In this document: positions 1 to 64,000 of the stretch, piece after piece
How the letters are laid out: the number at the start of each line of letters is the position of its first letter
Numbering within the stretch: the first letter of the stretch is position 1
Source of the DNA: Escherichia coli
Lineage (GTDB): Bacteria; Pseudomonadota; Gammaproteobacteria; Enterobacterales; Enterobacteriaceae
DNA length: 64,000 nt
Strand: one strand, 5' to 3'
Assembly (NCBI RefSeq): GCF_044324875.1
Contig: NZ_CP172185.1
The notes under the pieces: generated by a model
What the model was told of the DNA's origin: nothing
What the model saw: only the letters and a program-made list of their open reading frames with translations
The model's database searches: none
Program-made: the position numbers and the translations under genes

Positions 1-358
1 CTAATGTATTAACAATAAAAGAGGTGAGATCCTGCATACGCGCGGCAACCTTTTCGGCACGTGATGCCCATTCAGGCTCATCCGCCAGATACGTTGGGTA
101 ACTTTTTACGGCATAGGTACAGGAGCCAGCCGGTGAAATAATGGGATCGTCGTTATCCTCCAGTGCGGCGATCAGATTTTTCATCCCTGGAATCGCTTCT
201 TTGATATAACCACTATTGATCGCAGGCTGACCGCAGCATCCCTGTTTCTCCGGGAAATTTACGCGACAGCCGAGTTTTTCCAGTAGCAGCACGGAGTCTC
301 GTGCCATTCTTGATTTCAGGGCGTCACCAATACAGGTGACAAAGAAATTGACATTCAC
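1..358 (-). CDS. ykgE: Cys-rich LutA-like oxidoreductase subunit YkgE, 5' portion only (GTG start at 358; gene runs off the window start)
   Basis: Minus-strand translation VNVNFFVTCIGDALKSRMARDSVLLLEKLGCRVNFPEKQGCCGQP... matches YkgE N-terminus; not in ORF track because it is truncated by the window edge. Confidence 0.8.
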   Translation of the reverse strand, partial: MNVNFFVTCIGDALKSRMARDSVLLLEKLGCRVNFPEKQGCCGQPAINSGYIKEAIPGMKNLIAALEDNDDPIISPAGSCTYAVKSYPTYLADEPEWASRAEKVAARMQDLTSFIVNTL

Positions 359-875
359 AACTAATACTCCATTACTTCATGCCCATTTATGCCCGATGGT
401 TCCCCCCTTCCGGGGGATCAATCATCAATAAATATGGCGTTCTTTTTTAATTGGCTAGCAACATACCACCCCTCATTTGTATGACAAATGATAATCTTTG
501 ATCCAAACTTCAAATGCAATAACTAATTTTATTTCTTTCGGCATCGCTCACATTTTATAGGGAAATCGACGATCATTTTTGGCATAAGAAATCCATTTAA
601 AAAGGCTACATCCCTTATACCTATTCAGTGCTACTTATTCAGGGGTTATTGAGATATACACTGATGGTGTACAAACAAAATCACCAACAATAATTACGTA
701 TCAAGTAATAATCGGCATTTTATTTAATTGAAGCAATTTAGTTTGTATCTTTTATTTAATTACTAAGCCAGACCACTTCAAAAAAATATATAAAAAACTT
801 GGAAATAGAAATAGTTGAAAGGCTCACAACTCCCGGAATGCGGATTATCTTTGCCCTGATTTCTGGCGGTTTTAT

Positions 876-1730
876 TCAGGGTGCAAGCTGTCTGACCCTT
901 TCCCGATATTCTCCCGGGGTACAACCAAACTCGCGAACAAACGCCTTGTGAAAAGATGATTCACTGGCATAGCCTACTGACTCAGCGATCACCACAACAG
1001 GGAGCGTTTCCCGGGAAAACATCTGGGCCGCTATTTGTAGACGCAACTTTGTTAATACAGCCAGCGGCGTGGTTCCGGAAACATCACGGAAAAGCTGGGC
1101 AAAACTTGCCCGGGACATGTGGGCGATGCTGGCCAGCGATTCGACGGTCCAGGCGTGTCCTGGCATTTCCAGCATTTGCTGTATTACCGCACCAAGACGT
1201 GGATGCAGAAGCAAACTGAGAATGTTTTTCTCTGTATTAACCTGTGCAATCCACTCACGCACCGCGAGGATAAAGAATGTAGCGCAGATCTGGCTACACA
1301 GTGCATCCACTCCCGGCATTGCCGATCTGGATTCCTGTTGTAAAAACGGGATCGCCTCCCTCAGCCAGTTATATTCCACGCTATGGTTCACTGGTGCTAC
1401 AAACAGCGTTTCCGGCAAAGACGTTAAAAAATAACGCGCCGAATGTTGCAGCCGAAGAGTGCCACAGACAATATAGGTCGATTCATTATCGACATGACTC
1501 AGGCGATGAGCTGAATTTTGTGGTAGCAGGACCACATTTCCCGGGCGTAATGTAAAAATCTCTCCCGTCGGCATTTCCAGCTTCGCCGCTCCTTGCGTTA
1601 ACGCATGCCAACGAATAACCGACAATTCCCCGGCACCATGTGGAAGTTGCCAGTCACTTCCTAACACGCAATTCTTATCGATCGTTCCTTGTGGAGCGTT
1701 AAGCATCAACAAACGGCTAAGAGCATCCAT
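876..1730 (-). CDS. rclR: AraC-family redox-sensing regulator RclR (284 aa from MDALSRLL; the track ORF extends 17 codons further upstream)
   Basis: ORF 876..1781; C-terminal AraC HTH; divergent from rclA. Confidence 0.85.
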   Translation of the reverse strand: MDALSRLLMLNAPQGTIDKNCVLGSDWQLPHGAGELSVIRWHALTQGAAKLEMPTGEIFTLRPGNVVLLPQNSAHRLSHVDNESTYIVCGTLRLQHSARYFLTSLPETLFVAPVNHSVEYNWLREAIPFLQQESRSAMPGVDALCSQICATFFILAVREWIAQVNTEKNILSLLLHPRLGAVIQQMLEMPGHAWTVESLASIAHMSRASFAQLFRDVSGTTPLAVLTKLRLQIAAQMFSRETLPVVVIAESVGYASESSFHKAFVREFGCTPGEYRERVRQLAP

Positions 1731-1956
1731 ATCAGACTCCTGAGTGGTTTTTTGATTACAAACACCAACAATCTTAGTCAATAATTAATCTAATACCATC
1801 AAATAGTTAATCATGATTTTTGTTTTGTGATTCTGATTAAGAAAAAGAAAATACCAGACGATAAGACAAAATATCAAGCGTTGTGAAGAAATGTTATTTG
1901 CTCTTTTGCGTCTATAGTCATGATGTCAAATGAACGCGTTTCGACAGGAAATCATC

Positions 1957-3282
1957 ATGAATAAATATCAGGCAGTTATTATTGGTTTTGGCAAGGCTGG
2001 AAAAACATTAGCCGTCACGCTGGCAAAAGCAGGTTGGCGTGTGGCTCTCATCGAACAATCAAATGCAATGTATGGCGGGACCTGTATTAATATCGGCTGC
2101 ATCCCAACCAAAACATTGGTTCATGACGCACAGCAGCACACAGATTTTGTCCGTGCCATACAGCGTAAAAATGAAGTGGTTAATTTTTTACGTAATAAGA
2201 ATTTTCATAATCTTGCGGATATGCCCAATATCGACGTGATCGACGGCCAGGCGGAGTTTATCAATAATCATAGCCTGCGTGTTCATCGGCCTGAGGGAAA
2301 TCTGGAAATTCATGGCGAGAAAATTTTTATTAATACCGGTGCACAAACCGTGGTTCCGCCAATTCCTGGAATTACCACCACGCCAGGAGTATATGACAGC
2401 ACCGGATTACTTAATCTAAAAGAATTGCCTGGGCATTTAGGTATTTTGGGCGGCGGATATATTGGCGTTGAGTTCGCCTCTATGTTCGCTAATTTTGGCA
2501 GCAAGGTAACCATTTTAGAAGCAGCTTCGCTGTTTTTGCCTCGGGAAGATCGGGATATTGCTGATAATATCGCGACGATTTTACGCGATCAGGGCGTCGA
2601 TATAATCCTCAATGCCCATGTGGAGCGAATCAGTCACCATGAAAATCAAGTGCAAGTGCATAGCGAGCACGCCCAACTGGCGGTGGATGCACTGTTAATA
2701 GCTTCCGGTCGTCAACCGGCTACCGCTTCGTTACATCCAGAAAATGCCGGTATCGCAGTAAACGAGCGCGGGGCAATTGTCGTTGACAAGCTATTACATA
2801 CCACCGCAGACAATATTTGGGCGATGGGAGATGTTACCGGCGGGCTGCAATTTACTTATATTTCACTGGATGATTACCGCATTGTGCGTGATGAGTTGCT
2901 GGGAGAAGGCAGACGTAGTACTGATGATCGGAAAAATGTGCCTTATTCCGTATTCATGACACCGCCACTGTCCCGGGTTGGTATGACAGAAGAACAGGCC
3001 AGAGAGAGTGGTGCTGATATTCAGGTGGTGACATTGCCTGTAGCTGCAATTCCGCGTGCCAGAGTGATGAACGATACCCGTGGGGTATTAAAAGCGATTG
3101 TTGATAATAAAACCCAACGTATATTAGGGGCATCACTGCTGTGTGTTGACTCCCACGAGATGATCAATATAGTGAAAATGGTGATGGATGCCGGGCTGCC
3201 TTATAGCATATTACGCGATCAGATATTTACTCATCCGTCGATGAGCGAATCACTCAATGATCTATTTTCATTAGTCAAATAA
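1957..3282 (+). CDS. rclA: Pyridine nucleotide-disulfide oxidoreductase RclA (441 aa from MNKYQAVIIGFGKAG)
   Basis: FAD-binding GxGxxG at N-terminus, CxxxxC redox motif (GTCINIGCIPTK), dimerisation domain. Confidence 0.9.
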   Translation: MNKYQAVIIGFGKAGKTLAVTLAKAGWRVALIEQSNAMYGGTCINIGCIPTKTLVHDAQQHTDFVRAIQRKNEVVNFLRNKNFHNLADMPNIDVIDGQAEFINNHSLRVHRPEGNLEIHGEKIFINTGAQTVVPPIPGITTTPGVYDSTGLLNLKELPGHLGILGGGYIGVEFASMFANFGSKVTILEAASLFLPREDRDIADNIATILRDQGVDIILNAHVERISHHENQVQVHSEHAQLAVDALLIASGRQPATASLHPENAGIAVNERGAIVVDKLLHTTADNIWAMGDVTGGLQFTYISLDDYRIVRDELLGEGRRSTDDRKNVPYSVFMTPPLSRVGMTEEQARESGADIQVVTLPVAAIPRARVMNDTRGVLKAIVDNKTQRILGASLLCVDSHEMINIVKMVMDAGLPYSILRDQIFTHPSMSESLNDLFSLVK

Positions 3283-3390
3283 ACTCAAAATCAGACGCCA
3301 GAACAAATATTCTGGCGTCTCAGAGAAAAGAATCTTATTAATTCCCTGTTACTTTATAACTTCTTAATCACTTCATTGATGGTATTTTAT

Positions 3391-3627
3391 ATGTTTAAAA
3401 AATCTGTTTTATTTGCAACACTATTATCTGGCGTTATGGCATTTTCCACCAATGCAGATGATAAAATAATTCTGAAACATATCAGCGTCTCGTCAGTATC
3501 AGCATCACCGACAGTTCTTGAGGATGCCATTGCTGATATAGCCAGAAAATATAATGCTTCATCCTGGAAAGTCACATCGATGCGAATTGATAATAATTCA
3601 ACCGCAACAGCAGTATTGTATAAATAA
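3391..3627 (+). CDS. rclB: Small periplasmic DUF1471-type protein RclB (78 aa, signal peptide)
   Basis: ORF 3376..3627, start trimmed to MFKKSVLFATLLSGVMAFS; follows rclA. Confidence 0.8.
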   Translation: MFKKSVLFATLLSGVMAFSTNADDKIILKHISVSSVSASPTVLEDAIADIARKYNASSWKVTSMRIDNNSTATAVLYK

Positions 3628-3638
3628 GGATGTTCACA

Positions 3639-4232
3639 ATGGAAAAATACCTGCACCTGTTAAGTCGGGGAGATAAAATTGGCCTGACATTGATTCGTCT
3701 GAGTATTGCGATTGTTTTTATGTGGATTGGGTTATTAAAGTTTGTCCCTTACGAGGCAGACAGCATTACACCATTCGTCGCAAACAGTCCACTAATGTCG
3801 TTCTTTTATGAACACCCGGAAGACTATAAACAGTATCTGACTCACGAAGGCGAATACAAACCAGAAGCAAGGGCATGGCAAACGGCCAATAATACCTATG
3901 GTTTTTCCAACGGTCTTGGCGTCGTGGAGGTGATTATTGCTCTGCTGGTTTTGGCTAATCCTGTCAATCGCTGGTTAGGTTTATTGGGAGGGCTGATGGC
4001 ATTTACCACACCGTTGGTAACACTCTCATTTTTAATCACCACCCCGGAGGCATGGGTACCCGCATTGGGTGACGCTCATCATGGTTTCCCTTATTTATCC
4101 GGTGCTGGTCGCCTGGTATTGAAAGATACTCTGATGCTGGCAGGTGCTGTCATGATAATGGCAGATTCGGCGCGGGAAATTCTTAAACAACGCAGTAATG
4201 AATCCAGTTCAACGTTAAAAACTGAATATTGA
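3639..4232 (+). CDS. rclC: Inner-membrane protein RclC (197 aa)
   Basis: ORF 3630..4232, start trimmed to MEKYLHLL; hydrophobic segments. Confidence 0.8.
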   Translation: MEKYLHLLSRGDKIGLTLIRLSIAIVFMWIGLLKFVPYEADSITPFVANSPLMSFFYEHPEDYKQYLTHEGEYKPEARAWQTANNTYGFSNGLGVVEVIIALLVLANPVNRWLGLLGGLMAFTTPLVTLSFLITTPEAWVPALGDAHHGFPYLSGAGRLVLKDTLMLAGAVMIMADSAREILKQRSNESSSTLKTEY

Positions 4233-4265
4233 TAATCCGAACACTGTCTGTTGTTCACTTTTGCA

Positions 4266-4303
4266 GGCGTCAGGCCCCCTTTCTGATGATGAAGCCTGAC
4301 GCC
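4266..4303. terminator. Bidirectional hairpin between convergent rclC and the aldo-keto reductase gene
   Basis: Inverted repeat ggcgtcaggc ... gcctgacgcc. Confidence 0.5.
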
Positions 4304-4391
4304 ATATTACCGGAGATATGACAGAGTGAAGATCAATATCACTCCCCTGTTAAAAGATTCTTGTCGTCTCAGGTAAAATACATGATTAATA

Positions 4392-5276
4392 TCAATCATG
4401 TATTTTTACAGCAAGACAACCACGAACAAATTCAGGATTAAAATGTTTTACCGACTCCCCAACATAACCCAAATCAAGCGAACTAATTTGTGCCATTTCT
4501 TTCTCTGTCAGTGAGAAATCCCAGATAGCAAAATTTTCTTCGATACGCTGTTGATGTGTCGATTTCGGAATAACGACCACTCCCCGTTGAATATTCCAAC
4601 GCAGAATGACCTGAGAAATCGATTTTTGATGGGCATCTGCAATACTCTGAAGCAGATTATTTTCAAAGGGTTTATGTCGTCCACCACCTAACGGAGCCCA
4701 TGCTTCAGGCTGCACGTTATAATACTTCATGGTTGCCAGCGCCTCTGGTTGGGCAAAATAGGGATGCAACTCGACCTGGTTGACCATCGGTTTAACTCTT
4801 ACCGTTTCACAAAAGTTCGCCAGAACATGAGGATAGAAATTGGAAACCCCAATCGCTTTTAATTTGCCCTCTTCATAGGCATCTTCGAGTGCACGCCACG
4901 CACTGAAATAATCGCGCATGGCCTGGTGCAATAAAAAGAGATCGAAGTATTCTAGCCCCGATTTTTTTAATGATGCTTCAATACCTGCTGCTGCAATATC
5001 CTGATTCAACATATCCTGCACCCACAATTTAGACGTTATAAATAACTCTTCTCGGGTACATAAACCTTCAGATATGGCTTCACGAACGGCTTCACCGACG
5101 GCATCTTCATTACCGTATACCGCTGCAGTGTCGATGAGTCGATAACCCGTGCGGATAGCATTCAACACTGACTGTTTGCACACGTCTTTATCGGTAACCT
5201 GAAAAACACCAAATCCCATCATCGGCATTTTCAGATTGTTACTTAATACGGAAAATTCCACTGTCAGTCCCTCCAT
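4392..5276 (-). CDS. Aldo-keto reductase (294 aa; start uncertain)
   Basis: AKR signatures GFGVFQ, LIDTAAVYGNE, IGVSNF, VLRWNIQRGVVVIPKS; paralogous to the 11306..12157 product. Confidence 0.75.
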   Translation of the reverse strand: MEGLTVEFSVLSNNLKMPMMGFGVFQVTDKDVCKQSVLNAIRTGYRLIDTAAVYGNEDAVGEAVREAISEGLCTREELFITSKLWVQDMLNQDIAAAGIEASLKKSGLEYFDLFLLHQAMRDYFSAWRALEDAYEEGKLKAIGVSNFYPHVLANFCETVRVKPMVNQVELHPYFAQPEALATMKYYNVQPEAWAPLGGGRHKPFENNLLQSIADAHQKSISQVILRWNIQRGVVVIPKSTHQQRIEENFAIWDFSLTEKEMAQISSLDLGYVGESVKHFNPEFVRGCLAVKIHD

Positions 5277-5508
5277 TAGGTATGAACAATGAGTCTACGT
5301 TAAAACGTAACCTCAAATTAGTATGTGGATTTTGATATCACTTATGCAAAAAATTCATTAATAATGTAGGACTGAAACCTCTCTATTTTTGGGGCAATGA
5401 AGCAGACGCTATCAGTGCTTTTGCCTTGGGACTTGCTATTTTTGATACACTTAGGGCCCAGGACATAACGAAAATGTGCGATATGACAAAGAATTAACGG
5501 AGAATGTG

Positions 5509-6366
5509 ATGATCAGGCAGAAGATTCTACAGCAGCTCCTGGAGTGGATTGAGTGCAATCTTGAGCACCCTATTTCAATCGAAGATATCGCACAGAAATC
5601 TGGCTACAGCAGGCGCAACATCCAGCTTCTGTTCCGAAATTTCATGCATGTGCCTTTAGGAGAATACATTCGCAAACGAAGGCTTTGTCGTGCCGCCATT
5701 CTTGTCCGACTCACCGCGAAATCTATGCTTGATATTGCACTCTCTTTGCATTTTGACTCACAGCAGTCATTCAGCCGCGAATTTAAAAAGTTATTCGGCT
5801 GCTCTCCCCGTGAATACCGCCACCGTGATTATTGGAATCTCGCAAATATCTTCCCTTCTTTTTTAATACGTCAACAGCAAAAGACGGAGTGTAGATTAGT
5901 CAACTTTCCTGAGACACCTATTTTTGGCAATTCATTTAAATATGATATTGAAGTGTCGAATAAATCACCGGATGAAGAAGTCAAACTGTGACGTCATCAT
6001 TTAGCCAGATGTATGAAGAATTTTAAGACGGATATCTATTTCGTCTCCACGTTCGAACCGTCAACAAAATCGGTCGATTTGCTCACAGTTGAAACTTTTG
6101 CCGGTACGGTATGCAAACAAACCGATTCAGAGATGTCGAAAGAGTGGACAATTAACCGAGGACTGTATGCCTCTTTCCGCTATGAAGGTGAGTGGGAGCA
6201 CTACCCTGAATGGGCGCGAAACCTCTATCTGATGGAATTACCCGCCAGGGGGTTAGCCAGAGTGAACGGCAGTGATATTGAGCGGTTTTATTACAATGAA
6301 GATTTCGTAGAAAAGGATAGCAATGATGTTGTTTGCGAAATTTTTATCCCCGTTCGTCCGGTTTAG
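5509..6366 (+). pseudogene. ykgA: Rob-like AraC/GyrI-domain regulator YkgA with a single in-frame TGA at 5989..5991 (would be 285 aa if read through)
   Basis: Track ORFs 5476..5991 and 6013..6366 are in the same frame and separated only by one TGA; GGAGA ribosome-binding site before ATG 5509; GyrI-like domain spans the stop. Confidence 0.6.
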
Positions 6367-6420
6367 TTGTCGCTATATCTAAATGAAAATATAACGAGAC
6401 TACTGTCAGGCAATTCAATA

Positions 6421-6453
6421 AATAATGGCGTTGAAGATGTCAACGCCATTATT
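6421..6453. terminator. Hairpin downstream of eaeH
   Basis: aataatggcgttgaagatgtcaacgccattatt perfect inverted repeat. Confidence 0.5.
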
Positions 6454-6486
6454 GTTTATTAGAATGTTACTTTCATATTCTCAATA

Positions 6487-9400
6487 TTATTTCATCGCCT
6501 CCTCGCCCTTTGCCGTATCGGCATCCACCGCGGTAATGGTCACCGTCACTGGCTTCATTTCGTACCCGCCATACGTCAGGGCGTTAAATGTAAACGTATA
6601 GACACCTGGCTTGTTGGTACTAAATGTACGCGTGATTTTTCCGCTCACGAAATGGTCATTTTTCGACGGCAGGAATTGATAATCCTTCTCCGTCACTCCT
6701 TCCGGCGTCTGAATGTCGACCCACACATTCCCCCCAACAGGGTTATTTGCCGAGAACAGGGTCACCTCCAGCTTCGCAGTCGATTTCCCATCCGCCACCA
6801 GCGATTGCACATCAGATGATGCGGCGAGCACCGCGTTTTTATCATCCGCGACGAATTTAGATTCAGCAGTTTTCGTCGATTCCTGACCGTTGGCCTGTTC
6901 CACTTTCGCCGTGAGTGTATATTTCGCTGCGACAGTGGTCGTGGCGGTGAAAATAGCCTGCCCTTGCTCATTAGTTTTCGCCGTCCCATCGGGATCCAGA
7001 GCTAAATTTGCCGGGCTGGCAGTCAGCGTCACCTCGCTATCTTTCAACAGGTTGTTATTGGCATCAGTCACCGTAACTTTATACGTCTGTTTGGCTTTGC
7101 CATCCGCCAGTGCATAGTTGCCAATCACCTCAATACCGGAGACGGTTGCGGTCGCCTTATCGGCCACAAACGTTATAGTCTGCGCATCCGAAGGCTGGTC
7201 ATTTCCTGCCGACGCCGTGATCTCATAGGTTCCGGCAGTCACGGAAACCACCTGCAACTCTGCTTTCCCCTCATCGTTGGCTTTCACCCAGACATTATCG
7301 CCAGTAAGCGGCTTGACACCTCGGGGCAGATTAAAGGTCACCAGAGTGCCTGGAACAGGGTTACCGTTTTTATCCTCAACGGTCGCCGTCAGCGTAAAGG
7401 CATCTTTGCCGTTTGCCACTTTTTGAGCAGCGGCGTCTACCTCCAGGCTCGCCTGACCGGTGCTGGCATCCGCGTTGAATTTCACCGTGACCGTCTTCTG
7501 AGAGTTTTTCACCGCGGCCTCGATCTCAAGTTCCCCGGCAACCGTTGACATCAGCTCAATGTCAGCTTTACCTGCCGTATTGGTTGTTACCGTATTCCCC
7601 GTCTTGCTGGTCACACCCTGCGGTAAAGTCAGCGTAACTTCTTGCCCCTGCAACGGGTTACCATAGCTGTCCACGACGGTCAGGGTTATCTGGTTAGCAG
7701 ACTGTCCATTTGCCAGTTGGTTATTCACCTTCACCGCCATATCACTGATCACTGCCCGGGAAGCGTCGCCTGCAACATTCAGCACCAGTGGCTGAGCAAC
7801 GGCATTTAGGCCGTTCACGCGTGGCATCACAGACAACTGACCCGCGGCAGATCCCAGCGTTAAGGTCGACACGTAGACCCCATTACCTTTCTCTGTCCAG
7901 TTTCCTGCTGAAGGACGCTCACTCCCCGTGCTGGCGGCACCGCTAAACACTGGTGCATCTGGCTTCAGCCCGGTGACCGGGTTCCCGTACGCATCCTTCA
8001 CGGTGAAGGTGAGTTCCGTCGTCGTTTTAACCGTTGGAGTCTTATTGTCCGCAACAAGCGTAGAGTTAGCTGATGACATCTCTCCAGCGATGACCGTCAA
8101 CTGCGCGGCTTCGGTGGCTGCTGGCTGGCCGTTGAAGAGAGGCATGACGCGAAGCTCGCCCGTCTTTCCGCCTGTAGTCAACGTAGCAACATAGGAACCG
8201 TCACCTTTTTCGGTCCAACTGGAAACGGTCGCCCCTTCAGAGGCGGTCCCCGTCAAACTTGCCGACAACGAAAGACCACTGATAGCGTTGCCATGTGCAT
8301 CTTTTGCAATAAGCGTCACGGTTGTGCTTTCGCCGGCTTTTACGTGATCTTCTGCGACGGAGACTTTCGACTGGTTTGAAGATAACGCATCAGCCACCAC
8401 GGTTACTTTTGCCGCATTTGCTGCCGCATCCTGTCCATTTAGCTTCGGCATAACTTCTAATTCACCCGCCGTAGAGCCGAGAGTAATCTGCGCAGTCCAC
8501 GTCCCATCACCATTATTTGTCCAGCCCGATGCCGTAGAACCTACAGCAGCGGCACCCGCTAATGACGGCGCTTCCGGCGTGAGGCTGGTCACTGGGTTGT
8601 CATAGGCATCTTTTGCCGTCCAGATTGCCGTAACTGTACCGCCAACCACCGGTTTATCAGGATTCAGTGTGATGGACGAATGTGCTGCATCAAGCGGCCC
8701 GGCAACAAACTTCAGCGTTTGTTGTAATGTGCCCAGCTGATACTGCTCGCTGAAAGCACGCACAACAACGTTTCCGGCACGGGTCGAAGAAACCGTGGCG
8801 CTGTAAACGCCTGGTTTTATTTCCGAAATGGCACCAACGGTTACACCATTAGTGTCTTGCGGAACAAATCGCAAGCGGCTGGCTTCTCCCGTCACCGGAT
8901 TACCCTCGGAGTCCACCGCAGTCAACGTCAACGTATAGGCTTGCTGACCATCAGCAACCACGTCACCTGACGGCTCGTTAGCGCTCAGGGTGGAGTTTGC
9001 CACATCCATCATCGTGGCCCGCAGTTCTGCAGTGACGGTTTTGCTCATGCCATCAACGCTAACAGTAATCGTTGCCTCACCTGACTGCGTTCCGGTAGTA
9101 AAGACAGACTGATACACCCCTGCTTCAGTTTCGGTGAACTCACCCAGTGTTGGCTTTGCCTGTGATTTAGTGGCCTTCAGGGAACGAGTCACAATATTTC
9201 CAGCCGGTTTGAAAGTTAGTTCAGTCTTGATCTGATCTTTCATGCCCGTGACTGGCTGGCCCTCGGCGTCGCGCAGAGACAGCACCAGCGGCTTTTGCTC
9301 ATTACCGTTAGCAAGCATTTGAATACGGCTCTGACCGTCAAGCGTTAACGCCGTACGATCGGCGCTCATACCAGCTCCGGTAATAACCACTTCTGTCTGC

Positions 9401-10740
9401 ACACGTTTCGAGGCATTGCCTTTGTTATCGTAGGCAACTGCTGAAATCGCATAATAATTGTCTTTGCCTGGACGGTAAGCCGGGAGCGTCACTTGCCACT
9501 GATTGCCCTGTCCCGTAATTTTTCCGCCAGCGGCCAGCAAAGACGGCGCTTCCCATTGCACATTTTTCAGACCGTGAGTTGCTTTGCTGACCACAAGCCC
9601 CAGGGAAACCGTCTGGCCGCCCTTGCCTTCAATACGCTCAGGCAGAGCAATACGAATCACTTCAGATTTGCGGTACTCAAGAACGATGTTGTTATTACGC
9701 TCAACCAGGTCATAGCGGCTGCCTGCCAGCATTCGACGCTCGCGAATACTGTCTGTATCGAGTTGTTTTTCCAGAGGTTCGCCAATCCGATAATTAACTT
9801 CCAGGCCAAAGCGAGTGTCATTCTCACCACTCTTGCCCTGCTTATGCCCAGCACTCAGGGTCAGAAGAGGCACTGGCGTGTAATTCACTTCAGCGGTAAT
9901 CGCATGTGGATCTTTCTGGCGTTTATCTTTACCAAACAGCCCGACTTCATCGCCATAATACTGTTCATACATCAGGCTTGCGCCAAGCTGCGGCCAGGCA
10001 GGTAAATAGCCCTCAGCACGAATATCCCAGCCATTCGCCGGGCGTTCCTGATAATCCTCAACATCCGGCGATTTTTTCCAGCCAGAAGCCCGGATATAAC
10101 CATTGGCGCTCAGTTTCAAATAATCACGCCAGTATTCCGCACCAACACCAATGCGGGTATGACTACGGGATAAATCATGGTCGATAAAGGTGTTCACCCC
10201 CGCCATCCAGTCATTTCCTGAAAAATGACGCCAGCCAAAACCAATATTTGACTGAGTACGATCGTCGGTACGATGTATTGCCCCCTGAGTGAACAACATA
10301 TTTGTCGGCGTATCATAAATCGGATAAAGCATTTCCAGCGAAGAGTCCTTCAGCGAGAATTCTTTATCGACATTCAGTTTGACGCGCGCAGTACCATATT
10401 TCCCGAGCCACTCCTGTATTTCCTGGTTAGCTTTAGCTGTGGCCATTCCGGTAATAAAGTTACGTGTCGCATCGCTATCTGGCTGACTGCTTAAAAATGT
10501 CCCGGCATTTGCGGCAAACGACGCGACATTTTTCTCCACATTATTATCAGCAGCTACTGTGGTATTTTCCATGCTCAAACGTGGCTGAACTGCATGCTGC
10601 GCGCGTGCTGCCATTACTGGGGTAAAGGTGACAGCGAGTGGGAAAAGAACCTGAACAGAGATATTTGCCCACGCCACGCAGCGGGCCAGAACTGAATAAC
10701 GAAATCGTGGTTGTTTATGACCTGTTTTATAACGTGACAT
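6487..10740 (-). CDS. eaeH: Intimin/invasin-family outer-membrane adhesin, full length (1417 aa)
   Basis: N-terminal signal peptide, beta-barrel region, long run of Ig-like repeats rich in TLT/VTA motifs; one uninterrupted ORF. Confidence 0.85.
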   Translation of the reverse strand: MSRYKTGHKQPRFRYSVLARCVAWANISVQVLFPLAVTFTPVMAARAQHAVQPRLSMENTTVAADNNVEKNVASFAANAGTFLSSQPDSDATRNFITGMATAKANQEIQEWLGKYGTARVKLNVDKEFSLKDSSLEMLYPIYDTPTNMLFTQGAIHRTDDRTQSNIGFGWRHFSGNDWMAGVNTFIDHDLSRSHTRIGVGAEYWRDYLKLSANGYIRASGWKKSPDVEDYQERPANGWDIRAEGYLPAWPQLGASLMYEQYYGDEVGLFGKDKRQKDPHAITAEVNYTPVPLLTLSAGHKQGKSGENDTRFGLEVNYRIGEPLEKQLDTDSIRERRMLAGSRYDLVERNNNIVLEYRKSEVIRIALPERIEGKGGQTVSLGLVVSKATHGLKNVQWEAPSLLAAGGKITGQGNQWQVTLPAYRPGKDNYYAISAVAYDNKGNASKRVQTEVVITGAGMSADRTALTLDGQSRIQMLANGNEQKPLVLSLRDAEGQPVTGMKDQIKTELTFKPAGNIVTRSLKATKSQAKPTLGEFTETEAGVYQSVFTTGTQSGEATITVSVDGMSKTVTAELRATMMDVANSTLSANEPSGDVVADGQQAYTLTLTAVDSEGNPVTGEASRLRFVPQDTNGVTVGAISEIKPGVYSATVSSTRAGNVVVRAFSEQYQLGTLQQTLKFVAGPLDAAHSSITLNPDKPVVGGTVTAIWTAKDAYDNPVTSLTPEAPSLAGAAAVGSTASGWTNNGDGTWTAQITLGSTAGELEVMPKLNGQDAAANAAKVTVVADALSSNQSKVSVAEDHVKAGESTTVTLIAKDAHGNAISGLSLSASLTGTASEGATVSSWTEKGDGSYVATLTTGGKTGELRVMPLFNGQPAATEAAQLTVIAGEMSSANSTLVADNKTPTVKTTTELTFTVKDAYGNPVTGLKPDAPVFSGAASTGSERPSAGNWTEKGNGVYVSTLTLGSAAGQLSVMPRVNGLNAVAQPLVLNVAGDASRAVISDMAVKVNNQLANGQSANQITLTVVDSYGNPLQGQEVTLTLPQGVTSKTGNTVTTNTAGKADIELMSTVAGELEIEAAVKNSQKTVTVKFNADASTGQASLEVDAAAQKVANGKDAFTLTATVEDKNGNPVPGTLVTFNLPRGVKPLTGDNVWVKANDEGKAELQVVSVTAGTYEITASAGNDQPSDAQTITFVADKATATVSGIEVIGNYALADGKAKQTYKVTVTDANNNLLKDSEVTLTASPANLALDPDGTAKTNEQGQAIFTATTTVAAKYTLTAKVEQANGQESTKTAESKFVADDKNAVLAASSDVQSLVADGKSTAKLEVTLFSANNPVGGNVWVDIQTPEGVTEKDYQFLPSKNDHFVSGKITRTFSTNKPGVYTFTFNALTYGGYEMKPVTVTITAVDADTAKGEEAMK

Positions 10741-11290
10741 TGAGATAATTTCCTGATGAACGAATTAACGAACATAGGCAGACACAAATAATGGCGTCTG
10801 CTTGTCAGAAAAACCGGGGATTTCCCGGTTTCCTTTTCCGCAGAAAAGGAAATACCTTTATGTAAGAAAGTACACCGCCACCTAATATATCCAGTGTCTG
10901 TAGCCACTCATCAGGTGGTTGGGCGCGGGATTATATTTTTATTTATGGGTAAAAATTTAGCTTTTTGTGCAAGTTATTAAATAGATACTTAAGTTATATT
11001 TCTTACTCTGCGGGCAGTGAATAATTCATTATTAAGAGTGAATAATAATGACCTGTCTTTAATTAATCGCTATTGGGAATACGTCGAAGTAGGTATATAC
11101 ACCAGGATAAACCAATATATTTTTTATGGATATTCATTTTTCTTCATCAGACTGTGAATTGCAGGGATATCGAACTTGCACGACTCATCGCAACACTCAA
11201 GCAGATTTATGAATTTCGTTCATAACCCCTGACAAATCCTGCCGTCTAATCGAGCTCTTCCCTTTACGTTATGCTTCTCATGAACGATAA

Positions 11291-13581
<2,291 letters not shown>

Positions 13582-13591
13582 CTACCGCTTT

Positions 13592-14347
13592 TTAACGCGT
13601 TTTTTCGCTGCTTTCCACTACCGGGGGATTTTTCCTCAGTGACTCTCCCTGAAGGACCACTCGGTGTGAGTTATGTACCAGTCTGTCCAGGATGGCATCT
13701 GCTGTTGTTGGGTTCTCCATCAGACCATGCCATTTATCTACCGGGAACTGGCTTACCACTATCGTGCTGCTTTGTCCGTAACGATCCTCTATGAGCTCCA
13801 GAAGGTCATTACACTGGGCGTTACTTAACTGTTCCAGCCCCAGATCGTCCAGGATTAGAACCTGTATTTTTTGCAACTGTTTCAGATATTTCAGCCAGCT
13901 GCCATCAACACGTCCCTGAGCCAGTTGTTCCAGTAATCGCCCGGTTCTACAGTACCGGACGCTGTGTTTCTGTCGACATGCCTGTTCGCCCAGCGCATTG
14001 GCTATCCAGCTCTTGCCACATCCTGTCGGACCGGTTATCAGCAGGTTTTTCCTGTGGGTTATGTAGTGGCCGTTCAGCAGTTCTCTCATCTGTTCAGCCC
14101 GCAGACCTCTTGAGGCCGGATAGCGCAGCCCTTCCGGTGTTGCCTGGTATTTCAGGCCGGCATTTTTTCTCAACCGTGCCACACGGCTGTTTTCCCTGCT
14201 CAGAAGCTCGTCATCAACCAGCAGCGTCAGCCTTTCCTCGAACGACAGTTCGTCGTAGGTCTGAGGCGTTTCCCGCTGCCGTATCAGGCTCCCGGCCATC
14301 GCCGGGAGTTTCAGTTGGGTCAGTTTGTTTAACAGGTTATCACTCAT
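13592..14347 (-). CDS. istB: IS21-family helper ATPase IstB (251 aa from MSDNLL)
   Basis: Walker A GPTGCGKS, DnaC-like; start overlaps istA stop. Confidence 0.8.
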   Translation of the reverse strand: MSDNLLNKLTQLKLPAMAGSLIRQRETPQTYDELSFEERLTLLVDDELLSRENSRVARLRKNAGLKYQATPEGLRYPASRGLRAEQMRELLNGHYITHRKNLLITGPTGCGKSWIANALGEQACRQKHSVRYCRTGRLLEQLAQGRVDGSWLKYLKQLQKIQVLILDDLGLEQLSNAQCNDLLELIEDRYGQSSTIVVSQFPVDKWHGLMENPTTADAILDRLVHNSHRVVLQGESLRKNPPVVESSEKTR

Positions 14348-14363
14348 ACTGTTGTTCCTTCTG

Positions 14364-15899
14364 TCAGTGGTAGTAGCCCGGACCACGCAGGTTTTCATGC
14401 TCTGAAGCATATGCCGGATGTTGTTCGCCCTGGCGGGATAATGGAAGCTCCAGGTTCTCCCGATGGTGACGCAGCAGATTGTCGATAAAGCGTCTGTCAG
14501 GGGCGTTATAGTGCAGGGCAACGTAACAGGCCTTTTCCAGCCGTTCCGGGCCGTATTTTTTCTGAAGTGCCAGCAGCCCCAGAACTGCACGATAAGCCAG
14601 TTCCGGATGGGGTTTTGCCTTCAGCATGGATTCAACCACCCGGCCTGTGGACGGGCCCGTACGTTTTCCCTGCTCGATCAGGCGTTCCGGTGTCCATGTC
14701 CCGTGCTGCCGGTGGCGCTCTGGCATGTGAAGCGGATTGGTTGTGTGTTTATATTCATGTGTGCTGCGCGGATGTTGCGCCACACACTGCCCCTTGTGCC
14801 AGAGCTGTACCACCGACTGCCCCGCCTTCAGTGACAGACGCTGACCGACCAGTTCGTGTGGAACGGAGTACCAGTGACGGGCATATTCAACGTGGTAGTC
14901 AGGGCCAACCTTCACAGCTTTGTATTCCGTGTATTCATAAGGTGCCAGAGGCAGCGGAGAGAGTGCTGGCGCATCCAGTATGCGGAAGCGTTCTGCACGG
15001 GTTTGATTGCCGTACCCCTTCATTGGCCGGTTATTCATGTCTGTCAGTAACTCCCTAAGGCGCGCATTCAGCGCCCTGAGCGTGTGGAAGGTTTCATTAC
15101 GGATGCGGGCAAGAAGCCATCGTTCAACGATGAGGACGCCGTTTTCTGCTTTTGGTTTATCTTTAGGTTTGCGTGGTCGGGCCGGGATGATAACCGTGCC
15201 ATAGTGCTCAGCCAGTGCCTGATAACTGTCGTTGATGACAGGCTCATATCGATCGGCCTTTTTCACTGCGCTTCTGAGGTTATCGGGGATGAGCAGCTTC
15301 GGTACGCCGCCCAGGAAGGTCAGGCAACGGCTGTGGGCATTTAACCATGACATCATGTCCTGACCTTCGCACGCTTCAACGTAGGTATAGTTGGACGCCC
15401 CCATTACGGCCACGAAGATTGCCACGCGGCGTATCTCACCGGTGTCCGGATTAATAACAGGAACCGTAGGACCACAGAAGTCGATAAAAAGCTTTTCGCC
15501 GGCACGATGCTCCTGGCGCATGGAGAGACGTCGCGTTTTTTTCCACTCCCGGTAGCAACGGCAGAAGTGCGAGTATCCCATCGCTTTGTTACCCGCCTGT
15601 GCCTTGTATTCCATCCACAACAGTTGCCGCGTCACACCTGGTTTTCTCATTTCCGTATCGAAGTACAACATGTCAGGCATTACAAGCTCTGATGCAAAGG
15701 TGTCTTTGGGCGGAAAAATGAGTTTCTCCAGCGTGTCATGGGATATATCAGCAGGTAATGGCCATGACAGAGAAGAGGCTTTGAAGCGGGCAAGAACCTC
15801 AAAAACGGTTGAGGCGCTGATGTGTAACGTCAGTCCGATACAACGGTTAGTCAGCTTCTTGTCGAACTTGAGCTGAAGGATCTTAAAACAGGTTTCCAT
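14364..15899 (-). CDS. istA: IS21-family transposase IstA (start uncertain; track ORF extends to 16010)
   Basis: N-terminal HTH and DDE transposase core; gene order typical of IS21 family. Confidence 0.75.
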   Translation of the reverse strand: METCFKILQLKFDKKLTNRCIGLTLHISASTVFEVLARFKASSLSWPLPADISHDTLEKLIFPPKDTFASELVMPDMLYFDTEMRKPGVTRQLLWMEYKAQAGNKAMGYSHFCRCYREWKKTRRLSMRQEHRAGEKLFIDFCGPTVPVINPDTGEIRRVAIFVAVMGASNYTYVEACEGQDMMSWLNAHSRCLTFLGGVPKLLIPDNLRSAVKKADRYEPVINDSYQALAEHYGTVIIPARPRKPKDKPKAENGVLIVERWLLARIRNETFHTLRALNARLRELLTDMNNRPMKGYGNQTRAERFRILDAPALSPLPLAPYEYTEYKAVKVGPDYHVEYARHWYSVPHELVGQRLSLKAGQSVVQLWHKGQCVAQHPRSTHEYKHTTNPLHMPERHRQHGTWTPERLIEQGKRTGPSTGRVVESMLKAKPHPELAYRAVLGLLALQKKYGPERLEKACYVALHYNAPDRRFIDNLLRHHRENLELPLSRQGEQHPAYASEHENLRGPGYYH

Positions 15900-16013
15900 A
15901 GTGCTCCTGGATTTTCTCTTTCTGGACATTGACGTCTCCACTGGTTTAAACACGGCAATGGAGACTGTGGTGAAAAGAGTTAATTCCCGGAGTGACTGGC
16001 AGGATGCCAATCA

Positions 16014-16859
<846 letters not shown>

Positions 16860-16941
16860 CTAAACTTTCAGGAGATTTATTATGAATAAACGTATCCTCA
16901 CGATTGCGCCATTCTTCTTACCGATATTCTGACACACATCA

Positions 16942-17868
16942 TTAACTTTCTATTTTTACTCTTTTCTCCACCATAAAATCAATAAAAGCACGAACTTTAG
17001 AGGGCATTCTCACCCGTGATGAAACATATATATAAAATCCAGGAAATGAAACGGCCCAATCCTCAAGAATCGGCTGTAACTTGCCCGCATTGATATGTTC
17101 AGCGATTGCAAAATCCAGATGTTGAATGATACCCGTTCCATTCAGCGCCATTCGTATCATGCTTTCGTCATCATTAGAAATATACTTACCTGAAACCTCT
17201 ATTTCGAACTCTTCATTACCCCCCACAACATTAGAAAACTCCCATGCAGAGAGTGCACCGCTACTTTTATGCCGCAACCGAAGGCAATTATGGTTACTCA
17301 GTTCCTGAGGCGTTTCAGGAATACCGTGTTCTTTTAAATAATCTGGCGATGCCACAGTAACCAGTTTAATAAGCGGAGAAACAGGAACGGCAGTCATATG
17401 CTCATCCAGTCCTTGCTCAAGACGTATGCCCACATCACAGCCGTCCGCAATAATGTTAGATAAACCGTCATCCATAATGAGTTCTATCTTTGTTTTGGGG
17501 TAACGAGTAAGAAACTCGCCAATATGAGGCTCAACAAGCATCCGTGCTGCAACACGGGAGGAATTTATTCTCAACAGGCCTGTAGGTTCAAGTTGGGTAT
17601 CACCAACATCTTTCAAAGCATCATCAATTTGCCCCAAAGCCGACACCAGCACTTCATACAGACGCTGTCCTTCCTCAGTAAGCGACATATTGCGGGTCGT
17701 ACGGTATATCAGCTTGGTGTTAAGACGTTCCTCAAGAGATTTTAAATTCTGGGACAATGCGGCCCGCGTAATACCCATTTCAGAAGCGGCTCTGGAAAAA
17801 CTGCCGGCACGAACAATAAGCGCAAACCAGGCAAGAGAAGGCAAAATTGAAGGCTCTATTTTCATCAT
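16942..17868 (-). CDS. LysR-family transcriptional regulator (start uncertain)
   Basis: N-terminal LysR HTH (FSRAASEMGITRAALSQNLKSLEERL), C-terminal substrate-binding domain; divergent from hydrolase gene. Confidence 0.75.
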   Translation of the reverse strand: MMKIEPSILPSLAWFALIVRAGSFSRAASEMGITRAALSQNLKSLEERLNTKLIYRTTRNMSLTEEGQRLYEVLVSALGQIDDALKDVGDTQLEPTGLLRINSSRVAARMLVEPHIGEFLTRYPKTKIELIMDDGLSNIIADGCDVGIRLEQGLDEHMTAVPVSPLIKLVTVASPDYLKEHGIPETPQELSNHNCLRLRHKSSGALSAWEFSNVVGGNEEFEIEVSGKYISNDDESMIRMALNGTGIIQHLDFAIAEHINAGKLQPILEDWAVSFPGFYIYVSSRVRMPSKVRAFIDFMVEKRVKIES

Positions 17869-18024
17869 TGTAAACCTTAACTTAACACTGTGATAGATAT
17901 TAGACCATTGATGATAACCAATACAAGTCATACTATTACGCCGTTCTCGATATGAACACGAATGCCAGTTGCGGATAATAGAAATGATATTTAAATCTGT
18001 TTAGGCAAATCCCCGGAGCTTGAA

Positions 18025-18945
18025 ATGAAAACTGTTTCGATAAAACATACTTACTGGGATATAGCTGCTGATATCTATTTCCCTGACGATTTTAATAGTG
18101 AAAAAAAGTATCCTGCCATTATCAGCGCCCATCCAATTGGAAGCTGCAAAGAACAGACATCGGGTAGTGTGTATGGTGCCGCCCTGGCAAAAGCTGGCTT
18201 TATCGTCATTGCTTTTGATGCCAGTTTTCAGGGAAGCAGCGGTGGAGAACCGCGTTATCTGGAAGATCCAACAATGCGAGTAAAAGACTTCAGCATTGTC
18301 GTTGATTACCTTACCACCTTACCTTACGTTGATGCCGGGCGTATTGGTGTACTGGGTATTTGTGGTGGAGGTGGATATGCCATTAATGCCGCAATGACAG
18401 AACGTCGAATTAAAGCTATTGGTACTGTCACGGGTGCAAACTACGGGCGTCTTATGCGTGAGGGATTTACAGCGTTTAATCCTATCGGAGCACTCGAAGC
18501 GATGGCGCAACAAAGAACAGACGAAGCTAACGGCGCAAAACTTCGCGTAGATGATTTACTCCCCTCTTCTCCGGATGCAGCTCTTGAAGCGGGATTAACA
18601 GAAATAGACCTTTTTGAAGCCACAGAATATTATCGTTCGCCACGAGGCTGTGCACCTAATGGGGTAAATCGTTCGCTATTCTCACATCAGACTGTTGCCG
18701 TGGGTTGGGATGCATTTCATCTTGCAGAAGTCCTGTTAACTCAACCAATAATGGTTGTGGTGGGCGATAGAGTGGGCGCATTTGGTGCCTACCGTGACGG
18801 CTGCGAAATTATTGGCCGCGCTGCCTCAAAACATAAAGAGCTGGTCGTGGTTGAAGGTTATTCACATTACGACCTGTATGATAAGCCAGAACCTGTGAAA
18901 CAGGCACTCGAAAAATTAATTCCTTTTTATAAAACACATTTGTAA
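18025..18945 (+). CDS. Alpha/beta-hydrolase fold protein, cytoplasmic (306 aa)
   Basis: Nucleophile elbow GICGGGG and C-terminal GYSHYDLYD; paralog of the 38418..39575 product. Confidence 0.65.
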   Translation: MKTVSIKHTYWDIAADIYFPDDFNSEKKYPAIISAHPIGSCKEQTSGSVYGAALAKAGFIVIAFDASFQGSSGGEPRYLEDPTMRVKDFSIVVDYLTTLPYVDAGRIGVLGICGGGGYAINAAMTERRIKAIGTVTGANYGRLMREGFTAFNPIGALEAMAQQRTDEANGAKLRVDDLLPSSPDAALEAGLTEIDLFEATEYYRSPRGCAPNGVNRSLFSHQTVAVGWDAFHLAEVLLTQPIMVVVGDRVGAFGAYRDGCEIIGRAASKHKELVVVEGYSHYDLYDKPEPVKQALEKLIPFYKTHL

Positions 18946-19117
18946 TAATCTTACAGGGAGATTCCTTATCTCCCTGACATTTATCCTTTATTGACTACAC
19001 AACAATAATAAAATTACTCAAAAAGAATTCTATTAAAGGAAAAAAGCATCAAAAAGTAGCAACTCAACTTATTAAGATTATACGCATTAAAATCAGATAA
19101 ACATTTGAGGTATTGTT

Positions 19118-20260
19118 ATGACAAATAAACACCCATCATTGTTTTCTCCTTTTATGCTGACAGAAAAAATAAAGCTACGTAATCGTATCGTTATGGCCCC
19201 TATGACGACCTGGTCAGCGAATCCTGATGGAACCATCTCTGAGCAAGAACTCGAATTTTATAAACGCCGCTCACAAAATGTTGGTTTAGTAATAACAGGA
19301 TGTACCTATGTCACGCCAAGCGGCATTGGGTTTACTCATGAATTTGCCGCGTATGACGACCGTTTCATTAACAGCCTTGAAAAGTTAGCAGCGGCAGCCA
19401 AAAGTGGCGGTGCTCCGGCTATTTTGCAGATTTTCCACGCCGGTAATAAAGCCATCCCGGAGCTTGTACCAAATAACGATGTTATTAGTGCCAGCGCATC
19501 AAGCGTAAAATCTGGTGACTTTATGAAGAGAGTGGTACAAAGCAGGGAAATGACTGAAAACGAAATTCAGGAAACCATTAGAGCATTCGGAGATGTCACA
19601 AAAAGGGCGATTAAAGCAGGTTTTGATGGCATTGAACTTCATGGTGCGCACGGATTCCTTCTACAGAATTTCTTCTCCCCTCTATTTAACCAGCGTAATG
19701 ACCGATGGGGAGGAGATCTCGAAAGACGTATGCGATTCCCGCTGGCCGTATTACAGGAAGTAAAAAATGTAGTCTATGAATATGCGACAAAGCCCTTTGC
19801 CATCGGTTACAGAATATCTCCTGAAGAATCTGCAACAGGGGGGCTGCGGATAGAGGATACTTATAAACTCCTTGATCGGCTCATTGCATCCGGTATTTCG
19901 TATATACATACCTCGCTGGTCAGTATTAACGATAGCTACCCTGTTGAGTCGCCAAATGGCCCCCGAACTATTGAATTGATTTTAAATCATATTGCAGGCA
20001 GAGTGCCGGTAATCGCTGCAGGTAAAATACGCACACCGTCTCAGGCTCAAGAAGCAATTTCCACTGGCCTGCCACTTGTTGCGATCGGTAAAGGGCTGGT
20101 GATAAATCCAGAATGGGTGACTTTAGCTGAATCAGGTAGAAGCCATGAAATTCAAACAACCCTTAATCCACAACTTGTTCCTGAATTAACCATTCCGGAT
20201 AAACTATGGGATCAAATTCAGGCATCGAAAGGAACTGGCTGGTTTCCGTTAATGGATTAA
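19118..20260 (+). CDS. Old Yellow Enzyme-family NAD(P)H:flavin oxidoreductase (380 aa)
   Basis: TIM-barrel OYE motifs (RIVMAPMTT, GFDGIELHGAHGFLL, IAAGKI). Confidence 0.75.
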   Translation: MTNKHPSLFSPFMLTEKIKLRNRIVMAPMTTWSANPDGTISEQELEFYKRRSQNVGLVITGCTYVTPSGIGFTHEFAAYDDRFINSLEKLAAAAKSGGAPAILQIFHAGNKAIPELVPNNDVISASASSVKSGDFMKRVVQSREMTENEIQETIRAFGDVTKRAIKAGFDGIELHGAHGFLLQNFFSPLFNQRNDRWGGDLERRMRFPLAVLQEVKNVVYEYATKPFAIGYRISPEESATGGLRIEDTYKLLDRLIASGISYIHTSLVSINDSYPVESPNGPRTIELILNHIAGRVPVIAAGKIRTPSQAQEAISTGLPLVAIGKGLVINPEWVTLAESGRSHEIQTTLNPQLVPELTIPDKLWDQIQASKGTGWFPLMD

Positions 20261-20731
20261 ATATCTATTACTCTCCCGAGTGTAAAACTATCAAACCAAT
20301 GAGTAACCGATACAGCCTCGCAAATTCTTTCAGATAATTAACCCGTCACTGCGGCACGTTCTCTCATAAGGCGTGCCTGCTGTGTAATCCAGTATGGATC
20401 CAGCATAGTTGACGGCTTAATAGACTCAATTCCTTTCCCAGGTTACCAACAACGATATCTTGTATAACACCCCAGAAGATACGACATTATGATGAGATGA
20501 GGTATGCTCCTCAGCGCCAATCAACGCCAGGGCTGGGCCAGTTTTGAGATCAGACTCATTCCCGGACTGACTTCAGGCGACATATATCAATGACGTTGGG
20601 GCAATAAAAGATAGCCGATGTAATACATCTATTCAAATTTGTGATACATGTCAAAAAATTGGTTGACCAAACTCGTTATTTATATAAGGGCACTTACGAA
20701 GTGCACTCTTTTTTAAAGCGAGGAAGTACCA

Positions 20732-20833
20732 ATGAAAGAGAATAAAGTACAACAAATCAGTCATAAACTGATTAATATCGTTGTTTTTGTCGCAATTGTA
20801 GAATACGCCTATTTATTTCTCCATTTCTATTAA
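20732..20833 (+). CDS. ykgR: Small hydrophobic protein YkgR (33 aa)
   Basis: MKENKVQQISHKLINIVVFVAIVEYAYLFLHFY; GAGG 7 nt upstream of ATG. Confidence 0.6.
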   Translation: MKENKVQQISHKLINIVVFVAIVEYAYLFLHFY

Positions 20834-21162
20834 TAACGGCAATAAACTGTTCACTTCAGTGATATTAAAAAATATGCATCCTCTCCCTTTTTTGTAAGTA
20901 ATTATTATATCCGTGGGAGAGGAATACACGCTGTCCGGCAATCAATCAAACTGCGATAAATCATCGGCCAGTAAAATGGAGATAGCCTCCATTCTCGAAA
21001 AATTCATACTCTCAGCGAAACCATCACTCATCAAGGCGTTTATGGGAGCGTCGCCAATGGCTGCTAACAATGCCAGACTTCCCCGTTGCCGAAATTCCAC
21101 ATACCACAAATGGTCACAGGGATTGGGTGTTGAAATGATCCGGATGAGCATGTATCTTTATG

Positions 21163-21180
21163 GTTATGTTATAACATAAC
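21163..21180. promoter_or_regulatory. Zur box upstream of ykgM-ykgO
   Basis: Perfect palindrome gttatgttataacataac 9 bp before the rpmE2 start. Confidence 0.7.
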
Positions 21181-21188
21181 AGGTAAAA

Positions 21189-21455
21189 ATGATGAAGCCC
21201 AATATCCATCCTGAGTATCGTACTGTGGTGTTCCACGACACCAGTGTTGATGAGTACTTTAAAATCGGCTCGACTATCAAAACAGACCGTGAGATTGAGC
21301 TGGATGGCGTAACGTATCCGTACGTGACAATTGATGTCTCTTCTAAATCGCACCCGTTCTATACAGGGAAGCTGAGAACAGTGGCATCAGAAGGAAATGT
21401 TGCACGATTCACCCAACGTTTTGGTCGTTTTGTTAGCACGAAAAAGGGGGCATGA
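21189..21455 (+). CDS. ykgM: Zinc-independent ribosomal protein L31 paralog (type B)
   Basis: [19 protein letters not shown]...; lacks CxxC zinc ribbon. Confidence 0.85.
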
Positions 21456-21595
21456 TGAAAGTCCTTAACTCTCTGCGTACCGCAAAAGAACGCCATCCAG
21501 ACTGTCAGATTGTGAAGCGAAAAGGACGGCTATATGTGATTTGTAAATCTAATCCACGTTTTAAGGCCGTTCAGGGTCGTAAGAAAAAACGTTGA
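21455..21595 (+). CDS. ykgO: Zinc-independent ribosomal protein L36 paralog (46 aa)
   Basis: [46 protein letters not shown]; ATG overlaps ykgM stop (ATGA); below track size cut-off. Confidence 0.85.
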
Positions 21596-22172
21596 TTCAA
21601 AATTCGACGAATTAACGATATTTGTCTGATTAATAATCAGACCGGATTAATGTTGGTGTATTTATTACACCAGCATTAATTTTCCTGAGGATGTATCTTC
21701 CTGTTCATTTAAGGTCAACTGCCTGACGTTTCTCTCCGAATATTCCATTATATTAATGTTGACTTGTTGACCAGGTGCGCCCTGTATGCTGGCATCAACT
21801 CTCTTTTAGACTGAACACGCCACTCAGTTTCCTCCCTTTGCGACGCAGCCTGCATTTACACTCAAACGGTTAAGATGATAAATGTGGTAAATCTGTTGGT
21901 ACTGACATAAAAACGTTTACGCCACAGGAACGGCCTGATCCACCGGTAACCCCATCGCCGACGTTCGAGTGCCAGTTAGAGTAACGCGCACAGATGACTG
22001 AATGCAGTGCCCTGGCAAAGAGGCCATCGTTCCTGTGACAACTGGCAGTCTTCGTTTAACTTCACTTAATTTGGCTCTTAGGGGGCTTACCGGACAGATG
22101 ACGTACTTACACCTGTTTAATTTTTCATCACTTATTGGGATGAACACCCATAACCATGGTAATGACTCCAAC

Positions 22173-22676
22173 TTATTGATAGTGTTTTATGTTCAGATAA
22201 TGCCCGATGACTTTGTCATGCAGCTCCACCGATTTTGAGAACGACAGCGACTTCCGTCCCAGCCGTGCCAGGTGCTGCCTCAGATTCAGGTTATGCCGCT
22301 CAATTCGCTGCGTATATCGCTTGCTGATTACGTGCAGCTTTCCCTTCAGGCGGGATTCATACAGTGGCCAGCCATCCGTCATCCATATCACCACGTCAAA
22401 GGGTGACAGCAGGCTCATAAGACGCCCCAGCGTCGCCATAGTGCGTTCACCGAATACGTGCGCAACAACCGTCTTCCGGAGCCTGTCATACGCGTAAAAC
22501 AGCCAGCGCTGGCGCGATTTAGCCCCGACATAGCCCCACTGTTCGTCCATTTCCGCGCAGACGATGACGTCACTGCCCGGCTGTATGCGCGAGGTTACCG
22601 ACTGCGGCCTGAGTTTTTTAAGTGACGTAAAATCGTGTTGAGGCCAACGCCCATAATGCGGGCAGTTGCCCGGCAT
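22173..22676 (-). CDS. insB: IS1 transposase InsB frame (made as InsAB by -1 frameshift)
   Basis: 167-aa ORF overlapping insA 3' end. Confidence 0.85.
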
Positions 22677-22870
22677 CCAACGCCATTCATGGCCATATCA
22701 ATGATTTTCTGGTGCGTACCGGGTTGAGAAGCGGTGTAAGTGAACTGCAGTTGCCATGTTTTACGGCAGTGAGAGCAGAGATAGCGCTGATGTCCGGCGG
22801 TGCTTTTGCCGTTACGCACCACCCCGTCAGTAGCTGAACAGGAGGGACAGCTGATAGAAACAGAAGCCAC
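22595..22870 (-). CDS. insA: IS1 protein InsA
   Basis: 91-aa ORF with zinc-finger CPSC...CSHC and HTH. Confidence 0.9.
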
Positions 22871-23396
22871 TGGAGCACCTCAAAAACACCATCATACACT
22901 AAATCAGTAAGTTGGCAGCATCACCCATGAACACCCATAACCATTTTGTGCGGCATGTTAATCCATTAAAACACCTTACTGATTGGCAAATCATCTTTAA
23001 TTATGACTCATGATAGTTTTATATTCTATTTATTATCATTTAAACTTGTTTTTTTACTAGTCCATTACACAACACATTAAGACTATTCCTAACACCTCAG
23101 GGCAAAGTTCCTGGCTAATATAAAATGCAAGTAAGAATTGAACGTTATATTGCCAATAACCTTATGAAACTGAATGTCTTTTTCTTCTTATCAAAAAAGC
23201 AATATTTTCATTTTTTGTAAATATTGACTTAACCATGGAATTCCTTTTCTGTTCACATATTGACACTCATCAGGAAAAAAACATAAATTTAAACCTAATC
23301 GAAATAATTAAAACTTAATCTCGTTTAACCTATATTGATATGTGCTACGTATCTTATTTACTTCCGATTTACTAAAGAAACTGAATGTACCTGTAA

Positions 23397-24008
<612 letters not shown>

Positions 24009-24082
24009 ACTCCAGGCAAGTTAGTTTTAAAAAATGACTCACAGGGACATCACGTCCTCAATTCAACTCGGGAAGAAAAGCA

Positions 24083-24670
24083 ATGAAAAAAAAGGTTCTG
24101 GCAATAGCTCTGGTAACGGTGTTTACCGGCATGGGTGTGGCGCAGGCTGCTGACGTAACAGCTCAGGCTGTAGCGACCTGGTCAGCAACAGCCAAAAAAG
24201 ACACCACCAGTAAGCTGGTTGTGACGCCACTCGGTAGCCTGGCGTTCCAGTATGCCGAAGGCATTAAAGGTTTTAACTCACAGAAAGGTCTATTTGACGT
24301 AGCTATCGAGGGTGACTCAACGGCTACCGCCTTTAAACTGACCTCACGTCTTATCACCAACACCTTAACCCAGTTGGATACCTCAGGTTCCACACTGAAT
24401 GTGGGCGTGGATTATAACGGCGCGGCAGTCGAAAAAACTGGCGATACCGTGATGATCGATACCGCCAACGGCGTACTGGGCGGCAACCTTAGCCCACTGG
24501 CTAACGGTTACAATGCCAGCAATCGTACCACCGCACAGGATGGTTTCACTTTCTCCATCATCAGCGGCACCACCAATGGTACCACCGCAGTAACCGATTA
24601 CAGCACTCTACCGGAAGGCATCTGGAGCGGCGACGTTAGCGTACAGTTCGACGCGACCTGGACCAGTTAA
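24083..24670 (+). CDS. ecpA: E. coli common pilus major subunit
   Basis: Signal peptide, pilin-like T/S-rich sequence, first gene after ecpR. Confidence 0.85.
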
Positions 24671-24685
24671 TCTCTCTGATGTACC

Positions 24686-24711
24686 AGCAGGGGTAGCCCC
24701 CCTGCTTTATT
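24686..24711 (+). terminator. Hairpin between ecpA and ecpB (partial terminator/attenuator)
   Basis: agcaggggtagcccccctgct followed by ttatt. Confidence 0.55.
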
Positions 24712-24727
24712 CCTGGACGGAATTGTT

Positions 24728-25396
24728 ATGAAAAAGCACCTTCTGCCTCTCGCTCTGCTGTTTTCCGGAATATCTCCGGCCCAGGCGCTGGATGTCGGCG
24801 ATATATCATCGTTTATGAACAGTGACAGCAGCACGCTGAGCAAAACGATCAAAAACAGTACCGACAGTGGTCGCCTTATCAATATCCGTCTCGAACGGCT
24901 CTCTTCACCGCTTGACGACGGGCAGGTTATCTCAATGGACAAGCCGGATGAGTTGCTACTCACTCCCGCCAGCTTGCTGCTACCCGCCCAAGCCAGCGAA
25001 GTGATCCGCTTCTTCTATAAGGGACCCGCAGATGAAAAAGAGCGCTACTACCGCATTGTCTGGTTTGATCAGGCCCTCAGTGATGCGCAGCGCGATAATG
25101 CCAACCGTAGCGCTGTGGCCACTGCTTCCGCCCGCATCGGCACCATTCTGGTCGTCGCCCCTCGCCAGGCGAACTACCACTTTCAGTACGCCAACGGCTC
25201 CCTGACAAATACAGGAAATGCGACGCTGCGGATCCTCGCCTACGGCCCCTGCCTGAAAGCCGCCAATGGTAAGGAGTGTAAAGAGAATTACTACCTGATG
25301 CCGGGCAAGTCGCGTCGTTTTACCCGCGTGGACACGGCGGATAACAAAGGACGGGTTGCACTTTGGCAGGGTGATAAGTTCATTCCCGTGAAATAG
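24728..25396 (+). CDS. ecpB: Pilus chaperone EcpB
   Basis: Signal peptide; operon position. Confidence 0.8.
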
Positions 25397-25421
25397 ATAG
25401 CTGTGCAGATGGATAACGACA

Positions 25422-27947
25422 ATGCCTTTACGACGGTTCTCCCCAGGACTGAAAGCCCAGTTTGCCTTCGGCATGGTCTTTTTGTTCGTTCAGCCCGATG
25501 CCAGCGCTGCTGACATAAGTGCGCAGCAAATAGGTGGGGTGATTATTCCGCAGGCCTTCAGTCAGGCGCTCCAGGACGGCATGAGCGTCCCGCTTTATAT
25601 TCATCTCGCCGGTAGCCAGGGTCGCCAGGACGATCAGCGAATCGGAAGCGCTTTTATCTGGCTGGATGATGGACAGCTACGCATCCGGAAAATACAGCTG
25701 GAAGAGAGTGAAGATAACGCCAGTGTCAGCGAACAAACTCGACAGCAGCTGATGGCTCTGGCGAACGCCCCGTTCAATGAGGCCCTTACCATCCCCCTGA
25801 CTGACAACGCGCAGCTGGATCTCAGCTTGCGCCAACTGCTGCTGCAGCTAGTGGTCAAGCGCGAAGCGCTGGGCACCGTACTACGCTCACGTAGCGAAGA
25901 CATCGGGCAGTCCAGTGTTAACACCCTCAGCAGTAATCTGAGCTATAACTTCGGCGTCTATAACAACCAGTTGCGTAACGGCGGGAGCAACACATCCAGC
26001 TATCTGTCGCTGAATAACGTTACTGCACTGCGCGAACATCACGTGGTGCTCGACGGCTCGCTGTACGGGATCGGTAGCGGTCAACAGGACAGTGAATTAT
26101 ATAAAGCGATGTATGAACGCGATTTTGCCGGTCACCGATTTGCCGGTGGAATGCTCGACACCTGGAACTTGCAGTCCTTAGGGCCGATGACCGCCATTTC
26201 AGCAGGGAAGATTTACGGCCTTTCCTGGGGAAACCAGGCCAGCTCCACCATCTTCGACAGCAGCCAGTCAGCCACGCCAGTGATCGCCTTTTTACCGGCG
26301 GCGGGCGAAGTACATCTCACCCGTGATGGGCGGCTATTAAGCGTTCAGAACTTCACCATGGGCAATCATGAAGTGGATACCCGGGGTCTACCGTACGGTA
26401 TTTACGATGTGGAAGTTGAGGTGATCGTTAACGGTCGCGTGATCAGCAAACGTACTCAACGGGTCAATAAGCTGTTTAGCCGGGGGCGCGGCGTCGGTGC
26501 ACCACTGGCGTGGCAGATATGGGGCGGTAGCTTTCATATGGATCGCTGGTCGGAAAACGGGAAAAAGACGCGACCAGCTAAAGAGAGTTGGCTGGCAGGT
26601 GCCTCGACCTCCGGCTCACTGAGTACGCTTAGCTGGGCGGCAACGGGATATGGATACGATAATCAGGCGGTGGGTGAAACCCGTCTGACGCTGCCGCTTG
26701 GGGGGGCGATCAACGTTAACCTGCAAAACATGCTGGCCAGTGACAGCTCATGGAGCAACATCGCCAGCATCAGCGCCACTCTACCGGGAGGCTTCAGTTC
26801 GCTGTGGGTTAACCAGGAAAAAACCCGCATTGGCAATCAATTGCGACGTAGCGATGCCGACAACCGTGCAATCGGCGGCACACTCAACCTGAACTCACTG
26901 TGGTCGAAGCTGGGTACGTTCAGCATCAGCTACAATGATGACCGCCGCTACAACAGCCATTATTACACGGCAGATTACTATCAAAGTGTCTACAGCGGTA
27001 CCTTTGGTTCGCTTGGCCTGCGGGCCGGTATTCAGCGCTATAACAACGGCGACAGCAGCGCCAATACAGGGAAATATATCGCTCTCGATCTCTCGCTACC
27101 ACTGGGCAACTGGTTTAGCGCAGGGATGACCCATCAAAACGGCTACACCATGGCAAACCTGTCAGCACGCAAACAGTTTGATGAAGGAACCATTCGCACT
27201 GTTGGTGCCAATCTGTCACGAGCCATCTCCGGCGATACCGGTGATGACAAAACCCTCAGCGGTGGGGCGTATGCACAGTTCGACGCTCGTTACGCCAGCG
27301 GAACGCTGAACGTTAATAGCGCGGCGGACGGCTACATCAATACCAATTTGACCGCCAACGGCAGCGTCGGCTGGCAGGGTAAAAACATCGCTGCCAGCGG
27401 GCGGACCGATGGCAACGCTGGGGTGATATTCGACACTGGCCTGGAGAACGATGGTCAGATCAGCGCCAAAATCAACGGGCGGATTTTCACGCTTAACGGC
27501 AAGCGTAACTATCTCCCGCTCTCTCCCTATGGAAGATATGAGGTGGAGTTGCAGAACAGCAAAAACTCACTCGACAGTTACGATATCGTCAGCGGTCGCA
27601 AAAGCCATCTGACTCTCTATCCAGGCAATGTCGCTGTCATTGAGCCAGAGGTGAAGCAGATGGTTACCGTCTCCGGTCGTATCCGTGCGGAAGACGGCAC
27701 ACTGCTGGCTAACGCACGGATTAACAACCATATCGGCCGAACCCGAACCGATGAAAACGGCGAGTTTGTCATGGACGTAGATAAGAAATACCCCACTATC
27801 GATTTTCGCTACAGTGGCAATAAAACCTGCGAAGTGGCACTGGAACTCAACCAGGCGCGCGGTGCCGTCTGGGTCGGTGATGTGGTCTGCAGCGGCCTCT
27901 CATCGTGGGCGGCGGTGACGCAGACAGGAGAAGAGAATGAGAGTTAA
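25422..27947 (+). CDS. ecpC: Outer-membrane usher EcpC (841 aa)
   Basis: Large beta-rich ORF with signal peptide. Confidence 0.85.
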
Positions 27948-29580
27948 CCTACTGATAGCGATGATAATATTTGCGCTAATCTGGCCTGCAACCGCGCTCA
28001 GAGCTGCAGTGAGCAAAACAACCTGGGCGGATGCACCGGCAAGCGAGTTTGTGTTTGTCGAAAACAACTCAGACGACAACTTTTTCGTCACGCCTGGCGG
28101 GGCGCTGGATCCGCGCCTGACCGGTGCCAACCGCTGGACCGGTTTAAAATACACTGGCTCAGGAACCATCTATCAACAAAGCCTCGGCTACATTGATAAC
28201 GGTTACAACACCGGCCTCTATACCAACTGGAAGTTTGATATGTGGCTGGAAAATTCGCCGGTTTCATCTCCTTTAACTGGCTTACGCTGCATCAACTGGT
28301 ACGCAGGGTGTAATATGACCACCAGTCTTATCCTGCCGCAAACCACCGACGCCAGTGGATTTTATGGCGCGACGGTGACCAGCGGCGGCGCGAAGTGGAT
28401 GCACGGCATGTTGTCAGACGCGTTTTACCAGTATATGCAACAAATGCCCGTCGGCAGCAGCTTTACAATGACCATCAATGCCTGCCAGACCTCAGTGAAC
28501 TATGACGCCAGCAGCGGCGCGCGTTGTAAGGATCAGGCCTCCGGAAACTGGTATGTTCGCAATGTCACCCATACAAAAGCAGCAAATCTGCGGTTGATAA
28601 ATACCCACTCGCTGGCGGAGGTGTTTATCAACAGCGACGGAGTACCGACTCTGGGCGAAGGGAACGCCGACTGCCGGACACAAACCATCGGCAGCCTTTC
28701 AGGATTAAGTTGTAAGATGGTTAACTATACCCTGCAAACAAACGGACTCAGCAACACCTCAATCCATATCTTCCCGGCGATCGCCAACTCGTCGTTAGCC
28801 TCGGCCGTCGGGGCGTACGATATGCAGTTCAGTCTGAATGGCAGTTCATGGAAACCGGTGAGCAATACTGCCTATTACTACACCTTCAACGAGATGAAGA
28901 GCGCAGACTCGATCTATGTTTTCTTCTCGAGCAACTTCTTTAAACAGATGGTGAACCTCGGGATCAGCGATATCAACACCAAAGATCTGTTCAACTTTCG
29001 CTTTCAGAACACCACATCACCGGAGTCTGGCTGGTATGAATTTTCTACCTCCAACACGCTGATTATCAAACCCCGTGATTTCAGCATCAGTATTATCTCC
29101 GATGAATATACTCAGACACCGTCGCGGGAGGGATATGTCGGCAGCGGCGAGTCGGCACTCGATTTCGGCTATATCGTAACCACCAGCGGTAAAACAGCTG
29201 CCGACGAAGTGCTGATCAAGGTGACCGGACCCGCGCAGGTGATTGGCGGGCGCTCCTATTGTGTCTTCAGCTCCGATGACGGTAAGGCGAAAGTACCGTT
29301 CCCGGCGACGCTTTCCTTTATTACCCGCAACGGAGCTACAAAAACCTACGATGCCGGGTGCGATGATAGCTGGCGGGATATGACCGATGCGCTGTGGCTG
29401 ACCACACCGTGGACTGATATCTCTGGCGAAGTGGGGCAGATGGATAAGACCACAGTCAAATTTTCGATTCCAATGGATAACGCCATTTCGCTGCGTACGG
29501 TAGATGATAACGGCTGGTTTGGCGAAGTCAGCGCTTCAGGAGAAATTCATGTTCAGGCGACGTGGCGTAACATTAACTAA
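27937..29580 (+). CDS. ecpD: Pilus tip adhesin EcpD (547 aa)
   Basis: Signal peptide; overlaps ecpC stop. Confidence 0.8.
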
Positions 29581-30259
29581 GGCCCTGCTGACAGCGGTCT
29601 GTATGCTGGCGGCACCTTTGACACAGGCGATTTCGGTCGGCAATCTGACATTTTCGCTGCCGTCCGAGACTGACTTTGTCAGCAAACGTGTAGTGAATAA
29701 CAACAAAAGCGCACGGATATACCGTATTGCCATCAGTGCTATTGATAGCCCGGGCAGCAGTGAATTGCGCACCCGACCGGTGGATGGTGAACTACTTTTC
29801 GCCCCCCGCCAGCTGGCGTTGCAGGCTGGTGAGAGCGAGTATTTTAAATTTTACTATCATGGTCCACAGGATAACCGCGAGCGCTACTACCGGGTCTCAT
29901 TTCGCGAGGTCCCCACTCGCAACCAGACAAGACGCAGCCCAACCGGCGGCGAGGTCAGCACGGAGCCGGTGGTGGTGATGGATACCATTCTGGTAGTACG
30001 ACCACGTCAGGTTCAGTTTAAATGGTCCTTCGACCAGGTGACAGGAACGGTAAGTAACACCGGCAACACGTGGTTTAAGCTACTGATTAAACCAGGATGT
30101 GATTCGACCGAAGAGGAAGGCGACGCCTGGTATCTACGTCCGGGAGACGTTGTTCATCAGCCTGAGTTACGTCAGCCGGGGAATCATTATCTGGTCTATA
30201 ACGACAAATTCATTAAGATTAGCGATTCCTGTCCGGCTAAGCCCCCTTCGGCGGACTAA
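29549..30259 (+). CDS. ecpE: Second pilus chaperone EcpE (start set at MFRRRGVTL; track ORF starts at 29504)
   Basis: Signal peptide; resembles EcpB (YYRVSF..., NTGNT motifs). Confidence 0.75.
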
Positions 30260-30571
30260 GACTTATCCATCGGTCGAGGGAAGAACTCCACCTCAGAGCC
30301 CCAAAAATCGTTTAAATGATGTGGAAGCGATCGTCAATATCACCTGTAACGATGGGCTTTCTCATATGCACACAATAGTGTTCAGGAGACACGGAAAGGT
30401 ACCAGGCAGCCTGCTAACGAGTGGTTTATTCACGAATTAGTACGTAAAATCGGTAACGGCTGGAAATCATTCAATACTCACACTATCGAAAGTTCCCCAG
30501 CCAACCGCGGTACGTTCTTACATACGATGTACCGCTGTTCTCTTTACGATTTATAGCTGTACTGGTGAATT

Positions 30572-30901
30572 ATGAGCAATCTGAATCCATGCATGACGTG
30601 TGGTGCCTGTTGTGCATTTTTCCGCGTCTCTTTTTACTGGGCCGAAGCCGACGATGCTGGCGGTACCATTCCCGCCAGGCTCACTGAACAAATATCCCCT
30701 TTTCACCGATGCATGAGCGGTACCAATCAGAAAAACCCCCGATGTATTGCCCTTGCAGGAACACCGGGCAAAAATGCCTGCTGCACGATATATAAAAATC
30801 GATCGTCCACGTGCAGAGAATTCGCCATGTCTGGTGAGAACGGAGTCGTCAATGAGGCTTGCAATCGTGCAAGAGCTAAATACGGGCTGACACCGTTATA
30901 A
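30572..30901 (+). CDS. ykgJ: Cys-rich YkgJ-family putative zinc/iron-chelating protein
   Basis: CMTCGACC ... CCTIY ... CREF motifs; hairpin-T run terminator downstream. Confidence 0.8.
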
Positions 30902-31149
30902 ATATGCAATAATTAATTGCACTGCCCCGCCAGCTATAATCGCGGGGCTTCGTTTTTCAGGGATAACAAAACCCGAAACTTCTTCCATCTGCCAGCAACA
31001 ATGCCTCTTCCTCTATAGTGTTCTCCGGATCTACAGCATCCTGAAGTAGCGCGATGTACTCATTGGCTATCTGCATCAGAAAGTTAAAAACAATGTTTTT
31101 AACCTATAAAAATGGCGCTGTATTTGCGCCATTTTTATCATTCAATGCA

Positions 31150-31764
31150 TTATCTGTTTGAGCCTAAAGGGATCTCAGGGTCTGGCTCATGAGTAATTCT
31201 GTTTCGTAAATCTCTGCGAATAATTTCAATGGACCAGAACCAGACTAAATGTCCAAAAATTTCAGAAACATTCTCATACCACGGGAGATCAAACAGAGGT
31301 GGCGTCAGTCCCATGAGAGGGAATGAAATCATATGAACAAAAAGTTGGGCTAAAGCACCTGCCAGTAAGCCCTGCCAGAGTTTAATTTTTGGAAATACTT
31401 CAGCGACCACACAATAACCGACAGCAAACACTATCGAAAAGATAATGTGCGTAACACCAACCCAGTTAAAGACATGCCCGGCAAAGGTATAAACAGCCGC
31501 ATTGGGATCTGTCAGCCCCAACCAGTCTCGAAGAAAAATATACGGAGGATTGAGAAAATTACGGGAGCAATCAATTTGCCCAGCAGCCCTGATTAATGAT
31601 TCCGGGCCACACGCTGCATTAAACATATCCACCGGGCTACGTGGCGGCAATGGAACTTCAGCCCCCCACTTCACAAATGCGGAAACAACGCCAGCAATCA
31701 GCCCAATGAATGCAGCAAGACCATAACGTCTGCGGTTCGGTGGAGTTTGTTCAAATATATTCAT
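31150..31764 (-). CDS. yagU: DUF1440 inner-membrane protein YagU
   Basis: 204-aa hydrophobic ORF. Confidence 0.8.
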
Positions 31765-32169
31765 ATCTACCCTGCTTGTACCATTATGTTATACACCTCT
31801 TCAGGAGTATTCATAAAACAAGGCAAATGTAAAGAACTGTATTGTTTTGTATAATGCAATGGTGACTAATCGCCAATTAATATAAGCACCATCATTTCTC
31901 CCTATTTTTATGTTAGAAGTGACAAAGATTTGTAGGGTGATGTAGAGCTGACAATCACAGGTTTCCTTATCGGTTTTTGCATCGCACAACTAAAGCAATA
32001 AACGAGCTCCCGTCATCGGCGAATATGAATTAATTAGCCGGGCTCATAGCTGCATTCGCGTTTTAAGAATAATCCTCCTGCTCTCACCGACTATGCTTAA
32101 CGTTTAAAAAAGCATCAGCACTCTCGCAACGCTCTCTTATTTTCCCCTTTAGAATACCGGAGGCCTGGT

Positions 32170-32859
32170 ATGAGCAACCAAGGCGAATACCCCGAAGATA
32201 ATCGGGTTGGGAAGCACGAGCCGCACGATTTTAGTTTGACCCGTCGCGATCTGATTAAAGTCAGCGCCGCAACGGCGGCGACCGCCGTGGTTTATCCTCA
32301 TTCTACGCTTGCAGCAAGCGTTCCGGCAGCTACACCCGCGCCAGAGATAATGCCCCTGACACTTAAGGTGAACGGCAAAACCGAGCAGTTGGACGTTGAT
32401 ACCCGAACCACGCTACTGGACGCTTTGCGTGAAAATCTGCTTCTGATCGGTACCAAGAAAGGTTGCGATCACGGGCAGTGCGGAGCCTGTACCGTGCTGG
32501 TCAATGGTCGCAGGCTTAATGCCTGCCTGACGCTTGCAGTCATGCATCAGGGGGCCGAGCTCACCACCATTGAAGGCCTGGGTTCACCAGAGAATCTTCA
32601 CCCCATGCAGGCGGCCTTTATCAAGCATGATGGCTTCCAGTGCGGCTACTGCACCTCCGGGCAAATTTGCTCATCAGTAGCGGTGCTAAAAGAGATTCAG
32701 GACGGCATTCCCAGTCACGTCACGGTCGATTTGGTTTCCCCTCCAGAAAGAACTGCCGATGAGATCCGTGAACGTATGAGCGGCAACATCTGTCGCTGTG
32801 GTGCATACGCTAACATCCTTGCCGCCATTGAAGATGCTGCGGGGGAGATAAAATCATGA
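32170..32859 (+). CDS. paoA: Periplasmic aldehyde oxidoreductase, 2Fe-2S subunit
   Basis: Tat motif TRRDLIK; 2Fe-2S cysteine motifs CDHGQCGAC and CGYC...CRC. Confidence 0.9.
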
Positions 32860-33812
32860 AGGCGTTTACCTATGAACGAGTGAACACCCCGGCCGAGGCG
32901 GCACTTAGCGCTCAGCGCGTACCCGGCGCAAAATTTATCGCTGGCGGGACCAATCTGCTGGACCTGATGAAGCTGGAAATTGAAACGCCAACCCACCTTA
33001 TCGATGTGAACGGGCTCGGGCTCGATAAGATTGAAGTGACCGACGCGGGTGGGCTGCGCATCGGCGCACTGGTACGGAACACCGACCTGGCAGCTCACGA
33101 GCGCGTGCGTCGTGATTACGCGGTACTCTCCCGCGCCCTGCTCGCTGGCGCGTCTGGTCAGTTACGTAATCAGGCAACCACCGCAGGTAATCTGCTCCAG
33201 CGCACGCGCTGCCCCTATTTTTACGACACCAATCAGCCCTGCAATAAGCGCCTGCCCGGGAGCGGCTGCGCGGCACTTGAAGGCTTTAGCCGTCAGCACG
33301 CGGTGGTAGGCGTAAGCGAAGCCTGCATTGCCACCCATCCGAGCGATATGGCGGTCGCAATGCGGTTGCTGGATGCGGTGGTGGAAACCATCACGCCGGA
33401 GGGAAAGACTCGCAGTATCACACTGGCTGATTTTTATCACCCTCCGGGAAAAACGCCGCACATTGAAACCGCCCTGCTTCCCGGTGAGCTTATCGTTGCG
33501 GTGACGTTACCTCCGCCGCTCGGCGGAAAACATATTTACCGTAAGGTGCGCGATCGCGCCTCCTACGCCTTTGCCCTGGTATCGGTCGCAGCGATTATTC
33601 AGCCTAACGGCAGCGGGCGCGTCGCGCTGGGCGGAGTAGCACATAAGCCCTGGCGCATTGAGGCTGCGGATGCTCAGCTATCCCAGGGGGCGCAGGCCGT
33701 GTATGACGCGCTGTTCGCCAGCGCCCATCCCACCACTGAAAACACCTTTAAACTCCTGTTGGCGAAGCGAACGCTTGCCTCCGTACTGGCTGAAGCGAGG
33801 GCACAGGCATGA
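32856..33812 (+). CDS. paoB: Aldehyde oxidoreductase FAD-binding subunit
   Basis: CO-dehydrogenase-flavoprotein-like ([11 protein letters not shown]). Confidence 0.9.
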
Positions 33813-36007
33813 AATTTGATAAACCCGCAGGGGAAAACCCGATTGATCAGCTGAAGGTTGTCGGTCGTCCCCATGACCGCATCGACGGACCGCTGAAAAC
33901 TACCGGCACGGCACGCTACGCCTACGAATGGCATGAAGAAGCCCCCAACGCCGCCTATGGTTATATCGTCGGTTCCGCCATTGCCAAAGGATGCCTCACC
34001 GCCCTCGATACGGACGCCGCGCAAAAAGCGCCGGGCGTACTGGCTGTCATTACCGCCAGTAACGCCGGGGCACTCGGCAAAGGCGACAAAAACACCGCCA
34101 GGCTGTTAGGCGGCCCCACTATTGAGCACTATCATCAGGCCATTGCGCTGGTAGTGGCCGAGACCTTCGAACAGGCACGAGCGGCGGCCTCGCTGGTGCA
34201 GGCGCACTATCGCCGTAATAAAGGAGCTTACTCCCTGGCGGACGAGAAACAGGCCGTCAGTCAGCCGCCGGAAGACACGCCCGATAAAAATGTTGGTGAC
34301 TTTGACGGGGCTTTCACCTCCGCTGCGGTGAAGATTGATGCTACCTACACGACCCCGGACCAGAGCCATATGGCGATGGAACCGCATGCCTCGATGGCCG
34401 TCTGGGATGGAAATAAGCTTACCCTCTGGACCTCAAATCAGATGATTGACTGGTGCCGCACCGATCTGGCAAAAACGCTGAAAGTGCCCGTGGAGAATGT
34501 GCGTATTATCTCCCCGTATATCGGTGGAGGGTTTGGCGGCAAGCTGTTCCTGAGAAGCGATGCGCTGCTGGCGGCCCTCGCCGCCCGTGCGGTGAAACGT
34601 CCGGTTAAAGTGATGCTCCCCCGCCCCACTATTCCCAATAACACAACGCACCGCCCCGCCACCCTTCAGCACCTGCGTATCGGTGCCGACCAGAGCGGGA
34701 AAATCACTGCTATCTCACATGAAAGCTGGTCCGGAAACCTGCCCGGCGGCACGCCGGAAACGGCGGTACAGCAAAGCGAATTTCTTTACGCAGGGGCGAA
34801 TCGTCATACAGGCCTGCGGCTCGCCACGCTTGATTTGCCGGAAGGGAACGCCATGCGTGCGCCCGGCGAAGCCCCCGGTCTGATGGCGCTCGAAATCGCG
34901 ATCGACGAACTGGCGGAAAAAGCGGGCATCGATCCCGTCGAGTTTCGCATCCTGAATGACACTCAGGTTGACCCCGCCGACCCGACGCGCCGCTTCTCTC
35001 GCCGTCAGCTTATCGAGTGCTTGCGCACCGGAGCGGATAAATTTGGCTGGAAGCAGCGCAACGCCACACCCGGACAGGTACGCGACGGGGAGTGGCTAGT
35101 CGGCCACGGTGTTGCGGCGGGCTTTCGCAATAATCTGCTGGAAAAATCGGGTGCGCGGGTTCACCTAGAACAAAACGGCACCGTTACCGTGGAAACGGAC
35201 ATGACCGATATTGGCACTGGCAGCTACACCATTCTGGCCCAGACGGCAGCGGAAATGCTTGGCGTACCGCTGGAGCAGGTTGCGGTTCACCTCGGCGATT
35301 CCAGTTTCCCGGTTTCTGCGGGTTCTGGTGGACAATGGGGCGCGAATACCTCCACCTCCGGCGTTTACGCCGCCTGTGTGAAGCTTCGCGAAATGATTGC
35401 CTCGGCAGTCGGGTTTGATCCTGAGCAGTCGCAGTTTGCCGACGGCAAGATTACCAACGGTACCCGAAGCGCCATGCTACATGAGGCCACCGCAGGCGGC
35501 AGACTGACAGTGGAAGAGAGCATTGAATTCGGAACACTGAGCAAGGAGTACCAGCAATCGACCTTTGCCGGGCATTTTGTGGAGGTCGGAGTGCATAGCG
35601 CGACGGGAGAAGTTTGGGTCCGGCGTATGCTCGCCGTGTGCGCAGCGGGGCGCATTCTGAATCCGAAAACTGCACGCAGCCAGGTCATTGGCGCGATGAC
35701 TATGGGCATGGGCGCGGCACTGATGGAGGAGCTGGTGGTAGATGACCGTTTGGGCTACTTCGTTAATCACGATATGGCGGGGTATGAGGTGCCGGTTCAT
35801 GCGGATATCCCAAAACAGGAGGTGATTTTCCTGGATGATACCGACCCCATATCCTCCCCGATGAAGGCCAAAGGTGTCGGTGAGCTGGGCCTGTGCGGCG
35901 TGAGCGCGGCTATCGCCAACGCGGTGTATAACGCCACCGGTATTCGGGTACGGGATTATCCCATCACTCTGGATAAGCTGCTCGATAAGCTGCCGGATGT
36001 GGTTTAA
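33809..36007 (+). CDS. paoC: Aldehyde oxidoreductase molybdopterin-binding subunit (732 aa)
   Basis: Xanthine-dehydrogenase-family molybdopterin domain; overlaps paoB stop. Confidence 0.9.
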
Positions 36008-36016
36008 GGAGGAACA

Positions 36017-36970
36017 ATGTCATACCCACTTTTTGACAAAGACGAGCACTGGCATAAGCCAGAGCAGGCGTTTCTCACCGATGACCACCGGACCATTCTG
36101 CGCTTCGCCGTAGAGGCGCTAATGTCCGGTAAAGGAGCGGTGCTGGTGACGCTGGTGGAAATACGCGGCGGCGCGGCGCGCCCGCTCGGGGCTCAGATGG
36201 TGGTGCGCGAAGATGGTCGTTACTGCGGTTTTGTCTCTGGCGGCTGCGTGGAGGCCGCTGCCGCTTTTGAAGCGCTGGAGATGATGGGCTCAGGCCGCGA
36301 TCGCGAAATTCGCTATGGCGAAGGTTCGCCGTGGTTTGACATCGTTCTGCCCTGCGGCGGTGGGATCACGCTGACGCTCCATAAACTACGCTCGGCACAG
36401 CCTCTGCTCGCCGTGCTGAACCGCCTGGAACAGAGAAAACCGGCGGGTCTGCGCTACGATCCGCAAGCACAATCGCTGGTGTGCCTGCCCACGCAAACCC
36501 GGACAGGCTGGAATCTCAATGGCTTTGAGGTGGGGTTCAGGCCATGCGTCAGGCTGATGATTTACGGACGTTCTCTTGAGGCGCAGGCAACCGCGAGTCT
36601 TGCAGCAGCCACAGGCTATGACAGCCATATCTTCGATCTTTTTCCGGCCTCAGCCAGCGCTCAGATCGATACCGATACGGCGGTCATTTTGCTGTGCCAT
36701 GATCTCAACCGGGAGCTGCCAGTGTTGCAGGCCGCGCGAGAAGCAAAACCCTTTTATCTCGGCGCATTGGGCAGCTATCGAACCCACACTTTACGTCTGC
36801 AAAAGCTCCACGAGCTGGGATGGTCCAGGGAGGAGACAGCGCAAATCCGGGCACCCGTCGGGATATTCCCCAAAACCCGGGATGCGCATACTCTGGCACT
36901 CTCCGTGCTGGCAGAAGTCGCCGCTGTACGTCTCCGTCAGGAGGATTCATGCCTGCCCCCATCGTCCTGA
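36017..36970 (+). CDS. paoD: XdhC-family molybdenum cofactor insertion chaperone
   Basis: XdhC/CoxI family; last gene of pao operon. Confidence 0.85.
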   Translation: MSYPLFDKDEHWHKPEQAFLTDDHRTILRFAVEALMSGKGAVLVTLVEIRGGAARPLGAQMVVREDGRYCGFVSGGCVEAAAAFEALEMMGSGRDREIRYGEGSPWFDIVLPCGGGITLTLHKLRSAQPLLAVLNRLEQRKPAGLRYDPQAQSLVCLPTQTRTGWNLNGFEVGFRPCVRLMIYGRSLEAQATASLAAATGYDSHIFDLFPASASAQIDTDTAVILLCHDLNRELPVLQAAREAKPFYLGALGSYRTHTLRLQKLHELGWSREETAQIRAPVGIFPKTRDAHTLALSVLAEVAAVRLRQEDSCLPPSS

Positions 36971-37056
36971 TCCTCGCGGCGGGGCGTGGGGAGCGCTTCC
37001 TCACCTCCGGGGGAAATACCCATAAATTAAGAGAAAAATCTGCAGTAGCCGTTTAA
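36949..37056 (+). pseudogene. 35-codon remnant of a MobA/MocA-like molybdopterin nucleotidyltransferase gene
   Basis: MPAPIVLILAAGRGERF (NTP-transferase LAAGxGxR motif) then unrelated tail and stop; ATG overlaps paoD 3' end; hairpin terminator at about 37085..37110. Confidence 0.45.
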
Positions 37057-37148
37057 GAAAATCACCTAAATCGTTTAAAAGAGCGCCCAACCCATAGTGG
37101 GCGCTTATCGCCTTGTGTAACTTATTCAGCAACGCGCGCCTCGCCGGA

Positions 37149-38342
37149 CTAAAGCGCACCGGCCTTCTGGCGTGCGGTAACAAAGGTCAGTACGCCAGCG
37201 CAAAGGAGCAGCACGCTACTCATAGCAAACGTGCTCTGCCAGCCAAGGCGGTCAAACACAATGCCTCCTGCCGTTGATCCAAGGGCGATGGCGAGCCGAA
37301 TCACCGCGACCATGAGCCCGCCTCCGGCTTCGGCGTTGTCAGGCAACGTACGCGCAATCCATGTCCACCATCCGGTTGGCGCGGCGGTGGCCAGCATGCC
37401 CCAGAGTCCTAACAGCAGCGAGACCGTCCAGACGTGATGCCCGGTAAGCATCAGACCGATGGCAATGACGGCCATCAGTCCGGGTATGGCCATCAGCGTG
37501 GGGTAGAATTTTCTGTTGAGAAATGCCGAAACAACCAGCGTGCCAATAAAACCGGCCACGCCGATAATCAGCAAAATCGACGACAAGCCTAAGGAATTAA
37601 CCCGTGTCACCGACTCCAGAAACGGGCGCACATAGGTGAATAGCGCAAACTGCCCCATGAAAAACAGGCCACAAGCTATCATGCCGACCACAACCATGCG
37701 GCGGCTAAATAAGCGGAATACCGCGCCACATGAAGTGTGGCTTTTATTCGCATCCATGCTTGGCAGGCTGATGCACTGCCAGATAAAGGCGACAACCGCG
37801 ATGGGCACCAGGCACAAGAAAGCGCCTCGCCATCCGACCGTAGCCCCCAGATAGCTTCCCAGCGGTGCGGCCACGACCGTCGCCAGCGCATTACCGGCGT
37901 TGAAAATTGCCAGCGCACGCGTGACCTGATGCTGCGGCACCAGACGAATCGCCGTTGCCGCTGACATCGACCAGAATCCGCCAATAGCCACACCAATCAT
38001 CGCACGACCGACCATATACATCAGATAACTGGAAGCCAGCGCAATAATAAGCCCCGATACGGCCATCAGAACCGTCATCCCCAGCAGCAGGAACTTACGA
38101 TTCATCTTTCCAGCTAGCGTTGAAAGCGTCAGGCTGGTCAGAACCGCCAGCGCGCCGGAGATAGCAATCCCCTGCCCTGCCAGCCCCTCCGTCACGCCTA
38201 AATCGCGGGTAATCGGCGTGAGCAGGCTGACGGGCATGAATTCAGAAGCAATCAGCACAAACACGCACAGGGTCATGGCAAAAATACCGCCCCAGTATGC
38301 GCGCTGATGATGAGGTGATAGTGTTTGGCTTAGTGTCGACAT
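37149..38342 (-). CDS. MFS-family transporter (397 aa)
   Basis: About 12 hydrophobic segments. Confidence 0.75.
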   Translation of the reverse strand: MSTLSQTLSPHHQRAYWGGIFAMTLCVFVLIASEFMPVSLLTPITRDLGVTEGLAGQGIAISGALAVLTSLTLSTLAGKMNRKFLLLGMTVLMAVSGLIIALASSYLMYMVGRAMIGVAIGGFWSMSAATAIRLVPQHQVTRALAIFNAGNALATVVAAPLGSYLGATVGWRGAFLCLVPIAVVAFIWQCISLPSMDANKSHTSCGAVFRLFSRRMVVVGMIACGLFFMGQFALFTYVRPFLESVTRVNSLGLSSILLIIGVAGFIGTLVVSAFLNRKFYPTLMAIPGLMAVIAIGLMLTGHHVWTVSLLLGLWGMLATAAPTGWWTWIARTLPDNAEAGGGLMVAVIRLAIALGSTAGGIVFDRLGWQSTFAMSSVLLLCAGVLTFVTARQKAGAL

Positions 38343-38417
38343 AGTGAAATTTCACAAAGATCAGGATAAAAGCCACCAGCCTATGGCCGGTGGCTTTGCA
38401 TCAATTCAGGAGAGGTT

Positions 38418-39575
38418 TTATTTCAGTTTGGTCTGGAAAAATTGTTCGAACTTCGCGAAAGGTATTTTTCCGGCCACGTTATCGTACAGGTCCACGTGAT
38501 TTGCCCCTGGTACCACCACCAGCTCTTTGTCTTTACTGCCAACCGCCTTGTAAGCATCTTCAGCAAAATAGCGTGAATGCGCTTTCTCACCGGTCACAAT
38601 CAGCGTCGGGATGGTGATTTCACTGGCGTAGCTCAACAGCGGCATATTCATAAATGACAGCGGCATCGTTGCCGTCCACGCCCCGGTAGAGTTAACGGAA
38701 CGTTCGTGGAAGCCGCGCGGCATGCGATAGTAGTCAAAGAACTCTTTCAGTACCGGATGAGGATTTGCCGGCAGCGTTTCTGGCAGAATGCGCTCGCCCG
38801 CACTGACCTTGCCGTTGCTGTCGACATTAATATCATGACCACCGTGAGCGAACGTTCCGCTCTGCGCATCCTTCCAGCGCTGTTCATTCAGATATTGCAG
38901 AACAGCACGACGGTCGGCGGTAGAATAACGGTCTTTGCCATCCCCCACACCATGCCCCATCGCCCGGCTCATGTCATACATCACGCTGGTAGCTACCGCT
39001 TTAACGCGGGTATCCATCGCCACGTCGTTCAGCGCCATGCCGCCCCAGCCACAAATACCGAGCAGCCCGATACGGTTGCGATCTACCTCTTTTTGCAGCC
39101 CTAAGAAATCCACCGCCGCGCTGAAATCTTCAGTGTTGATATCCGGTGAGGCGACGTTTCGCGGATAGCCGCCGCTTTCCCCGGTGTAAGAAGGATCGAA
39201 CGCCAGGGTAACAAACCCTCGTTCCGCCAGCGTCTGCGCATACAGGCCGCTGGATTGCTCTTTCACCGCGCCAAATGGCCCACTGACCGCAATCGCCGCC
39301 AGCTTGCGATCGCCACGGTCTTTAGGCAGGTAAAGATCGCCCACTAAGGTGATGCCATATCGGTTCGGGAACGAGACTTTACGGTGATCGACTTTCTGGC
39401 TCTCGGCGAACGTTTTATCCCATTTATCTGTCATGGACACAGGGGCATTAGGATTGGTTGAATCAGCATAACTCATTGTCGTGACTCCACTTAATGATGC
39501 GAAAAGCAGCATGGTCGGCATCGCGGTTTTTAGCGTGCGGGTGAAGGCTTTCATAAAAATCCCCATAAAAAACAA
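38418..39575 (-). CDS. Secreted alpha/beta-hydrolase fold protein (385 aa; start uncertain)
   Basis: Signal peptide; GICGWGG nucleophile elbow; paralog of 18025..18945. Confidence 0.65.
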   Translation of the reverse strand: MFFMGIFMKAFTRTLKTAMPTMLLFASLSGVTTMSYADSTNPNAPVSMTDKWDKTFAESQKVDHRKVSFPNRYGITLVGDLYLPKDRGDRKLAAIAVSGPFGAVKEQSSGLYAQTLAERGFVTLAFDPSYTGESGGYPRNVASPDINTEDFSAAVDFLGLQKEVDRNRIGLLGICGWGGMALNDVAMDTRVKAVATSVMYDMSRAMGHGVGDGKDRYSTADRRAVLQYLNEQRWKDAQSGTFAHGGHDINVDSNGKVSAGERILPETLPANPHPVLKEFFDYYRMPRGFHERSVNSTGAWTATMPLSFMNMPLLSYASEITIPTLIVTGEKAHSRYFAEDAYKAVGSKDKELVVVPGANHVDLYDNVAGKIPFAKFEQFFQTKLK

Positions 39576-39740
39576 CAGAGAGATACAGGTTTCCGACGGA
39601 CAACGCTGCGGTGCTTTACTTTGATGGGGTCATTATAGTGAGCAGAATTAGTGCTGATTAGTGGGCGATTAATGCTAAGATTAATACCATATTGTTATAA
39701 ATTAATGCGGAGATTGCCGGCATGAAGGGGGGATGTTTCA

Positions 39741-40625
39741 ATGGCGAAAAGGGAGAACTACAACGAGCTGTACCTGTTTATGCAGGTGGTGCGGGAAGGC
39801 AGCTTTACCGCAGCGGCTCAGCGGCTGGGTCTTGCTCAGTCAGGAGTCAGCCGTTCTGTTCGCGAGCTTGAAGAAAGGCTGGGCGTCCAGCTGCTAGTGC
39901 GCACCACGCGTAAACTGTCGCTGACACAAGCAGGCGAGCAGCTCTACCAGAAGACGGCATCTGGATTTGAAATGTTAGATCTTGGGCTTGCCACGCTGGC
40001 GCACTATCGAGAGACGCCCTCCGGCACGGTGCGTATCAATGCCAGCCAGCACGCGATTGATAAATGCCTGCTGCCAAAGCTGGCGGTATTTAAACAGAGA
40101 TATCCTGATATCCGGCTTGAACTGATAAATGAGAGCCGGTTCGTCGATATCATCGAGGAAAGATTCGATGCAGGTGTCCGCCTGGGGCCTGAAGTCGGCC
40201 AGGGTATGGTCGCGGTACGCATCACGCCCGATATGGAGATGGCAATTGTGGGGACTCCGGAACATTTTCGTCGCTATGGTTTTCCGCAAACCCCGGCGGA
40301 TTTAAAGGCGCATCCCTGTATCGCCTATCAGTTTGCCGACGGCAGCGTATACCAGTGGGAACTCAATCAGGATGATAAAAAAATCACTCATCGCCCTGAA
40401 GGGCAATGGGCCCTATCCGACAGCTATATGGAAGCAGAAGCCGCCCGGCTGGGCCTCGGATTGGCCTATGTTCCTGTTGAACTGGTCGCGGATGATTTAG
40501 AACACGGTAAGCTTATCAGGGTGTTGCAGCGTTACAGCCTGCGAATGGAGGGATTGTTTCTCTATTACCCTCATCGCAACGTCTCCCCCGCCCTGCGGAT
40601 GGTCATTGATACATTGAAAATCTGA
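39741..40625 (+). CDS. LysR-family transcriptional regulator
   Basis: LysR HTH (FTAAAQRLGLAQSGVSRSVRELEERL); close paralog of the IS-split LysR gene. Confidence 0.8.
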   Translation: MAKRENYNELYLFMQVVREGSFTAAAQRLGLAQSGVSRSVRELEERLGVQLLVRTTRKLSLTQAGEQLYQKTASGFEMLDLGLATLAHYRETPSGTVRINASQHAIDKCLLPKLAVFKQRYPDIRLELINESRFVDIIEERFDAGVRLGPEVGQGMVAVRITPDMEMAIVGTPEHFRRYGFPQTPADLKAHPCIAYQFADGSVYQWELNQDDKKITHRPEGQWALSDSYMEAEAARLGLGLAYVPVELVADDLEHGKLIRVLQRYSLRMEGLFLYYPHRNVSPALRMVIDTLKI

Positions 40626-40839
40626 ACGTTAACAACGACCGACTCTTCACTGTGCAAAATTGTGTCAGGTAGTCCCTCTGCGTTCAATTCCAGGGTCTGC
40701 TTTGAGCGAGAAAGAGGGGACTATCCAGCAATGGAGATCACCCAAAAGAAAAAACCACCTGACTCCCTCGACAACCTTCATCCGGGCATTTAGCCTCAAT
40801 CAACATGTTTATATCTGTCAGGTTACTTCATGATGAAAA

Positions 40840-40989
40840 CTGATCATCATCGTTGTTTTTGTTGCAATAGTAGAATACGCGTATTTATTCCTCCATCTCT
40901 ATTAATAACGGCAATAAACTGTTCACTTCACTGATATTTAAAATATGTATCCTTTTCAAGCTGTTCAGCGGCGTAAGAAAAAGTATTAA
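40840..40989 (+). pseudogene. Decayed remnant of a ykgR-like gene fused to the 3' end of an rpmJ2-like gene
   Basis: 40840..40905 encodes LIIIVVFVAIVEYAYLFLHLY* with no start codon; 40945..40989 encodes MYPFQAVQRRKKKY* (compare RpmJ2 ...[11 protein letters not shown]); flanks align with 20768..20880 and 21558..21710. Confidence 0.5.
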
Positions 40990-41306
40990 TTATGAATTCG
41001 ACGATTTAACCATTTCAGTCTGATTGGTAATCATCTATGATTAATGCTGGTCTATTGATTACGCCAGCATTAACCGCTTAGGGATGTATTCTTCCTGTCC
41101 ATATAGCCCTCGAAAAAGAGAGAAAATAAAACTGTGTCCAATATTAATTTACCACTTCAGACCGAAACATCGGTGGAATTAGCAGGACGACTGGTACAGA
41201 AGGATGGTATAGCGTCATTTGTCGGGCATTCCATTGCCATAATAATGACAATTTTGAAGCAATAGCCGTGCTTCTTGATCATGTCTTAAAAATTATACCA
41301 TGAGCC

Positions 41307-41537
41307 TTATGAGGCATCATTTTTACTGACTGGTGTTAACTTTGCTATCATATAAACTCTGTTCTTAAAAAACGCGCCCAGAATTTTATATGATTTTCCT
41401 TGTTTTGCTGCCTGTAAAGAAATTTCTTTTTCAGTGCTGTCGATGGTTGAACCGACGGCAGTAATCGTTTTGGCGACGCTACTGAAGGATATTAAAGACA
41501 GTGTAACCACAACAATTAAAGAATAGATAATATTCAT
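41307..41537 (-). CDS. DUF1471 (YhcN/BhsA-like) small periplasmic protein
   Basis: Signal peptide then ...ITAVGSTIDSTEKEISLQAAKQGKSYKIL...; AGGAG ribosome-binding site. Confidence 0.55.
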   Translation of the reverse strand: MNIIYSLIVVVTLSLISFSSVAKTITAVGSTIDSTEKEISLQAAKQGKSYKILGAFFKNRVYMIAKLTPVSKNDAS

Positions 41538-41752
41538 GCTAATTCTCCTGACAATTGAGAGGATGAGTTTAATATACAAAGGCATTAAATATGAGTCATG
41601 TTTACTCCCTGTGAAAATAACCTTACTGTAATTAAACCTTCATCTCCTTCGGGGTGAGCAATGCAAAATATAATGCATCTTGCTATGCAAAACAGTGGAT
41701 ATAAATTTTCCTCGCGACCTATTTAATAAAACGTGAATATAAAAGTTAGTCT

Positions 41753-42304
41753 TCAGTTTGCAGATGCAGTAGGTCTGATGGTAATTTCGGTTGTATCAAC
41801 GCTTTCGGGAGATTCAATAATATGCCTTACAGCACGGGCAATATCCGCAGGTTGAAGTGCAACAGAACGGTAGGCGTCCATTGACTTCATGGTTTCCACA
41901 TGGGTAATGGTTGAAGCCAGTTCACTTTCTACAACCCCAGGATTTACGCAGGTCACACGGATTTTCGAGCTTTCCTGCCGTAAGCCATCCGAAATAGCCC
42001 GTACTGCAAATTTTGATGCGCAATAGACTGCGCCTGTGGGCACAACAGAAAGGGCACCAATAGAACCAAGATTGATTATCTGACCGGAACCCTGTGCTTC
42101 CATCACCGGAAGTACAGCGCCAATTCCCCAAAGTACACCTTTGATATTCACGTCAATAGTGAGCTCCCATTCATCTTGTTTTCCTGCTGCAAGCGGTGAA
42201 AGCGGCATAACGCCCGCATTATTGATAAGAACATCAACTCGCCCCCAGCTATCCAGCGCTACTTGCACGAAATCTGCCATGGACTGTCGGTCTGTGACAT
42301 CCAA
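41753..42304 (-). pseudogene. 5'-truncated short-chain dehydrogenase/reductase gene
   Basis: Has NNAG and YxxxK (YCASKFA) motifs but no N-terminal TGxxxGxG Rossmann segment; 5' end abuts the integrase remnant. Confidence 0.55.
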
Positions 42305-42475
42305 CTTGCATTTTCAGAAATGGGAGGCTGGGAGTCTATCGAAATGGTTCGTCGATATGCTCACCTTGCACCTAATCACCTTACCGAACACGCACGGCAA
42401 ATAGACTCAGTCCTGAACCCATCGGTCCCAAATTTGTCCCAGTCAAAAAAAAAGGAAGGTACTAATTATGTGTAA
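42263..42475 (+). pseudogene. C-terminal remnant of a tyrosine integrase gene beside thrW
   Basis: ...[21 protein letters not shown]... (catalytic Tyr region); ends 15 bp from the tRNA 3' end. Confidence 0.65.
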
Positions 42476-42489
42476 CTTATTGATTTAAA

Positions 42490-42565
42490 TGGTGCCGATA
42501 ATAGGAGTCGAACCTACGACCTTCGCATTACGAATGCGCTGCTCTACCAACTGAGCTATATCGGC
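42490..42565 (-). tRNA. thrW: tRNA-Thr (anticodon CGU)
   Basis: 76-nt cloverleaf GCCGATATAGCTCAGTTGGTAGAGCAGCGCATTCGTAATGCGAAGGTCGTAGGTTCGACTCCTATTATCGGCACCA. Confidence 0.9.
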
Positions 42566-42679
42566 CCTGAAAGGACATGTTCACGAACGTGAATCACGGT
42601 GGACAAGGTTAAAACTAACCGGGCGATGCGTCAATGGCCTTGTGAATCAAATGGCTACTTTTGCATCACCCGGTTTTAT

Positions 42680-43933
42680 TTACGCACGAATGGTGTAATC
42701 ACCAATGCCGATCCACTTGTAAGTGGTCAGCGCTTCCAGCCCCATTGGGCCACGCGCGTGGAGTTTTTGTGTGCTTACCGCCACTTCCGCGCCCAGTCCA
42801 AACTGGCCGCCGTCGGTAAAACGCGTAGAGGCGTTAACGTAAACAGCGGACGAATCCACTTCGTTAACAAAACGCTGGGCGTTGCGCATATCGCGGGTCA
42901 GGATCGCATCGGAGTGTTGTGTGCCGTGTTCACGAATATGGGCGATGGCATCGTCAAGATCGCTGACGATTTTGACGTTCAAATCTAATGACAGAAACTC
43001 ATCGTCATACTCTTCGGCTTTAACAGCCACCACCTTCGCGGGGCCTGCCTGCAACTGCGCCAGCGCAGCTACATCTGCGTGTAATGTCACGCCGCTTTCC
43101 GCCATTTGCTTGCTTAATGCGGGCAGGAAGCTATCGGCGATGTTTTTATTTACCAGCAACGTTTCTACCGTATTACATGTGCTCGGACGCTGAGTTTTCG
43201 CGTTGACAATTACTTTCAGGGCTTCAGCGATCTCTGCACTTTCATCAACGTAAATATGGCATACGCCTATACCGCCTGTGATCACCGGAATTGTCGACTG
43301 TTCGCGGCACAGCTTATGCAAACCAGCGCCACCGCGCGGGATCAGCATGTCGATGTATTTATCCATACGCAGCATTTCACTGACCAACGCGCGGTCAGGA
43401 TTATCAATCGCCTGTACTGCACCTGCCGGTAAACCGCAGGATTTCAGGGCGTCCTGAATCACCGCCACCGTTGCAGCGTTAGTGCGGCAGGTTTCTTTGC
43501 CGCCACGCAGGATCACTGCGTTACCGGTTTTCAGGCACAGCGAAGCGACATCAACCGTCACGTTCGGCCGCGCTTCATAAATCACGCCAATCACGCCCAA
43601 CGGTACGCGACGACGCTCCAGACGCAGGCCACTGTCCAGCACGCCACCATCGATTACCTGCCCCACCGGATCGGCGAGGTTACACACCTGGCGCACATCA
43701 TCGGCAATGCCTTTCAGCCGTGCGGGCGTCAGAGCCAGACGGTCAAGCATCGCTTCGCTAAGGCCATTGGCACGCGCGTCAGCAACATCCAGGGCGTTAG
43801 CGTTGAGGATGATTTCGCTTTGTGCTTCCAGTTCATCGGCGATTTTTTCCAGCACGCGATTTTTTTCGCGGCTGGAGAGTTGCGCTAATTTATACGAGGC
43901 TTGCTTCGCGGCAATGCCCATTTGTTCCAGCAT
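42680..43933 (-). CDS. proA: Gamma-glutamyl phosphate reductase
   Basis: 417-aa aldehyde-dehydrogenase-family ORF. Confidence 0.95.
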
Positions 43934-43944
43934 CAGCCTGCTCC

Positions 43945-45048
43945 TTAACGGGTAATCATGTCATCACGGTGAACGGCAACCGGGCCATATTCATATCCCA
44001 GTATTGCATCAATTTCTTGCGAGTGGTGTCCGGCAATGCGGCGTAATGCATCGCTGTTGTAACGACTGACGCCGTGGGCGATATCGCGACCTTCGAGGTT
44101 GCAAATGCGGATGACTTCACCACGCGAGAAATTGCCAGTCACGCTTTTAATACCTTTCGGCAACAGGGAGCTGCCGCGTTCAAGAATGGCGGCGGTTGCC
44201 CCTTCATCTACCGTGATTTCACCCGCAGGTGGTGCACCGAAAATCCAGCGTTTGCGGTTTTCAAGCGGAGTCGCCTGGGCATGGAACAACGTACCGACGG
44301 AGATGCCTTCCATCACATCACCAATAACGCCCGGCTTGCTGCCCGCGGCAATAATGGTGTCGATACCCGCACGGCAAGCCACGTCTGCGGCCTGCAATTT
44401 GGTACTCATGCCGCCAGTTCCGAGGCCTGAAACGCTGTCGCCAGCAATCGCGCGCAGTGCGTCATCAATGCCGTAAACATCTTTAATCAGTTCTGCCTGC
44501 GGATTGCTGCGCGGGTCAGCGGTATACAAACCTTTTTGATCGGTCAGCAGCAACAGTTTATCGGCACCCGCCAGAATCGCCGCCAGCGCAGAAAGATTGT
44601 CGTTATCGCCGACCTTAATCTCTGCAGTAGCGACAGCATCGTTCTCATTGATTACCGGAACGATATTGTTATCGAGCAACGCACGCAGGGTGTCGCGGGC
44701 GTTCAGGAAGCGTTCACGGTCTTCCATATCAGCACGGGTCAGCAGCATTTGCCCGACGTGAATGCCATAAATAGAAAACAGCTGTTCCCACAGTTGAATC
44801 AGTCGACTCTGCCCTACCGCCGCCAGCAGTTGTTTCGAGGCGATAGTCGCTGGCAGTTCCGGGTAACCCAGGTGCTCACGTCCGGCGGCGATCGCGCCCG
44901 ACGTCACAATAACAATCCGATGCCCGGCGGCATGTAACTGCGCGCACTGGCGAACAAGTTCAACGATATGGGCACGGTTCAGACGGCGCGATCCGCCTGT
45001 TAGCACACTGGTGCCGAGTTTTACCACCAGCGTCTGGCTGTCACTCAT
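43945..45048 (-). CDS. proB: Glutamate 5-kinase (367 aa from [10 protein letters not shown]; track ORF extends upstream)
   Basis: Kinase domain plus C-terminal PUA domain. Confidence 0.95.
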
Positions 45049-45236
45049 GATTCTCTGCCATTCAATTTTAGGAAAAATGATATCAAACGAACGTTTTAGC
45101 AGGACTGTCGTCGGTTGCCAACCATCTGCGAGCAAAGCATGGCGTTTTGTTGCGCGGGATCAGCAAGCGTAGCGGCAGTTGTTTACGCTTTTATTACAGA
45201 TTTAATAAATTACCACATTTTAAGAATATTATTAAT

Positions 45237-45262
45237 CTGTAATATATCTTTAACAATCTCAG
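45237..45262 (+). promoter_or_regulatory. Pho box (PhoB site) in phoE promoter
   Basis: ctgtaatatatctttaacaatctcag, direct CTGT(A/C)A repeats about 70 bp before the start. Confidence 0.6.
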
Positions 45263-45335
45263 GTTAAAAACTTTCCTGTTTTCAACGGGACTCTCCCGCT
45301 GAATATTCGCGCGTTAATTAAAATCAGGAATGAAA

Positions 45336-46391
45336 ATGAAAAAGAGCACTCTGGCATTAGTGGTGATGGGCATTGTGGCATCTGCATCCGTACAGGCCGC
45401 AGAAATATATAACAAAGACGGTAATAAACTGGATGTCTATGGCAAAGTTAAAGCCATGCATTATATGAGTGATAACGACAGTAAAGATGGCGACCAGAGT
45501 TATATCCGTTTTGGTTTTAAAGGCGAAACACAAATTAACGATCAATTGACCGGTTATGGTCGCTGGGAAGCAGAGTTTGCCGGTAATAAAGCAGAGAGTG
45601 ATACTGCACAGCAAAAAACACGTCTCGCTTTTGCCGGGTTGAAATATAAAGATTTGGGTTCTTTCGATTATGGTCGTAACCTGGGCGCGTTGTATGACGT
45701 GGAAGCCTGGACCGATATGTTTCCGGAATTTGGTGGCGACTCCTCGGCGCAGACCGACAACTTTATGACCAAACGCGCCAGCGGTCTGGCTACTTACCGT
45801 AACACTGACTTTTTCGGCGTTATCGATGGTCTGAACTTAACCCTGCAATATCAAGGGAAAAACGAAAACCGCGACGTTAAAAAGCAAAACGGCGATGGCT
45901 TCGGCACGTCATTGACATATGACTTCGGCGGCAGCGATTTCGCCATCAGTGGAGCCTATACCAACTCCGATCGCACCAACGAGCAGAACCTGCAAAGCCG
46001 TGGCACAGGCAAGCGTGCAGAAGCATGGGCAACAGGTCTGAAATACGATGCCAATAATATTTATCTGGCAACTTTTTATTCTGAAACGCGTAAAATGACG
46101 CCAATCTCTGGCGGCTTTGCCAATAAGACACAGAACTTTGAAGCGGTCGCCCAATACCAGTTTGACTTTGGTCTGCGTCCGTCGCTGGGTTATGTCTTAT
46201 CGAAAGGGAAAGATATTGAAGGCATCGGTGATGAAGATCTGGTCAATTATATCGATGTTGGTGCTACGTATTATTTCAACAAAAATATGTCGGCATTTGT
46301 TGATTATAAAATAAACCAACTGGATAGCGATAATAAGCTGAACATCAATAATGATGATATTGTCGCGGTTGGCATGACCTATCAGTTTTAA
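45336..46391 (+). CDS. phoE: Phosphate-starvation outer-membrane porin
   Basis: Signal peptide [21 protein letters not shown], porin beta-barrel, C-terminal ...GMTYQF. Confidence 0.95.
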
Positions 46392-46429
46392 TGGATATTG
46401 CCGGATGTGATGCATCCGGCACATTTCAC

Positions 46430-46888
<459 letters not shown>

Positions 46889-48133
46889 TTAACACAATCG
46901 TTTTTCGATCCAGTCGGTGATTTCCTGAAGACCTTTGTCAAAATTCCGATACACCGGGTTAAATGGGATCTCTAACAATTTACCGTCAGCAGATGATGAG
47001 GTGATTAAGCGTGAGTCCTCTTCCGGGCTGAACGGATCGTTCTTCCAGTAGCCTGATAACATTGGCGTTGGGCAGCGACGTCCCAGCAATCCTTGCACTT
47101 TTAATGAATAGCGATTCAGCTCCACGCGCAACGCTTCGTCGGAAGCATCATGCATCCCCAAACGGCTCGCCAGAACGTCAAGATACATTTCCGGCACCTG
47201 TTGCTGGCACTTAAAATCACTCAACAGGGTATGAACTACCGGACCAAGACAGGCAACCGCTTTCAGACGCGGCGATTCAAGGTATGCCAGACGCACGGCA
47301 ACGTTAGCGCCGAAACGGAAACCAAAGGCCGCGACGCGAGTGTGATCTACCCACGGTACGTTAGGCAGCGCCTTTAAGACGTGCTGATGCAACAGGCTGG
47401 AGTCCTGGGTGAGCTTCCATTTTGAAGAAAAGCCCACCGACGGCATATCAATAGTCAGCATCGCAATGCCGCGCGGCGCAAAATAACGTTCATACAGGCT
47501 GTAATAGTCCGTCTGCATCGCATCCAGACCACCACACATTAATACTGTCGGGAACGGGCCATCGCCTTTCGGCATATGCAAAAAGCCGGTGATGGGCGCA
47601 CCGCCGGGTACGGTAAACTCCATCTGCCGCATGGTGCCCGGCAGACGCTGAGCGGCCTCTTCATAGGCGCGGTTTGACAAAGCCTGCGCTTGCTCGGCCA
47701 GGTCATCTCCTTTCAGATGAGGATAGGCGGCAATGTTGTACAACGTAGCCGCATGCAGCCAGTGACGACCACTGAGTTGCGGATCTTCTTCCGCACAGGC
47801 TTTTTGTTGCCACACCATCGCCTGGGTGGCCCACTCATAAATCCAGTTGCCACCACGGTAGCCAATCACCGTATCGTATAAATCATCGTCGGTACGTTCG
47901 GCATCGCTCATCACAATACGTGCCTGGACGTCGAGGATTTCACGTGGGTCAATGCCGCGCCAGATCCACATCAGACGGTTAATCATGCGATACCAGTGAG
48001 GGATGGTTTTACCATCAAGGGCCGACTGCACAGGCGGTTGTGCGCCGTGATTAAAGCGGCGAACTAGCGTCGAGGTTTCAGGATGTTTAAAGCGGGGTTT
48101 GAACAGGGTTTCGCTCAGGTTTGCCTGTGTCAT
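46889..48133 (-). CDS. frsA: Esterase FrsA
   Basis: 414-aa alpha/beta hydrolase. Confidence 0.9.
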
Positions 48134-48224
48134 GGATGCAGCCTCCAGAATACTTACTGGAAACTATTGTAACCTGCCTGAAGTTAAAAAGAACAACGCC
48201 CGGCAGTGCCAGGCGTTGAAAAGA

Positions 48225-48683
48225 TTAGCGACCGGAGATTGGCGGGACGAATACGACGCCCATATCCCACGGTTGTTCGATCCAGGTATCTTGCGGGATA
48301 TCAACAACATAATCATCAACCAGCGGACGACCAGCCGGTTTTGCGAAGATGGTGACAAAGTGCGCTTTTGGATACATTTCACGAATCGCAACCGCAGTGC
48401 CACCGGTATCCACCAGGTCATCAATAACGATGAAGCCTTCGCCATCGCCTTCTGCGCGTTTTAGCACTTTAAGCTCGCGCTGGTTGTCGTGATCATAGCT
48501 GGAAATACAAACGGTATCGACATGACGAATACCCAGTTCACGCGCCAGTAACGCACCCGGTACCAGACCGCCACGGCTTACGGCAATAATGCCTTTCCAT
48601 TGTTCAGAAGGCATCAGTCGGCTTGCGAGTTTACGTGCATGGATCTGCAACATGTCCCAGGTGACGATGTATTTTTCGCTCAT
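48225..48683 (-). CDS. gpt: Xanthine-guanine phosphoribosyltransferase
   Basis: 152-aa PRTase, [13 protein letters not shown] motif. Confidence 0.95.
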
Positions 48684-48943
48684 GTGAAGTGTCCCAGCCT
48701 GTTTATCTACGGCTTAAAAAGTGTTCGAGGGGAAAATAGGTTGCGCGAGATTATAGAGATCTGGCGCACTAAAAACCAGTATTTCACATGAGTCCGCGTC
48801 TTTTTACGCACTGCCTCTCCCTGACGCGGGATAAAGTGGTATTCTCAAACATATCTCGCAAGCCTGTCTTGTGTTGACAACATTTTCTGCTAACCCTGTG
48901 ACCTGCAATACTGTTTTGCGGGTGATCGACAAGGAGACTTAAC

Positions 48944-50401
48944 GTGTCTGAACTGTCTCAATTATCTCCACAGCCGCTGTGGGATATTTTTGCCAAAATT
49001 TGTTCTATTCCTCACCCGTCCTATCATGAAGAGCAACTCGCTGAATACATTGTTGGTTGGGCAAAAGAGAAAGGTTTCCATGTCGAACGCGATCAGGTAG
49101 GTAATATCCTGATTCGTAAACCTGCTACCGCAGGTATGGAAAATCGTAAACCGGTCGTCTTGCAGGCCCACCTCGATATGGTGCCGCAGAAAAATAACGA
49201 CACCGTGCATGACTTCACTAAAGATCCTATCCAGCCTTATATTGATGGCGAATGGGTTAAAGCGCGCGGCACCACGCTGGGTGCGGATAACGGCATTGGT
49301 ATGGCGTCTGCGCTGGCGGTTCTGGCTGACGAAAACGTGGTTCACGGCCCGCTGGAAGTGCTGCTGACCATGACCGAAGAAGCCGGTATGGATGGTGCTT
49401 TTGGCTTACAGAGCAACTGGTTGCAGGCTGATATTCTGATTAACACCGACTCCGAAGAGGAAGGTGAAATCTACATGGGTTGCGCGGGGGGTATCGACTT
49501 CACCTCCAACCTGCATTTAGATCGTGAAGCAGTTCCAGCTGGTTTTGAAACCTTCAAGTTAACCTTAAAAGGTCTGAAAGGCGGTCACTCCGGCGGTGAA
49601 ATCCACGTTGGCCTGGGTAATGCCAACAAACTGCTGGTGCGCTTCCTGGCGGGTCATGCGGAAGAGCTGGACCTGCGCCTTATCGATTTCAACGGTGGCA
49701 CACTGCGTAACGCCATCCCGCGTGAAGCCTTTGCGACGATTGCTGTCGCAGCTGATAAAGTCGACGCACTGAAATCTCTGGTGAATACCTATCAGGAGAT
49801 CCTGAAAAACGAGCTGGCAGAGAAAGAGAAAAATCTGGCATTGCTGCTGGACTCTGTTGCGAACGATAAAGCTGCCCTGATTGCGAAATCTCGCGATACC
49901 TTTATTCGTCTGCTGAACGCTACCCCGAACGGTGTGATCCGCAACTCCGACGTGGCAAAAGGTGTGGTCGAAACCTCCCTGAACGTCGGTGTGGTGACCA
50001 TGACTGACAATAACGTAGAAATTCACTGCCTGATCCGTTCTCTGATCGACAGCGGTAAAGACTACGTGGTGAGCATGCTGGATTCGCTGGGTAAACTGGC
50101 AGGCGCGAAAACCGAAGCGAAAGGCGCATATCCTGGCTGGCAGCCAGACGCTAATTCTCCGGTGATGCATCTGGTACGTGAAACCTATCAGCGTCTGTTC
50201 AACAAGACGCCGAACATCCAGATTATCCACGCGGGCCTGGAATGTGGTCTGTTTAAAAAACCGTATCCGGAAATGGACATGGTTTCTATCGGGCCAACCA
50301 TCACCGGTCCACACTCTCCGGATGAGCAAGTTCACATCGAAAGCGTAGGTCATTACTGGACACTACTGACTGAACTGCTGAAAGAAATTCCGGCGAAGTA
50401 A
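48944..50401 (+). CDS. pepD: Cytosol non-specific dipeptidase
   Basis: 485-aa M20-family peptidase; hairpin gtccacgcctgcgggcgtggac at 50412..50433. Confidence 0.95.
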   Translation: MSELSQLSPQPLWDIFAKICSIPHPSYHEEQLAEYIVGWAKEKGFHVERDQVGNILIRKPATAGMENRKPVVLQAHLDMVPQKNNDTVHDFTKDPIQPYIDGEWVKARGTTLGADNGIGMASALAVLADENVVHGPLEVLLTMTEEAGMDGAFGLQSNWLQADILINTDSEEEGEIYMGCAGGIDFTSNLHLDREAVPAGFETFKLTLKGLKGGHSGGEIHVGLGNANKLLVRFLAGHAEELDLRLIDFNGGTLRNAIPREAFATIAVAADKVDALKSLVNTYQEILKNELAEKEKNLALLLDSVANDKAALIAKSRDTFIRLLNATPNGVIRNSDVAKGVVETSLNVGVVTMTDNNVEIHCLIRSLIDSGKDYVVSMLDSLGKLAGAKTEAKGAYPGWQPDANSPVMHLVRETYQRLFNKTPNIQIIHAGLECGLFKKPYPEMDMVSIGPTITGPHSPDEQVHIESVGHYWTLLTELLKEIPAK

Positions 50402-50448
50402 TTACAATAATGTCCACGCCTGCGGGCGTGGACTACTGTTTGAAGCCA

Positions 50449-50691
50449 ATGGCTATCTATATCGAAATAACAAAACATTATGAAACTCATGAAAAGGTCG
50501 CATATTTATATAGCTGCGACCATATTTCATGGGGAGAATTTCTGATCACCAAAGAAGGTTTTGCGCTGGAATCCGTGAAAGAACTTAAGGGTGAAAAGCA
50601 GAAATTTTATATGTTCAGAGCCTGGGGCAAAGTCAGGAGAGCATACTTAACCACGGGAGAATTTCCCCAGGAAACATGTTACGCCGCTTAA
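50449..50691 (+). CDS. Hypothetical 80-aa protein (start uncertain; track ORF starts at 50410 inside the pepD terminator hairpin)
   Basis: ORF only; no motif recognised; convergent with the DUF457 gene. Confidence 0.3.
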   Translation: MAIYIEITKHYETHEKVAYLYSCDHISWGEFLITKEGFALESVKELKGEKQKFYMFRAWGKVRRAYLTTGEFPQETCYAA

Positions 50692-50707
50692 AGTCAGAAT
50701 AATTTTT

Positions 50708-51217
50708 TCATGCATTTACCATTTTGGCATTACGCCTGCACCACATGGCAATGGCGGCAACCACTAATGCCAGTTCCAGTAAAAACGACCAGTGTAATAA
50801 AAAATTGAGCCACCACGGATGATGTACCGCCGTAATATGAAAGAATGCAAACGGTTGGTTAACGAAAGGCATCAGCCACCAGATATCACCGACCAGCGTA
50901 TCGAGTAATAAATGCGCGATACTATTCAGGCAAAACACCACGCCCAGCCACGCCGGAAGTTTATTCTTCGCAATTCCTGCCCAGACTAATGTCGCCGCCA
51001 GCAGAGCAAACCATAATAATGGCCAATGAGACGGGTAAAGATGATGATGTCGTTGCCCGTTATCAACCAGATAGCACCAAAAAAGATCAAAATCGGGCGC
51101 AACGGCCCCAAGTAAGCCAATAACCATCGCCCAGCGCGCATGACGAGCAATCAGTGGCAAGCGTTTCATTAAAGTACAAGTTATTAAATAACCAGCCGGA
51201 AGATGACCGATAAACAT
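50708..51217 (-). CDS. DUF457 (YdjM/YbcI-like) membrane-bound metal-dependent hydrolase family protein
   Basis: Starts MFIGHLPAGYLI; His-rich hydrophobic ORF; 61 bp downstream of prfH on the same strand. Confidence 0.55.
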   Translation of the reverse strand: MFIGHLPAGYLITCTLMKRLPLIARHARWAMVIGLLGAVAPDFDLFWCYLVDNGQRHHHLYPSHWPLLWFALLAATLVWAGIAKNKLPAWLGVVFCLNSIAHLLLDTLVGDIWWLMPFVNQPFAFFHITAVHHPWWLNFLLHWSFLLELALVVAAIAMWCRRNAKMVNA

Positions 51218-51278
51218 GACTATTCCTTTCGTTTTTCCCGCCGCTTTCATATAGAAAACGGCGGGAGACATTCCTCAA

Positions 51279-51893
51279 TTACACAGCGACAAAAGCCATC
51301 CCTGTAAACGTTCGTCGCGGGTTGCCACGTTCAATCTGGTGATGGAACATTCGCCGCTGCGATTTCAGCGCCGCGCTATTTTCCTGTTGCTGTTGCTCCA
51401 GCTTCCAGGCAATCAGCAATCGCGCCAGCCGTTTGTTGGCATGTTGGCTGCGCTCTGACTGAACCTTCACGCTAATCCCGGATGCCAGATGCGTGGCGCG
51501 TACCGCCGAGTCGGTTTTATTGACATGTTGACCGCCCGGCCCCGACGAACGCAGCGTCTCATAACGGATTGCATCCGATTGTTCCTGCTCATCAGCAGTA
51601 AAACGCCCAATGCCCAGAAACCAGTTTTTGCGCCCATGATGAGGCCGATACGGACTCGGACAAATCCACTGGATAGTGCCGCACCAACTTTCGCTTAATG
51701 CCCATGCGTTATCGCCATCCAGAGAAATCAGCGCTGAACGCAACGTGTCAGAGTAGCGACCCGTTTCTGTTTCCAGCACCGTTATCGCGACGTCTTGTCG
51801 GGTAGCTTCTTTAATCAACCTGTCCAGCGCCTTTTTCACTGCGAGGCAACATTCTTCCGGCCCCTGCGCTGAGGAGAGTTGTAGCAAGATCAT
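51279..51893 (-). CDS. prfH: Peptide chain release factor homolog PrfH, full length (204 aa)
   Basis: GGQ motif ([16 protein letters not shown]); ATG overlaps rtcB2 stop (ATGA). Confidence 0.85.
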
Positions 51894-53041
51894 CCTTTTT
51901 TCCCTCCACTGTTTTTGAGCGTTAGCACCGGACGCAGCCGCGCGACAGGAATAATTAAACCGGCTTGCACCAGACATTGCACCACGCTTTCAGCCGATTT
52001 ATAGGCTTGTGGCGCTTCTTCAAAGATGAGTTGTTTATCGCGACAAATTACCCGACTGCCAAGTTCAGTACGCGAGAGTTGCGTCGCCGTGCATTTCGCT
52101 GCCAGACGCCCTTTACACTCGGTGCGCCCCCATTTACGCCCTGCCCCATGCGCCAGCGAGTGGAGCGTTTTTTCGTTCGCAACAGGCTGTACAAGCCAGG
52201 AGTAATCACCGCGTGAACCGGGAATAATCACCAGACCGTTGTCATCCGGCGTGGCACCTTTACGATGCAACCAACCCTGTTGATCGCCGATTTGGCACGC
52301 GCTAACAAAGTTATGCGCCACATCCAGAACCGGACTTCCGGTGGCCTTAACTTGTTGCATTATGCGCAAAGCAATCATCTGGCGATTAATACGCGCAAAC
52401 GCTAGCACATCGTCATGTTCCGCAATATACCGTAGCGCGTCGTCACTGCCTTCAGGCAAACCATGATGCGAAAACGAGGCAATATGCCGCTGTAAAATAG
52501 ACTGCCCCAACCCCCTCGAGCCGCTATGAACCAGCAGTTGCAGATGCTGCGCATCCAGACCTGCCAGTGCAAACAGTTCAGCGTCGATGATTTCATCAAC
52601 TTGTTGCAGTTCTGCGAAGTGGTTTCCGCCACCGATAGAGCCAAGCGAGCTGCGCCACGGATGCTGTGCAAATGCTGACGGCAGGTTTTCCTCCAGCCAG
52701 CTTTCTTCAGCAACGTCATCCAAAGCTGATAATCGCTTTTCAAACTTATCGGCGTTGTATTTGCGAGCGAGAATATCTGTTTGCCATAGCGCCATGCCGC
52801 AGCCGATATCATTGCCGACCAGTGCCGGGTAAAAACGGCCTGCGGAGAAGAACGCTGCGCCAATCGGGTAGCCGCGTCCGGGATGTAAATCTGGCATCCC
52901 TACTACGCGCTGCATGTTGGGTAAATTTGCCGTGGTGTGTAATTGTTGGATCGCTAAACTCTCGATCCACAGGTCATCAGATGCGATGGTAAATACCGCA
53001 TCGGATAAGGGACGAATATATTTGCCCATAAACCATTCCAT
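51890..53041 (-). CDS. rtcB2: RtcB-family RNA ligase paralog RtcB2, full length (start may be 53029)
   Basis: RtcB motifs ([38 protein letters not shown]). Confidence 0.8.
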
Positions 53042-53219
53042 TTATGAATAAAAATCAGGAAATGGCAGACGAATCCAGGGCAAGAAAAAAAGAATTAATC
53101 CTGGAAAGGTCTGCAAAGAGTCATTGATAAAGGATTTGTCATGATTTACCTCCTTGCAGTTTGTGGAATAAGAAAACGCGCACATACTAGGCGGGCGTTA
53201 TTTTCATTGCAAGCTGGAT

Positions 53220-53672
53220 TTAATGTTGCGGTTTATATCGCATATAAAAATTAGTAAACCACGCTCCCCGGCATTCAACGCACTGCTGCTTAACTGTCTG
53301 AAAACCATAACGTTCAAAAAAGGGCTTTGCGGTTATGCTGGCGTCCACCGTAAGTTCGGATTCAGACTTAATCAAAGGTTTTAACAAAGCGCTGGCAACC
53401 CCACGGCGGGTGTATTCAGGGTCAACAAATAACATATCGATATAATGTTCAATGCGGGAAATAAAACCAACCGGTTGTGCATTAATGACTGCAACCCGCA
53501 CTTGTGATTTCGCGAGTTTATCTTTCCAGCGAGATTCGTCAATCTGCGCCCAGGCGGCAATTTGCTGTGGAGAATAGTGCTGACTGGCAGTCATCGTAAC
53601 CGCTCGAAGGAAAATAGCGCATAGTTGCTGAAAATCGCCAGGCTGATAGTTTCTTATATGTATGTTATTCAT
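53220..53672 (-). CDS. yafP: GNAT-family N-acetyltransferase
   Basis: 150-aa ORF; last gene of dinB operon. Confidence 0.85.
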   Translation of the reverse strand: MNNIHIRNYQPGDFQQLCAIFLRAVTMTASQHYSPQQIAAWAQIDESRWKDKLAKSQVRVAVINAQPVGFISRIEHYIDMLFVDPEYTRRGVASALLKPLIKSESELTVDASITAKPFFERYGFQTVKQQCVECRGAWFTNFYMRYKPQH

Positions 53673-53684
53673 AATATAAATTCA

Positions 53685-54080
53685 AAAACGCATGCGAAAC
53701 GCTTCTGCCATTTTCCCAATTTTATGCATTTGGTTGTTATCTCGAGCCAGTTTATGAGGTTCAGGTTTCAGAATGGCAATGAGCAACCATGCTTGCTCAT
53801 CAAACGCACCCTGACAATATACCAAATGCGCTTCGTCATTCGTTCTGCTGAATTGGCGCAACTGTGGCGGAAATGGATTATTCTAATTTGCCAGATGAAT
53901 ATGAGCAACTCGCTCAAATTTGATTAATGGCCAGGTAAACGAGTCGTCGTAGAGTGCATCGCGACCAAATATATCTGGCAAAACACCGTCACGCTTATAG
54001 GAAATAAAATCCGCCGTTAACGCTTCAAGTTCCTCTGCTGTAAGTTGCAGGCGAATGAGTTTTGTTTTGAATACCCGCAT
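53685..54080 (-). pseudogene. yafO: YafO toxin gene with in-frame amber codon at codon 66 (65 + 66 sense codons either side of TAG)
   Basis: MRVFKTKLIRLQ...IHLAN then TAG at 53883..53885, then same-frame NNPFPPQL...AEAFRMRF*; total 132 codons. Confidence 0.7.
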
Positions 54081-54082
54081 CC

Positions 54083-54376
54083 TTATTCCTTAAAGTCATT
54101 GAAATCATCATCCGTCATATCATTAAGATATTTTTCAGCTCGGCGTGTAATTTCCTCTAATCTTGCAGCACTTGGACGGAAGCGCGCCTTTATAGGCTTT
54201 TTCTCCTCTTGTTCAGTAAGCATGTCCATTAACGCTTCGAATGCGCTGGCACTTAAGAGATATCCTGCGGGGCGATTATTAGAAAGAACCGCAACTGGTT
54301 GATCAATAAAGTATTTAGCTGGGTTTTTACGTAACTCAGTGATATTGACCGATTTTTCCGCAAGAATTCGATGCAT
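54083..54376 (-). CDS. yafN: Antitoxin YafN
   Basis: 97-aa Phd/YefM-type ORF directly upstream of yafO. Confidence 0.85.
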   Translation of the reverse strand: MHRILAEKSVNITELRKNPAKYFIDQPVAVLSNNRPAGYLLSASAFEALMDMLTEQEEKKPIKARFRPSAARLEEITRRAEKYLNDMTDDDFNDFKE

Positions 54377-54427
54377 ACAGTGATCCCCTCATAATAATGC
54401 ACACCAGAATAGACATAATAGTATACA

Positions 54428-55483
54428 TCATAATCCCAGCACCAGTTGTCTTTCCATTTGAGGGTCAAGCAACGTCACATGCAGCCCCACCAGTCGCACA
54501 CCGCGCCCGCCGCGGCGTTCATCCCAGGTTTTACGCGCGGTGGCGATTAGATCAGCTTTATTCAGCCGTGGCCAGACGTGCTCCTGAGTGGTTTGCTGGA
54601 AATCGTCGAACTTTAATTTCACTCCCTGACGGGCAATCAGTAAATCAGGTTTTACCTTTGCCAGACGGCGTTCAAGTTCCGGGTACAGCCGCTCGATAAT
54701 CGCTTCACATTCAGACCAGTGATGAATATCTTCCGCCATCGTGCGTTCCACGCCGACGGATTTTCGCAACCGTTCGCTGTTAACGTCGCGCTCGTCAATC
54801 CCCTGACTACGCTCCCACAAAATGCGGCCAAATTTGCCAAAACGTTTGAGCAGAGTCACCAGATCACACTTTTGCACATCACCGCAGGTCCGCAGCCCCA
54901 TCGCTTCCAGTTTTGCCGCCGAGACTTTGCCGACGCCAGGAATTTTTGCCAGCGGTAAGGTTTGCAGAAATGCCGGAACTTCTGCCGGAGTAATCACAAA
55001 CTGACCGTTGGGTTTATTCATGTCGGAAGCGATTTTAGCGAGAAACTTTACCGGCGCAACGCCCGCAGACGCCGTCAGTTGCAGCTCGTTGAAGATTGTC
55101 TGGCGGATTTCCTGGGCGATGAGGGTCGCAGAACCGTGGCAATGCACACTATCGGTGACGTCGAGATAGGCTTCATCCAGTGATAACGGTTCAATGCGCG
55201 AGGTATAGCGCGAGAAAATTTCGCGGATATGATTTGAGGCTTCTTTGTAGGCGTCAAAGCGCCCTGGAAGCAGCGTGAGATGTGGGCAAAATTTGAGCGC
55301 CATCCCTGTCGGCATAGCGCTACGTACGCCAAATTTACGCGCGGGATAATTGGCGGTGCTGATCACCCCCCGACGTTCGCGGCTGCCGCCAATAGCAATA
55401 GGGATATCGCGCAGGGCAGGATTGTCGCGCATCTCCACCGCTGCGAAAAAGCAGTCCATATCCACATGAATGATTTTACGCAT
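54428..55483 (-). CDS. dinB: DNA polymerase IV
   Basis: 351-aa Y-family polymerase ([17 protein letters not shown]). Confidence 0.95.
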
Positions 55484-55497
55484 TGCTCACCTCTCAA

Positions 55498-55517
55498 CAC
55501 TGGTAAAGTATACAGTG
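55498..55517. promoter_or_regulatory. LexA box upstream of dinB
   Basis: cactggtaaagtatacagtg = CTGT-N8-ACAG palindrome 15 bp before the dinB start. Confidence 0.75.
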
Positions 55518-55553
55518 ATTTCAGAGTTTGAGAAATGCATAAAGATTCAGCAT

Positions 55554-56300
55554 TTAACGCGTTCGCTGCGAAAGCACCTGCTGCTTATCCAGCTTTTGCA
55601 CCAGCGGTTGCACCACTTTATCCCCATGCTGACCAAAGTATTGATACAGCGTATCGGACGCACTTTTGGTCAGCACCATAATCTCAATGCGCCGGTTGCC
55701 CGCGCTTTGCGGATTTTTGGCATCCAGCAGCATCTGGTCCGCCATTGCACTTACCTGCATCACTTTATCTTCCGGCATTCCGGCCTCTTCCAGCACCCGA
55801 CGAGCTGAAAGCGCGCGATCGCCCGAAAGGTTCCAGTTGTTGTAGATATTGTTTTTGTAGGCCATCGCATCGGTATGCCCGGTGATGATGATCTTATTGT
55901 CGAGCGAATCAAAAACCGGTGCTAACTCCACCAGCAAAGTTTTAAAGAACGGCATAATCTGCGCGCTGCCGCGTTCAAACATATTGCGGTTCTGGTCATC
56001 TTTAATCAGCACGCGCAGTCCCTGGGGAACAATCTCCATCTCCAGATTCGCTTCCATATGCGCATCACGGGCAATGGTGTTGATACTGGTTGCCAGCTCG
56101 CCAAGCTCAGTAGCGGATTTCTTCTTCAGCAGCGCCGTTTTCTCGTTGACGTCATGCGCTTTTTTCTCCGTCTCTTCCGGCACCGCCACGGTGGCAGGTT
56201 TTGGCGGATGAGACGGTCTGATTTTATTTAACGGCGACAGCCCGCCACCGTTAAAAATCGACTGCCCGTGCAGCGCGGCGATAATGCTTTCACGCTCGGA
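55554..56300 (-). pseudogene. lafU: 3' remnant of a lateral-flagellar MotB-like gene (OmpA-like domain only; junction approximate)
   Basis: ...NWNLSGDRALSARRVLEEAGMP... peptidoglycan-binding domain; no N-terminal transmembrane segment; upstream part of ORF is antisense to the fhiA remnant. Confidence 0.65.
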
Positions 56301-56309
56301 TTTACTGAC

Positions 56310-58023
56310 GCTGTTGACAATCAACTTTATCGTCGTCACCAAAGGGGCCGAGCGTATTTCCGAGGTTTCTGCCCGCTTTACCTTAGACGCGATGCCTGGC
56401 AAACAGATGGCGATTGACGCCGATCTTAACGCCGGGTTGATCAACCAGGCGCAGGCGCAAACCCGGCGCAAAGATGTTGCCAGCGAGGCCGATTTCTACG
56501 GCGCGATGGACGGGGCATCGAAGTTTGTGCGCGGGGATGCCATCGCCGGGATGATGATTCTGGCGATCAACCTGATCGGCGGCGTCTGTATCGGGATCTT
56601 CAAATACAACCTGAGCGCCGACGCCGCCTTCCAGCAGTATGTACTGATGACCATCGGCGACGGGCTGGTGGCGCAGATCCCTTCTCTGCTGCTCTCCACC
56701 GCAGCGGCGATTATCGTCACCCGCGTCAGCGACAACGGCGATATCGCCCATGATGTGCGCCACCAGCTGCTGGCAAGCCCGTCGGTGCTCTACACCGCCA
56801 CCGGGATCATGTTTGTGCTGGCGGTTGTGCCGGGGATGCCGCATCTGCCGTTTTTGCTGTTCAGCGCCCTGCTTGGTTTTACCGGCTGGCGGATGAGCAA
56901 ACGCCCGCAGGCGGCGGAGGCGGAAGAGAAAAGCCTCGAAACACTGACCCGAACCATCACCGAAACCAGCGAGCAACAGGTCAGTTGGGAAACTATTCCG
57001 CTGATCGAGCCCATCAGCTTAAGCCTCGGCTACAAGCTGGTGGCGCTGGTGGACAAAGCACAGGGTAACCCGCTCACCCAGCGGATTCGCGGCGTGCGGC
57101 AGGTGATTTCTGACGGCAACGGCGTGCTGCTGCCGGAGATCCGCATTCGGGAAAACTTCCGCCTCAAGCCCAGCCAGTACGCCATTTTCATCAATGGCAT
57201 TAAGGCTGATGAAGCGGATATTCCGGCGGATAAACTGATGGCCCTGCCCTCCAGCGAAACCTACGGCGAGATTGACGGCGTGCTGGGGAACGACCCGGCG
57301 TACGGGATGCCGGTGACCTGGATCCAGCCCGCGCAGAAAGCGAAGGCGCTGAATATGGGGTATCAGGTGATCGACAGCGCCAGCGTGATTGCCACCCATG
57401 TGAACAAGATTGTCCGCAGCTATATTCCTGATTTGTTTAACTATGATGACATCACGCAGTTGCATAACCGTTTGTCGTCGATGGCACCGCGCCTGGCGGA
57501 AGATTTGAGCGCGGCGCTCAATTACAGCCAATTGCTGAAAGTGTACCGGGCGCTGCTGACCGAAGGCGTTTCCCTGCGCGATATTGTCACCATCGCCACC
57601 GTGCTGGTCGCCAGTAGCACAGTGACCAAAGATCATATCCTGCTGGCGGCCGATGTGCGCCTGGCATTGCGGCGCAGCATTACCCATCCGTTCGTTCGCA
57701 AGCAGGAGCTGACGGTGTATACGCTGAATAATGAGCTGGAAAATCTGCTCACCAACGTGGTGAATCAGGCGCAACAGGGCGGGAAAGTGATGCTCGACAG
57801 CGTGCCGGTTGACCCGAATATGCTCAACCAGTTCCAGAGTACGATGCCGCAGGTGAAGGAGCAGATGAAAGCAGCGGGGAAAGCCCCTGTGCTGCTGGTG
57901 CCGCCGCAGCTGCGTCCTTTGCTGGCGCGTTATGCAAGGTTGTTTGCGCCGGGTCTGCATGTGCTGTCGTATAACGAAGTGCCGGATGAGCTGGAGTTGA
58001 AGATTATGGGGGCGTTGAGTTGA
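56310..58023 (+). pseudogene. fhiA: 5'-truncated FlhA-family flagellar export gate gene (about 130 N-terminal codons missing; junction approximate)
   Basis: FlhA motifs from ...VTKGAERISEVSARFTLDAMPGKQMAIDADL to C-terminus; ORF begins without transmembrane segments 1-3. Confidence 0.65.
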
Positions 58024-58029
58024 TGGCCT

Positions 58030-58360
58030 TTGGGGCGAATCCGGCATCGGTGCACAATTGCCGGATGCGGCGTGAACGCCTTATCCGGCCTACCGATCCG
58101 GCACAAGTTTGTAGGCATGATAAGACGCGTCAGCGTCGCATCAGGCATCTGCGCACAATTGCCGGATGCGGTGTGAACGCCTTATCCAGCCCACCGATCC
58201 GGCACAGGTTTGTAGGCATGATAAGACGCGCCAGCGTCGCATCAGGCACCGGTGCACAATTGCCGGATGCGGTGTGAACGCCTTATCCGGCCCACCGATC
58301 CGGCACAAGTTTGTAGGCATGATAAGACGCGCCTGCGTCGCATCAGGCATCCGCGCACAA
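58030..58360. repeat. Tandem REP/BIME array, about 3.3 copies of a 92-101 bp unit
   Basis: Repeated gcacaattgccggatgcgg(c/t)gtgaacgccttatccggcc...tgtaggcatgataagacgcg...cgtcgcatcaggca. Confidence 0.85.
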
Positions 58361-58858
58361 TTATAAAATAATACGCTCCCCGGCACTAAAATCCGTTATG
58401 TCTCCCGCCCAATCAATGGGATATAACCCTCGCGCTACATCGCGATGGAACGTTGAGAATGGCCAATCACTCACCTGCTTTACCCAGCCATGTTTCACTG
58501 GATTTATATAAATATAATCAACATGATGGCGATAATCTTTTGTATTGCGAATGGCATGCTCCCAAAAACGCGGTTGCCAGATATTTTTCAATCCGCAAGC
58601 ATGGGTGAACTGCTTTTTAATCTCCCGCCAGCGAGAGGAAAAATCATCATCGCTTTCGGGTAATGTCCAGATACAGTGCATATGCTCTGGCAAAACTACC
58701 CAGGCGTTAATTTCAAAAGGTCTGGCCTGCTTAACTTTAATAATGGCGTTACGGAGTGTCTGGTACTGGGTGGTCAAAAGTTGGCTTCGACGATTCCGTA
58801 AATTTACCGTGAAAAACCATGTTCCCCCCTTGATGTAATAACGACGATATTCAGACAT
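58361..58858 (-). CDS. rayT: REP-associated tyrosine transposase (RAYT)
   Basis: HuH motif (HMHCI) and catalytic Tyr region; flanked on both sides by REP sequences. Confidence 0.75.
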   Translation of the reverse strand: MSEYRRYYIKGGTWFFTVNLRNRRSQLLTTQYQTLRNAIIKVKQARPFEINAWVVLPEHMHCIWTLPESDDDFSSRWREIKKQFTHACGLKNIWQPRFWEHAIRNTKDYRHHVDYIYINPVKHGWVKQVSDWPFSTFHRDVARGLYPIDWAGDITDFSAGERIIL

Positions 58859-58952
58859 GGCGACTCCTTTTTCTCAACGATAAGAAGAAAAGGAAAAGTC
58901 GACAATGAAGTTGTGTTATATCGGGAAAGCAGCTCGCAAAAAATTCGCAGAC

Positions 58953-59034
58953 TCGTAGGCATGATAAGACGCGGCAGCGTCGCATCAGGCATCGGTGCAC
59001 TATTGCCGGATGCGGCGTGAACGCCTTATCCGTC
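58953..59034. repeat. REP/BIME element
   Basis: tgtaggcatgataagacgcggcagcgtcgcatcaggcat...gccggatgcggcgtgaacgccttatccg. Confidence 0.8.
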
Positions 59035-59784
59035 CTACAAAATCGTCTCTTCCGTCAAAATCCTGCGCGCGCCTAAAAAATGATCCTGCCAGAAAGGTTC
59101 AGCTAACCGACTTACCCGAATGGTTTCCCCGGTGCGCGGCGACTCGATAAACTGACCGTCTCCCAGATACACGCCCATATGATCGGCAATCTCACGGCTG
59201 TGAATATGGAAAAACAGCAAATCTCCCCGGCGCAGGTCGTTATTCGCCACAATCGTTGCCCGATGGTAGTGATACATCTCATTGGCCGTGCGCGGGAGCT
59301 TCGCCTCGAGGATCTTGTTGTAGGCATAAAAAACCAACCCGCTACAGTCGAAGCCTTGATCGGGCCGCGTGCCGCCCCAGACGTAAGGCTTACCAAGCTG
59401 CTGCTCCAGGCGGTGAATCGCCACTTCGGTGATGTTGTGCAGATGGTCGCTGCTTAAGAAATGGTTGTTCTCCGCCAGCGCCTGCCAGCGTCTGTCACTC
59501 GCCTTGAGCGGCGCAGGAAACCATTCTGGATGCTGTTTTATCTGTTCGCGGTTGTGCTGGCGCAGCGCCTTTCTGCTTTCGGCATTGCCTTCCACAATAT
59601 AGCTGGCCTGTTTTTTCAGATGGGTTTGGTACTGTTTTAATAAACGCGCACGGTTTTGCATCCGCTGGCGGGCGGCGTAGCTGAAAGAGATATGTGATGT
59701 GGTGGCGCTGGCGAGTAAAGGGAGCAAAACGCATAACGAAAACACGCCTGGATGCAGAAATCTGCCGTGAAAGAACGAAGACAT
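59035..59784 (-). CDS. yafL: NlpC/P60-family putative lipoprotein peptidase (249 aa)
   Basis: NlpC/P60 motifs (WGGT...GFDCSGLV, HMGVYLGDGQFIES). Confidence 0.8.
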   Translation of the reverse strand: MSSFFHGRFLHPGVFSLCVLLPLLASATTSHISFSYAARQRMQNRARLLKQYQTHLKKQASYIVEGNAESRKALRQHNREQIKQHPEWFPAPLKASDRRWQALAENNHFLSSDHLHNITEVAIHRLEQQLGKPYVWGGTRPDQGFDCSGLVFYAYNKILEAKLPRTANEMYHYHRATIVANNDLRRGDLLFFHIHSREIADHMGVYLGDGQFIESPRTGETIRVSRLAEPFWQDHFLGARRILTEETIL

Positions 59785-60084
59785 GAAGGACATAAACCGG
59801 CTGAATGAAGGGGAGAATTTTAAAAGACCGGAGGAGTAAGCGGGATTATTAATTGCTTATTTGCATATTACTATTGAGGTTTCATAATCTTAGGAAATAA
59901 ATGATACATGCGCTTTTCGGACTAATGAAAACTGCCCCTGTGCTAAATTTGTAAACCCTGCGCCGACAGGCTTGCGTAAAACTCTTTTGGTGATAATGTG
60001 AGCCTTCCAAATCCAGACTATTCCGATTTGGGATCCATTTTGCCGTCCTGGCGTGTGTAACCGTTTTATCAAGGAATAAGCAGT

Positions 60085-60825
60085 ATGCGTAAAATCGCAT
60101 TAATTCTTGCGATGTTGTTGATCCCGTGCGTTTCGTTTGCCGGTTTGCTGGGCAGCAGTAGCTCGACCACGCCAGTGAGCAAAGAGTATAAGCAGCAGTT
60201 GATGGGATCCCCTGTCTACATCCAGATCTTCAAGGAAGAACGTACGCTCGATCTCTACGTCAAAATGGGCGAGCAATATCAACTGCTCGACAGCTATAAA
60301 ATCTGTAAATATTCCGGCGGCTTAGGACCAAAACAGCGTCAGGGCGATTTCAAAAGCCCGGAAGGGTTTTATAGCGTCCAGCGTAATCAGTTAAAACCAG
60401 ACAGCCGTTACTACAAAGCGATTAATATTGGATTCCCCAATGCCTATGACCGTGCGCATGGTTATGAAGGGAAATACCTGATGATCCACGGCGATTGTGT
60501 TTCCATCGGCTGCTACGCGATGACCAATCAGGGTATTGATGAGATCTTCCAGTTCGTTACTGGTGCGCTGGTGTTTGGTCAGCCGAGCGTGCAAGTGAGT
60601 ATTTACCCGTTCCGTATGACCGACGCTAATATGAAGCGCCATAAGTATTCCAACTTTAAGGACTTCTGGGAGCAACTGAAACCGGGCTACGACTACTTTG
60701 AGCAAACCCGTAAGCCACCGACCGTTTCTGTGGTCAATGGCCGTTACGTGGTCAGCAAGCCGTTAAGCCACGAAGTTGTGCAACCACAGCTGGCATCAAA
60801 CTACACGCTCCCCGAGGCAAAATAA
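60085..60825 (+). CDS. yafK: YkuD-fold L,D-transpeptidase-like protein
   Basis: Signal peptide; [13 protein letters not shown] catalytic Cys motif. Confidence 0.85.
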
Positions 60826-61563
60826 GCGCCATTCGCCTGGCATAATCTTTTGCCAGGTTTCATTGCCCGTCAGCGGCTGTGTCGCAATCACCGTGACCAC
60901 ATCATTAGGTGTGGTCTGCGAGCTGAAGTCGATTTCCACATCCTGATCCAGCAACGTTGCCACGCCAAACGGCGCGCGGCGGGTGATCCAGTGTAAATTA
61001 GTCGAGCAATACGCCATTACATAGCGCCCGTCTGAAAGCAGCATGTTGAAAACGCCCTTCTGCCGCAGTTCATCCGCCAGTGAGGCGATATATTTAAACA
61101 CTGCCGCCATGTTGCCCGGTGTGCGCGGGTAACGCTGCGTTAATTTATGCAGGAGCCAGCAAAAGGCTTTTTCGCTATCGGTTTCACCGACCGGGCGGAA
61201 GTTGCCGGTTTCCAGTGATTTGTAGCCCGTCAGTTGCCCGTTATGGGCATAAGTCCAGTTGCGTCCCCATAACTCGCGGGTAAACGGGTGAGTATTTTCC
61301 AGCGCCACCTCGCCCCGATTGGCCTGCCGAATATGAGCCACAACCGAACAGGATTTTATCGGGTAGTCCTGGACAAGTTTGGCGATGGGGGAATTAAAGC
61401 TGGGTTGTGGATCTTTAAATGTGCGACAGCCTTTACCTTCGTAAAAGGTGATGCCCCAGCCATCTTTATGTGGCCCGGTTCCACCACCACGCTGTACAAG
61501 CCCGGTGAAACTAAAGCAGATATCGGTAGGGACGTTGGCGCTCATCCCGAGCAATTCGCACAT
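60796..61563 (-). CDS. yafJ: Class-II glutamine amidotransferase-like protein (255 aa from MCELLG)
   Basis: Met-Cys start typical of Ntn amidotransferases. Confidence 0.85.
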
Positions 61564-61599
61564 GGGTAACCTCCACAACAGCGGGAGCGCATGGCCCCC

Positions 61600-61745
61600 G
61601 GCGAAGATTGATTTAAGTATTTTCAGGTCGGATGCGGCGTAAACGCATTATTCGGCCTACGGTTCGGGTACAGATTTGTAGGCATGATAAGACGCGTCAG
61701 CGTCGCATCAGGCATCAGCGCACAAATGCCGGATGCGGCGTAAAC
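61600..61745. repeat. REP/BIME cluster; its last palindromic unit carries the IS insertion
   Basis: ggtcggatgcggcgtaaacgc..., tgtaggcatgataagacgcg..., gccggatgcggcgtaaac. Confidence 0.8.
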
Positions 61746-62500
<755 letters not shown>

Positions 62501-62604
62501 ATCAGCATACTTGTCCTTAGCCTTCTGCAGTGACAGCTGGTAGTACAGCGTGCTTCTGGCCAGCCCTGCAGCCTTTAACAGGTCAGACTGGCAGTGTCCG
62601 CACC

Positions 62605-63135
62605 TCAGGCTCCGGATGACTTTCGTTTTTTCTCCAGCTCCTGGCGCTTTTTTTCCAGGAGATGCTCCTGCATGGCTTTCAGATATGCATTTTCTGCGCG
62701 AAGATAACGCAGCTCATTCTTCATCTCTTCCGGCGTCATGTTTGCCTCGTTTTCATGGGTATCATCAGAACGGGTCATGCTTTTCTCCTTCCAGCGCCTG
62801 ATAAAGGCCTCATTACCAGATTTGCGGTAGCCTTTTATCCAGTTTTTAACCGTGTTGTGGCTGGGAATGTTAAACCGGGCAGCTACCCGGGGTAGAGACT
62901 CAGAATGCCCGAGAGCATAAAGAACCACGCAAAGTTTATCTTCAGGAGAATAGCTACGCTTGTGTCTGCAATCCAGTGCCCGAGGACCGTGAAGAAGAAA
63001 AAGATTAATCCAGTGTGAGAGGCTGGTGTGAGAAAGTTGAAAGAGTTTTGCCGTAGAAATGATGCCTGCATGACCGGCCAGGTAGTGATTTACAGCGGCA
63101 AGTTTTACTTCAAATGAATGTTTCATAAACTGCAC
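62605..63135 (-). CDS. IS3-family transposase OrfA (HTH)
   Basis: 176-aa ORF ending at the GGAAAAAAAG frameshift window. Confidence 0.7.
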   Translation of the reverse strand: MQFMKHSFEVKLAAVNHYLAGHAGIISTAKLFQLSHTSLSHWINLFLLHGPRALDCRHKRSYSPEDKLCVVLYALGHSESLPRVAARFNIPSHNTVKNWIKGYRKSGNEAFIRRWKEKSMTRSDDTHENEANMTPEEMKNELRYLRAENAYLKAMQEHLLEKKRQELEKKRKSSGA

Positions 63136-63203
63136 CTTCAGATGTCAGATTATGTCCAACATTTGGGGTGCAGTTCAAACGCCTTATCCGGCCTACGCCA
63201 GAC

Positions 63204-63782
63204 TTACTTAACCATCTCTTTTTCAATTAACTGGATCAGGATATGGATCACTTTAATGTGGATCTCCTGAATGCGGTCGGCATAACCAAAGTGCGGTACG
63301 CGAATTTCGATATCCGCTGTGCCAGCCATTTTACCGCCGTCTTTACCGGTCAGGGTGATCACTTTCATCCCCTTCTCACGCGCCGCCGCGATCGCTTTGA
63401 TCACGTTTGCAGAGTTACCTGAGGTGGAGATCCCCAGCAGTACATCGCCTTCGCGACCTACCGCTTCAACGTAACGGGAGAAAATATCATTGAAACCAAA
63501 ATCGTTACCGACGCAGGAAATATGACTAACGTCGGAAATGGCAATCGCCGGGTAGCCCGGACGGTTTTCACGGTAGCGACCGGTCAACTCTTCGGCAAAG
63601 TGCATAGCGTCGCAATGGGAGCCGCCGTTGCCGCAGGAAAGCACTTTGCCACCAGCTTTAAAGCTGTCTGCTAACAGGACCGCCGCGCGCTGAATGGCGT
63701 GAATATTGGCGTCATCTTTTAAAAAGTTAGCCAGCGTTTCCGCCGCTTCGTTCAGTTCGTTACGAATAAGATCCTGGTACAT
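63204..63782 (-). CDS. gmhA: Phosphoheptose isomerase (192 aa from [10 protein letters not shown])
   Basis: SIS-domain protein; track ORF 63204..63944 extends upstream of the true start. Confidence 0.9.
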
Positions 63783-64000
63783 GAGGATATCCTTCAGCAT
63801 AAATGTAATAGACAAAATGCAGTGTACCGGATACCGCCAAAAGCGAGAAGTACGGGCAGGTGCTATGACCAGGACTTTTTGACCTGAAGTGCGGATAAAA
63901 ACAGCAACAATGTGAGCTTTGTTGTAATTATATTGTAAACACATTGCTAAATGTTTTTACATCCACTACAACCATATCATCACAAGTGGTCAGACCTCCT

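Follow-up and report, generated by a model that had tools for sequence, protein, structure and literature searches.

An In-Frame TGA Codon Interrupts ykgA, a Gene for a Rob-Like AraC-Family Regulator, in an Escherichia coli Strain

Organization of the ykgA Locus

The window analyzed here (the whole 64,000-nucleotide stretch of Escherichia coli contig NZ_CP172185.1, read as one strand) encodes, in order, rclA-rclB-rclC, an aldo-keto reductase gene on the minus strand, ykgA on the plus strand, and fdeC/eaeH on the minus strand. The order around ykgA is the same in four annotated genomes, among them a K-12-like strain whose homolog is a C-terminally truncated pseudogene abutting IS3; in K-12 itself, ykgA has been described as adjoining IS3 and eaeH (PMC11148124). 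By its position in the locus and its near-identity to annotated YkgA, the interrupted gene is identified as ykgA. When codon 161 is restored to Arg, the repaired 285-residue protein is identical to an E. coli protein encoded on 202 contigs, and its UniRef name is "Putative transcriptional regulator ykgA." The function and targets of YkgA have been stated to be unidentified (PMC2064960).

Translation of the plus-strand frame at 5509..6366 gives 285 codons, with a sole internal stop, the TGA of codon 161 at 5989..5991, and a normal terminal stop (TAG, 6364..6366). The first-pass annotation had described two open reading frames (ORFs), 5476..5991 and 6013..6366, that share one frame, are split only by this TGA, and together make up a 285-codon gene. 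Our analysis supports this description: the starts in the ORF list lie 537 nt apart (6013 − 5476 = 179 × 3), no other stop falls between the two ORFs, and the Arg-restored protein equals the 285-residue E. coli protein and aligns with Rob over its full length. The ATG at 5509 is the start of the coding sequence (CDS) of intact orthologs in RefSeq and follows a Shine-Dalgarno sequence (Table 1); the GTG at 5476 is merely the first possible start of the open frame. A simple sigma-70 scan of the intergenic region 5277..5508 found no promoter-like site, a result that is uninformative because activator-dependent promoters often match the consensus poorly.

No Shine-Dalgarno sequence precedes the residual ORF 3' of the stop within the 21 nt 5' of its ATG at 6013 (cgtcatcatttagccagatgt), and this ORF begins 42 residues into the GyrI-like domain, so that the domain it encodes is incomplete. 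In many assemblies with upstream lesions, gene callers list this 117-codon ORF as a separate "GyrI-like domain-containing protein."

The domain assignments (Table 1) agree with the earlier view of the gene as encoding a Rob-like AraC/GyrI regulator whose stop lies inside the effector domain: an HTH_18 domain (residues 27-106) is followed by a GyrI-like domain (residues 127-283), codon 161 is 34 residues into the latter, and the alignment with Rob extends from end to end (E = 6e-39). SoxS, RamA, and MarA align with the first 106 residues. The alignment with YkgA or Rob orthologs that had been proposed as a check also yields, for the repaired protein, an exact match to an intact 285-residue YkgA. 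The HTH_18 domain lies wholly 5' of the stop and is thus fully retained; the GyrI-like domain is cut after the first 34 of its approximately 157 residues, with loss of approximately 78% of the effector domain. A complete GyrI-like domain is therefore encoded but absent from the translated product, and ykgA in this strain is a member of the Rob-like family by descent only.

Table 1. Coordinates of the features of the ykgA locus and of the nearby IS21-family insertion (window positions)
Feature	Position	Strand	Basis or details
Shine-Dalgarno sequence GGAG	5499..5502	+	read from sequence; 6 nt before ATG 5509
ykgA frame, 285 codons plus stop, interrupted at codon 161; pseudogene allele	5509..6366	+	translation, alignment
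Truncated ORF, 160 codons plus premature TGA; predicted product YkgA(1-160)	5509..5991	+	exact 160-residue protein in Logan assemblies
AraC-type double helix-turn-helix DNA-binding domain, Pfam HTH_18, residues 27-106	5587..5826	+	E = 2.2e-19
GyrI-like small-molecule-binding domain, Pfam PF06445, residues 127-283	5887..6357	+	E = 1.7e-12; model positions 2-155 of 155
Premature TGA for CGA (Arg161); mutated base T 5989	5989..5991	+	comparison with CGA genomes
Residual in-frame ORF, 117 codons from Met169, residues 169-285	6013..6366	+	ORF list
Terminator-like hairpin with T-rich tail, intact, between convergent ykgA and fdeC	6421..6453	+	14-bp stem, 5-nt loop, tail GTTTATT
istB	13592..14590	-	
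istA	14364..16010	-	
Halves of LysR-type regulator gene	16011..16817 and about 13204..13490	-	

Origin of the Stop Codon

Comparison with related genomes traces the stop to one base. The best-matching complete genome, NZ_CP076709.1, has a single difference across 1051 bp (window 5400..6450), namely C in place of T at 5989, and its intact 858-nt CDS (WP_122999566.1) is the same as the window frame except at that position. Relatives were chosen as assemblies that encode the window's exact 1417-residue FdeC; three loci were returned, all with an intact 285-residue ykgA product. GCA_044692905.1 differs from the window at one position in 8,078 bp and GCA_044681795.1 at one in 7,615 bp, in both cases at 5989, where the codon is CGA (Arg161); the third assembly has two differences in 9,254 bp, of which 5989 is one. 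Since these near-identical relatives differ essentially at 5989, the stop is a very recent single CGA-to-TGA transition that occurred on a haplotype common in its intact form. The sequence 3' of the stop shows no secondary decay relative to the CGA-bearing relatives. The window haplotype is found in its intact 285-residue form on 202 contigs and in its truncated 160-residue form on two.

With the sense codon CGA in NZ_CP076709.1 and in three near-identical assemblies, the window allele shows this mark of a pseudogene by nonsense mutation. The suggestion that orthologs might naturally be two separate genes here is refuted by their arrangement; they are overwhelmingly single genes of 285 residues, and haplotypes that otherwise match the window's read CGA at this codon. 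A conserved split arrangement (a helix-turn-helix gene plus a GyrI-like gene) was not encountered, most genomes having one gene of 285 or 283 residues, and the split forms of ykgA stem from many different lesions.

Predicted Consequences for the Product

Translation from 5509 would end after 160 residues, leaving the last 375 nt of ykgA untranslated; the predicted product would keep a complete MarA/SoxS-like double helix-turn-helix domain, the linker, and 34 residues of the effector domain. A polar effect on neighboring genes is unexpected, because no co-directional gene lies downstream and fdeC is convergent. In MarA and SoxS, an isolated domain of this type activates transcription alone; with this precedent, the 160-residue product could retain residual or constitutive activity and need not be null. 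In Rob, the C-terminal domain binds effectors and mediates a sequestration-dispersal switch, and it also keeps the Lon and ClpYQ proteases away from the N-terminal domain (PMC9178005, with reference to Griffith et al. 2009). By analogy with Rob, truncated YkgA would be effector-blind and prone to instability, which points to a loss-of-function allele; on the same analogy, instability and activity of YkgA(1-160) are equally likely. The first-pass annotation predicted a DNA-binding domain without its ligand-binding half, and the domain coordinates bear out this structure; its functional consequence is deduced from those coordinates combined with the biology of Rob. Our favored reading, held with high confidence, is that the TGA is a genuine and very recent nonsense mutation that has produced a loss-of-function pseudogene allele of an often-inactivated regulator.

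Variation of ykgA among E. coli

Among the 5,426 complete RefSeq genomes of E. coli, 5,049 match the ykgA region, 4,608 of them over at least 80% of its length; dN/dS values among ykgA alleles (0.07-0.27) indicate that the gene is normally under purifying selection. Of the complete RefSeq E. coli genomes, 3,918 have a match to the site, and none of these contains the window's exact 61-mer around the stop. As a count of TGA carriers this search was rejected, for its result means just that this one 61-mer is missing from that set, and R161* carriers exist in a wider protein collection. No GTDB species-representative genome gave an exact 40-mer match to the allele.

Many other lesions of ykgA are found elsewhere. 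They comprise nonsense mutations (E156* and a stop at codon 103), frameshifts (nt 210, 295, 309, 351, 376, 396, 413, and 430), insertions of IS3-family, IS66, and IS1 elements, and the IS3 truncation of K-12. The lesions were retrieved by means of the exact 117-residue C-terminal ORF, so their positions are biased, and some of the indels in metagenome-derived copies may be assembly errors. The event in the window is one instance of a broader trend: most E. coli conserve ykgA under purifying selection, yet it has been knocked out independently many times.

The GyrI-like half of ykgA falls into two deeply diverged allele classes, one represented by the window (5989..6366) and the other by K-12-like/phylogroup-A-like alleles. 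Between the classes, dS is approximately 0.31 in the C-terminal half versus 0.07 in the N-terminal half, with a 6-bp indel at nt 610; the bands of identity among complete genomes at ykgA, 95-99% (3,580 genomes) and 90-95% (1,461 genomes), agree with two classes. This pattern suggests an old recombination breakpoint inside ykgA.

The same nonsense change is present on a second haplotype, which carries C481T (CGA to TGA) and the same pair of 160- and 117-residue ORFs (for example, HAI4891256.1 with HAI4891257.1, and GCA_004568485.1, contig RZBW01000015.1). Its truncated product is encoded on 47 contigs, and its intact (repaired) form on at least 1000. Over 3.35 kb this haplotype matches the window at 95.3% identity, and its ykgA differs by 13 further substitutions; the two haplotypes are identical across 5836..6250. 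The G-to-R and V-to-M replacements 3' of the stop in the second R161* haplotype were considered as decay following inactivation, an explanation that fails since the same haplotype, once repaired, corresponds to a common intact allele (at least 1000 contigs). The shared R161* may have arisen by recurrent mutation or by short-tract recombination, neither of which requires selection; ykgA has just 27 sites at which a transition creates a stop, CGA to TGA at codon 161 among them.

Alternative Explanations

The first-pass annotation named a sequencing error as a possible source of the TGA, and a true genome reading CGA would account for a difference of one base and for the lack of the exact 61-mer in all 3,918 site-matching complete genomes. 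An independent read set speaks strongly against it. The exact 160-residue product is encoded on two Logan contigs, one of which, ERR1512459_75, has the same TGA and matches window positions 1..13492 and 16132..18636 (approximately 16 kb) with 100% identity. This contig is without the window's 2.6-kb IS21-family insertion, 7.5 kb from the stop, and has an intact LysR gene (297 residues); because the insertion is missing, the contig derives from another DNA sample or another state of the strain. The same T is therefore found in a short-read assembly that is structurally distinct, which rules against an error at the level of assemblies; the second Logan contig that encodes the exact product argues in the same direction, and the change at 5989 is a substitution outside any homopolymer run. 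The TGA is probably genuine and not an assembly artifact, and we consider an error extremely improbable. Comparably slight is the chance that the TGA is decoded as selenocysteine or by programmed readthrough, with full-length protein still the main product. Of the stop codons in E. coli, TGA leaks the most, with Trp the residue usually inserted upon readthrough (PMC11126739), and the frame 3' of the codon is entirely open; however, the homologous codon is CGA (Arg), never Cys or Sec, in all alleles compared. An Rfam scan of 5300..6600 at E ≤ 10 returned noise only (snoRNA and miRNA models, E ≥ 2.2), and no SECIS hairpin was found 3' of the UGA, the 65 nt around and after it (5986..6050) folding at -11.6 kcal/mol, no better than shuffled sequence (z = -0.61). 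A SECIS-like element is thus absent by both methods, as had been anticipated, and a selenocysteine or other recoding element was rejected on these results. The 3' sequence is, moreover, identical in CGA-bearing strains, so no recoding element evolved with the stop. Readthrough would be expected in at most a few percent of ribosomes, usually with insertion of Trp, and would yield traces of full-length R161W.

A further explanation accepts the mutation as real and proposes that the truncation has been selected, either because it creates an effector-independent, MarA/SoxS-like constitutive activator or because loss of YkgA is itself adaptive. R161* is found on two haplotypes of 95.3% identity, in each case derived from a common intact allele, the stop spares the entire HTH_18 domain, and MarA and SoxS are natural stand-alone versions of a domain of the HTH_18 type; if the proposal were true, YkgA(1-160) might constitutively switch on a stress or efflux regulon. 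Yet each R161* sub-lineage makes up a small minority of its haplotype (2 contigs against 202 intact, and 47 against at least 1000), and one coincidence is unremarkable among 27 transition-to-stop sites and a dozen or more independent lesions. The identity of the two haplotypes across 5836..6250 means that short-tract recombination could have carried the mutation from one to the other, and other lesions (at nt 210 and 295, for example) destroy the helix-turn-helix domain as well. In Rob, the N-terminal domain is exposed to Lon/ClpYQ once the C-terminal domain is lost (PMC9178005), which weighs against a stable activator. Selection for the truncation therefore seems unlikely, though somewhat less so than an error or a decoded TGA.

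Comparison with Related Regulators

Read as a nonsense pseudogene allele, the window's ykgA can be set beside several known systems. The nearest is ykgA of K-12 (b0300), an AraC-family pseudogene; gene and locus are the same (rclABC ... ykgA ... eaeH/fdeC), and it has likewise lost part of the GyrI-like domain. The K-12 gene is cut at approximately nt 661 (codon ~220) by an IS3-associated rearrangement in which eaeH is truncated too, whereas the window has a point nonsense mutation at codon 161, a gene of full length, and an intact fdeC. Rob (PDB 1d5y and 7vwy) has the same N-terminal double helix-turn-helix and C-terminal GyrI-like architecture, residues 5-283 of YkgA corresponding to residues 5-288 of Rob (E = 6e-39); Rob is intact and abundant, while YkgA is a diverged paralogue and is truncated in the window allele. 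The 160-residue YkgA is essentially a domain of the MarA/SoxS/RamA kind (YkgA 2-106 versus SoxS 2-106, E = 5e-27), but unlike these proteins it has an extra 54-residue tail, made up of the linker plus part of the GyrI-like fold, and it has arisen by mutation.

There is nothing mechanistically new in this allele, which is an ordinary, recent, lineage-private inactivating single-nucleotide polymorphism (SNP) in an often-lost accessory regulator. It adds another case of the repeated independent inactivation of a poorly characterized paralogue of Rob, MarA, and SoxS, and may bear on when YkgA is dispensable. In annotation, the locus is best given as a single ykgA pseudogene carrying an internal stop, and not as two genes (an "HTH domain protein" and a "GyrI-like domain protein"). 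The SNP at 5989, together with the nearby IS21 insertion, provides markers for tracking the strain lineage.

Other Features of the Window

The aldo-keto reductase gene that is divergent from ykgA (4392..5276, minus strand) is DkgA-like and intact in the window; in the K-12-like strain and related strains only a 129-nt remnant is found. The whole interval from rcl to fdeC is, in E. coli, a hotspot at which genes decay and are rearranged.

Although draft and short-read assemblies with the window haplotype are common, the lineage is seemingly missing from the complete RefSeq E. coli set, in which no genome exceeds approximately 99% identity to the window over stretches of 24-25 kb.

The IS21-family element (13493..16131) encodes istA and istB and splits a gene for a LysR-type regulator (Table 1). 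The alignment pieces of ERR1512459_75 at this site overlap by 6 bp, which suggests a 6-bp target-site duplication. As judged from the sequence comparison, interruption of the LysR gene adds another strain-specific knock-out of a regulator, 7.5 kb away from the stop in ykgA, and it took place later than that stop arose. Farther along the window, an ORF at 22173..22676 (minus strand) matches only the C-terminal part of the IS1 transposase (profile positions 75-199 of 199); by this match it is a partial or frameshifted IS1 copy, located between an oxidoreductase cluster and the ecp fimbrial operon.

Follow-up and report, generated by a model that had tools for sequence, protein, structure and literature searches.

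In fourU RNA thermometers, such as that of Salmonella agsA, a run of U residues pairs with the AGGA of the ribosome-binding site, and expression rises with temperature. The 3′ module of Hfq-binding small RNAs is a double hairpin followed by poly-U. For the autotransporter Ag43, the long leader RNA of its gene agn43 (flu) reportedly limits expression after transcription has started (Wallecha et al. 2014, J Bacteriol 196:2728). The leader-peptide attenuators of trp and his carry a terminator hairpin in the leader upstream of the regulated gene, and in systems of the BglG/SacY type the RAT hairpin stands immediately 5′ of a terminator and overlaps its 5′ arm. Transcript 3′ ends within 5′ UTRs are common in E. 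coli (PMC7815308), and they include terminators in which a G+C-rich hairpin and a U-run lie between the promoter and the start codon (Adams et al. 2021, PMC7815308).

Here we describe a leader upstream of the adhesin gene fdeC that can be compared with each of these systems. With the E. coli 5′-UTR terminators it shares the hairpin, the U-run and their position, and it would likewise give a short leader RNA and lower downstream expression; their 3′ ends have been mapped, whereas we infer that of fdeC. As in the case of agn43, the leader precedes the gene of an E. coli type V adhesin, and the two leaders have no sequence relation. Like the trp and his leaders it contains a terminator-like hairpin, but it has neither a conserved leader peptide nor a mutually exclusive antiterminator helix. 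Its first hairpin, like RAT, lies directly 5′ of the terminator-like hairpin and overlaps the 5′ arm of the latter, by 3 nt, but it is stable in its own right and leaves the G-C core of the second hairpin uncontested, and no RAT sequence or linked antiterminator gene was noticed. Two adjacent hairpins, an upstream U-rich stretch and a U-tail are shared with the Hfq 3′ module, although the tail has only 5 consecutive U. The predicted pairing of the U-tract with the ribosome-binding site recalls the fourU thermometers, but it joins segments ~50 nt apart instead of closing one local hairpin, and no clear melting step was seen in modelling.

FdeC is a broadly conserved adhesin and a vaccine candidate. 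It can hardly be detected in standard culture, and its appearance is brought about by host contact, by temperatures of at least 39 °C, or by alkaline pH (PMC3324786; PMC11143625). Its known control consists of H-NS silencing and an unexplained temperature effect. In the literature covered by our search we found no description of the leader element, nor an entry in the RNA family database, and the element is best filed as a leader RNA with a putative intrinsic terminator. If a conserved leader combined a terminator with a masked ribosome-binding site, the control of fdeC would gain a concrete step after initiation that can be put to the test, and type V adhesins would gain a further case of regulation by a leader. 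The element also points to specific bases whose mutation could permit FdeC expression at will. We regard the interest of the element as moderate, because it gives a concrete handle on why this vaccine candidate is hard to express.

Genomic context of fdeC

The DNA that we analysed is a stretch of 64 kb (the window), and the 801 bases around the hairpins are 100% identical to Escherichia coli 042 (NC_017626). According to the ORF list and the RefSeq annotation of 042, fdeC occupies 6487..10740 on the minus strand and encodes an intact inverse autotransporter adhesin of 1417 aa, with its ATG at 10740; eaeH is the older gene name. K-12 keeps the same intergenic region, and its eaeH is interrupted by IS3, in agreement with the original prediction that the gene is intact here and a pseudogene in K-12. 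An annotated aldo/keto reductase gene starts at 11306 and is divergent to fdeC, and the 565 nt from 10741 to 11305 form a divergent intergenic region. Therefore, there is no fdeC-strand gene in need of a terminator, and the annotation bears out the earlier remark that no gene lies upstream on that strand. The same was found in other genomes: in two, probably three, differing upstream contexts the hairpins terminate no upstream gene.

The G+C content is 24-33% over 10950..11150, an AT-rich trough that holds the promoter block described below. This fits the published H-NS silencing of the eaeH/fdeC locus, which was reported for K-12 (PMC4191405) and also by Easton 2014, as cited in PMC11143625.

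Anatomy of the tandem hairpins

Two adjacent stem-loops are located 71-112 nt 5′ of the fdeC ATG on the sense strand of the gene. They had been placed originally at 10829..10854 and 10811..10831, some 70-110 nt upstream of the start codon, and we find these coordinates and the distance (71 to 112 nt) to be correct, with both stem-loops folding on the minus strand. Hairpin 1 (10852..10829, minus strand) has the sequence TTTCCTTTTC-TGCG-GAAAAGGAAA and forms 10 perfect pairs with a free energy of -12.0 kcal/mol. Hairpin 2 (10831..10811, minus strand; AAACCGGG-AAATC-CCCGGTTT) is terminator-like, with 8 perfect pairs, 5 of them G-C, and -11.6 kcal/mol. The AAA at 10831..10829 is common to both. Hairpin 2 is followed by TTCTGA, and the T-rich run comprises T10813..T10809, then C, then T. 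The TTTTTCT that had been described after the second stem-loop is therefore present when the last three Ts of the stem are included in the count.

When the 565-nt intergenic region was shuffled 2000 times with its dinucleotides preserved, 0.5% of the shuffles contained a perfect hairpin of at least 10 bp, and none contained two adjacent hairpins of at least 8 bp. Folding of 10800..10930 gave a z-score of -4.3 for the sense strand vs. -1.8 for the antisense strand, and the whole leader (10926..10711) reached -5.0. The RNA folding that had been proposed as a check of the original prediction thus reveals a stable minus-strand structure, and the hairpins are real and non-random. The resemblance to a terminator is by itself weak evidence, since a lenient “hairpin plus T-run” motif is non-specific, with 9 matches in the window (8 besides this site), mostly intragenic. 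Hairpin 2 escaped the built-in promoter and terminator scan, probably through extension of the stem into the T-run, and the only entry of the scan was a weak version of hairpin 1 on the plus strand. The scan also missed the TATAAT of the promoter block, because the -35 element is poor.

A predicted structured leader of about 185 nt

The two hairpins are part of a larger conserved unit, probably a structured 5′ leader of the fdeC mRNA of ~185 nt. Its parts are arranged in the order TATAAT, structured 5′ domain, hairpins 1 and 2, hairpin 3, ribosome-binding region and ATG. That the unit also comprises a promoter block, a 5′ domain and a third hairpin, and that the U-tract is complementary to the ribosome-binding site, had escaped the first reading of this DNA.

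An invariant block of 20 nt, CTTGCACAAAAAGCTAAATT (10954..10973, minus strand), bounds the conserved fdeC module on its upstream side and is identical in 042, K-12, Escherichia sp. E1V33, E. whittamii and the E69 lineage. The centre of this block lies ~40 nt 5′ of the putative transcription start, and it may represent an activator site, possibly for an unnamed activator, or an UP-type site. Readings of the promoter block as a sigma-32, sigma-54, CRP or FNR site were rejected, all four being poor matches by eye to the consensus sequences. A perfect -10 hexamer, TATAAT, is found at 10935..10930 on the minus strand; together with its flanking AAAAATATAATCCCG it is invariant in all lineages, and it has a weak or unrecognisable -35. 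From this hexamer, the likely fdeC promoter, we infer a transcription start near 10924. The distance from TTGCAC to TATAAT is fixed at 31 nt in the distant ortholog L158, which is described below, and in the nearer lineages.

The structured 5′ domain (P0, 10872..10924, minus strand) is a long irregular helix derived with RNAalifold, in which 3 pairs are changed on both sides. In the E69 lineage and in L158 its sequence identity is 39-67%, yet a stable 5′ stem structure is formed, although the exact pairing differs between lineages. A mini-ORF of 5 codons (GTG TAC TTT CTT ACA TAA, 10875..10858, minus strand) stops 5 nt before hairpin 1. Both E. coli and the E69 lineage retain it, the start being ATG in E69 and the stop TGA in one contig.

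Downstream of the stem of hairpin 2, the T-run and its tail, TTTTTCTGA (10805..10813, minus strand), would provide a terminator U-tract and a candidate anti-Shine-Dalgarno sequence. Hairpin 3 follows at 10801..10778 on the minus strand (GCAGACGC-CATTATTT-GTGTCTGC; -12.4 kcal/mol). The ~35 nt before the start codon (10741..10776, minus strand) are nearly invariant and include the Shine-Dalgarno sequence AGGA at 10754..10751. This region is identical in the five lineages 042, K-12, E1V33, E. whittamii and E69, which were retrieved by protein similarity and therefore were not selected on leader sequence.

Conservation within E. coli and near lineages

Of 5426 complete E. coli genomes, 5033 contain one copy of a 60-mer that spans hairpins 1 and 2. 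For the comparison of leaders we aligned those of 042, K-12, Escherichia sp. E1V33, E. whittamii and the divergent “E. coli” E69, all retrieved via the protein, and scanned metagenomes with the invariant ribosome-binding block as the anchor, which makes the search blind to the hairpins. The scan gave 117 loci, and together with the loci already collected these represent 34 distinct leader haplotypes. In E69-type lineages, the segment from hairpin 1 to the U-tract is 95-97% identical, vs. 86% for the coding DNA.

The stem of hairpin 1 is unchanged in every non-singleton haplotype, while its loop varies from TGCG to TGTG or TACG. All variants seen more than once within E. coli are either located in loops or convert a C-G pair to U.G. 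In hairpin 2 the loop AAATC is replaced by AAATT, AAATA or the inverted GATTT, and within E. coli its stem differs by the replacement of C with U opposite G, at positions 10828, 10818 and 10816. The G.U variants at 10828 (as in K-12) and 10816 are recurrent, and that at 10818 occurs in one contig. In all non-singleton variants hairpin 2 retains between -8 and -12 kcal/mol, and the changes that break a stem in E. coli are confined to single contigs (L043, L085, L102, L130, L061 and L086). The T-run and tail TTTTTCTGA are invariant in every lineage bar one singleton contig. The bases next to the T-run differ, being GGAGCAACC in L158 and CAAGCAGAC in 042.

The changes show a strand asymmetry. Changes that give G.U only outnumber those that give A.C by 13 to 3 over all helices (p = 0.01) and by 6 to 2 in hairpins 1-3 alone, which were defined independently of strand, the significance holding only with the RNAalifold-derived 5′ helix included. 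Hairpin 3 has a compensatory change from G-C to A-U in the E69 lineage, with a G.U intermediate in L038.

The C-to-U change at 10828, found in K-12 and others, turns a C-G pair of hairpin 2 into a weaker U.G pair and adds an 11th pair (A10853-U10828) to hairpin 1, and in this way slightly shifts the balance between the two overlapping hairpins. The inverted hairpin 2 loop (10819..10823, AAATC to GATTT) was seen together with C10828T in 15 metagenome contigs (loci L039, L042 and L110). This haplotype probably accounts for the 399 complete genomes that matched at 90-95% identity in the 60-mer search, and its loop looks like the product of a template-switch event at an inverted repeat that left the stem intact. 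In L086, a single metagenome contig, a deletion of 30 nt equivalent to 10837..10866 removes hairpin 1, and hairpin 2 and the T-run remain; an assembly error is possible.

Covariation in a distant ortholog

A protein search yielded a distant fdeC ortholog, L158 (GCA_051411795.1), whose N-terminal 400 residues match at 81% identity. At the DNA level, its coding sequence shares 75% identity with that of 042, and its flanking genes about 66%. Of the upstream block, L158 has 18 of the 20 nt (TTGCACAAAAAGCTAAATT), and it also retains the -10 region, with the spacing unchanged. Its hairpin 1 (TTTCCTTTCC-TTCT-GGAAAGGAAA) has a compensatory change from U-A to C-G and a new loop, and its hairpin 2 (AAACCGGA-ATATA-TCCGGTTT) has a compensatory change from G-C to A-U and likewise a new loop. 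The tail TTTTTCTGA is unchanged, a hairpin 3 of differing sequence is still formed at the same place, and the ~35 nt before the ATG contain one difference from 042. The folding z-score of the leader is -6.9. The segment from hairpin 1 to the U-tract retains 83% identity vs. 75% for the coding DNA, and the flanking parts of the leader only 39-50%. The 5′ domain and hairpin 3 therefore evolve faster than hairpins 1 and 2, with the structure retained.

In an alignment of 24 haplotypes, hairpins 1, 2 and 3 each have one pair that is changed on both sides, the compensatory changes in hairpins 1 and 2 stemming from the one divergent lineage L158 only. The fraction of paired cells is 98.7%, vs. 34-63% in controls with slid partners, and three or more two-sided pairs were obtained in 4 of 500 shuffles. 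The comparison of the aligned leaders shows that both the stems and the T-run are under selection.

The element appears to be specific to fdeC. When we looked for leaders like the hairpin unit upstream of other inverse autotransporter genes, the covariance model R1 found only fdeC orthologs. A leader terminator as a general feature of inverse autotransporters was rejected, with the sense-strand motif found in 1 of 32 non-orthologous loci (Pantoea, L011). In the Salmonella homolog (65% identity) the upstream region is unstructured (z = 0.2).

Upstream of the module, the neighbours differ. In E69 the flank contains a divergent glutamate-decarboxylase-like gene, and 042-like sequence begins abruptly at CTTGCACAAAAAGCTAAATT (10973..10954); beyond this block, the upstream sequences of E69 and L158 are unrelated to that of 042. 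These differing upstream genes beyond a conserved promoter block suggest that the fdeC module was moved, or its flank replaced, as a unit. Aldo/keto reductase genes are the neighbours in most E. coli, and a glutamate-decarboxylase-like gene is the neighbour in the E69-type loci L004, L051, L140 and L162. The upstream flank of L158 carries a small pair of HTH genes on the opposite strand and a decarboxylase-like gene.

Proposed attenuation of fdeC transcription

We hypothesize that the fdeC leader is a rho-independent attenuator of ~185 nt whose U-tract (UUUUCUGA) is also able to pair with the ribosome-binding site, and we assign this reading a probability of roughly 0.45. We favour it because of the terminator anatomy, the location on the transcribed strand 3′ of the sole conserved promoter-like block, and a U-tract that never varies. 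Hairpin 2 fits the stem-loop of an intrinsic terminator, with a G+C-rich stem of 8 bp and a loop of 5 nt (criterion 3-8 nt). The stable hairpin 1 lies directly upstream of hairpin 2 and UUUUUCU. Counted from the end of the G-C core, the U-tract reads UUUUUCU and is invariant, and it is shorter than in strong terminators.

In the proposed mechanism, transcription would start near 10924 from the invariant TATAAT, in an AT-rich region of the H-NS type, and the nascent RNA would fold in the order 5′ domain, hairpin 1, and hairpin 2 with its U-tract. Acting as a rho-independent terminator, hairpin 2 would end a share of the transcripts at ~10808..10805, ~67 nt before the ATG, and would thereby free a leader RNA of ~115-120 nt. 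In transcripts that read through, the U-tract and the following CUGA could pair with the ribosome-binding site. In this way fdeC would be held off twice, on top of H-NS silencing, until a presumed signal relieves the block. Since FdeC is silent in standard culture and induced by heat, tight control in several layers is to be expected. The conserved folded leader with its terminator-like hairpin probably helps to keep fdeC off.

The original prediction had offered an attenuator or a small-RNA terminator, and it is supported in part. As regards the attenuator, the terminator anatomy of hairpin 2 and the selection on stems and T-run speak for it, but a classical attenuator is not supported, as neither an antiterminator helix nor a regulatory leader peptide was found. 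The small-RNA terminator may also hold, since the RNA concerned would be physically identical with the short attenuated transcript. Neither the minimum-energy nor the centroid folds of 042, K-12, E. whittamii and L158 contained a competing antiterminator helix. The sole candidate for such a helix, UCCCG(G) beside the -10 hexamer, was discarded because it is probably located upstream of the transcription start. The mini-ORF at 10875..10858 was likewise rejected as a conserved leader peptide, as its frame is lost in L158, and it is probably not meaningful. A search of 10741-10935 for the RfaH ops element GGCGGTAGnnTG gave no match within 2 mismatches, and GGCGGTGTACTT at 10878..10867 was rejected as ops, having 3 mismatches in specified positions and being absent from L158. 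In the K-12 Term-seq tables (Adams 2021, PMC7815308) there is no 3′ end near 314290 or at eaeH, the locus being silent in K-12. Against attenuation count these negative results, and also the short U-run (5 U, C, U) and a promoter without a recognisable -35.

Possible masking of the ribosome-binding site and temperature

Could the leader act mainly on translation or mRNA stability? Hairpin 2 would then terminate little, the tandem hairpins may hold the pairing of UUUUCUGA with UCAGGAAA, and the U-tract would mask the ribosome-binding site. We consider this unlikely as the main function, though well worth keeping in view. In the predicted folds of the full-length leaders of both 042 and the distant L158, UUUUCUGA (10812..10805) pairs with UCAGGAAA (10756..10749), and the ATG region is paired as well. 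The CTGA after the T-run is invariant though the neighbouring bases differ, and a terminator alone would not need it; the nearly invariant ~35 nt before the ATG point in the same direction. Heat could loosen the pairing in a fourU-like manner, which would fit the induction of FdeC at 39-42 °C. FdeC, which is silent in standard culture, is induced in EHEC from 39 °C upwards and in APEC at 42 °C, in the latter case from a plasmid that bears fdeC with its own promoter sequence (PMC11143625).

On the other hand, modelling from 25 to 45 °C left the ribosome-binding site mostly paired throughout, with gradual opening and no sharp transition; its modelled probability of being unpaired is 0.03-0.17 at 37 °C vs. 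0.06-0.20 at 42 °C. The pairing is long-range and closes a multiloop, unlike that of known thermometers. Both partners, the U-tract and the ribosome-binding site, are invariant and so carry no information on covariation. Moreover, control of translation leaves the terminator-like appearance of hairpin 2 unexplained. The predicted folds suggest that attenuation and masking of the ribosome-binding site by the U-tract are compatible layers.

An improbable extension of this idea is a dual switch, in which UUUUUCUGA would serve both as the U-tract and as a heat-labile anti-Shine-Dalgarno sequence, so that 39-42 °C would relieve termination and translation together, and the product of ~115-120 nt would be a stable small RNA with targets of its own. 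If true, it would account for the confinement of FdeC to fever or avian body temperature even in the absence of H-NS.

Other explanations

Attenuation has to be weighed further against a small-RNA gene that extends from ~10924 to 10806 independently of fdeC, with hairpin 2 as its terminator, and with fdeC expressed from its own downstream promoter or by read-through. In layout the region resembles a small RNA: its 5′ domain is structured, a conserved A/U-rich stretch is single-stranded, and a double hairpin precedes a U-tail. Moreover, the segment of hairpins 1 and 2 is more conserved than the coding DNA. The 5 consecutive U in the tail are fewer than is typical of Hfq-dependent small RNAs, which counts against this explanation. 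The strict linkage to fdeC also argues against an independent small RNA: the element is always joined to fdeC and never occurs elsewhere. There is no convincing promoter between 10805 and the ATG, and neither Rfam nor the Term-seq tables of K-12 nor the RIL-seq tables of EPEC list such an RNA. A scan of 9500..12500 against Rfam 15 returned only the DUF2815 RNA, on the opposite strand, at 18.5 bits (gathering threshold 41.2, E = 5.1). We therefore regard an independent small RNA as decidedly improbable.

To a function at the level of DNA we give equally little credence. Hairpin 1 is a perfect 10-4-10 palindrome whose variation is only central or symmetric; it could equally be a DNA palindrome, an operator for a dimeric regulator, and this counts against attenuation. 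Likewise, hairpin 2 read on the plus strand precedes TTTCCTTTTCC and satisfies the lenient terminator test, and it might act, instead of or together with such an operator, as a two-way insulating terminator that keeps stray transcription in H-NS-silenced DNA away from fdeC and from the divergent genes. In either case the true promoter would lie downstream. However, hairpins 2 and 3 each carry G.U pairs at three stem sites, which preserve pairing in the sense RNA only and break the symmetry of the DNA, and the antisense strand folds less well (z = -1.8). No downstream promoter is evident, and the conserved promoter-like block is located upstream of the hairpins. The sense-only G.U pattern and the difference in folding between the strands thus argue against a DNA-level function, as does the strong conservation, and all three also argue against a relic.

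That the hairpins are a neutral relic, such as the terminator of a lost upstream gene, is most improbable: the locus is poorly expressed in the laboratory and no experimental function is known, but the hairpins outconserve the adjacent coding DNA across lineages with 75-86% coding identity, and they show compensatory changes next to an invariant U-tract. A dispersed repeat or mobile element (REP/BIME, ERIC, MITE) was rejected, given a median of one copy per genome, one copy in the window, and a covariance model that finds only fdeC leaders.

Additional observations

Two of the collected loci are unusual. In L155 (NZ_CP065615.1, E. coli FDAARGOS_943), at ~2540..3930, the IS4-like element ISEc60 is located within hairpin 2, an IS1 lies farther along, and fdeC is fragmented. 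In L161 (Logan contig SRR24798440_807), nearly every C is read as T in the 3′ part of the leader (e.g. TTTGTTAATTTGTTTATTAGG). This pattern is like that of bisulfite-treated or damaged DNA, and the locus was left out of the analysis.

Two further inverted repeats were noted in the window. The first, at 11026..11051 on the minus strand, is located in the AT-rich part of the intergenic region and consists of a perfect repeat of 9 bp with a loop of 8 nt (TCATTATTA...TAATAATGA); a direct repeat of ATTATTCACT adjoins it. The second, at 31108..31136, is a perfect repeat of 11 bp (AAAAATGGCGC-TGTATTT-GCGCCATTTTT) inside the coding region of paoC, and has the look of a two-way terminator.

Follow-up and report, generated by a model that had tools for sequence, protein, structure and literature searches.

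How did a single variable stretch of the Escherichia coli chromosome, that between eaeH and thrW, come to hold two regions in which a LysR regulator gene lies divergent to a hydrolase gene, with ykgR-like sequence beside it? The initial annotation of the window (the whole 64,000-nucleotide stretch of DNA analysed here) took the two regions for paralogous modules left by an old segmental duplication and differential decay. We think it quite probable (roughly 85%) that the window instead carries two independent, self-contained three-gene cassettes of an ordinary LysR-regulated type, which were acquired separately. The cassettes are very distant relatives, and local duplication is not their origin. 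The analysis established directly the homology and clade placement of the genes, the boundaries and portability of the cassettes, their composition, the anatomy of the repeats and the distribution across strains.

The first cassette is AT-rich (GC3 0.34–0.38), spans about 16942–20260 and consists of LysR1, Hyd1 and OYE genes. LysR1 (16942..17868, minus strand) bears HTH_1 (3.8e-19) and LysR_substrate (3.1e-29) domains and is RefSeq WP_001328123.1 in a matching genome, H1; its longest open reading frame extends to 17931, and the RefSeq start gives 308 aa. A divergent intergenic control region of 156 bp with 36% GC (17869..18024) separates it from Hyd1 (18025..18945, plus strand; 306 aa), a YcjY/PA2218-family alpha/beta hydrolase with a Cys nucleophile that is predicted to be cytoplasmic. 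The third gene (19118..20260, plus strand) encodes an OYE-type NADH:flavin oxidoreductase (Oxidored_FMN, E=1.3e-77). On alignment, positions 16956–20275 are the sole part of the window shared with E. albertii, where the spacer is 91.7% identical and Hyd1 is 99% identical in amino acids and 90.9% in nucleotides. Because 84 nucleotide differences leave the protein 99% identical, Hyd1 is under strong purifying selection.

The second cassette (37149–40625) is GC-rich, with a GC3 of 0.59–0.66, and is made up of LysR2, Hyd2 and MFS genes. The MFS transporter gene (37149..38342, minus strand) matches MFS_1 with E=3.8e-37, and its best NCBIfam match is NepI at 288 bits, under the cut-off of 584. Hyd2 (38418..39554, minus strand; 378 aa) belongs to the PA2218 clade and is an alpha/beta hydrolase with a Cys nucleophile, predicted to be exported. 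Its open reading frame spans 38418–39575 on the minus strand, with a TTG at 39575. Hyd2 has a predicted Sec-type leader (MKAFTRTLKTAMPTMLLFASLSGVTTMSYA, followed by DS), Sec or Tat leaders precede the conserved WDKTF motif in most Hyd2-clade relatives, and orthologues in the database are nearly all 378 aa long; the start is therefore probably at 39554, rather than at the TTG or at the RefSeq start that gives 352 aa. The initial annotation was thus right to assign a signal peptide to the second hydrolase, in contrast to Hyd1, which has no leader. A putative divergent control region of 186 bp (39555..39740), with five ATTA(G/A)T(G/A)-like repeats, separates Hyd2 from LysR2 (39741..40625, plus strand), which has HTH_1 (1.4e-23) and LysR_substrate (4.7e-35) domains. 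Each hydrolase gene is hence divergent to a LysR gene with both domains, as had been claimed.

The two hydrolases are indeed homologues, as their pairwise protein alignment shows (32% identity over 323 aa, E=4e-44). The shared motifs originally pointed out are present in both: the G-I-C-G-x-G-G nucleophile elbow reads GICGGGG in Hyd1 and GICGWGG in Hyd2, and the C-terminal KELVVV..H.DLYD tail reads KELVVVEGYSHYDLYD and KELVVVPGANHVDLYD, respectively. Across 104 aligned family members, the elbow Cys (G-[IV]-C-x-x-G-G) occurs in 103, Hyd1 and Hyd2 included; His281 of the H-x-D-L-Y-D motif in 102, Y285 in 102 and D286 in 99; and K42, E43 and Q44 of an N-terminal KEQ motif in at least 99 each. The canonical acid position varies between D, E and S. 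In the solved hydrolases 9pjb, 8b4u and 7d78 the position of the elbow Cys is the Ser of G-x-S-x-G-G, and the family is predicted to use Cys in place of the usual Ser nucleophile. Hyd1 and Hyd2 are true, very ancient paralogues that have these Cys/His catalytic motifs in common.

Full-length similarity links both to proteins of known structure, and each has a different closest counterpart. E. coli YcjY (PDB 5XB6; E=4.3e-67 with Hyd1, 1.3e-43 with Hyd2) belongs to the same hydrolase family as Hyd1 and is 41% identical to it, above the identity between Hyd1 and Hyd2. The two have in common the G-I-C-x-G elbow, the H-x-D-L-Y-D tail and, at the gene level, a divergent LysR, the PgrR/YcjZ–ycjY pair being arranged like the cassettes here. 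They differ in the canonical acid position (Asp in Hyd1, Ser in YcjY), in the downstream partner (an OYE reductase for Hyd1, ymjC/mpaA for YcjY) and in their clades, and LysR1 falls outside the PgrR clade. Pseudomonas aeruginosa PA2218 (PDB 2HDW, a structural-genomics entry; E=5.9e-44 with Hyd1) aligns with Hyd2 over 342 residues with E=8e-125, sharing GICGWGGMALN, WDKTF, KEL..VPGA.HVDLYD and the N-terminal extension. In P. aeruginosa, we take PA2219 (opdE) to be an MFS-like membrane protein and PA2220 to be a LysR regulator. We found no biochemical reports on YcjY, PA2218, Hyd1 or Hyd2 in the literature.

Two better-known enzyme families were also compared. Dienelactone hydrolase (DLH, PF01738; Cys-His-Asp) has an alpha/beta fold and an elbow Cys, as does Hyd1, and Hyd1 gives a partial match to its profile, confined to the N-terminal half (25 bits against a cut-off of 21; residues 28–131, profile positions 12–123 of 217); Hyd2 has no DLH match at E≤0.001 in the profile search. 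The Hyd1/Hyd2 family has a cap region and C-terminal motifs of its own and a variable acid residue; the likeness to DLH appears to be one of chemistry and not of family membership. The top named NCBIfam model for both hydrolases is UilS, a quorum-quenching N-acyl-homoserine lactonase (NF047920). Membership was rejected: the two score 75 and 64 bits where the curated cut-off is 400 bits, and only the N-terminal ~130–160 residues align.

If the LysR–hydrolase–ykgR block had been duplicated within the Escherichia lineage, the copies then diverging and decaying differently, one would account readily for the presence of all three elements in two regions separated by only some 20 kb of one variable stretch. 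However, each hydrolase and each LysR is far closer to genes of other genera or phyla than to its supposed twin. Relatives of Hyd1 with 60–82% identity come from at least five phyla (in Burkholderia, Stenotrophomonas, Rhizobium, Gordonia, Myxococcus, Chryseobacterium and Streptomyces), and Hyd2 orthologues elsewhere in Enterobacterales are 84–96% identical. In distance-based neighbour-joining trees (104 and 37 sequences, from a scan in which Hyd1 relatives are over-represented), neither hydrolase is closest to the other, and they fall into separate clades with several phyla in each (bootstrap 97% for the Hyd1 clade and 100% for the Hyd2 clade, which includes PA2218; YcjY's own clade has 100%). 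The two subfamilies evidently split long before the enterobacteria arose, and the regulators come from different LysR clades.

The arrangement of the genes also conflicts with a single copied block. In the first region a leftward LysR1 is followed by rightward Hyd1, OYE and ykgR; in the second, leftward MFS and Hyd2 are followed by rightward LysR2 and the ykgR fragment. The module is thus inverted relative to ykgR, its third gene is OYE in one case and MFS in the other, and the regions are not collinear. Their GC3 values lie about 0.25 apart, whereas copies of one block should be alike in composition. Moreover, each three-gene cassette is intact in other genera, in unrelated contexts and without ykgR. 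Cassette 2 is kept by Klebsiella michiganensis (LysR 86%, Hyd2 89%, MFS 75% identity) and by Dickeya (79%, 85% and 48%), both times in unrelated surroundings that lack ykgR, and an MFS gene accompanies the Hyd2 orthologues of Klebsiella, Dickeya, Corallococcus, Bosea and Microvirga. In many genera the Hyd1-clade gene is the second, tandem gene behind a YcjY-type gene. Together with the repeat anatomy described below, this makes a duplication within Escherichia highly improbable.

The regulators speak against a duplication as well. LysR1 and LysR2 are 29% identical, the lowest value among the LysR pairs, and LysR1 is 28.7% identical to an unrelated OXA-48-linked LysR; their similarity appears to be at superfamily level only. 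The LysR1 clade (100% bootstrap) otherwise consists of divergent partners of Hyd1/YcjY-type operons; in the LysR tree, flanking LysRs that are unrelated come out on the same side of the split as LysR1. LysR2 belongs to a wider 19-member group (85%) that contains PgrR and LysR3 (96.5% together), LysR3 being closest to PgrR (47%). LysR3, the third LysR of the initial annotation, is present in the window as an N-terminal part only (16011..16817, minus strand; HTH_1 2.6e-23, LysR_substrate 5.5e-19), split by an IS21-family element at about 13481–16136, and matching genome H1 has its intact 297-aa form. Neither the pairwise LysR alignments nor the phylogeny, both of which had been proposed as checks, links the regions by duplication.

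A single duplication of the LysR–hydrolase pair could alternatively have taken place deep in bacterial history, with both descendants later acquired by E. coli. A divergent LysR does accompany 15 of 26 Hyd1/YcjY-type operons and some Hyd2-type genes, LysR3-like regulators stand beside Hyd2-type genes in Bosea and Microvirga, and YafC is the best NCBIfam model for both LysR1 and LysR2 (192 bits each, under the cut-off), so that these two may have a distant common ancestry within a LysR subgroup. The trees are nevertheless incongruent, since Hyd1 is nearest to YcjY, yet the regulator of YcjY, PgrR, falls with LysR2 rather than LysR1. One hydrolase type pairs with either LysR clade: in Hyd1/YcjY operons the partner comes from the LysR1 clade 7 times and from the PgrR clade 8 times, and regulators have evidently been swapped among hydrolase types. 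Of 14 Hyd2-clade genes only 2 have a divergent LysR, and of 31 other family members only 1, so the pairing does not go back to the origin of the hydrolase family. We regard a deep duplication of the pair as unlikely; LysR pairing with these hydrolases was probably recruited more than once.

The ykgR-like sequence has a history of its own. It occurs in both regions, as first reported, namely as an intact gene at about 20732..20833 (plus strand, 33 codons, annotated by PGAP in matching genome H1) and as a 3′ fragment at 40837–40905, independently annotated by PGAP in matching genomes as partial YkgR. The fragment opens repeat B (40837..41105, plus strand), which consists of ykgR codons 12–33, a 676-bp deletion, and the ykgO 3′ end with about 115 bp beyond. 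Its counterpart, repeat A, starts inside ykgR at 20765. Block 1 (20765..20882, plus strand) comprises ykgR codons 12–33 and 49 bp downstream and is 90% identical to 40837–40953; block 2 (21559..21711, plus strand) comprises the last ~12 ykgO codons and downstream sequence overlapping the ykgL 3′ end, and is 75% identical to 40953–41105. DNA similarity between the module genes, by contrast, is undetectable. A single event would have left the opposite pattern: here a non-coding relic retains 75–90% nucleotide identity while genes under selection retain none. The ykgR-like DNA therefore derives from a separate event, far younger than the divergence of the hydrolases. Repeat B is best read as the decayed remains of a copied ykgR–ykgM–ykgO segment, at least 950 bp in length and unrelated to the cassettes.

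How this copy arose is less clear. The relic may mark the junction of an old ~20-kb tandem duplication (20765–40836), the second copy of which was mostly deleted; the duplicated unit would comprise the ykgR 3′ end, ykgMO, ecp, pao and cassette 2, and the two modules would still not be its product. A and B are direct repeats, B begins abruptly inside ykgR in a junction-like manner 211 bp past the LysR2 stop, and B is found in genomes with cassette 2. The in-register ykgO 3′ codons and downstream sequence in B imply that it once held ykgM–ykgO. On the other hand, homology to the repeat A region ends at 41105 with none further beyond, no genome among those inspected holds a larger remnant, and three events are needed where inserting a copied ~1-kb fragment takes two. 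We therefore put the tandem duplication forward only tentatively.

Returning to the two cassettes as separate acquisitions, we infer the regulation, the substrates and the localisation of the hydrolases largely by analogy. PgrR (YcjZ) has been reported to bind in the spacer between ycjY and ycjZ and to control ycjY-ymjDC-mpaA (PMC5934670). Each cassette LysR could likewise bind the shared divergent promoter region and, on sensing a small-molecule ligand, activate its hydrolase operon. The divergent layout with a short spacer (156 bp, 186 bp) recurs in orthologous cassettes. T-N11-A dyads are weak in both spacers (5/7 pairs), with just one in that of cassette 1; neither spacer contains a convincing LysR box or promoter, and promoter-like matches are as frequent as expected from shuffled sequence. 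In the cytoplasm, Hyd1 would hydrolyse a substrate at an ester, lactone or amide bond, and the OYE ene-reductase might act on an activated C=C of its substrate or product. Hyd2 would carry out an equivalent hydrolysis in the periplasm, and the MFS protein may carry its substrate or product across the inner membrane.

Both regions are indeed accessory: of 5426 complete E. coli genomes, 2105 carry module 1 and 912 carry module 2 at ≥80% coverage, and 611 carry the segment at 40626–41300, repeat B included, at the same threshold. The cassettes would have entered the stretch between eaeH and thrW separately, later deletion removing them from many E. coli lineages. Differential decay thus holds across strains, but not as the decay of duplicated copies. 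K-12 lacks window positions 11292–20168, and of the OYE gene only the final ~92 bp persist, as the pseudogene ykgP. It also lacks the segment from the MFS gene through the N-terminus of a fourth LysR, and retains a YagP stub. K-12 has thus deleted both cassettes, and each deletion is flanked by a stub, ykgP in the first case and yagP in the second.

Two look-alike regulator–enzyme pairs lie 20 kb apart in the window, which comes from an E. coli chromosome, and, as the initial annotation had it, each hydrolase gene is divergent to a genuine LysR-type regulator. Cassette 1 comprises the regulator LysR1 (16942-17868, minus strand), the hydrolase Hyd1 (18025-18945, plus strand) and OYE, an Old-Yellow-Enzyme-type flavin reductase (19118-20260, plus strand). 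Cassette 2 comprises an MFS gene (37149-38342, minus strand), the hydrolase Hyd2 (38418-39554, minus strand) and LysR2 (39741-40625, plus strand). The listed gene order starts with rclC, ykgA and eaeH, followed by two aldo/keto reductase genes (11306-12157 and 12184-13173) and a third regulator gene, LysR3, which is split at ~13481-16136 by an IS21-family element (istA 14364-16010, istB 13592-14590), of which many E. coli genomes carry copies at 99.7% identity. Cassette 1 is followed by ykgR (20732-20833), ykgM/ykgO, ykgL, ecpRABCDE, ykgJ, yagU and paoABCD; 3′ of LysR2 are a ykgR fragment, a 92-aa ORF, a truncated SDR gene, an integrase fragment and thrW. The eaeH locus (6487-10740, minus strand) is covered by a single ORF of 1417 aa, and the gene appears to be intact here; its K-12 counterpart is an IS3-interrupted pseudogene.

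The two hydrolases are homologous, with 32% identity across 323 residues in pairwise alignment (E=4e-44), and the motifs GICG[G/W]GG and KELVVV.G..H.DLYD, already recognised as shared, are common to both. The Cys of the nucleophile elbow aligns exactly with the Ser of G-x-S-x-G-G in solved serine hydrolases. It is present in 103 of 104 family members and the C-terminal His in 102 of 104, and the canonical acid position is not uniform, being occupied by Asp in Hyd1-clade members, by Glu in those of the Hyd2 clade and by Ser in those of the YcjY clade. The best solved relative of Hyd1 is E. coli YcjY (5XB6; E=4e-67, 41% identity), and that of Hyd2 is Pseudomonas aeruginosa PA2218 (2HDW; E=8e-125). 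NCBIfam and Pfam profile searches of the hydrolases returned only sub-threshold hits or generic names, with named families far below threshold, and no biochemical function was found in the literature on YcjY, PgrR, PA2218, 5XB6/2HDW or ykgR. Conserved residues are now defined for a structurally solved Cys-hydrolase family without assigned function.

This resemblance had been taken to reflect an old segmental duplication. The hydrolases and regulators are, however, not each other's closest relatives. Bootstrapped neighbour-joining trees place the hydrolases in three separate clades, namely Hyd1 (30 sequences, 97%), YcjY (17 sequences, 100%) and Hyd2 (18 sequences, 100%). Relatives 60-82% identical to Hyd1 were recovered from Burkholderia, Stenotrophomonas, Rhizobium, Paracoccus, Gordonia, Myxococcus, Chryseobacterium and Streptomyces in a scan of species-representative genomes, which was ranked by Hyd1 similarity and so under-sampled Hyd2 relatives, an effect offset by a search at protein level and by inspection of two gene contexts. 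Hyd2 orthologues occur across Enterobacterales at 84-96% identity. By these comparisons, Hyd1 and Hyd2 are not a local pair. The same holds for LysR1 and LysR2 in the regulator tree. Their identity of 29% is the lowest among LysR1, LysR2, LysR3 and PgrR (YcjZ, the LysR regulator divergent to E. coli ycjY), and equals the value against an unrelated OXA-48-linked LysR control (28.7%); LysR2, LysR3 and PgrR share 41-47% mutual identity. LysR1 falls in a clade with 100% support whose regulators adjoin Hyd1/YcjY-type operons of other genera, and LysR2 groups with the PgrR/LysR3 clade (85%; clade core 96.5%). Unrelated flanking LysRs fall on the LysR1 side of this split.

Gene content and orientation also differ between the regions: the order is LysR (leftward), Hyd, OYE and ykgR (all rightward) in the first, versus MFS and Hyd (leftward), LysR and ykgR′ (rightward) in the second, so that OYE stands against MFS and the module is flipped relative to ykgR. 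Third-position GC content is 0.375, 0.339 and 0.370 for LysR1, Hyd1 and OYE, versus 0.656, 0.602 and 0.593 for MFS, Hyd2 and LysR2. A blastn comparison of the module genes at word size 7 gave only chance-level DNA matches. Outside E. coli, a LysR–Hyd2–MFS unit is found in Klebsiella michiganensis (86%, 89% and 75% identity, respectively) and Dickeya chrysanthemi (79%, 85% and 48%), in unrelated neighbourhoods without ykgR-like DNA. The Escherichia albertii locus has only window positions 16956-20275 in common, which is exactly cassette 1, between unrelated flanks. Both modules are accessory, module 1 being present in 2105 and module 2 in 912 of 5426 complete E. coli genomes. The observation is real and its earlier interpretation largely wrong: these are two ordinary LysR-regulated cassettes, acquired independently, which carry hydrolases of a known family without assigned function. 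An attractive duplication reading of two similar pairs is thereby corrected.

Kinship of hydrolases and of regulators is incongruent, since Hyd1 is nearest to YcjY, but PgrR, the regulator of YcjY, is nearest to LysR2 and LysR3. Operons of the Hyd1/YcjY type are partnered by the LysR1 clade seven times and by the PgrR clade eight times; a divergent LysR gene is found at only 2 of 14 Hyd2-clade genes and 1 of 31 other family members. This incongruence and the mixed partner counts argue that LysR pairing was recruited repeatedly rather than inherited as a module, and the case shows how often LysR regulators are recruited beside enzymes. Searches of both cassette spacers for LysR boxes yielded weak dyads only, and counts of sigma-70 promoters there matched the shuffled expectation. 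Five ATTA(G/A)T(G/A)-like repeats (attagtg, attagtg, attaatg, attaata and attaatg) lie in the cassette 2 spacer at 39640-39715, and could be LysR2 half-sites.

The ykgR-like sequence reported in the second region is a ykgR 3′ fragment beside LysR2, which PGAP likewise annotates in matching genomes. This relic (copy B, 40837-41105) corresponds to the ykgR/ykgO sequence at 20765-20882 and 21559-21711 (copy A). Its first part, ykgR codons 12-33 with a further 49 bp, matches 20765-20882 at 90% identity. Next comes a gap of 676 bp equivalent to ykgM and most of ykgO, and then the last ~12 ykgO codons with some 115 bp more, which match 21559-21711 at 75% identity. No homology past 41105 was detected by tblastx, and the 92-aa ORF has no similarity to YkgL. 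The alignment shows copy B to be a direct repeat of the ykgR-ykgM-ykgO segment that has decayed. It is found in 611 of 5426 genomes, and together the two copies bracket the 20-kb ykgMO-ecp-pao-cassette-2 block. The unselected relic retains 75-90% nucleotide identity, whereas the module genes have no DNA similarity and ~30% protein identity, and the two cannot therefore stem from the same event; on these identities the relic is unrelated to the cassettes and younger. Either an old tandem duplication, with the relic at its junction, or the copying of a fragment could account for it, and we lean modestly towards the junction. The non-coding stretch 40626-41300 is 90.4% identical to its counterpart in E. 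coli strain UTME-4 (L084:6001-6696), and the surrounding 7.7 kb are 96.5% identical.

Differential decay, the other part of the earlier reading, holds only across strains. K-12 lacks window positions 11292-20168, an 8.9-kb deletion marked by the pseudogene ykgP (L004:21717-21806), which retains the final ~92 bp of OYE (window 20169-20260); a ykgP-equivalent stub or more is kept in about 5048 of 5426 genomes. It also lacks MFS-Hyd2-LysR2-ykgR′-hyp-SDR, through a deletion from just after paoD into a fourth LysR gene. K-12 YagP (L004:5382-5792) corresponds to the C-terminal 113 residues of this LysR4 at 97% identity, and LysR4 (L084:7969-8868) is divergent to the SDR gene in UTME-4. An origin of yagP as a LysR2 remnant was ruled out, since the DNA does not match and the proteins are only 28% identical. 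Within the window, decay is seen in the split LysR3 and the truncated SDR gene. A third K-12 stub, ymjD (L003:6869-6934, 21 aa), matches the N-terminus of a Pseudocitrobacter Hyd1-type gene that follows ycjY (12 of 18 residues identical, E=5e-6), and ymjC (L003:6681-6863) looks like the remaining N-terminal part of an NAD(P)H-binding protein, genes for which lie 3′ of Hyd1-clade genes in 10-11 loci. From these matches, the ycjY operon of K-12 seems to have eroded from one that encoded YcjY, a Hyd1-type protein and an NAD-binding protein. Origins of ykgP, yagP and ymjD, the last as the N-terminal end of a Hyd1-type gene that was lost, are a by-product of the analysis.

The reported signal peptide of Hyd2 is a Sec-type leader, which the RefSeq model (352 aa from MSYADS) cuts off. 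Because Sec or twin-arginine leaders precede a conserved WDKTF motif in most Hyd2-clade relatives, and almost all database orthologues have 378 aa, a form beginning MKAFTRTLK, the true start is probably at 39554, with a predicted export signal. Hyd1 shares 99% protein identity with its E. albertii counterpart (L005:6001-6921) at 90.9% DNA identity; for the neighbouring LysR1 and OYE, protein identity is about 90%. Such conservation despite 84 nucleotide differences points to strong purifying selection, and indicates an unusually strong constraint on Hyd1, which makes it a reasonable target for substrate discovery.

PgrR is reported to bind the spacer between ycjY and ycjZ and to regulate ycjY-ymjDC-mpaA (PMC5934670). 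By analogy, each LysR would probably respond to a small ligand and control the divergent operon of two genes beside it, with Hyd1 a presumed cytoplasmic thiol hydrolase partnering the ene-reductase, and Hyd2 a presumed periplasmic hydrolase partnering the MFS transporter. Recurrent neighbours of the family (NAD(P)H-binding proteins, OYE, SDR and AKR enzymes, FMN reductases and carboxymuconolactone-decarboxylase-family proteins) suggest that the family helps to metabolise or detoxify small compounds of the lactone, ester or enone type. Overexpression of YcjY causes filamentation (PMC3614548), which points to no substrate. Adjacent tandem genes of the YcjY and Hyd1 types occur in many Proteobacteria, Bacteroidota and Streptomyces (L010, L012, L015, L016, L019, L021-L024, L029, L030 and L053), and Hyd1-like and Hyd2-like tandems in Gastranaerophilales MAGs (L040, L046 and L051); their recurrence hints at paired or sequential function. 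We consider it improbable that the family works as obligate cross-subfamily pairs; were this true, E. coli would hold scattered or eroded halves (ycjY with only the ymjD stub of its partner; Hyd1 and Hyd2 in separate cassettes). Separately, the relic may be what survives of the junction where ~20 kb were duplicated in tandem long ago, and in that case it would date assembly of the ykgMO-ecp-pao block. Elsewhere in the window, a 101-bp tandem array of 3.2 copies (92% match) with REP/BIME-like sequence, plus dispersed partial copies, occupies 58039-58362, 58955-59038 and 61629-61745.

Follow-up and report, generated by a model that had tools for sequence, protein, structure and literature searches.

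An intact IS1 flanked by an 18-bp direct repeat in the ykgL-ecpR spacer of Escherichia coli

The 64-kb stretch of Escherichia coli DNA analysed here (the window) carries an intact IS1 bordered on both sides by the two copies of a perfect 18-bp direct repeat, with one additional C at one junction, in a place where uninterrupted relatives have the 18-mer only once. We attribute this footprint, with a probability of roughly 0.6, to a single aberrant IS1 transposition in which an 18-bp target duplication would have followed from cuts 18-19 nt apart. The 18-bp footprint is a rare outlier within a class that has already been reported and it reveals no new mechanism. The chief value of the analysis is a corrected annotation: the element is intergenic and ykgL is not split.

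The element and its flanks

The IS1 occupies 768 bp on the minus strand (22158-22925) and is intact with respect to its inverted repeats, its reading frames and its match to the transposase model. Its termini, GGTAATGACTCCAACTTATTGAT ... ATCAGTAAGTTGGCAGCATCACC, form a 23-nt imperfect inverted repeat pair, with the IRR-side arm at 22158-22180 and the IRL arm at 22903-22925, in agreement with the length of about 768 bp and the imperfect terminal repeats of about 23 bp (GGTGATGCTGCCAACTTACTGAT / GGTAATGACTCCAACTTATTGAT) that are characteristic of the family. Both frames are present, insA at about 22598-22870 (minus strand, 91 aa) and insB' at about 22176-22676 (minus strand, 167 aa), together with the A6C motif (AAAAAAC, 22613-22619 on the minus strand, element position 307) at which the -1 frameshift between them takes place. 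Against NF033558, the curated model of the IS1 transposase, the scores were 145.6 bits for the InsB part (cutoff 100) and 91.3 bits for the InsA part over the N-terminal 81 profile positions. At the nucleotide level, the window copy has one mismatch in 768 to an IS1A-family copy annotated in strain E1 and five mismatches to the IS1 copy of PSJ-12. All the tested features identify it as a bona fide, ordinary IS1, and since the inverted repeats, insA, the A6C motif, insB' and the NF033558 match are all in place, the element is therefore competent.

The 18-bp perfect repeat reported in the original prediction was found on both sides of this element. The left copy of ATGAACACCCATAACCAT (22140-22157) abuts the IS1 end without any gap, while the right copy (22927-22944) begins one base beyond the IRL end, the intervening base being a single C at 22926 that lies between the last bases of IRL (..CATCACC) and the repeat; the one-base displacement that had been noted, with no explanation offered, on this side is thus borne out. 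Even with up to two mismatches allowed, ATGAACACCCATAACCAT has exactly two occurrences in the 64 kb, where 0 would be expected from shuffled sequences. The C at 22926 lengthens the terminal C-run of IS1 from CC to CCC and is missing from the empty sites. The repeat measures 18 bp and not 19, because the base preceding the left copy, G22139, differs from the C22926 that precedes the right copy. A 19-bp duplication was considered and ruled out on the same two bases, given that relatives have G or A at that position and never C. Nor does the site show a flush footprint of 8 or 9 bp, as the repeat is 18 bp long with an offset of 1 nt at IRL, and the only sequence flush at both IS1 ends is CAT (3 bp).

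The right flank can nevertheless be parsed as IS1|CAT-GAACACC-CATAACCAT, in other words as a 9-bp footprint accompanied by 10 bp from the left flank. Under this parse a canonical 9-bp insertion, with CATAACCAT as its duplication, would have been followed by a local event that added the 10 bp CATGAACACC beside IRL, either by template switching or by gene conversion between the flanks at CAT/AT microhomology. The 18-mer does begin with AT (positions 1-2) and has CAT twice (positions 10-12 and 16-18), and the parse has the merit of explaining the extra C, with no stray base left over. We consider this history unlikely, given that the secondary local event would have to copy across the 768-bp IS1 and switch template twice with 2-3 bp of homology, and that an insertion plus a secondary event amounts to two rare events where one could suffice. 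Moreover, the intermediate that it predicts, in which IS1 occupies this position between 9-bp duplicates, was not found in complete E. coli genomes, GTDB representatives or JGI metagenomes.

The site before insertion

The original prediction had proposed that the uninterrupted locus be compared in other strains to see whether the 18-mer is present once or twice, and in all the alleles that we compared it is present once. In strain 7/2, which matches the window at 100% identity in the left flank, the site reads ...TTATTGGG-ATGAACACCCATAACCAT-TTTGTG..., and the K-12-type allele likewise has one 18-mer, with 2 substitutions. In a pairwise comparison with strain 2012C-4221, the left and right alignments share exactly 18 bp. 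When IS1, the C and one copy of the 18-mer were removed in silico, the resulting 823-bp sequence aligned with 2012C-4221 over its full length, in one piece and with 99.9% identity. This restored spacer was covered over at least 80% of its length in 4,971 E. coli genomes, and the intergenic spacer falls into two allele classes, at about 99% and about 92.5%. The draft genome GCA_050232825.1, to which a search with the exact EcpC protein led, is near-isogenic, with 0 mismatches over 3,523 bp on the left (window 18635-22157) and 3 mismatches over 11,021 bp on the right (window 22927-33947). Its site is empty and contains one 18-mer, which points to a recent, lineage-specific insertion. Of the other proteins used in the same way, EcpB proved too widespread to be informative, and two mini-ORFs that span the junctions had no match on record.

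The single 18-mer of the empty sites indicates that the duplication arose with or after the insertion and that none existed beforehand. The target was thus single before the insertion and double after it, with a length that is not 8-9 bp, as is to be expected of a long non-canonical target duplication, and these single-copy sites support the earlier suggestion of an atypical duplication made by the insertion itself. The other suggestion made at that time, namely that IS1 had entered a pre-existing tandem duplication of the 18-mer, draws on the repeat and on nothing more. It is contradicted by the single 18-mer in every uninterrupted allele examined, the near-isogenic relative included, and an insertion between two old copies should in any case have left its own flush 8-9-bp duplication, whereas CAT alone is flush here. 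A query that represented the tandem allele (flank, 18-mer, C, 18-mer, flank) matched 4,975 E. coli genomes, and the best matches from these genomes, each aligned as two overlapping pieces, were single-copy sites spanning 60 bp, with no tandem among them. We therefore regard a pre-existing tandem target as effectively refuted.

The window junction was absent from 5,426 complete E. coli genomes and from the GTDB species representatives, and it was also absent from the JGI metagenomes when 0-1 filler base was allowed. A junction that is unique to the window in all the collections searched could be the result of a sequencing or assembly artefact, affecting the whole duplication or, more plausibly, the extra C alone (CC read as CCC), all the more so as the C prolongs a C-run at the IS1 end and IS copies are classic trouble spots for assemblers. 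An artefact of the whole duplication is unlikely, because the second copy of positions 1-9 of the 18-mer, to the right of IS1, would otherwise have no source unless it was present in the reads. The surrounding sequence is also clean, with 100% identity in the left flank, 3 SNPs over 11 kb in the right flank and 1 mismatch in IS1, and on balance we judge an artefact to be improbable.

As for the wider region, the best match to positions 1-20000 of the window among the 5,426 complete E. coli genomes had 98.4% identity over 87% of the query. Judging from such sequence comparisons, the source lineage is scarce among complete genomes and the region is mosaic. Strain 2012C-4221 has an insert of about 10 kb in an aldo/keto reductase gene to the left of ykgR (locus coordinates 6403-16361) that is not in the window; it encodes an IS110-family transposase and filamentous-phage-like genes, among them a replication endonuclease, a Zot-domain protein and a GspD-like secretin.

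The ykgL-ecpR spacer and its other IS1 copies

According to the original prediction, ykgL is split by IS1. Its homologue in the window, however, is uninterrupted (21630-21855, minus strand), in line with the 226-228 bp that ykgL measures, on the minus strand, in the RefSeq genomes aligned to the region, and IS1 lies in the spacer between this gene and ecpR, which opens the ecp (E. coli common pilus) operon and is found at 23466-24008 on the plus strand with its ATG at 23466. The insertion is located 302 bp upstream of the ykgL start codon and 540 bp upstream of the ecpR ATG. Frameshifts make the ykgL homologue a pseudogene; compared with the K-12-type allele, it has two deletions of 1 bp each. 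Both deletions also occur in strain 7/2, where the RefSeq label is 'frameshifted', and the same lesion is found in 7/2, 2012C-4221, MS20675 and E1; it is therefore an old, lineage-wide allele that is unrelated to IS1. The 18-mer had also been read as coding MNTHNH, but this frame belongs to an unannotated mini-ORF of 28-33 aa and not to ykgL, and the repeat does not encode a gene N-terminus.

Without the insertion, the ykgL-ecpR intergenic region is 823 bp long and has a GC content of 35%, compared with 50% for the whole window. A search of this intergenic region against Rfam gave no match. Elsewhere in the window, and unrelated to the IS1 footprint, Rfam matches on the minus strand were obtained for IS009 RNA (30944-31144, 192.9 bits), for a tRNA-Thr(CGT) (42490-42565) and for three naRNA4/CssrE repeats (58114-59035).

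To the right of the insertion, a TTCCT-N17-TTCCT element, which we take to be the EcpR-binding boxes (autoregulatory site), is intact at 23086-23112 on the plus strand, 161 bp from IS1. The ecp promoter is placed 121 bp upstream of ecpR in the part of PMC10038029 that quotes Martinez-Santos 2012, and relative to the position given there the IS1 end is about 420 bp further upstream. The window IS1 thus disrupts neither the ecp promoter region nor the putative EcpR boxes. The functional effect of the insertion is probably small, since ykgL was already a pseudogene and the promoter-proximal region of ecp is untouched, although upstream silencing of ecp may be affected.

IS1 has also entered this 823-bp spacer independently in three other strains. 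The copy of PSJ-12 (locus coordinates 2039-2806) lies 7 bp from the left junction of the window and is flanked by the flush 9-bp duplication GAACACCTG, that of MS20675 (1707-2474) by CACCTCAGG and that of E1 (783-1550) by CAAACTGTT, also flush and 9 bp long. All three share the orientation of the window copy, with IRL towards ecpR, and differ from it in their footprints, which are flush 9-bp duplications as against 18 bp and a C in the window. The spacer therefore seems to collect IS1 repeatedly, and such repeated capture may bear on strain differences in common-pilus regulation. In MS20675 (locus coordinates 1698-1720 and 2475-2490) the IS1 lies between the two TTCCT boxes that make up the TTCCT-N17-TTCCT element ahead of ecpR and should part them by about 780 bp, so that ecp autoactivation may be disabled in that strain.

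Repeated capture in one orientation, with the PSJ-12 copy only 7 bp away, also raises the possibility that two canonical IS1 copies, alike in orientation but on different chromosomes, had entered the adjoining 9-mers ATGAACACC and CATAACCAT and were joined by a crossover inside IS1. The left junction of one allele combined with the right junction of the other would produce an 18-bp repeat. Such a crossover appears to us highly improbable, given that two rare alleles would have to meet in one cell, that neither parental allele was found among the 5,426 complete E. coli genomes, and that the extra C would be left unexplained. A collapse of two tandem IS1 copies within one chromosome was also considered and rejected, as recombination between them would be expected to cause a deletion and not a duplication.

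The target flank also contains an IS1-end-like motif, CACCTTACTGATT (22972-22984, plus strand), which matches the inner part of IRL (CAACTTACTGATT) at 12 of 13 positions and has an equivalent in the K-12-type allele. Its reverse complement, AATCAGTAAGGTG, is one mismatch away from the IHF consensus WATCARNNNNTTR. Within it, the 10-mer CTTACTGATT, which is the IRL core and overlaps the match of IRL to the IHF consensus, occurs twice in the window, once in IRL and once at 22975-22984, in the target flank and 50 bp away from the end of IS1, where 0.12 occurrences would be expected per window. Galas and co-workers in 1980 and Gamas and co-workers in 1987 are said to have observed IS1 hot spots near end-like sequences and IHF sites. 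From its sequence, the candidate motif at 22972-22984 is a possible local attractor for IS1 and may lie behind the insertions of the window and PSJ-12, 7 bp apart, with a rough significance near 0.01 for what is a post-hoc association.

Rarity and origin of the footprint

In order to place the 18-bp repeat among natural IS1 insertions, we drew IS1 copies from the GTDB species representatives and from IMG/VR contigs and scored their flanks, which yielded 98 distinct sites with both flanks, 44 of them repeat-bearing. The repeat was 8 bp long at 14 of the 98 sites, 9 bp at 28 and 10 bp at 2, and it exceeded 10 bp at none. Another 53 sites had no flanking repeat, presumably as a result of rearrangement, and at one a match of only 6 bp, set off by 2 bases from either end, is presumably due to chance. 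All the repeats of at least 8 bp were flush, and an offset or a repeat longer than 10 bp was found at 0 of the 44 repeat-bearing natural sites, which implies a low prior for such an event (under about 1%). Iida and Hiestand-Nauer reportedly described an IS1 duplication of 10 bp in 1986, and Iida and co-workers, in 1985, IS1 duplications of 'variable length'.

Published data give a similar picture. IS1 'typically forms 8 or 9 bp' duplications (PMC12065110), and duplications of 8-10 bp were recorded in another study (PMC3031569). In a trap that captured 1,457 IS insertions, 78% of the IS1 duplications were 9 bp and 22% were 8 bp, and the IS1 insertions of these two lengths numbered 762 (Sheng et al. 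2023; PMC10359306). 'Aberrant' IS1 duplications of 7, 11 and 23 bp made up 5 of about 767 trapped events, and the 23-bp duplication was recorded three times (PMC10359306, Table S7). The original prediction was therefore right to call an 18-bp repeat unusual against the canonical 9 bp, with lengths of 8-10 bp only in our survey and rare exceptions in the literature, and the experimental duplications of 7, 11 and 23 bp provide a precedent for a long stagger produced by the IS1 transposase.

For a single aberrant transposition, which is the origin that we favour, the course of events would be as follows. An intact IS1 would have entered the AT-rich ykgL-ecpR spacer, and its two 3' ends would have been attached to the target strands at cuts about 18-19 nt from each other, as opposed to the usual 8-9 nt, after which repair synthesis over the long single-stranded gaps would have doubled the 18-bp target. 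The long stagger itself, like the origin of the C, is inferred. The simple staggered-cut model predicts no extra C, which counts against this account, as does the fact that the 18+1 junction is known from one assembly. The C may have arisen in any of three ways, which fit equally well: it could be a base of the donor flank that came along when the donor was cleaved one base beyond IRL (5'-G|GGTGATG), the result of +1 slippage after the insertion, or a homopolymer sequencing error.

A more specific version, which we offer tentatively and consider rather doubtful, is that the transpososome cut the target about two helical turns apart (18-19 nt) and brought a donor-flank nucleotide with it, and that the IS1-end-like, IHF-like motif 50 bp away, in a regulatory region bound by nucleoid proteins, may promote such cuts. 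If this reading were true, the cut spacing of IS1 would not be rigid, and local bending of the DNA could change it. The window footprint leaves the present view of IS1 as it is, and the practical consequence concerns annotation, given that IS1 tools using flush 8/9-bp repeats alone would miss such cases or mislabel them as duplication-free.

Compared with canonical IS1 (IS1A/IS1B-type, 768 bp), the window element is alike in its inverted repeats, its insA/insB' organization and its A6C site, and its AT-rich intergenic target is that of a canonical simple insertion. It departs from them in its footprint, which is 18 bp with a one-base offset at the IRL side where the canonical footprint is 8-9 bp. 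The closest parallel is found in the non-canonical duplications of Sheng et al., which are, like that of the window, IS1-made repeats well outside 8-9 bp and belong to a rare class. Those events were trapped in the laboratory, in cas genes carried on plasmids, and appear in the list as simple repeats, whereas the window copy is natural and chromosomal, with a length of 18 bp and a 1-nt filler; with it, the very few long target duplications recorded for IS1 gain a case from a natural chromosome.

Follow-up and report, generated by a model that had tools for sequence, protein, structure and literature searches.

Does the DNA between paoD and the tRNA gene thrW in this Escherichia coli chromosome descend from one island that entered at the tRNA and then decayed, or does it join pieces of separate origin? 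The initial annotation of the 64,000-nucleotide stretch analyzed here (the window; RefSeq assembly GCF_044324875.1, contig NZ_CP172185.1) took positions 36949-42565 for an eroded genomic island, and part of its premise is well founded, thrW being an integration hotspot (PMC7545054) that harbors CP4-6 in K-12. Judged from its sequence and that of related genomes, the interval is very probably a composite of three things and not a single island integrated at thrW. The sole thrW-integrated relic within it appears to be 171 nt long (42305-42475), and the remainder from a truncated oxidoreductase gene to paoD (37030-42306) is in all likelihood an accessory chromosomal segment, an old neighbor of thrW and not island cargo.

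At the tRNA end, thrW (42490-42565, minus strand) is intact and shows no differences from the K-12 gene; ARAGORN calls it tRNA-Thr(CGT), CGU in RNA letters, and Rfam scores it at 71.8 bits. It is the only Rfam match between 36500 and 43000 at a permissive threshold, and the AT-rich part at 40660-41750 gave neither an sRNA nor a riboswitch. Converging on its 3' end on the plus strand is a tyrosine integrase remnant of the SfV/P22 family (42305-42475), which comprises the last 56 codons and the stop and accounts for 171 of the 1119 nt of the gene, or 15%. The stub that the initial annotation placed at 42263-42475 is real, but its first 42 nt (42263-42304) are antisense to the neighboring oxidoreductase gene and integrase DNA starts only at 42305; with 56 of 372 codons present and antisense sequence upstream, it is not a full gene in another frame. 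Against the intact integrase of the KFu021 prophage (372 aa), the stub aligns with residues 319-372 at 91% amino-acid identity, and it keeps the RRYAHL region of the catalytic Tyr; most of the catalytic domain and the N-terminal DNA-binding domains are absent, a search of NCBIfam gave no match, and the PGAP label reads "integrase, missing N-terminus". At the DNA level, its identity to the int 3' end with attP is 97-98% for phi458, SfV, SfI, SfII and SfIV, and about 80% for P22. Intact prophages show the same convergent geometry, as in KFu021, where int stands against thrW, and thrW is here the attB/attL host of a lost prophage.

Abutting the stub is an SDR-family oxidoreductase pseudogene (41753-42306, minus strand), whose 5' truncation had been recognized from the start. 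It retains residues 58-240 of a 240-aa protein, 97% identical to the intact SDR of strain 88-3493, and NCBIfam SDR profiles align with it only from about profile position 50-71 onward. The YxxxK string (here YCASK) is kept; codons 1-57 are missing. This N-terminal part of an SDR is the site of the Rossmann NAD(P)-binding glycine motif. Homology to SDR runs up to 42306 and homology to integrase begins at 42305, the dinucleotide CT being common to both sides, and base-level alignments to 88-3493, O157 and RIVM_C039629 reveal no filler DNA at this joint. The same joint is present at 98-100% identity in 19 of 5426 complete E. coli genomes, whose carriers span several serotypes, and in strain 2012C-4221, which is nearly identical, PGAP has annotated the same pseudogenes. 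A 70-codon ORF (42263-42475) does cross the joint, and one might see in it a functional chimeric gene, or in the fusion an artefact of assembly or sequencing. Neither is credible to any practical degree, and both were rejected: the 19 genomes that share the identical joint were assembled independently, and the ORF opens with a TTG inside antisense SDR, encodes just the last 15% of the integrase, and so cannot contain the other catalytic-domain residues, while PGAP calls both of its halves pseudogenes.

From this anatomy we infer an order of events and a deletion in one step. A temperate phage with an SfV/P22-family integrase would have inserted itself at the thrW 3' end, placing int beside the tRNA in convergent orientation. 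A single illegitimate deletion through the 2-nt CT microhomology, reaching from about int codon 317 to SDR codon 58, would then have removed all other prophage DNA together with the distal att, the adjacent LysR2 gene (full-length counterpart of yagP in K-12) and SDR codons 1-57, sparing thrW and leaving the 171-nt stub fused to a beheaded SDR. Having lost the distal att and most of int, such a scar cannot excise. The deletion could instead have proceeded in several steps, or have struck a prophage that was already degraded; given carriers of several serotypes, its presence in different lineages could also be due to transfer by homologous recombination and not to inheritance of the joint.

The segment on the far side of the joint appears to carry older decay products of its own, together with an apparently intact metabolic unit. 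That unit, a LysR-hydrolase-MFS module as the initial annotation had it, consists of three intact ORFs, in which a LysR-family regulator (LysR1; 39741-40625, plus strand; NCBIfam YafC-like, E 1e-56, below the equivalog cut-off) diverges from the other two. The second gene (38418-39575, minus strand) encodes an alpha/beta-fold hydrolase of PA2218/YcjY-like type with a hydrophobic N-terminus, matching PDB 2hdw (PA2218) at E 2e-125 and 5xb6 (YcjY) at E 2e-43 as well as Pfam PETase-like and Abhydrolase_1. The third (37149-38342, minus strand) encodes a NepI-like MFS transporter (NCBIfam NepI, E 1e-85) whose 288 bits fall short of the cut-off of 584, which makes it a paralogue and not an equivalog. 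Next to paoD, the truncated MocA-like start had also been called correctly: 36949-37029 (plus strand) holds the first 27 codons of a MocA-like cytidylyltransferase, 27 homologous codons against a full-length NTP-transferase of about 190 aa. The full gene (182-197 aa) follows paoD in 18 other Enterobacteriaceae loci located by tblastn and ORF calling (L007-L031); the homologue in L007 matches TIGR03310 MocA at E 7.5e-24, and nucleotide homology of the stub to L007 stops at 37029. In the other genera reached by a contig scan with PaoD, the LysR-hydrolase-MFS module does not adjoin paoD.

Between the module and the SDR fragment lie two smaller features. The first is a 76-aa ORF with a hydrophobic N-terminus (41307-41537, also given as 41307-41585; minus strand), described earlier as a DUF1471 gene. 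The ORF itself is real and conserved in Escherichia, but its resemblance to DUF1471/BhsA is weak and stays below cut-off, with NCBIfam BhsA at E 8.8e-4 (19.8 bits; cut-off 90) and Pfam YdgH_BhsA-like (PF07338) at i-E 0.052. Its 84 homologues, all from Escherichia or Shigella and none with a precomputed Pfam domain, are too alike for building a stronger profile. The second is a decayed paralogue of ykgR-ykgM-ykgO (40837-41105, plus strand), and here the ykgR/rpmJ2 remnant noted earlier is borne out in full. The last 23 codons of ykgR (40837-40905) and 48 nt up to 40953 run straight into the final 12 codons of ykgO (rpmJ2), which start at 40953 and are followed by downstream DNA. Identity is 90% to 20765-20882 and 75% to 21559-21711 of the window, within or beside the true ykgR-ykgM-ykgO at 20732-21595, and PGAP annotates a partial YkgR at the remnant.

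Whether this segment arrived with a thrW-integrated element can be asked of genomes in which the tRNA is differently occupied. O157:H7 has the order thrW, lambdoid remnant, att2, P4-like element, att3, LysR2, SDR and on to paoD; the third and last att copy stands between the P4-like element and LysR2, and the whole segment therefore lies outside the integrated elements. The ptwF flank of K-12 is homologous to the outer flank of att3 in O157 and leads into yagP, which is the C-terminus of LysR2. Strain 88-3493 has an empty thrW followed immediately by LysR2, a full SDR, the small ORF, ykgR', LysR1, the hydrolase, the MFS gene and paoD, with no integrase, and thrW stands directly against the LysR2-side flank in 948 of the 5426 genomes. 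Among divergent Escherichia, a set of few genomes (the PaoD contig scan yielded other genera and no Escherichia outgroups), LysR2, SDR, the small ORF and ykgR are found on the thrW side, directly after the empty tRNA in L038 and past a small island in 6EVA. Sliding identity against 88-3493 and O157 falls, to 93-95%, only in the AT-rich and mostly non-coding part, and the profile has no clear recombination block. As to att sites in the window itself, a 32-nt pattern with up to 3 mismatches detected the thrW 3' end only once, blastn-short with thrW plus 40 nt returned just a 13-nt match at 37114-37126 to the phage-side, non-tRNA flank (E 0.22, chance level), and general repeat finding gave short chance repeats only.

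The segment is not core in all E. coli, and its absences can be counted directly. The LysR-hydrolase-MFS module is kept in 912 of the 5426 complete genomes (17%) and the small ORF with SDR in 401, and a K-12-type yagP deletion is found in about half (2684). Homology to K-12 ends in the mocA stub, at 37025. There, a 6.1-kb deletion with TTATG microhomology has joined yagP to the mocA stub, and because gene fragments persist on both sides, K-12 must have lost the segment by deletion. This would be a later event, independent of the one at the integrase, that stripped the segment from K-12 and about half of E. coli.

These comparisons bear most heavily on the idea that all of 36949-42565 is one eroded thrW-integrated island, with the integrase stub as its own integrase and the module as surviving cargo. 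Much of what first suggests it is real: an integrase remnant (albeit 15% of the gene) and a tRNA hotspot do form a border, the segment is missing from K-12 and most E. coli, several pseudogenes lie in the interval, and GC content is atypical (34-42% at 40500-41750; 55-59% across the MFS and hydrolase genes). Atypical GC and patchy presence do not discriminate, however, because deletion of backbone would yield the same pattern. Against a single island stand the missing distal att in the window, the place of the segment, or its remnant, past the final att copy of both O157 and K-12, the segment fragments that flank the deletion in K-12, and an integrase that belongs to SfV/P22-type phages, whose genomes are without these genes. 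The segment is also present where thrW is unoccupied and no integrase is found, being complete beside the empty tRNA in 88-3493 and represented there by its genes in L038. We regard the one-island account as very improbable. What survives of the earlier reading is that the integrase stub derives by decay from an element formerly at thrW, that decay products and a small metabolic module are indeed present, and that the segment varies among strains; an island spanning the whole interval is not supported, and the module is better seen as old neighboring chromosome than as surviving cargo. Given its GC and accessory distribution, 37030-42306 may alternatively have been gained earlier without att.

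A different boundary is suggested by ykgR. The LysR1-hydrolase-MFS module may be part of a unit of about 20 kb, flanked by two copies of the ykgR 3' end in direct orientation (20765-20882 and 40837-40953), that includes ykgM/ykgO and the ecp and pao operons as well, and that was either gained at ykgR by E. coli sensu stricto or lost in divergent Escherichia through ykgR x ykgR' recombination; its limit would be ykgR and not thrW. The direct repeat measures 118 nt at 90% identity, the block is absent and a single full-length ykgR present in L035-L038 and in the complete genome 6EVA, and these single-ykgR genomes, a type seen in only 3 of the 5426 genomes labeled E. coli, share the ykgR|ykgO' joint found at 40953 of the window. 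No mobility genes are associated with the unit, however, the outgroup sample is of few genomes, and the sequence favors neither direction of the event: in single-copy ykgR, A-like and B-like sites are intermingled, and a search for a crossover point among the diagnostic sites of L038 and L035 gave none that was clear. We consider the unit a tentative proposal, somewhat against the balance of probability, and its specific form, in which the ecp-pao block with the module at its end was gained by one ykgR crossover or recurrently lost via ykgR x ykgR', a little less likely again. Either is compatible with the composite reading, which it would complement and not replace. If correct, ykgR would delimit an indel unit not remarked on before, one carrying ecp (common pilus) and pao (periplasmic aldehyde oxidoreductase).

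On the composite reading, the thrW-paoD region would be flanking chromosome eroded by independent deletions, one (int'|'SDR) found in 19 genomes and another in about half of E. coli, and the yagP pseudogene of K-12 would be the product of the 6.1-kb deletion. This should aid the correct delimiting of thrW-integrated elements and counsels caution, in that a variable gene near a tRNA is not always island content. Beyond annotation the significance is small; the thrW locus here is a known type of scar at a known hotspot, an instance of ordinary genome plasticity of a kind already known.

Comparison with known occupants of thrW places the scar more exactly. The closest are the prophages SfV, SfI, SfII, SfIV and phi458, which lie at thrW by proA with the same att site and the same convergent int-thrW geometry, and to which the 97-98% nucleotide identity extends across the int 3' end and the attP arm; in the window, by contrast, int is reduced to 171 of 1119 nt, all other phage genes and the distal att are missing, and the phage side stops at a deletion joint in a host SDR gene. 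CP4-6 of K-12 (ptwF, yagP) occupies the same tRNA hotspot and has the same outer flank, a thrW-derived repeat and then LysR2, and at both loci deletions cut into neighboring host genes. It differs in its 34 kb, in carrying another integrase, intF, at its distal end and in keeping both att copies; K-12 has lost the SDR-to-MFS segment, whereas the window keeps that segment and has lost LysR2 and the SDR 5' end. O157:H7, with a lambdoid remnant and a P4-like element in tandem (which we take to be Sp1/Sp2 or CP-933H/I), has the same int 3' end by thrW, identical over 42317-42400 with homology from 42317 into the proA side, and the same downstream backbone of LysR2, SDR, small ORF, ykgR', LysR1, hydrolase, MFS and paoD. 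Unlike the window, which has lost all of these, it retains about 23 kb of two elements, three att copies, and intact LysR2 and SDR genes.

The window is E. coli, and across the interval from the end of paoD to thrW (36949-42565) it is ~99% identical to strain 2012C-4221, in which PGAP annotates the same pseudogenes. After paoC (33809-36007) and paoD (36017-36970) come a MocA-like stub of 27 codons (36949-37029), genes for a NepI-like MFS transporter (37149-38342, minus) and a PA2218-like alpha/beta hydrolase (38418-39575, minus), and a LysR regulator gene, LysR1 (39741-40625, plus), these last three forming a unit that appears intact from its sequence. A C-terminal piece of ykgR (40837-40905) comes next; at 40953 it adjoins the final 12 codons of a ykgO/rpmJ2 copy. 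Beyond them, a small ORF (41307-41537, minus) encodes a protein with a hydrophobic N-terminus and is followed by an SDR (short-chain dehydrogenase) gene that lacks codons 1-57 (41753-42306, minus). A tyrosine-integrase remnant of 56 C-terminal codons (42305-42475, plus) stands between this gene and thrW (42490-42565, minus), after which come proA and proB. The feature list of the initial annotation was essentially correct, apart from two refinements: the integrase remnant is real but the first 42 nt of the ORF drawn for it are antisense SDR sequence, and the small ORF is present but its DUF1471 label is backed only by sub-threshold matches.

The same annotation took the whole interval for an island integrated at thrW, and here four tests point the other way. 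A second repeat of the thrW 3' end, proposed there as the mark of a distal att site, was sought in the window and not found. O157:H7 (ATCC 43894) carries three att copies (thrW, one ahead of a P4-like integrase, and a 27-nt copy past the P4-like element), and past the third the order is LysR2 (a second LysR gene, deleted in the window), full SDR gene, small ORF, ykgR fragment, LysR1, hydrolase, MFS gene, and paoD. The outer flank of ptwF in K-12 is the same as that of the third O157 copy and runs into yagP, which corresponds to ~111 codons at the C-terminal end of LysR2. In strain 88-3493 thrW is unoccupied and the whole segment begins right after it, without any integrase, and 948 of 5426 genomes contiguously match a synthetic “empty site” query in which proA-thrW is joined to the outer flank. 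Divergent Escherichia genomes likewise have LysR2, the SDR gene, the small ORF, and ykgR on the thrW side, directly after thrW in one (L038) and beyond a small island in strain 6EVA. Taken together, the att order in O157 and K-12, the empty site in 88-3493, and the divergent Escherichia layout indicate that the segment between paoD and the integrase stub (37030-42306) is chromosome distal to every integrated element, not an island integrated at thrW.

The stub itself is phage-derived: with the 14 nt up to thrW, it matches the 3' end of int and the attP arm in phi458, SfV, SfI, SfII, and SfIV at 97-98% identity, and P22 at ~80%. In strain KFu021 a complete lambdoid prophage ends in an intact 372-aa integrase of its type, which adjoins thrW in the same convergent geometry, and the stub peptide aligns with residues 319-372 of that protein, the RRYAHL tyrosine region included. 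Base-level alignment ends SDR homology at 42306 and begins integrase homology at 42305, so the deletion that made the joint is clean, its two sides sharing the dinucleotide CT with no filler DNA between them. The SDR fragment comprises residues 58-240 of an intact 240-aa protein and so is without the N-terminal stretch in which SDRs have their cofactor-binding motif. The joint recurs, at 98-100% identity and in several serotypes, in 19 of the 5426 complete E. coli genomes, which rules out an assembly artefact and shows it to be real, inherited or else transferred. With the anatomy, joints, and counts of the thrW-paoD interval directly observed, we infer the order of events and a single step of loss: an SfV/P22-type phage would have integrated into thrW, and one illegitimate deletion, starting inside int and ending inside the SDR gene, would have taken out LysR2 and the 5' part of the SDR gene along with the prophage and its distal att site. 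What is left is an immobile scar beside an intact thrW.

The segment looks island-like because it is accessory: the MFS-hydrolase-LysR1 unit is kept in 912 of 5426 genomes and the small-ORF/SDR part in 401. K-12 and 2684 of 5426 genomes have in common one specific junction, at a TTATG microhomology, which fuses the LysR2 C-terminus to the mocA stub and removes 6.1 kb; the gene fragments left on both sides mark it as a loss, not a lack of gain. Two independent breakpoints nearly coincide at 37021-37030, where the pao-side end of this deletion lies <10 nt from the end of mocA-stub homology to full-length genes. At 40.5-41.75 kb, an AT-rich stretch with little coding sequence, GC is low; it is high in the MFS and hydrolase genes, and neither deviation indicates integration at thrW.

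The segment also shows older decay. The mocA stub represents the start of a MocA-like gene of 182-197 aa that follows paoD in 18 loci of other Enterobacteriaceae, which would fit with PaoABC using a cytosine dinucleotide cofactor. The ykgR and ykgO fragments derive from a paralogue of the true locus, ykgR-ykgM-ykgO (20732-21595), that has lost ykgM and most of ykgO. The two ykgR 3' ends form direct repeats of 118 nt and 90% identity (20765-20882 and 40837-40953) around a block of ~20 kb (20883-40836) holding ykgM, ykgO, ykgL, IS1, ecpR-ecpE, ykgJ, yagU, paoABCD, the mocA stub, and the MFS, hydrolase, and LysR1 genes. In the divergent Escherichia loci (L035-L038 and 6EVA) there is one full ykgR and the block is missing as a unit, a type found in only 3 of 5426 complete “E. 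coli” genomes; the block may have been gained by the genomes that carry it or lost from those that lack it.

Other variation surrounds these features. The full IS1 between ykgL and ecpR (22158-22925), 98.6-98.8% identical to K-12 IS1B/IS1C, is absent from the otherwise near-identical 2012C-4221. Judged from translations, 13204-16817 holds a putative IS21-family element with an istA-like transposase (548 aa, 14364-16010) and an istB-like protein (332 aa, 13592-14590), interrupting an apparent LysR-family regulator gene, whose pieces lie at 13204-13563 and 16011-16817. 2012C-4221 is without it and has IS110 and a filamentous-phage-like insert (Zot-domain protein, replication endonuclease, GspD-like secretin) inside an aldo/keto reductase gene. 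Upstream of the true ykgR, 16942-20260 appears, again from translation, to encode a second LysR regulator, a 306-aa putative alpha/beta hydrolase that looks akin to that at 38418-39575, and an intact 380-aa putative NADH:flavin oxidoreductase, of which 2012C-4221 has only a frameshifted remnant. At thrW, some strains (RIVM_C039629; L006, 13791-20171) have in place of the small-ORF/SDR part a small defence-type island, between the ykgR fragment and a slightly longer int stub, with an AbiEi/AbiEii toxin-antitoxin pair and a 1069-aa RNA-directed DNA polymerase. The 6EVA mini-island (L039, 930-4260), with LysR2 on one side and on the other a degraded integrase at thrW, encodes a manganese catalase, two ferritin-like proteins, and a general stress protein.

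It is common for prophages to be eroded by deletions that reach the genes beside them, and the thrW-paoD interval offers nothing new in kind. One by-product alone is mildly novel: the ~20-kb ecp-pao block with its LysR1-hydrolase-MFS module between direct ykgR repeats. thrW is a textbook integration hotspot (PMC7545054), with annotated elements in K-12 (CP4-6/ptwF/yagP) and annotated tandem elements in O157.

What the first reader, a model, noticed from the sequence alone, without database searches (positions are those of the whole stretch)
36949..37056. Truncated MocA-like cytidylyltransferase start overlapping the paoD stop
The ORF MPAPIVLILAAGRGERF... carries the NTP-transferase signature used by MobA/MocA enzymes, and its ATG overlaps the 3' end of paoD. 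Pao enzymes use the cytosine-dinucleotide form of molybdopterin made by MocA, so a dedicated cofactor gene once coupled to the operon and later truncated at the island boundary is plausible.
Basis: inference. Interest (0 to 1): 0.4.

Follow-up and report, generated by a model that had tools for sequence, protein, structure and literature searches.

The report
Stump of a lost pao cofactor gene
The short reading frame after paoD in this E. coli window is the first 27 codons of a MocA-like nucleotidyltransferase gene that is still intact after paoD in many related bacteria; it is an ordinary gene relic, though it explains the odd start of the K-12 protein YagP.

Summary
The window is an E. coli chromosome. 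An ATG at 36949, 4 nt after an AGGAGG and 22 nt inside paoD, opens a 35-codon ORF.

Only codons 1-27 (36949-37029) are homologous to anything. They match 26 of 27 residues of intact 184-aa proteins.

In more than 20 Enterobacteriaceae loci and in Asaia, a gene of 183-221 aa starts at or next to the paoD stop. In the closest relatives it has the same 22-nt overlap. These proteins carry Pfam NTP_transf_3. Their best NCBIfam match is MocA (TIGR03310), but below its cutoff, and they are only 21% identical to E. coli MocA.

None of 5,426 complete E. coli genomes holds more than the first 81 nt.

Homology to three independent intact copies stops exactly at 37029. What follows looks like the last codons of a hydrolase gene. 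In a Salmonella island that hydrolase gene lies about 7 kb downstream of the intact gene, just before the same MFS / alpha-beta hydrolase / LysR module seen in the window. The most likely cause is therefore one internal deletion.

In K-12-type genomes a second deletion fused the stump in frame to a LysR fragment, producing YagP.

The ORF's length and tail vary among E. coli strains, so it is a relic, not a conserved peptide. Interest is low to moderate.

The parts
36017..36970 (+). paoD, the XdhC-family Moco insertion chaperone. Its last 22 nt overlap the remnant's start.
   Evidence: ORF list. RefSeq annotation of the 99.7% identical strain ETEC1738.
36939..36944 (+). Shine-Dalgarno sequence AGGAGG, 4 nt upstream of the remnant's ATG and inside paoD. 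This is the translational-coupling signal inherited from the intact gene.
   Evidence: Sequence. The same GGAGG-ATG layout is seen in the closest intact loci L003, L029 and L031.
36949..37029 (+). Pseudogene remnant: codons 1-27 (MPAPIVLILAAGRGERFLTSGGNTHKL) of a paoD-coupled MocA-like NTP_transf_3 gene.
   Evidence: Matches intact P0001 at 26/27 residues. DNA homology to L003, L029/L030 and L031 ends exactly at 37029. The alignment includes the invariant AAG and the near-invariant R16 and K26 of the nucleotide-binding loop.
37030..37056 (+). Non-homologous tail of the ORF (REKSAVAV*), produced by read-through past the deletion junction.
   Evidence: No homology to the intact genes beyond 37029. 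Tail length and sequence differ among E. coli strains.
37029..37048 (+). Probable 3' stub (about the last 7 codons plus the TAG stop) of an alpha/beta-hydrolase gene. In related loci that gene sits convergent to the MFS gene. This is the right side of the deletion junction.
   Evidence: AAGAGAAAAATCTGCAGTAGC resembles L003 AAGCAAAAGAATTTGCAGTAGC (...KQKNLQ*) and L029 AAGGATAAAGACCTGCAATAGC (...KDKDLQ*). The E. coli variant L034 reads KRKNLQ* in frame. The match is short, so this is suggestive only.
37081..37106 (.). GC-rich hairpin (GAGCGCCCA / UGGGCGCUU) between the convergent pao and MFS transcription units. It is a likely terminator.
   Evidence: RNA fold: -16.6 kcal/mol, z -2.8 on the + strand; -15.2 kcal/mol, z -1.7 on the - strand. 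It was not called by the strict terminator scan because the T-run is too short.
37149..38342 (-). MFS transporter gene, the first gene of the MFS / alpha-beta hydrolase / LysR module now abutting the remnant.
   Evidence: It is 80.8% nt identical to the MFS gene that lies about 7 kb downstream of the intact MocA-like gene in Salmonella island loci.

Best explanation
The ORF is a dead 5' stump of a fifth pao-operon gene, here nicknamed 'paoE-like'.

In the ancestor, and still today in many Enterobacteriaceae and in Asaia, a gene of about 185 aa for a MobA/MocA-family nucleotidyltransferase starts at or next to the paoD stop. In the closest relatives it starts 22 nt inside paoD, behind its own Shine-Dalgarno sequence, so it is translationally coupled to the chaperone gene. 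Its inferred job is to add CMP to Mo-molybdopterin, making the cytosine dinucleotide cofactor (MCD) that PaoD inserts into PaoC.

In the E. coli lineage, a single deletion of about 7 kb removed codon 28 onward together with the downstream genes. It joined codon 27 to the last few codons of a hydrolase gene, next to the MFS / alpha-beta hydrolase / LysR module. E. coli supplies MCD from the unlinked mocA (ygfJ) gene, so the loss was tolerated.

The SD, ATG and 27 codons survive partly because the first 22 nt are paoD coding sequence. The ORF may still be translated into a short, meaningless peptide.

In K-12-type genomes a later deletion, from window position 37025/37026 into a LysR gene, fused the stump in frame to a LysR effector-domain fragment. 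That fusion is the annotated 136-aa pseudogene product YagP.

Shown here: the homology, the synteny, the breakpoint, the absence of an intact copy in E. coli, and the YagP chimera. Inferred: the enzymatic function of the intact gene, the single-deletion mechanism, and compensation by MocA.
For: Intact gene in relatives:
- Of 25 PaoD loci from other species, 23 give a near-full-length tblastn match to the gene directly after paoD. In L004 and L017 no intact ORF was found, so those two may be pseudogenes.
- Further intact examples are L031, L040 and L041.
- The 22-nt overlap with paoD is the same in L031 and L040 (8001 vs 8022; 1755 vs 1776) and in L003 and L029/L030.

Family:
- Pfam NTP_transf_3, E 1.5e-22.
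- Top NCBIfam hits are TIGR03310 MocA (66-83 bits), NF045665 (DVU_1551 family, 84 bits and the top hit for L005) and PucB.
- PDB hit 2we9, a 'MocA-related protein'.

Remnant and breakpoint:
- The remnant is 26/27 identical to P0001.
- Homology to three independent comparators ends at 37029.

Loss in E. coli:
- 0 of 5,426 complete genomes cover more than nt 1-81 of the L003 gene.

Deletion model:
- Salmonella island loci have intact gene, DLH, RR, HK, cupin, CMD, flavodoxin, abhydrolase, then MFS(-), abH(-) and a 294-aa LysR. The last three are in the same order and orientation as in the window, and the MFS gene is 80.8% nt identical.
- The junction resembles the abhydrolase 3' end.

Decay:
- O157:H7 has a 1-nt deletion giving a 26-aa product. 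L033 has lost the stop. L034 has an extra A. K-12 has R16C in the nucleotide-binding loop.

YagP:
- The K-12-type ORF equals YagP exactly.
- ETEC1738 has both the MFS module and the yagP 3' end. K-type is therefore a secondary deletion.

Literature:
- PaoABC uses MCD made by MocA, and MocA interacts with PaoD (PMC3909100, PMC10845959).
- Pairing of xdhC-like and mocA-like genes is known elsewhere (PMC2997495).
Against: - The intact proteins are far from E. coli MocA: 21% identity, and NCBIfam scores well below the equivalog cutoff. They lack a stretch of roughly 20 residues that MocA has. A cytidylyltransferase role is therefore not proven.
- The single-deletion model rests on a proxy. The MFS gene is only 80.8% identical to the Salmonella-island copy, against 93.8% for paoD. 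The intergenic sequence 37049-37148 does not align to that copy. The hydrolase-stub match is only about 21 nt long. A replacement by recombination cannot be excluded.
- I could not check other Escherichia species, so the timing of the loss is unknown.
Confidence: 0.9

Rival explanations
1. The 35-codon ORF is a genuine small protein, or a retained coupling or regulatory ORF, kept by selection. For example, its translation might tune expression or stability of the paoD 3' end.
For: A strong SD and an ATG are intact in every E. coli copy examined. Gene callers report the ORF on more than 1000 contigs.
Against: The SD, the ATG and the first 7 codons are paoD coding sequence, so their conservation needs no extra explanation. 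Beyond that, the product is not conserved: it is 26 aa in O157:H7, the stop is lost in L033, the tail is frameshifted in L034, and it is 136 aa in K-12. K-12 also carries R16C.
Confidence: 0.05
2. The gene was cut by insertion or replacement with horizontally acquired DNA (an island boundary), not by an internal deletion of an ancestral block.
For: The pao-to-thrW interval is highly variable between strains and species. Integrases and prophages lie just downstream in K-12, ETEC1738 and L031. The MFS gene diverges more from the Salmonella-island copy than paoD does (80.8 vs 93.8%), and the intergenic DNA does not align.
Against: There is no GC step at 37030. The same MFS / abH / LysR module lies downstream of the intact gene, in the same order and orientation, in the Salmonella island. 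The junction resembles the end of the hydrolase gene that precedes the MFS gene there.
Confidence: 0.2
3. The ORF is the start of a LysR-type transcriptional regulator, as several database entries name it.
For: Sources name the 35-aa product 'transcriptional regulator LYSR-type'. It shares its first 26 residues with YagP, which ends in a LysR substrate-binding fragment.
Against: The shared N-terminus aligns with NTP_transf_3 proteins, not with a LysR helix-turn-helix domain. RefSeq marks the YagP LysR part as 'missing N-terminus' and starts it right at the junction. The name is a carry-over from the chimera.
Confidence: 0.01
4. It is a chance ORF in the +2 frame of GC-rich paoD with a fortuitous G-rich motif.
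For: The 35-mer alone hits no Pfam or NCBIfam model.
Against: It has 26/27 identity with intact proteins at the syntenic position, and the DNA homology extends 59 nt beyond the paoD stop.
Confidence: 0.01

Closest known systems
E. coli MocA (YgfJ), the CTP:molybdopterin cytidylyltransferase
   Same: Same Pfam family (NTP_transf_3). Same N-terminal (L/T)AAGxxxR nucleotide loop, and the GHP and DIDT motifs. MocA is the best or near-best NCBIfam hit. The two proteins serve the same cofactor pathway: MocA makes MCD for PaoABC and interacts with PaoD (PMC3909100).
   Different: Only 21% identity. TIGR03310 scores of 66-83 bits against a cutoff of 186, whereas MocA itself scores 214. The pao-linked proteins lack an internal segment of about 20 residues and have a 4-residue insertion in the N-terminal loop. 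MocA is unlinked to pao. The activity of the pao-linked protein is untested.
xdhC-like plus mocA-like gene pairs: B. subtilis pucA-pucB, Arthrobacter pAO1 xdhC-mocA, and an O. carboxidovorans operon
   Same: A Moco chaperone gene is immediately followed by, and co-transcribed with, a MocA homologue (PMC2997495). The intact paoD-'paoE' pairs found here have the same arrangement.
   Different: Those are intact systems in other phyla. [quoted passage not shown]
YagP (b0282) of E. coli K-12, annotated as a LysR-family pseudogene product
   Same: Its first 26 residues are this same remnant, with the same ATG overlapping paoD.
   Different: In K-12 a second deletion fused the stump in frame to a LysR effector-domain fragment. 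In this window the stump instead runs into the 3' end of a hydrolase gene and stops after 35 codons.

Membership tests
MobA-like NTP transferase (Pfam PF12804, NTP_transf_3) | Significant match to the family profile | tested here: met
   The intact orthologue L027 scores E 1.5e-22 over residues 6-144. All 120 listed database relatives carry PF12804. The 35-aa remnant alone gives no hit because it is too short. Its membership is by homology to these proteins.
MobA-like NTP transferase (Pfam PF12804, NTP_transf_3) | N-terminal glycine-rich nucleotide-binding loop (L-x-A/G-G-x-x-x-R ... K) | tested here: met
   The remnant has LILAAGRGERF...HK. In the alignment that includes MocA, A10, A11 and G12 are invariant and R16 and K26 are near-invariant.
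MocA / YgfJ equivalog (NCBIfam TIGR03310) | Score at or above the curated cutoff of 186.45 bits | tested here: not met
   Intact orthologues score 66-83 bits. E. coli MocA scores 214 bits. The pao-linked gene is therefore MocA-like, not a MocA orthologue.
MocA / YgfJ equivalog (NCBIfam TIGR03310) | CTP-specific Mo-MPT cytidylyltransferase activity, and the CTP-specificity motifs reported for MocA versus MobA (TAAG vs LAGG; from my memory of Neumann et al. 2011, which could not be retrieved) | not testable with these tools
   The motif here is LAAG, which shares AAG with MocA. The second motif does not resemble either enzyme. Activity needs biochemistry.
Pseudogene (truncated gene remnant) | Homology to a full-length gene covers only part of it, and the rest is absent from the genome | tested here: met
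   Only 27 of about 184 codons are retained. Homology ends at 37029. No E. coli genome has the remainder at this locus or anywhere else.
Pseudogene (truncated gene remnant) | No conservation of the residual reading frame or product | tested here: met
   Frameshift, stop loss, altered tail and a fusion are seen in different E. coli strains. The sample is small, six alleles.
pao operon member (translationally coupled to paoD) | Start codon overlapping the paoD 3' end, with an SD, conserved across species | tested here: met
   The 22-nt overlap and GGAGG are present in the window, L003, L029, L031 and L040. The start is adjacent or overlapping in about 20 further loci. Co-transcription itself was not tested.

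The most novel reading that the evidence does not exclude
The stump might not be inert. Because the SD and ATG are preserved inside paoD, ribosomes finishing paoD could re-initiate on it. In that case the 35-aa peptide in strains like this one, the 136-aa MocA'-'LysR chimera YagP in K-12, or the act of translating them would have acquired a role. Possible roles are protecting the paoD 3' end up to the shared terminator, or providing an effector-binding protein. Separately, the intact 'paoE-like' proteins may be an uncharacterised, shorter class of MCD synthase, the ancestral dedicated partner of PaoD.
Probability: 0.07. Interest if true: 0.45.

Novelty: new member of a known kind. Interest (0 to 1): 0.25.

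Why it matters
- It shows that the textbook four-gene paoABCD operon of E. coli is a decayed five-gene operon. The ancestral unit carried its own MocA-like enzyme next to the chaperone PaoD, and E. coli's reliance on the distant mocA gene is a derived state. That gives an evolutionary context for the reported PaoD-MocA interaction.
- It points to an untested enzyme subfamily that could be tried for producing PaoABC-type enzymes in other hosts.
- It corrects annotation. RefSeq leaves the stump unannotated. Other sources call the 35-aa ORF a 'LysR-type regulator'. The N-terminus of K-12 YagP is of MocA-like, not LysR, origin.
- None of this changes how the pathway is understood.

Tried and rejected
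- Pfam and NCBIfam scans of the 35-mer alone gave nothing. The only Pfam line was a meaningless LonC_helical hit at E 0.34.
- The terminator and promoter scan of 36700-37400 found nothing. Rfam at E<=1 gave only two sub-threshold chance hits, Esr41 and skipping-rope.
- I tried to date the loss through Escherichia marmotae. The only named PaoD (P0193) sits on a 1.1-kb, error-ridden contig and is uninformative.
- The two key JBC papers on MocA (2009, 2011) are not held. The specificity-motif comparison therefore rests on my memory and is flagged as such.
- Literature searches for yagP, paoE, paoABCDE and yagQ found no prior description of the remnant. That library is incomplete.
- I considered that the K-12 and window arrangements arose by independent truncations at nearly the same codon. 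I rejected this because ETEC1738 carries both the MFS module and the yagP 3' end, so K-type is best read as a secondary deletion.
- The window's intergenic stretch 37049-37148 does not align with the Salmonella-island intergenic region. The right breakpoint is therefore supported only by the short hydrolase-stub match.

Full report
**What is at the site**

The window is E. coli chromosome. Positions 36700-37400 are 99.7% identical to strain ETEC1738 and match 3,598 of 5,426 complete E. coli genomes. The local order is paoA-paoB-paoC-paoD (+), then an MFS transporter (-), an alpha/beta hydrolase (-) and a LysR regulator (+).

paoD ends at 36970. An ATG at 36949, preceded by AGGAGG at 36939-36944, opens the ORF MPAPIVLILAAGRGERFLTSGGNTHKLREKSAVAV*, which ends at 37056. 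RefSeq annotates nothing there.

**Is it a remnant of a real gene?**

The 35-mer alone is too short for profile searches. I therefore looked at what follows paoD elsewhere.

A scan of one genome per species with PaoD returned 25 informative loci. In 23 of them, tblastn with the Leclercia copy gives a near-full-length match directly after paoD. These include Leclercia, Enterobacter, Silvania, Siccibacter, Pseudenterobacter, Cedecea, Dryocola, Kosakonia, Pseudescherichia, Pseudocitrobacter, Citrobacter sedlakii and Asaia. Most hold an intact ORF of 183-221 aa that begins M..SPVVLILAAGRGERFLASGG.THKL.... In L004 and L017 no intact ORF was found, so those copies may be frameshifted.

A protein search with the copy from the closest locus (L003; PaoD 89%, PaoC 94% identical to the window) found 492 relatives. 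All listed ones carry PF12804, and they are named 'nucleotidyltransferase family protein' or 'CTP:molybdopterin cytidylyltransferase'. The best of them, P0001, begins MPAPIVLILAAGRGERFLTSGGSTHKLAALLNGKP..., so 26 of its first 27 residues are identical to the window ORF.

Three further contigs show paoABCD followed by the 183-184-aa gene. In L031 and L040 the 22-nt overlap with paoD is the same as in the window.

**Family of the intact gene**

- Pfam NTP_transf_3, E 1.5e-22.
- Top NCBIfam hits are TIGR03310 (MocA/YgfJ; 66-83 bits), NF045665 (DVU_1551 family; the top hit for L005 at 84 bits) and PucB. All are well below the equivalog cutoffs. Genuine E. coli MocA scores 214 bits on TIGR03310.
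- Pairwise identity to MocA is 21%.
- The nearest solved structure is the 'MocA-related protein' 2we9.
- The alignment shows the shared AAG...R...K nucleotide loop and the GHP and DIDT motifs. It also shows a missing internal segment relative to MocA.

The gene is therefore MocA-like by family and by genomic context, but it is a separate subfamily. Its cytidylyltransferase activity is an inference.

That inference is reasonable. PaoABC carries the cytosine dinucleotide cofactor, MocA makes that cofactor and hands it to PaoD (PMC3909100, PMC10845959), and pairs of xdhC-like and mocA-like genes are known from Bacillus, Arthrobacter and Oligotropha (PMC2997495).

**Where and how it was cut**

BLASTN of the window against L003, L029/L030 and L031 gives continuous homology from pao up to exactly 37029 in all three cases, and nothing beyond (alignment). 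Codons 1-27 are therefore the remnant. REKSAVAV* is read-through.

No complete E. coli genome has more than nt 1-81 of the gene, either here or elsewhere in the genome.

The closest DNA relative of the stump is a copy in a Salmonella enterica island (L029/L030). There, a 5'-truncated paoD and the intact gene are followed by these genes:
- DLH hydrolase (-)
- response regulator
- histidine kinase
- cupin
- CMD
- flavodoxin
- abhydrolase (+)
- MFS (-)
- alpha/beta hydrolase (-)
- a 294-aa LysR (+)
- aldo-keto reductase

The last part of this order has the same module, order and orientation as in the window. The MFS gene is 80.8% nt identical.

The first roughly 20 nt after the junction (AAGAGAAAAATCTGCAGTAGC) resemble the last codons and stop of that abhydrolase gene in L003 and L029. 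In the E. coli variant L034 this stretch reads KRKNLQ* in frame, against KQKNLQ* in L003.

The simplest history is one deletion of about 7.1 kb, measured on the Salmonella proxy, from codon 28 to about 7 codons before the abhydrolase stop. This step is inferred. The stub match is short, and the intergenic DNA does not align with the proxy.

GC content shows no step at the junction. It is about 60% in pao, 57-58% in the MFS gene, and falls to 35% only at 40.8-41.8 kb. 'Island boundary' is therefore not literally right. The whole pao-to-thrW interval is, however, a rearrangement hot spot.

**The K-12 arrangement**

About three quarters of matching E. coli genomes share the window sequence only up to 37025 and then continue into a LysR fragment.

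In these genomes the stump's frame runs on in phase: MPAPVVLILAAGRGECFLASGGNTHK|CIGWRQ...QQLA, 136 aa. This is exactly the database protein YagP. YagP is therefore a chimera of 26 MocA-like codons and a LysR effector-domain fragment.

ETEC1738 has the window-type junction and also carries the last 231 nt of yagP further right. The K-12 type is therefore best explained as a second deletion in a window-type ancestor.

**Relic or functional?**

Six E. coli alleles were compared. The SD and ATG are always present, but they lie inside paoD. Downstream the product varies:
- 26 aa in O157:H7, from a 1-nt deletion
- stop lost in MEI003
- frameshifted tail in AF206
- R16C in the nucleotide loop in K-12
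- fused to the LysR fragment as the 136-aa YagP in K-12-type genomes

In some assemblies a frameshift even fuses PaoD, the stump and YagP into a 448-aa ORF.

This is the pattern of a decaying relic. A GC-rich hairpin at 37081-37106 probably terminates both convergent units. No Rfam family matches.

**Comparison with what is known, and novelty**

The gene family, the chaperone-transferase gene pairing and the cofactor pathway are all known. I did not find three things stated in the searchable literature:
- that E. coli's paoABCD is a truncated five-gene unit
- that the stump is fixed in E. coli
- that the stump forms the N-terminus of YagP

Public annotations either ignore the ORF or call it a 'LysR-type regulator', which is a carry-over from YagP.

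**Verdict**

This is a correct and well-reasoned first-stage call. It describes an ordinary pseudogene remnant with modest evolutionary and annotation value.

Noticed in passing
L029/L030 (whole loci); L037-L039: Salmonella enterica carries an island with TraI_2, a UvrD-like helicase, UmuD and a XerC-like integrase. These are followed by a 5'-truncated paoD (starting at window-equivalent 36174), the intact MocA-like gene, a two-component system, cupin, CMD, flavodoxin, hydrolases, and the same MFS / hydrolase / LysR / AKR module as in the window. Its MFS protein is indexed in 1,152 blocks of the collection. A piece of a pao flank from an Escherichia-like donor appears to have been mobilised.
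   Followed up: partly
window 36949-37056; protein P0151: The 35-aa ORF is called on more than 1000 public contigs and is named 'transcriptional regulator LYSR-type' by several sources. This is an annotation error propagated from the chimeric YagP.
   Followed up: yes
proteins P0168, P0172 (E. coli, 448 aa): In some E. coli assemblies a frameshift in the C-run at the end of paoD fuses PaoD, the MocA-like stump and the YagP LysR fragment into one 448-aa ORF, annotated as 'XdhC family protein'.
   Followed up: partly
window 36900-37029 compared with L029, L002, L032-L035: The window's allele of the paoD 3' end and stump (paoD is 317 aa, one codon shorter) is identical over about 70 nt to the Salmonella-island copy. 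It differs from the K-12 and O157 alleles. This suggests mosaic ancestry or recombination at this spot.
   Followed up: no
window 40800-42541: A 35% GC stretch holds a 92-aa ORF (41307-41585, -), a truncated short-chain dehydrogenase (41753-42304, -) and an integrase C-terminal fragment (42263-42475). A thrW-like attachment region (about 42463-42541) follows, next to proA and proB. This strain lacks the CP4-6 prophage that sits here in K-12.
   Followed up: partly
L036 (E. coli MARGA_4): An ISEc52 (IS3 family) element is inserted in paoD at window-equivalent position about 36870. It splits the chaperone gene just upstream of the stump.
   Followed up: no
L001 10147-10415 vs window 20765-20882 and 21559-21711: The ykgR-fragment region downstream of the LysR gene has a second, diverged copy (77-91% identity) about 20 kb upstream in the window.
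   Followed up: no
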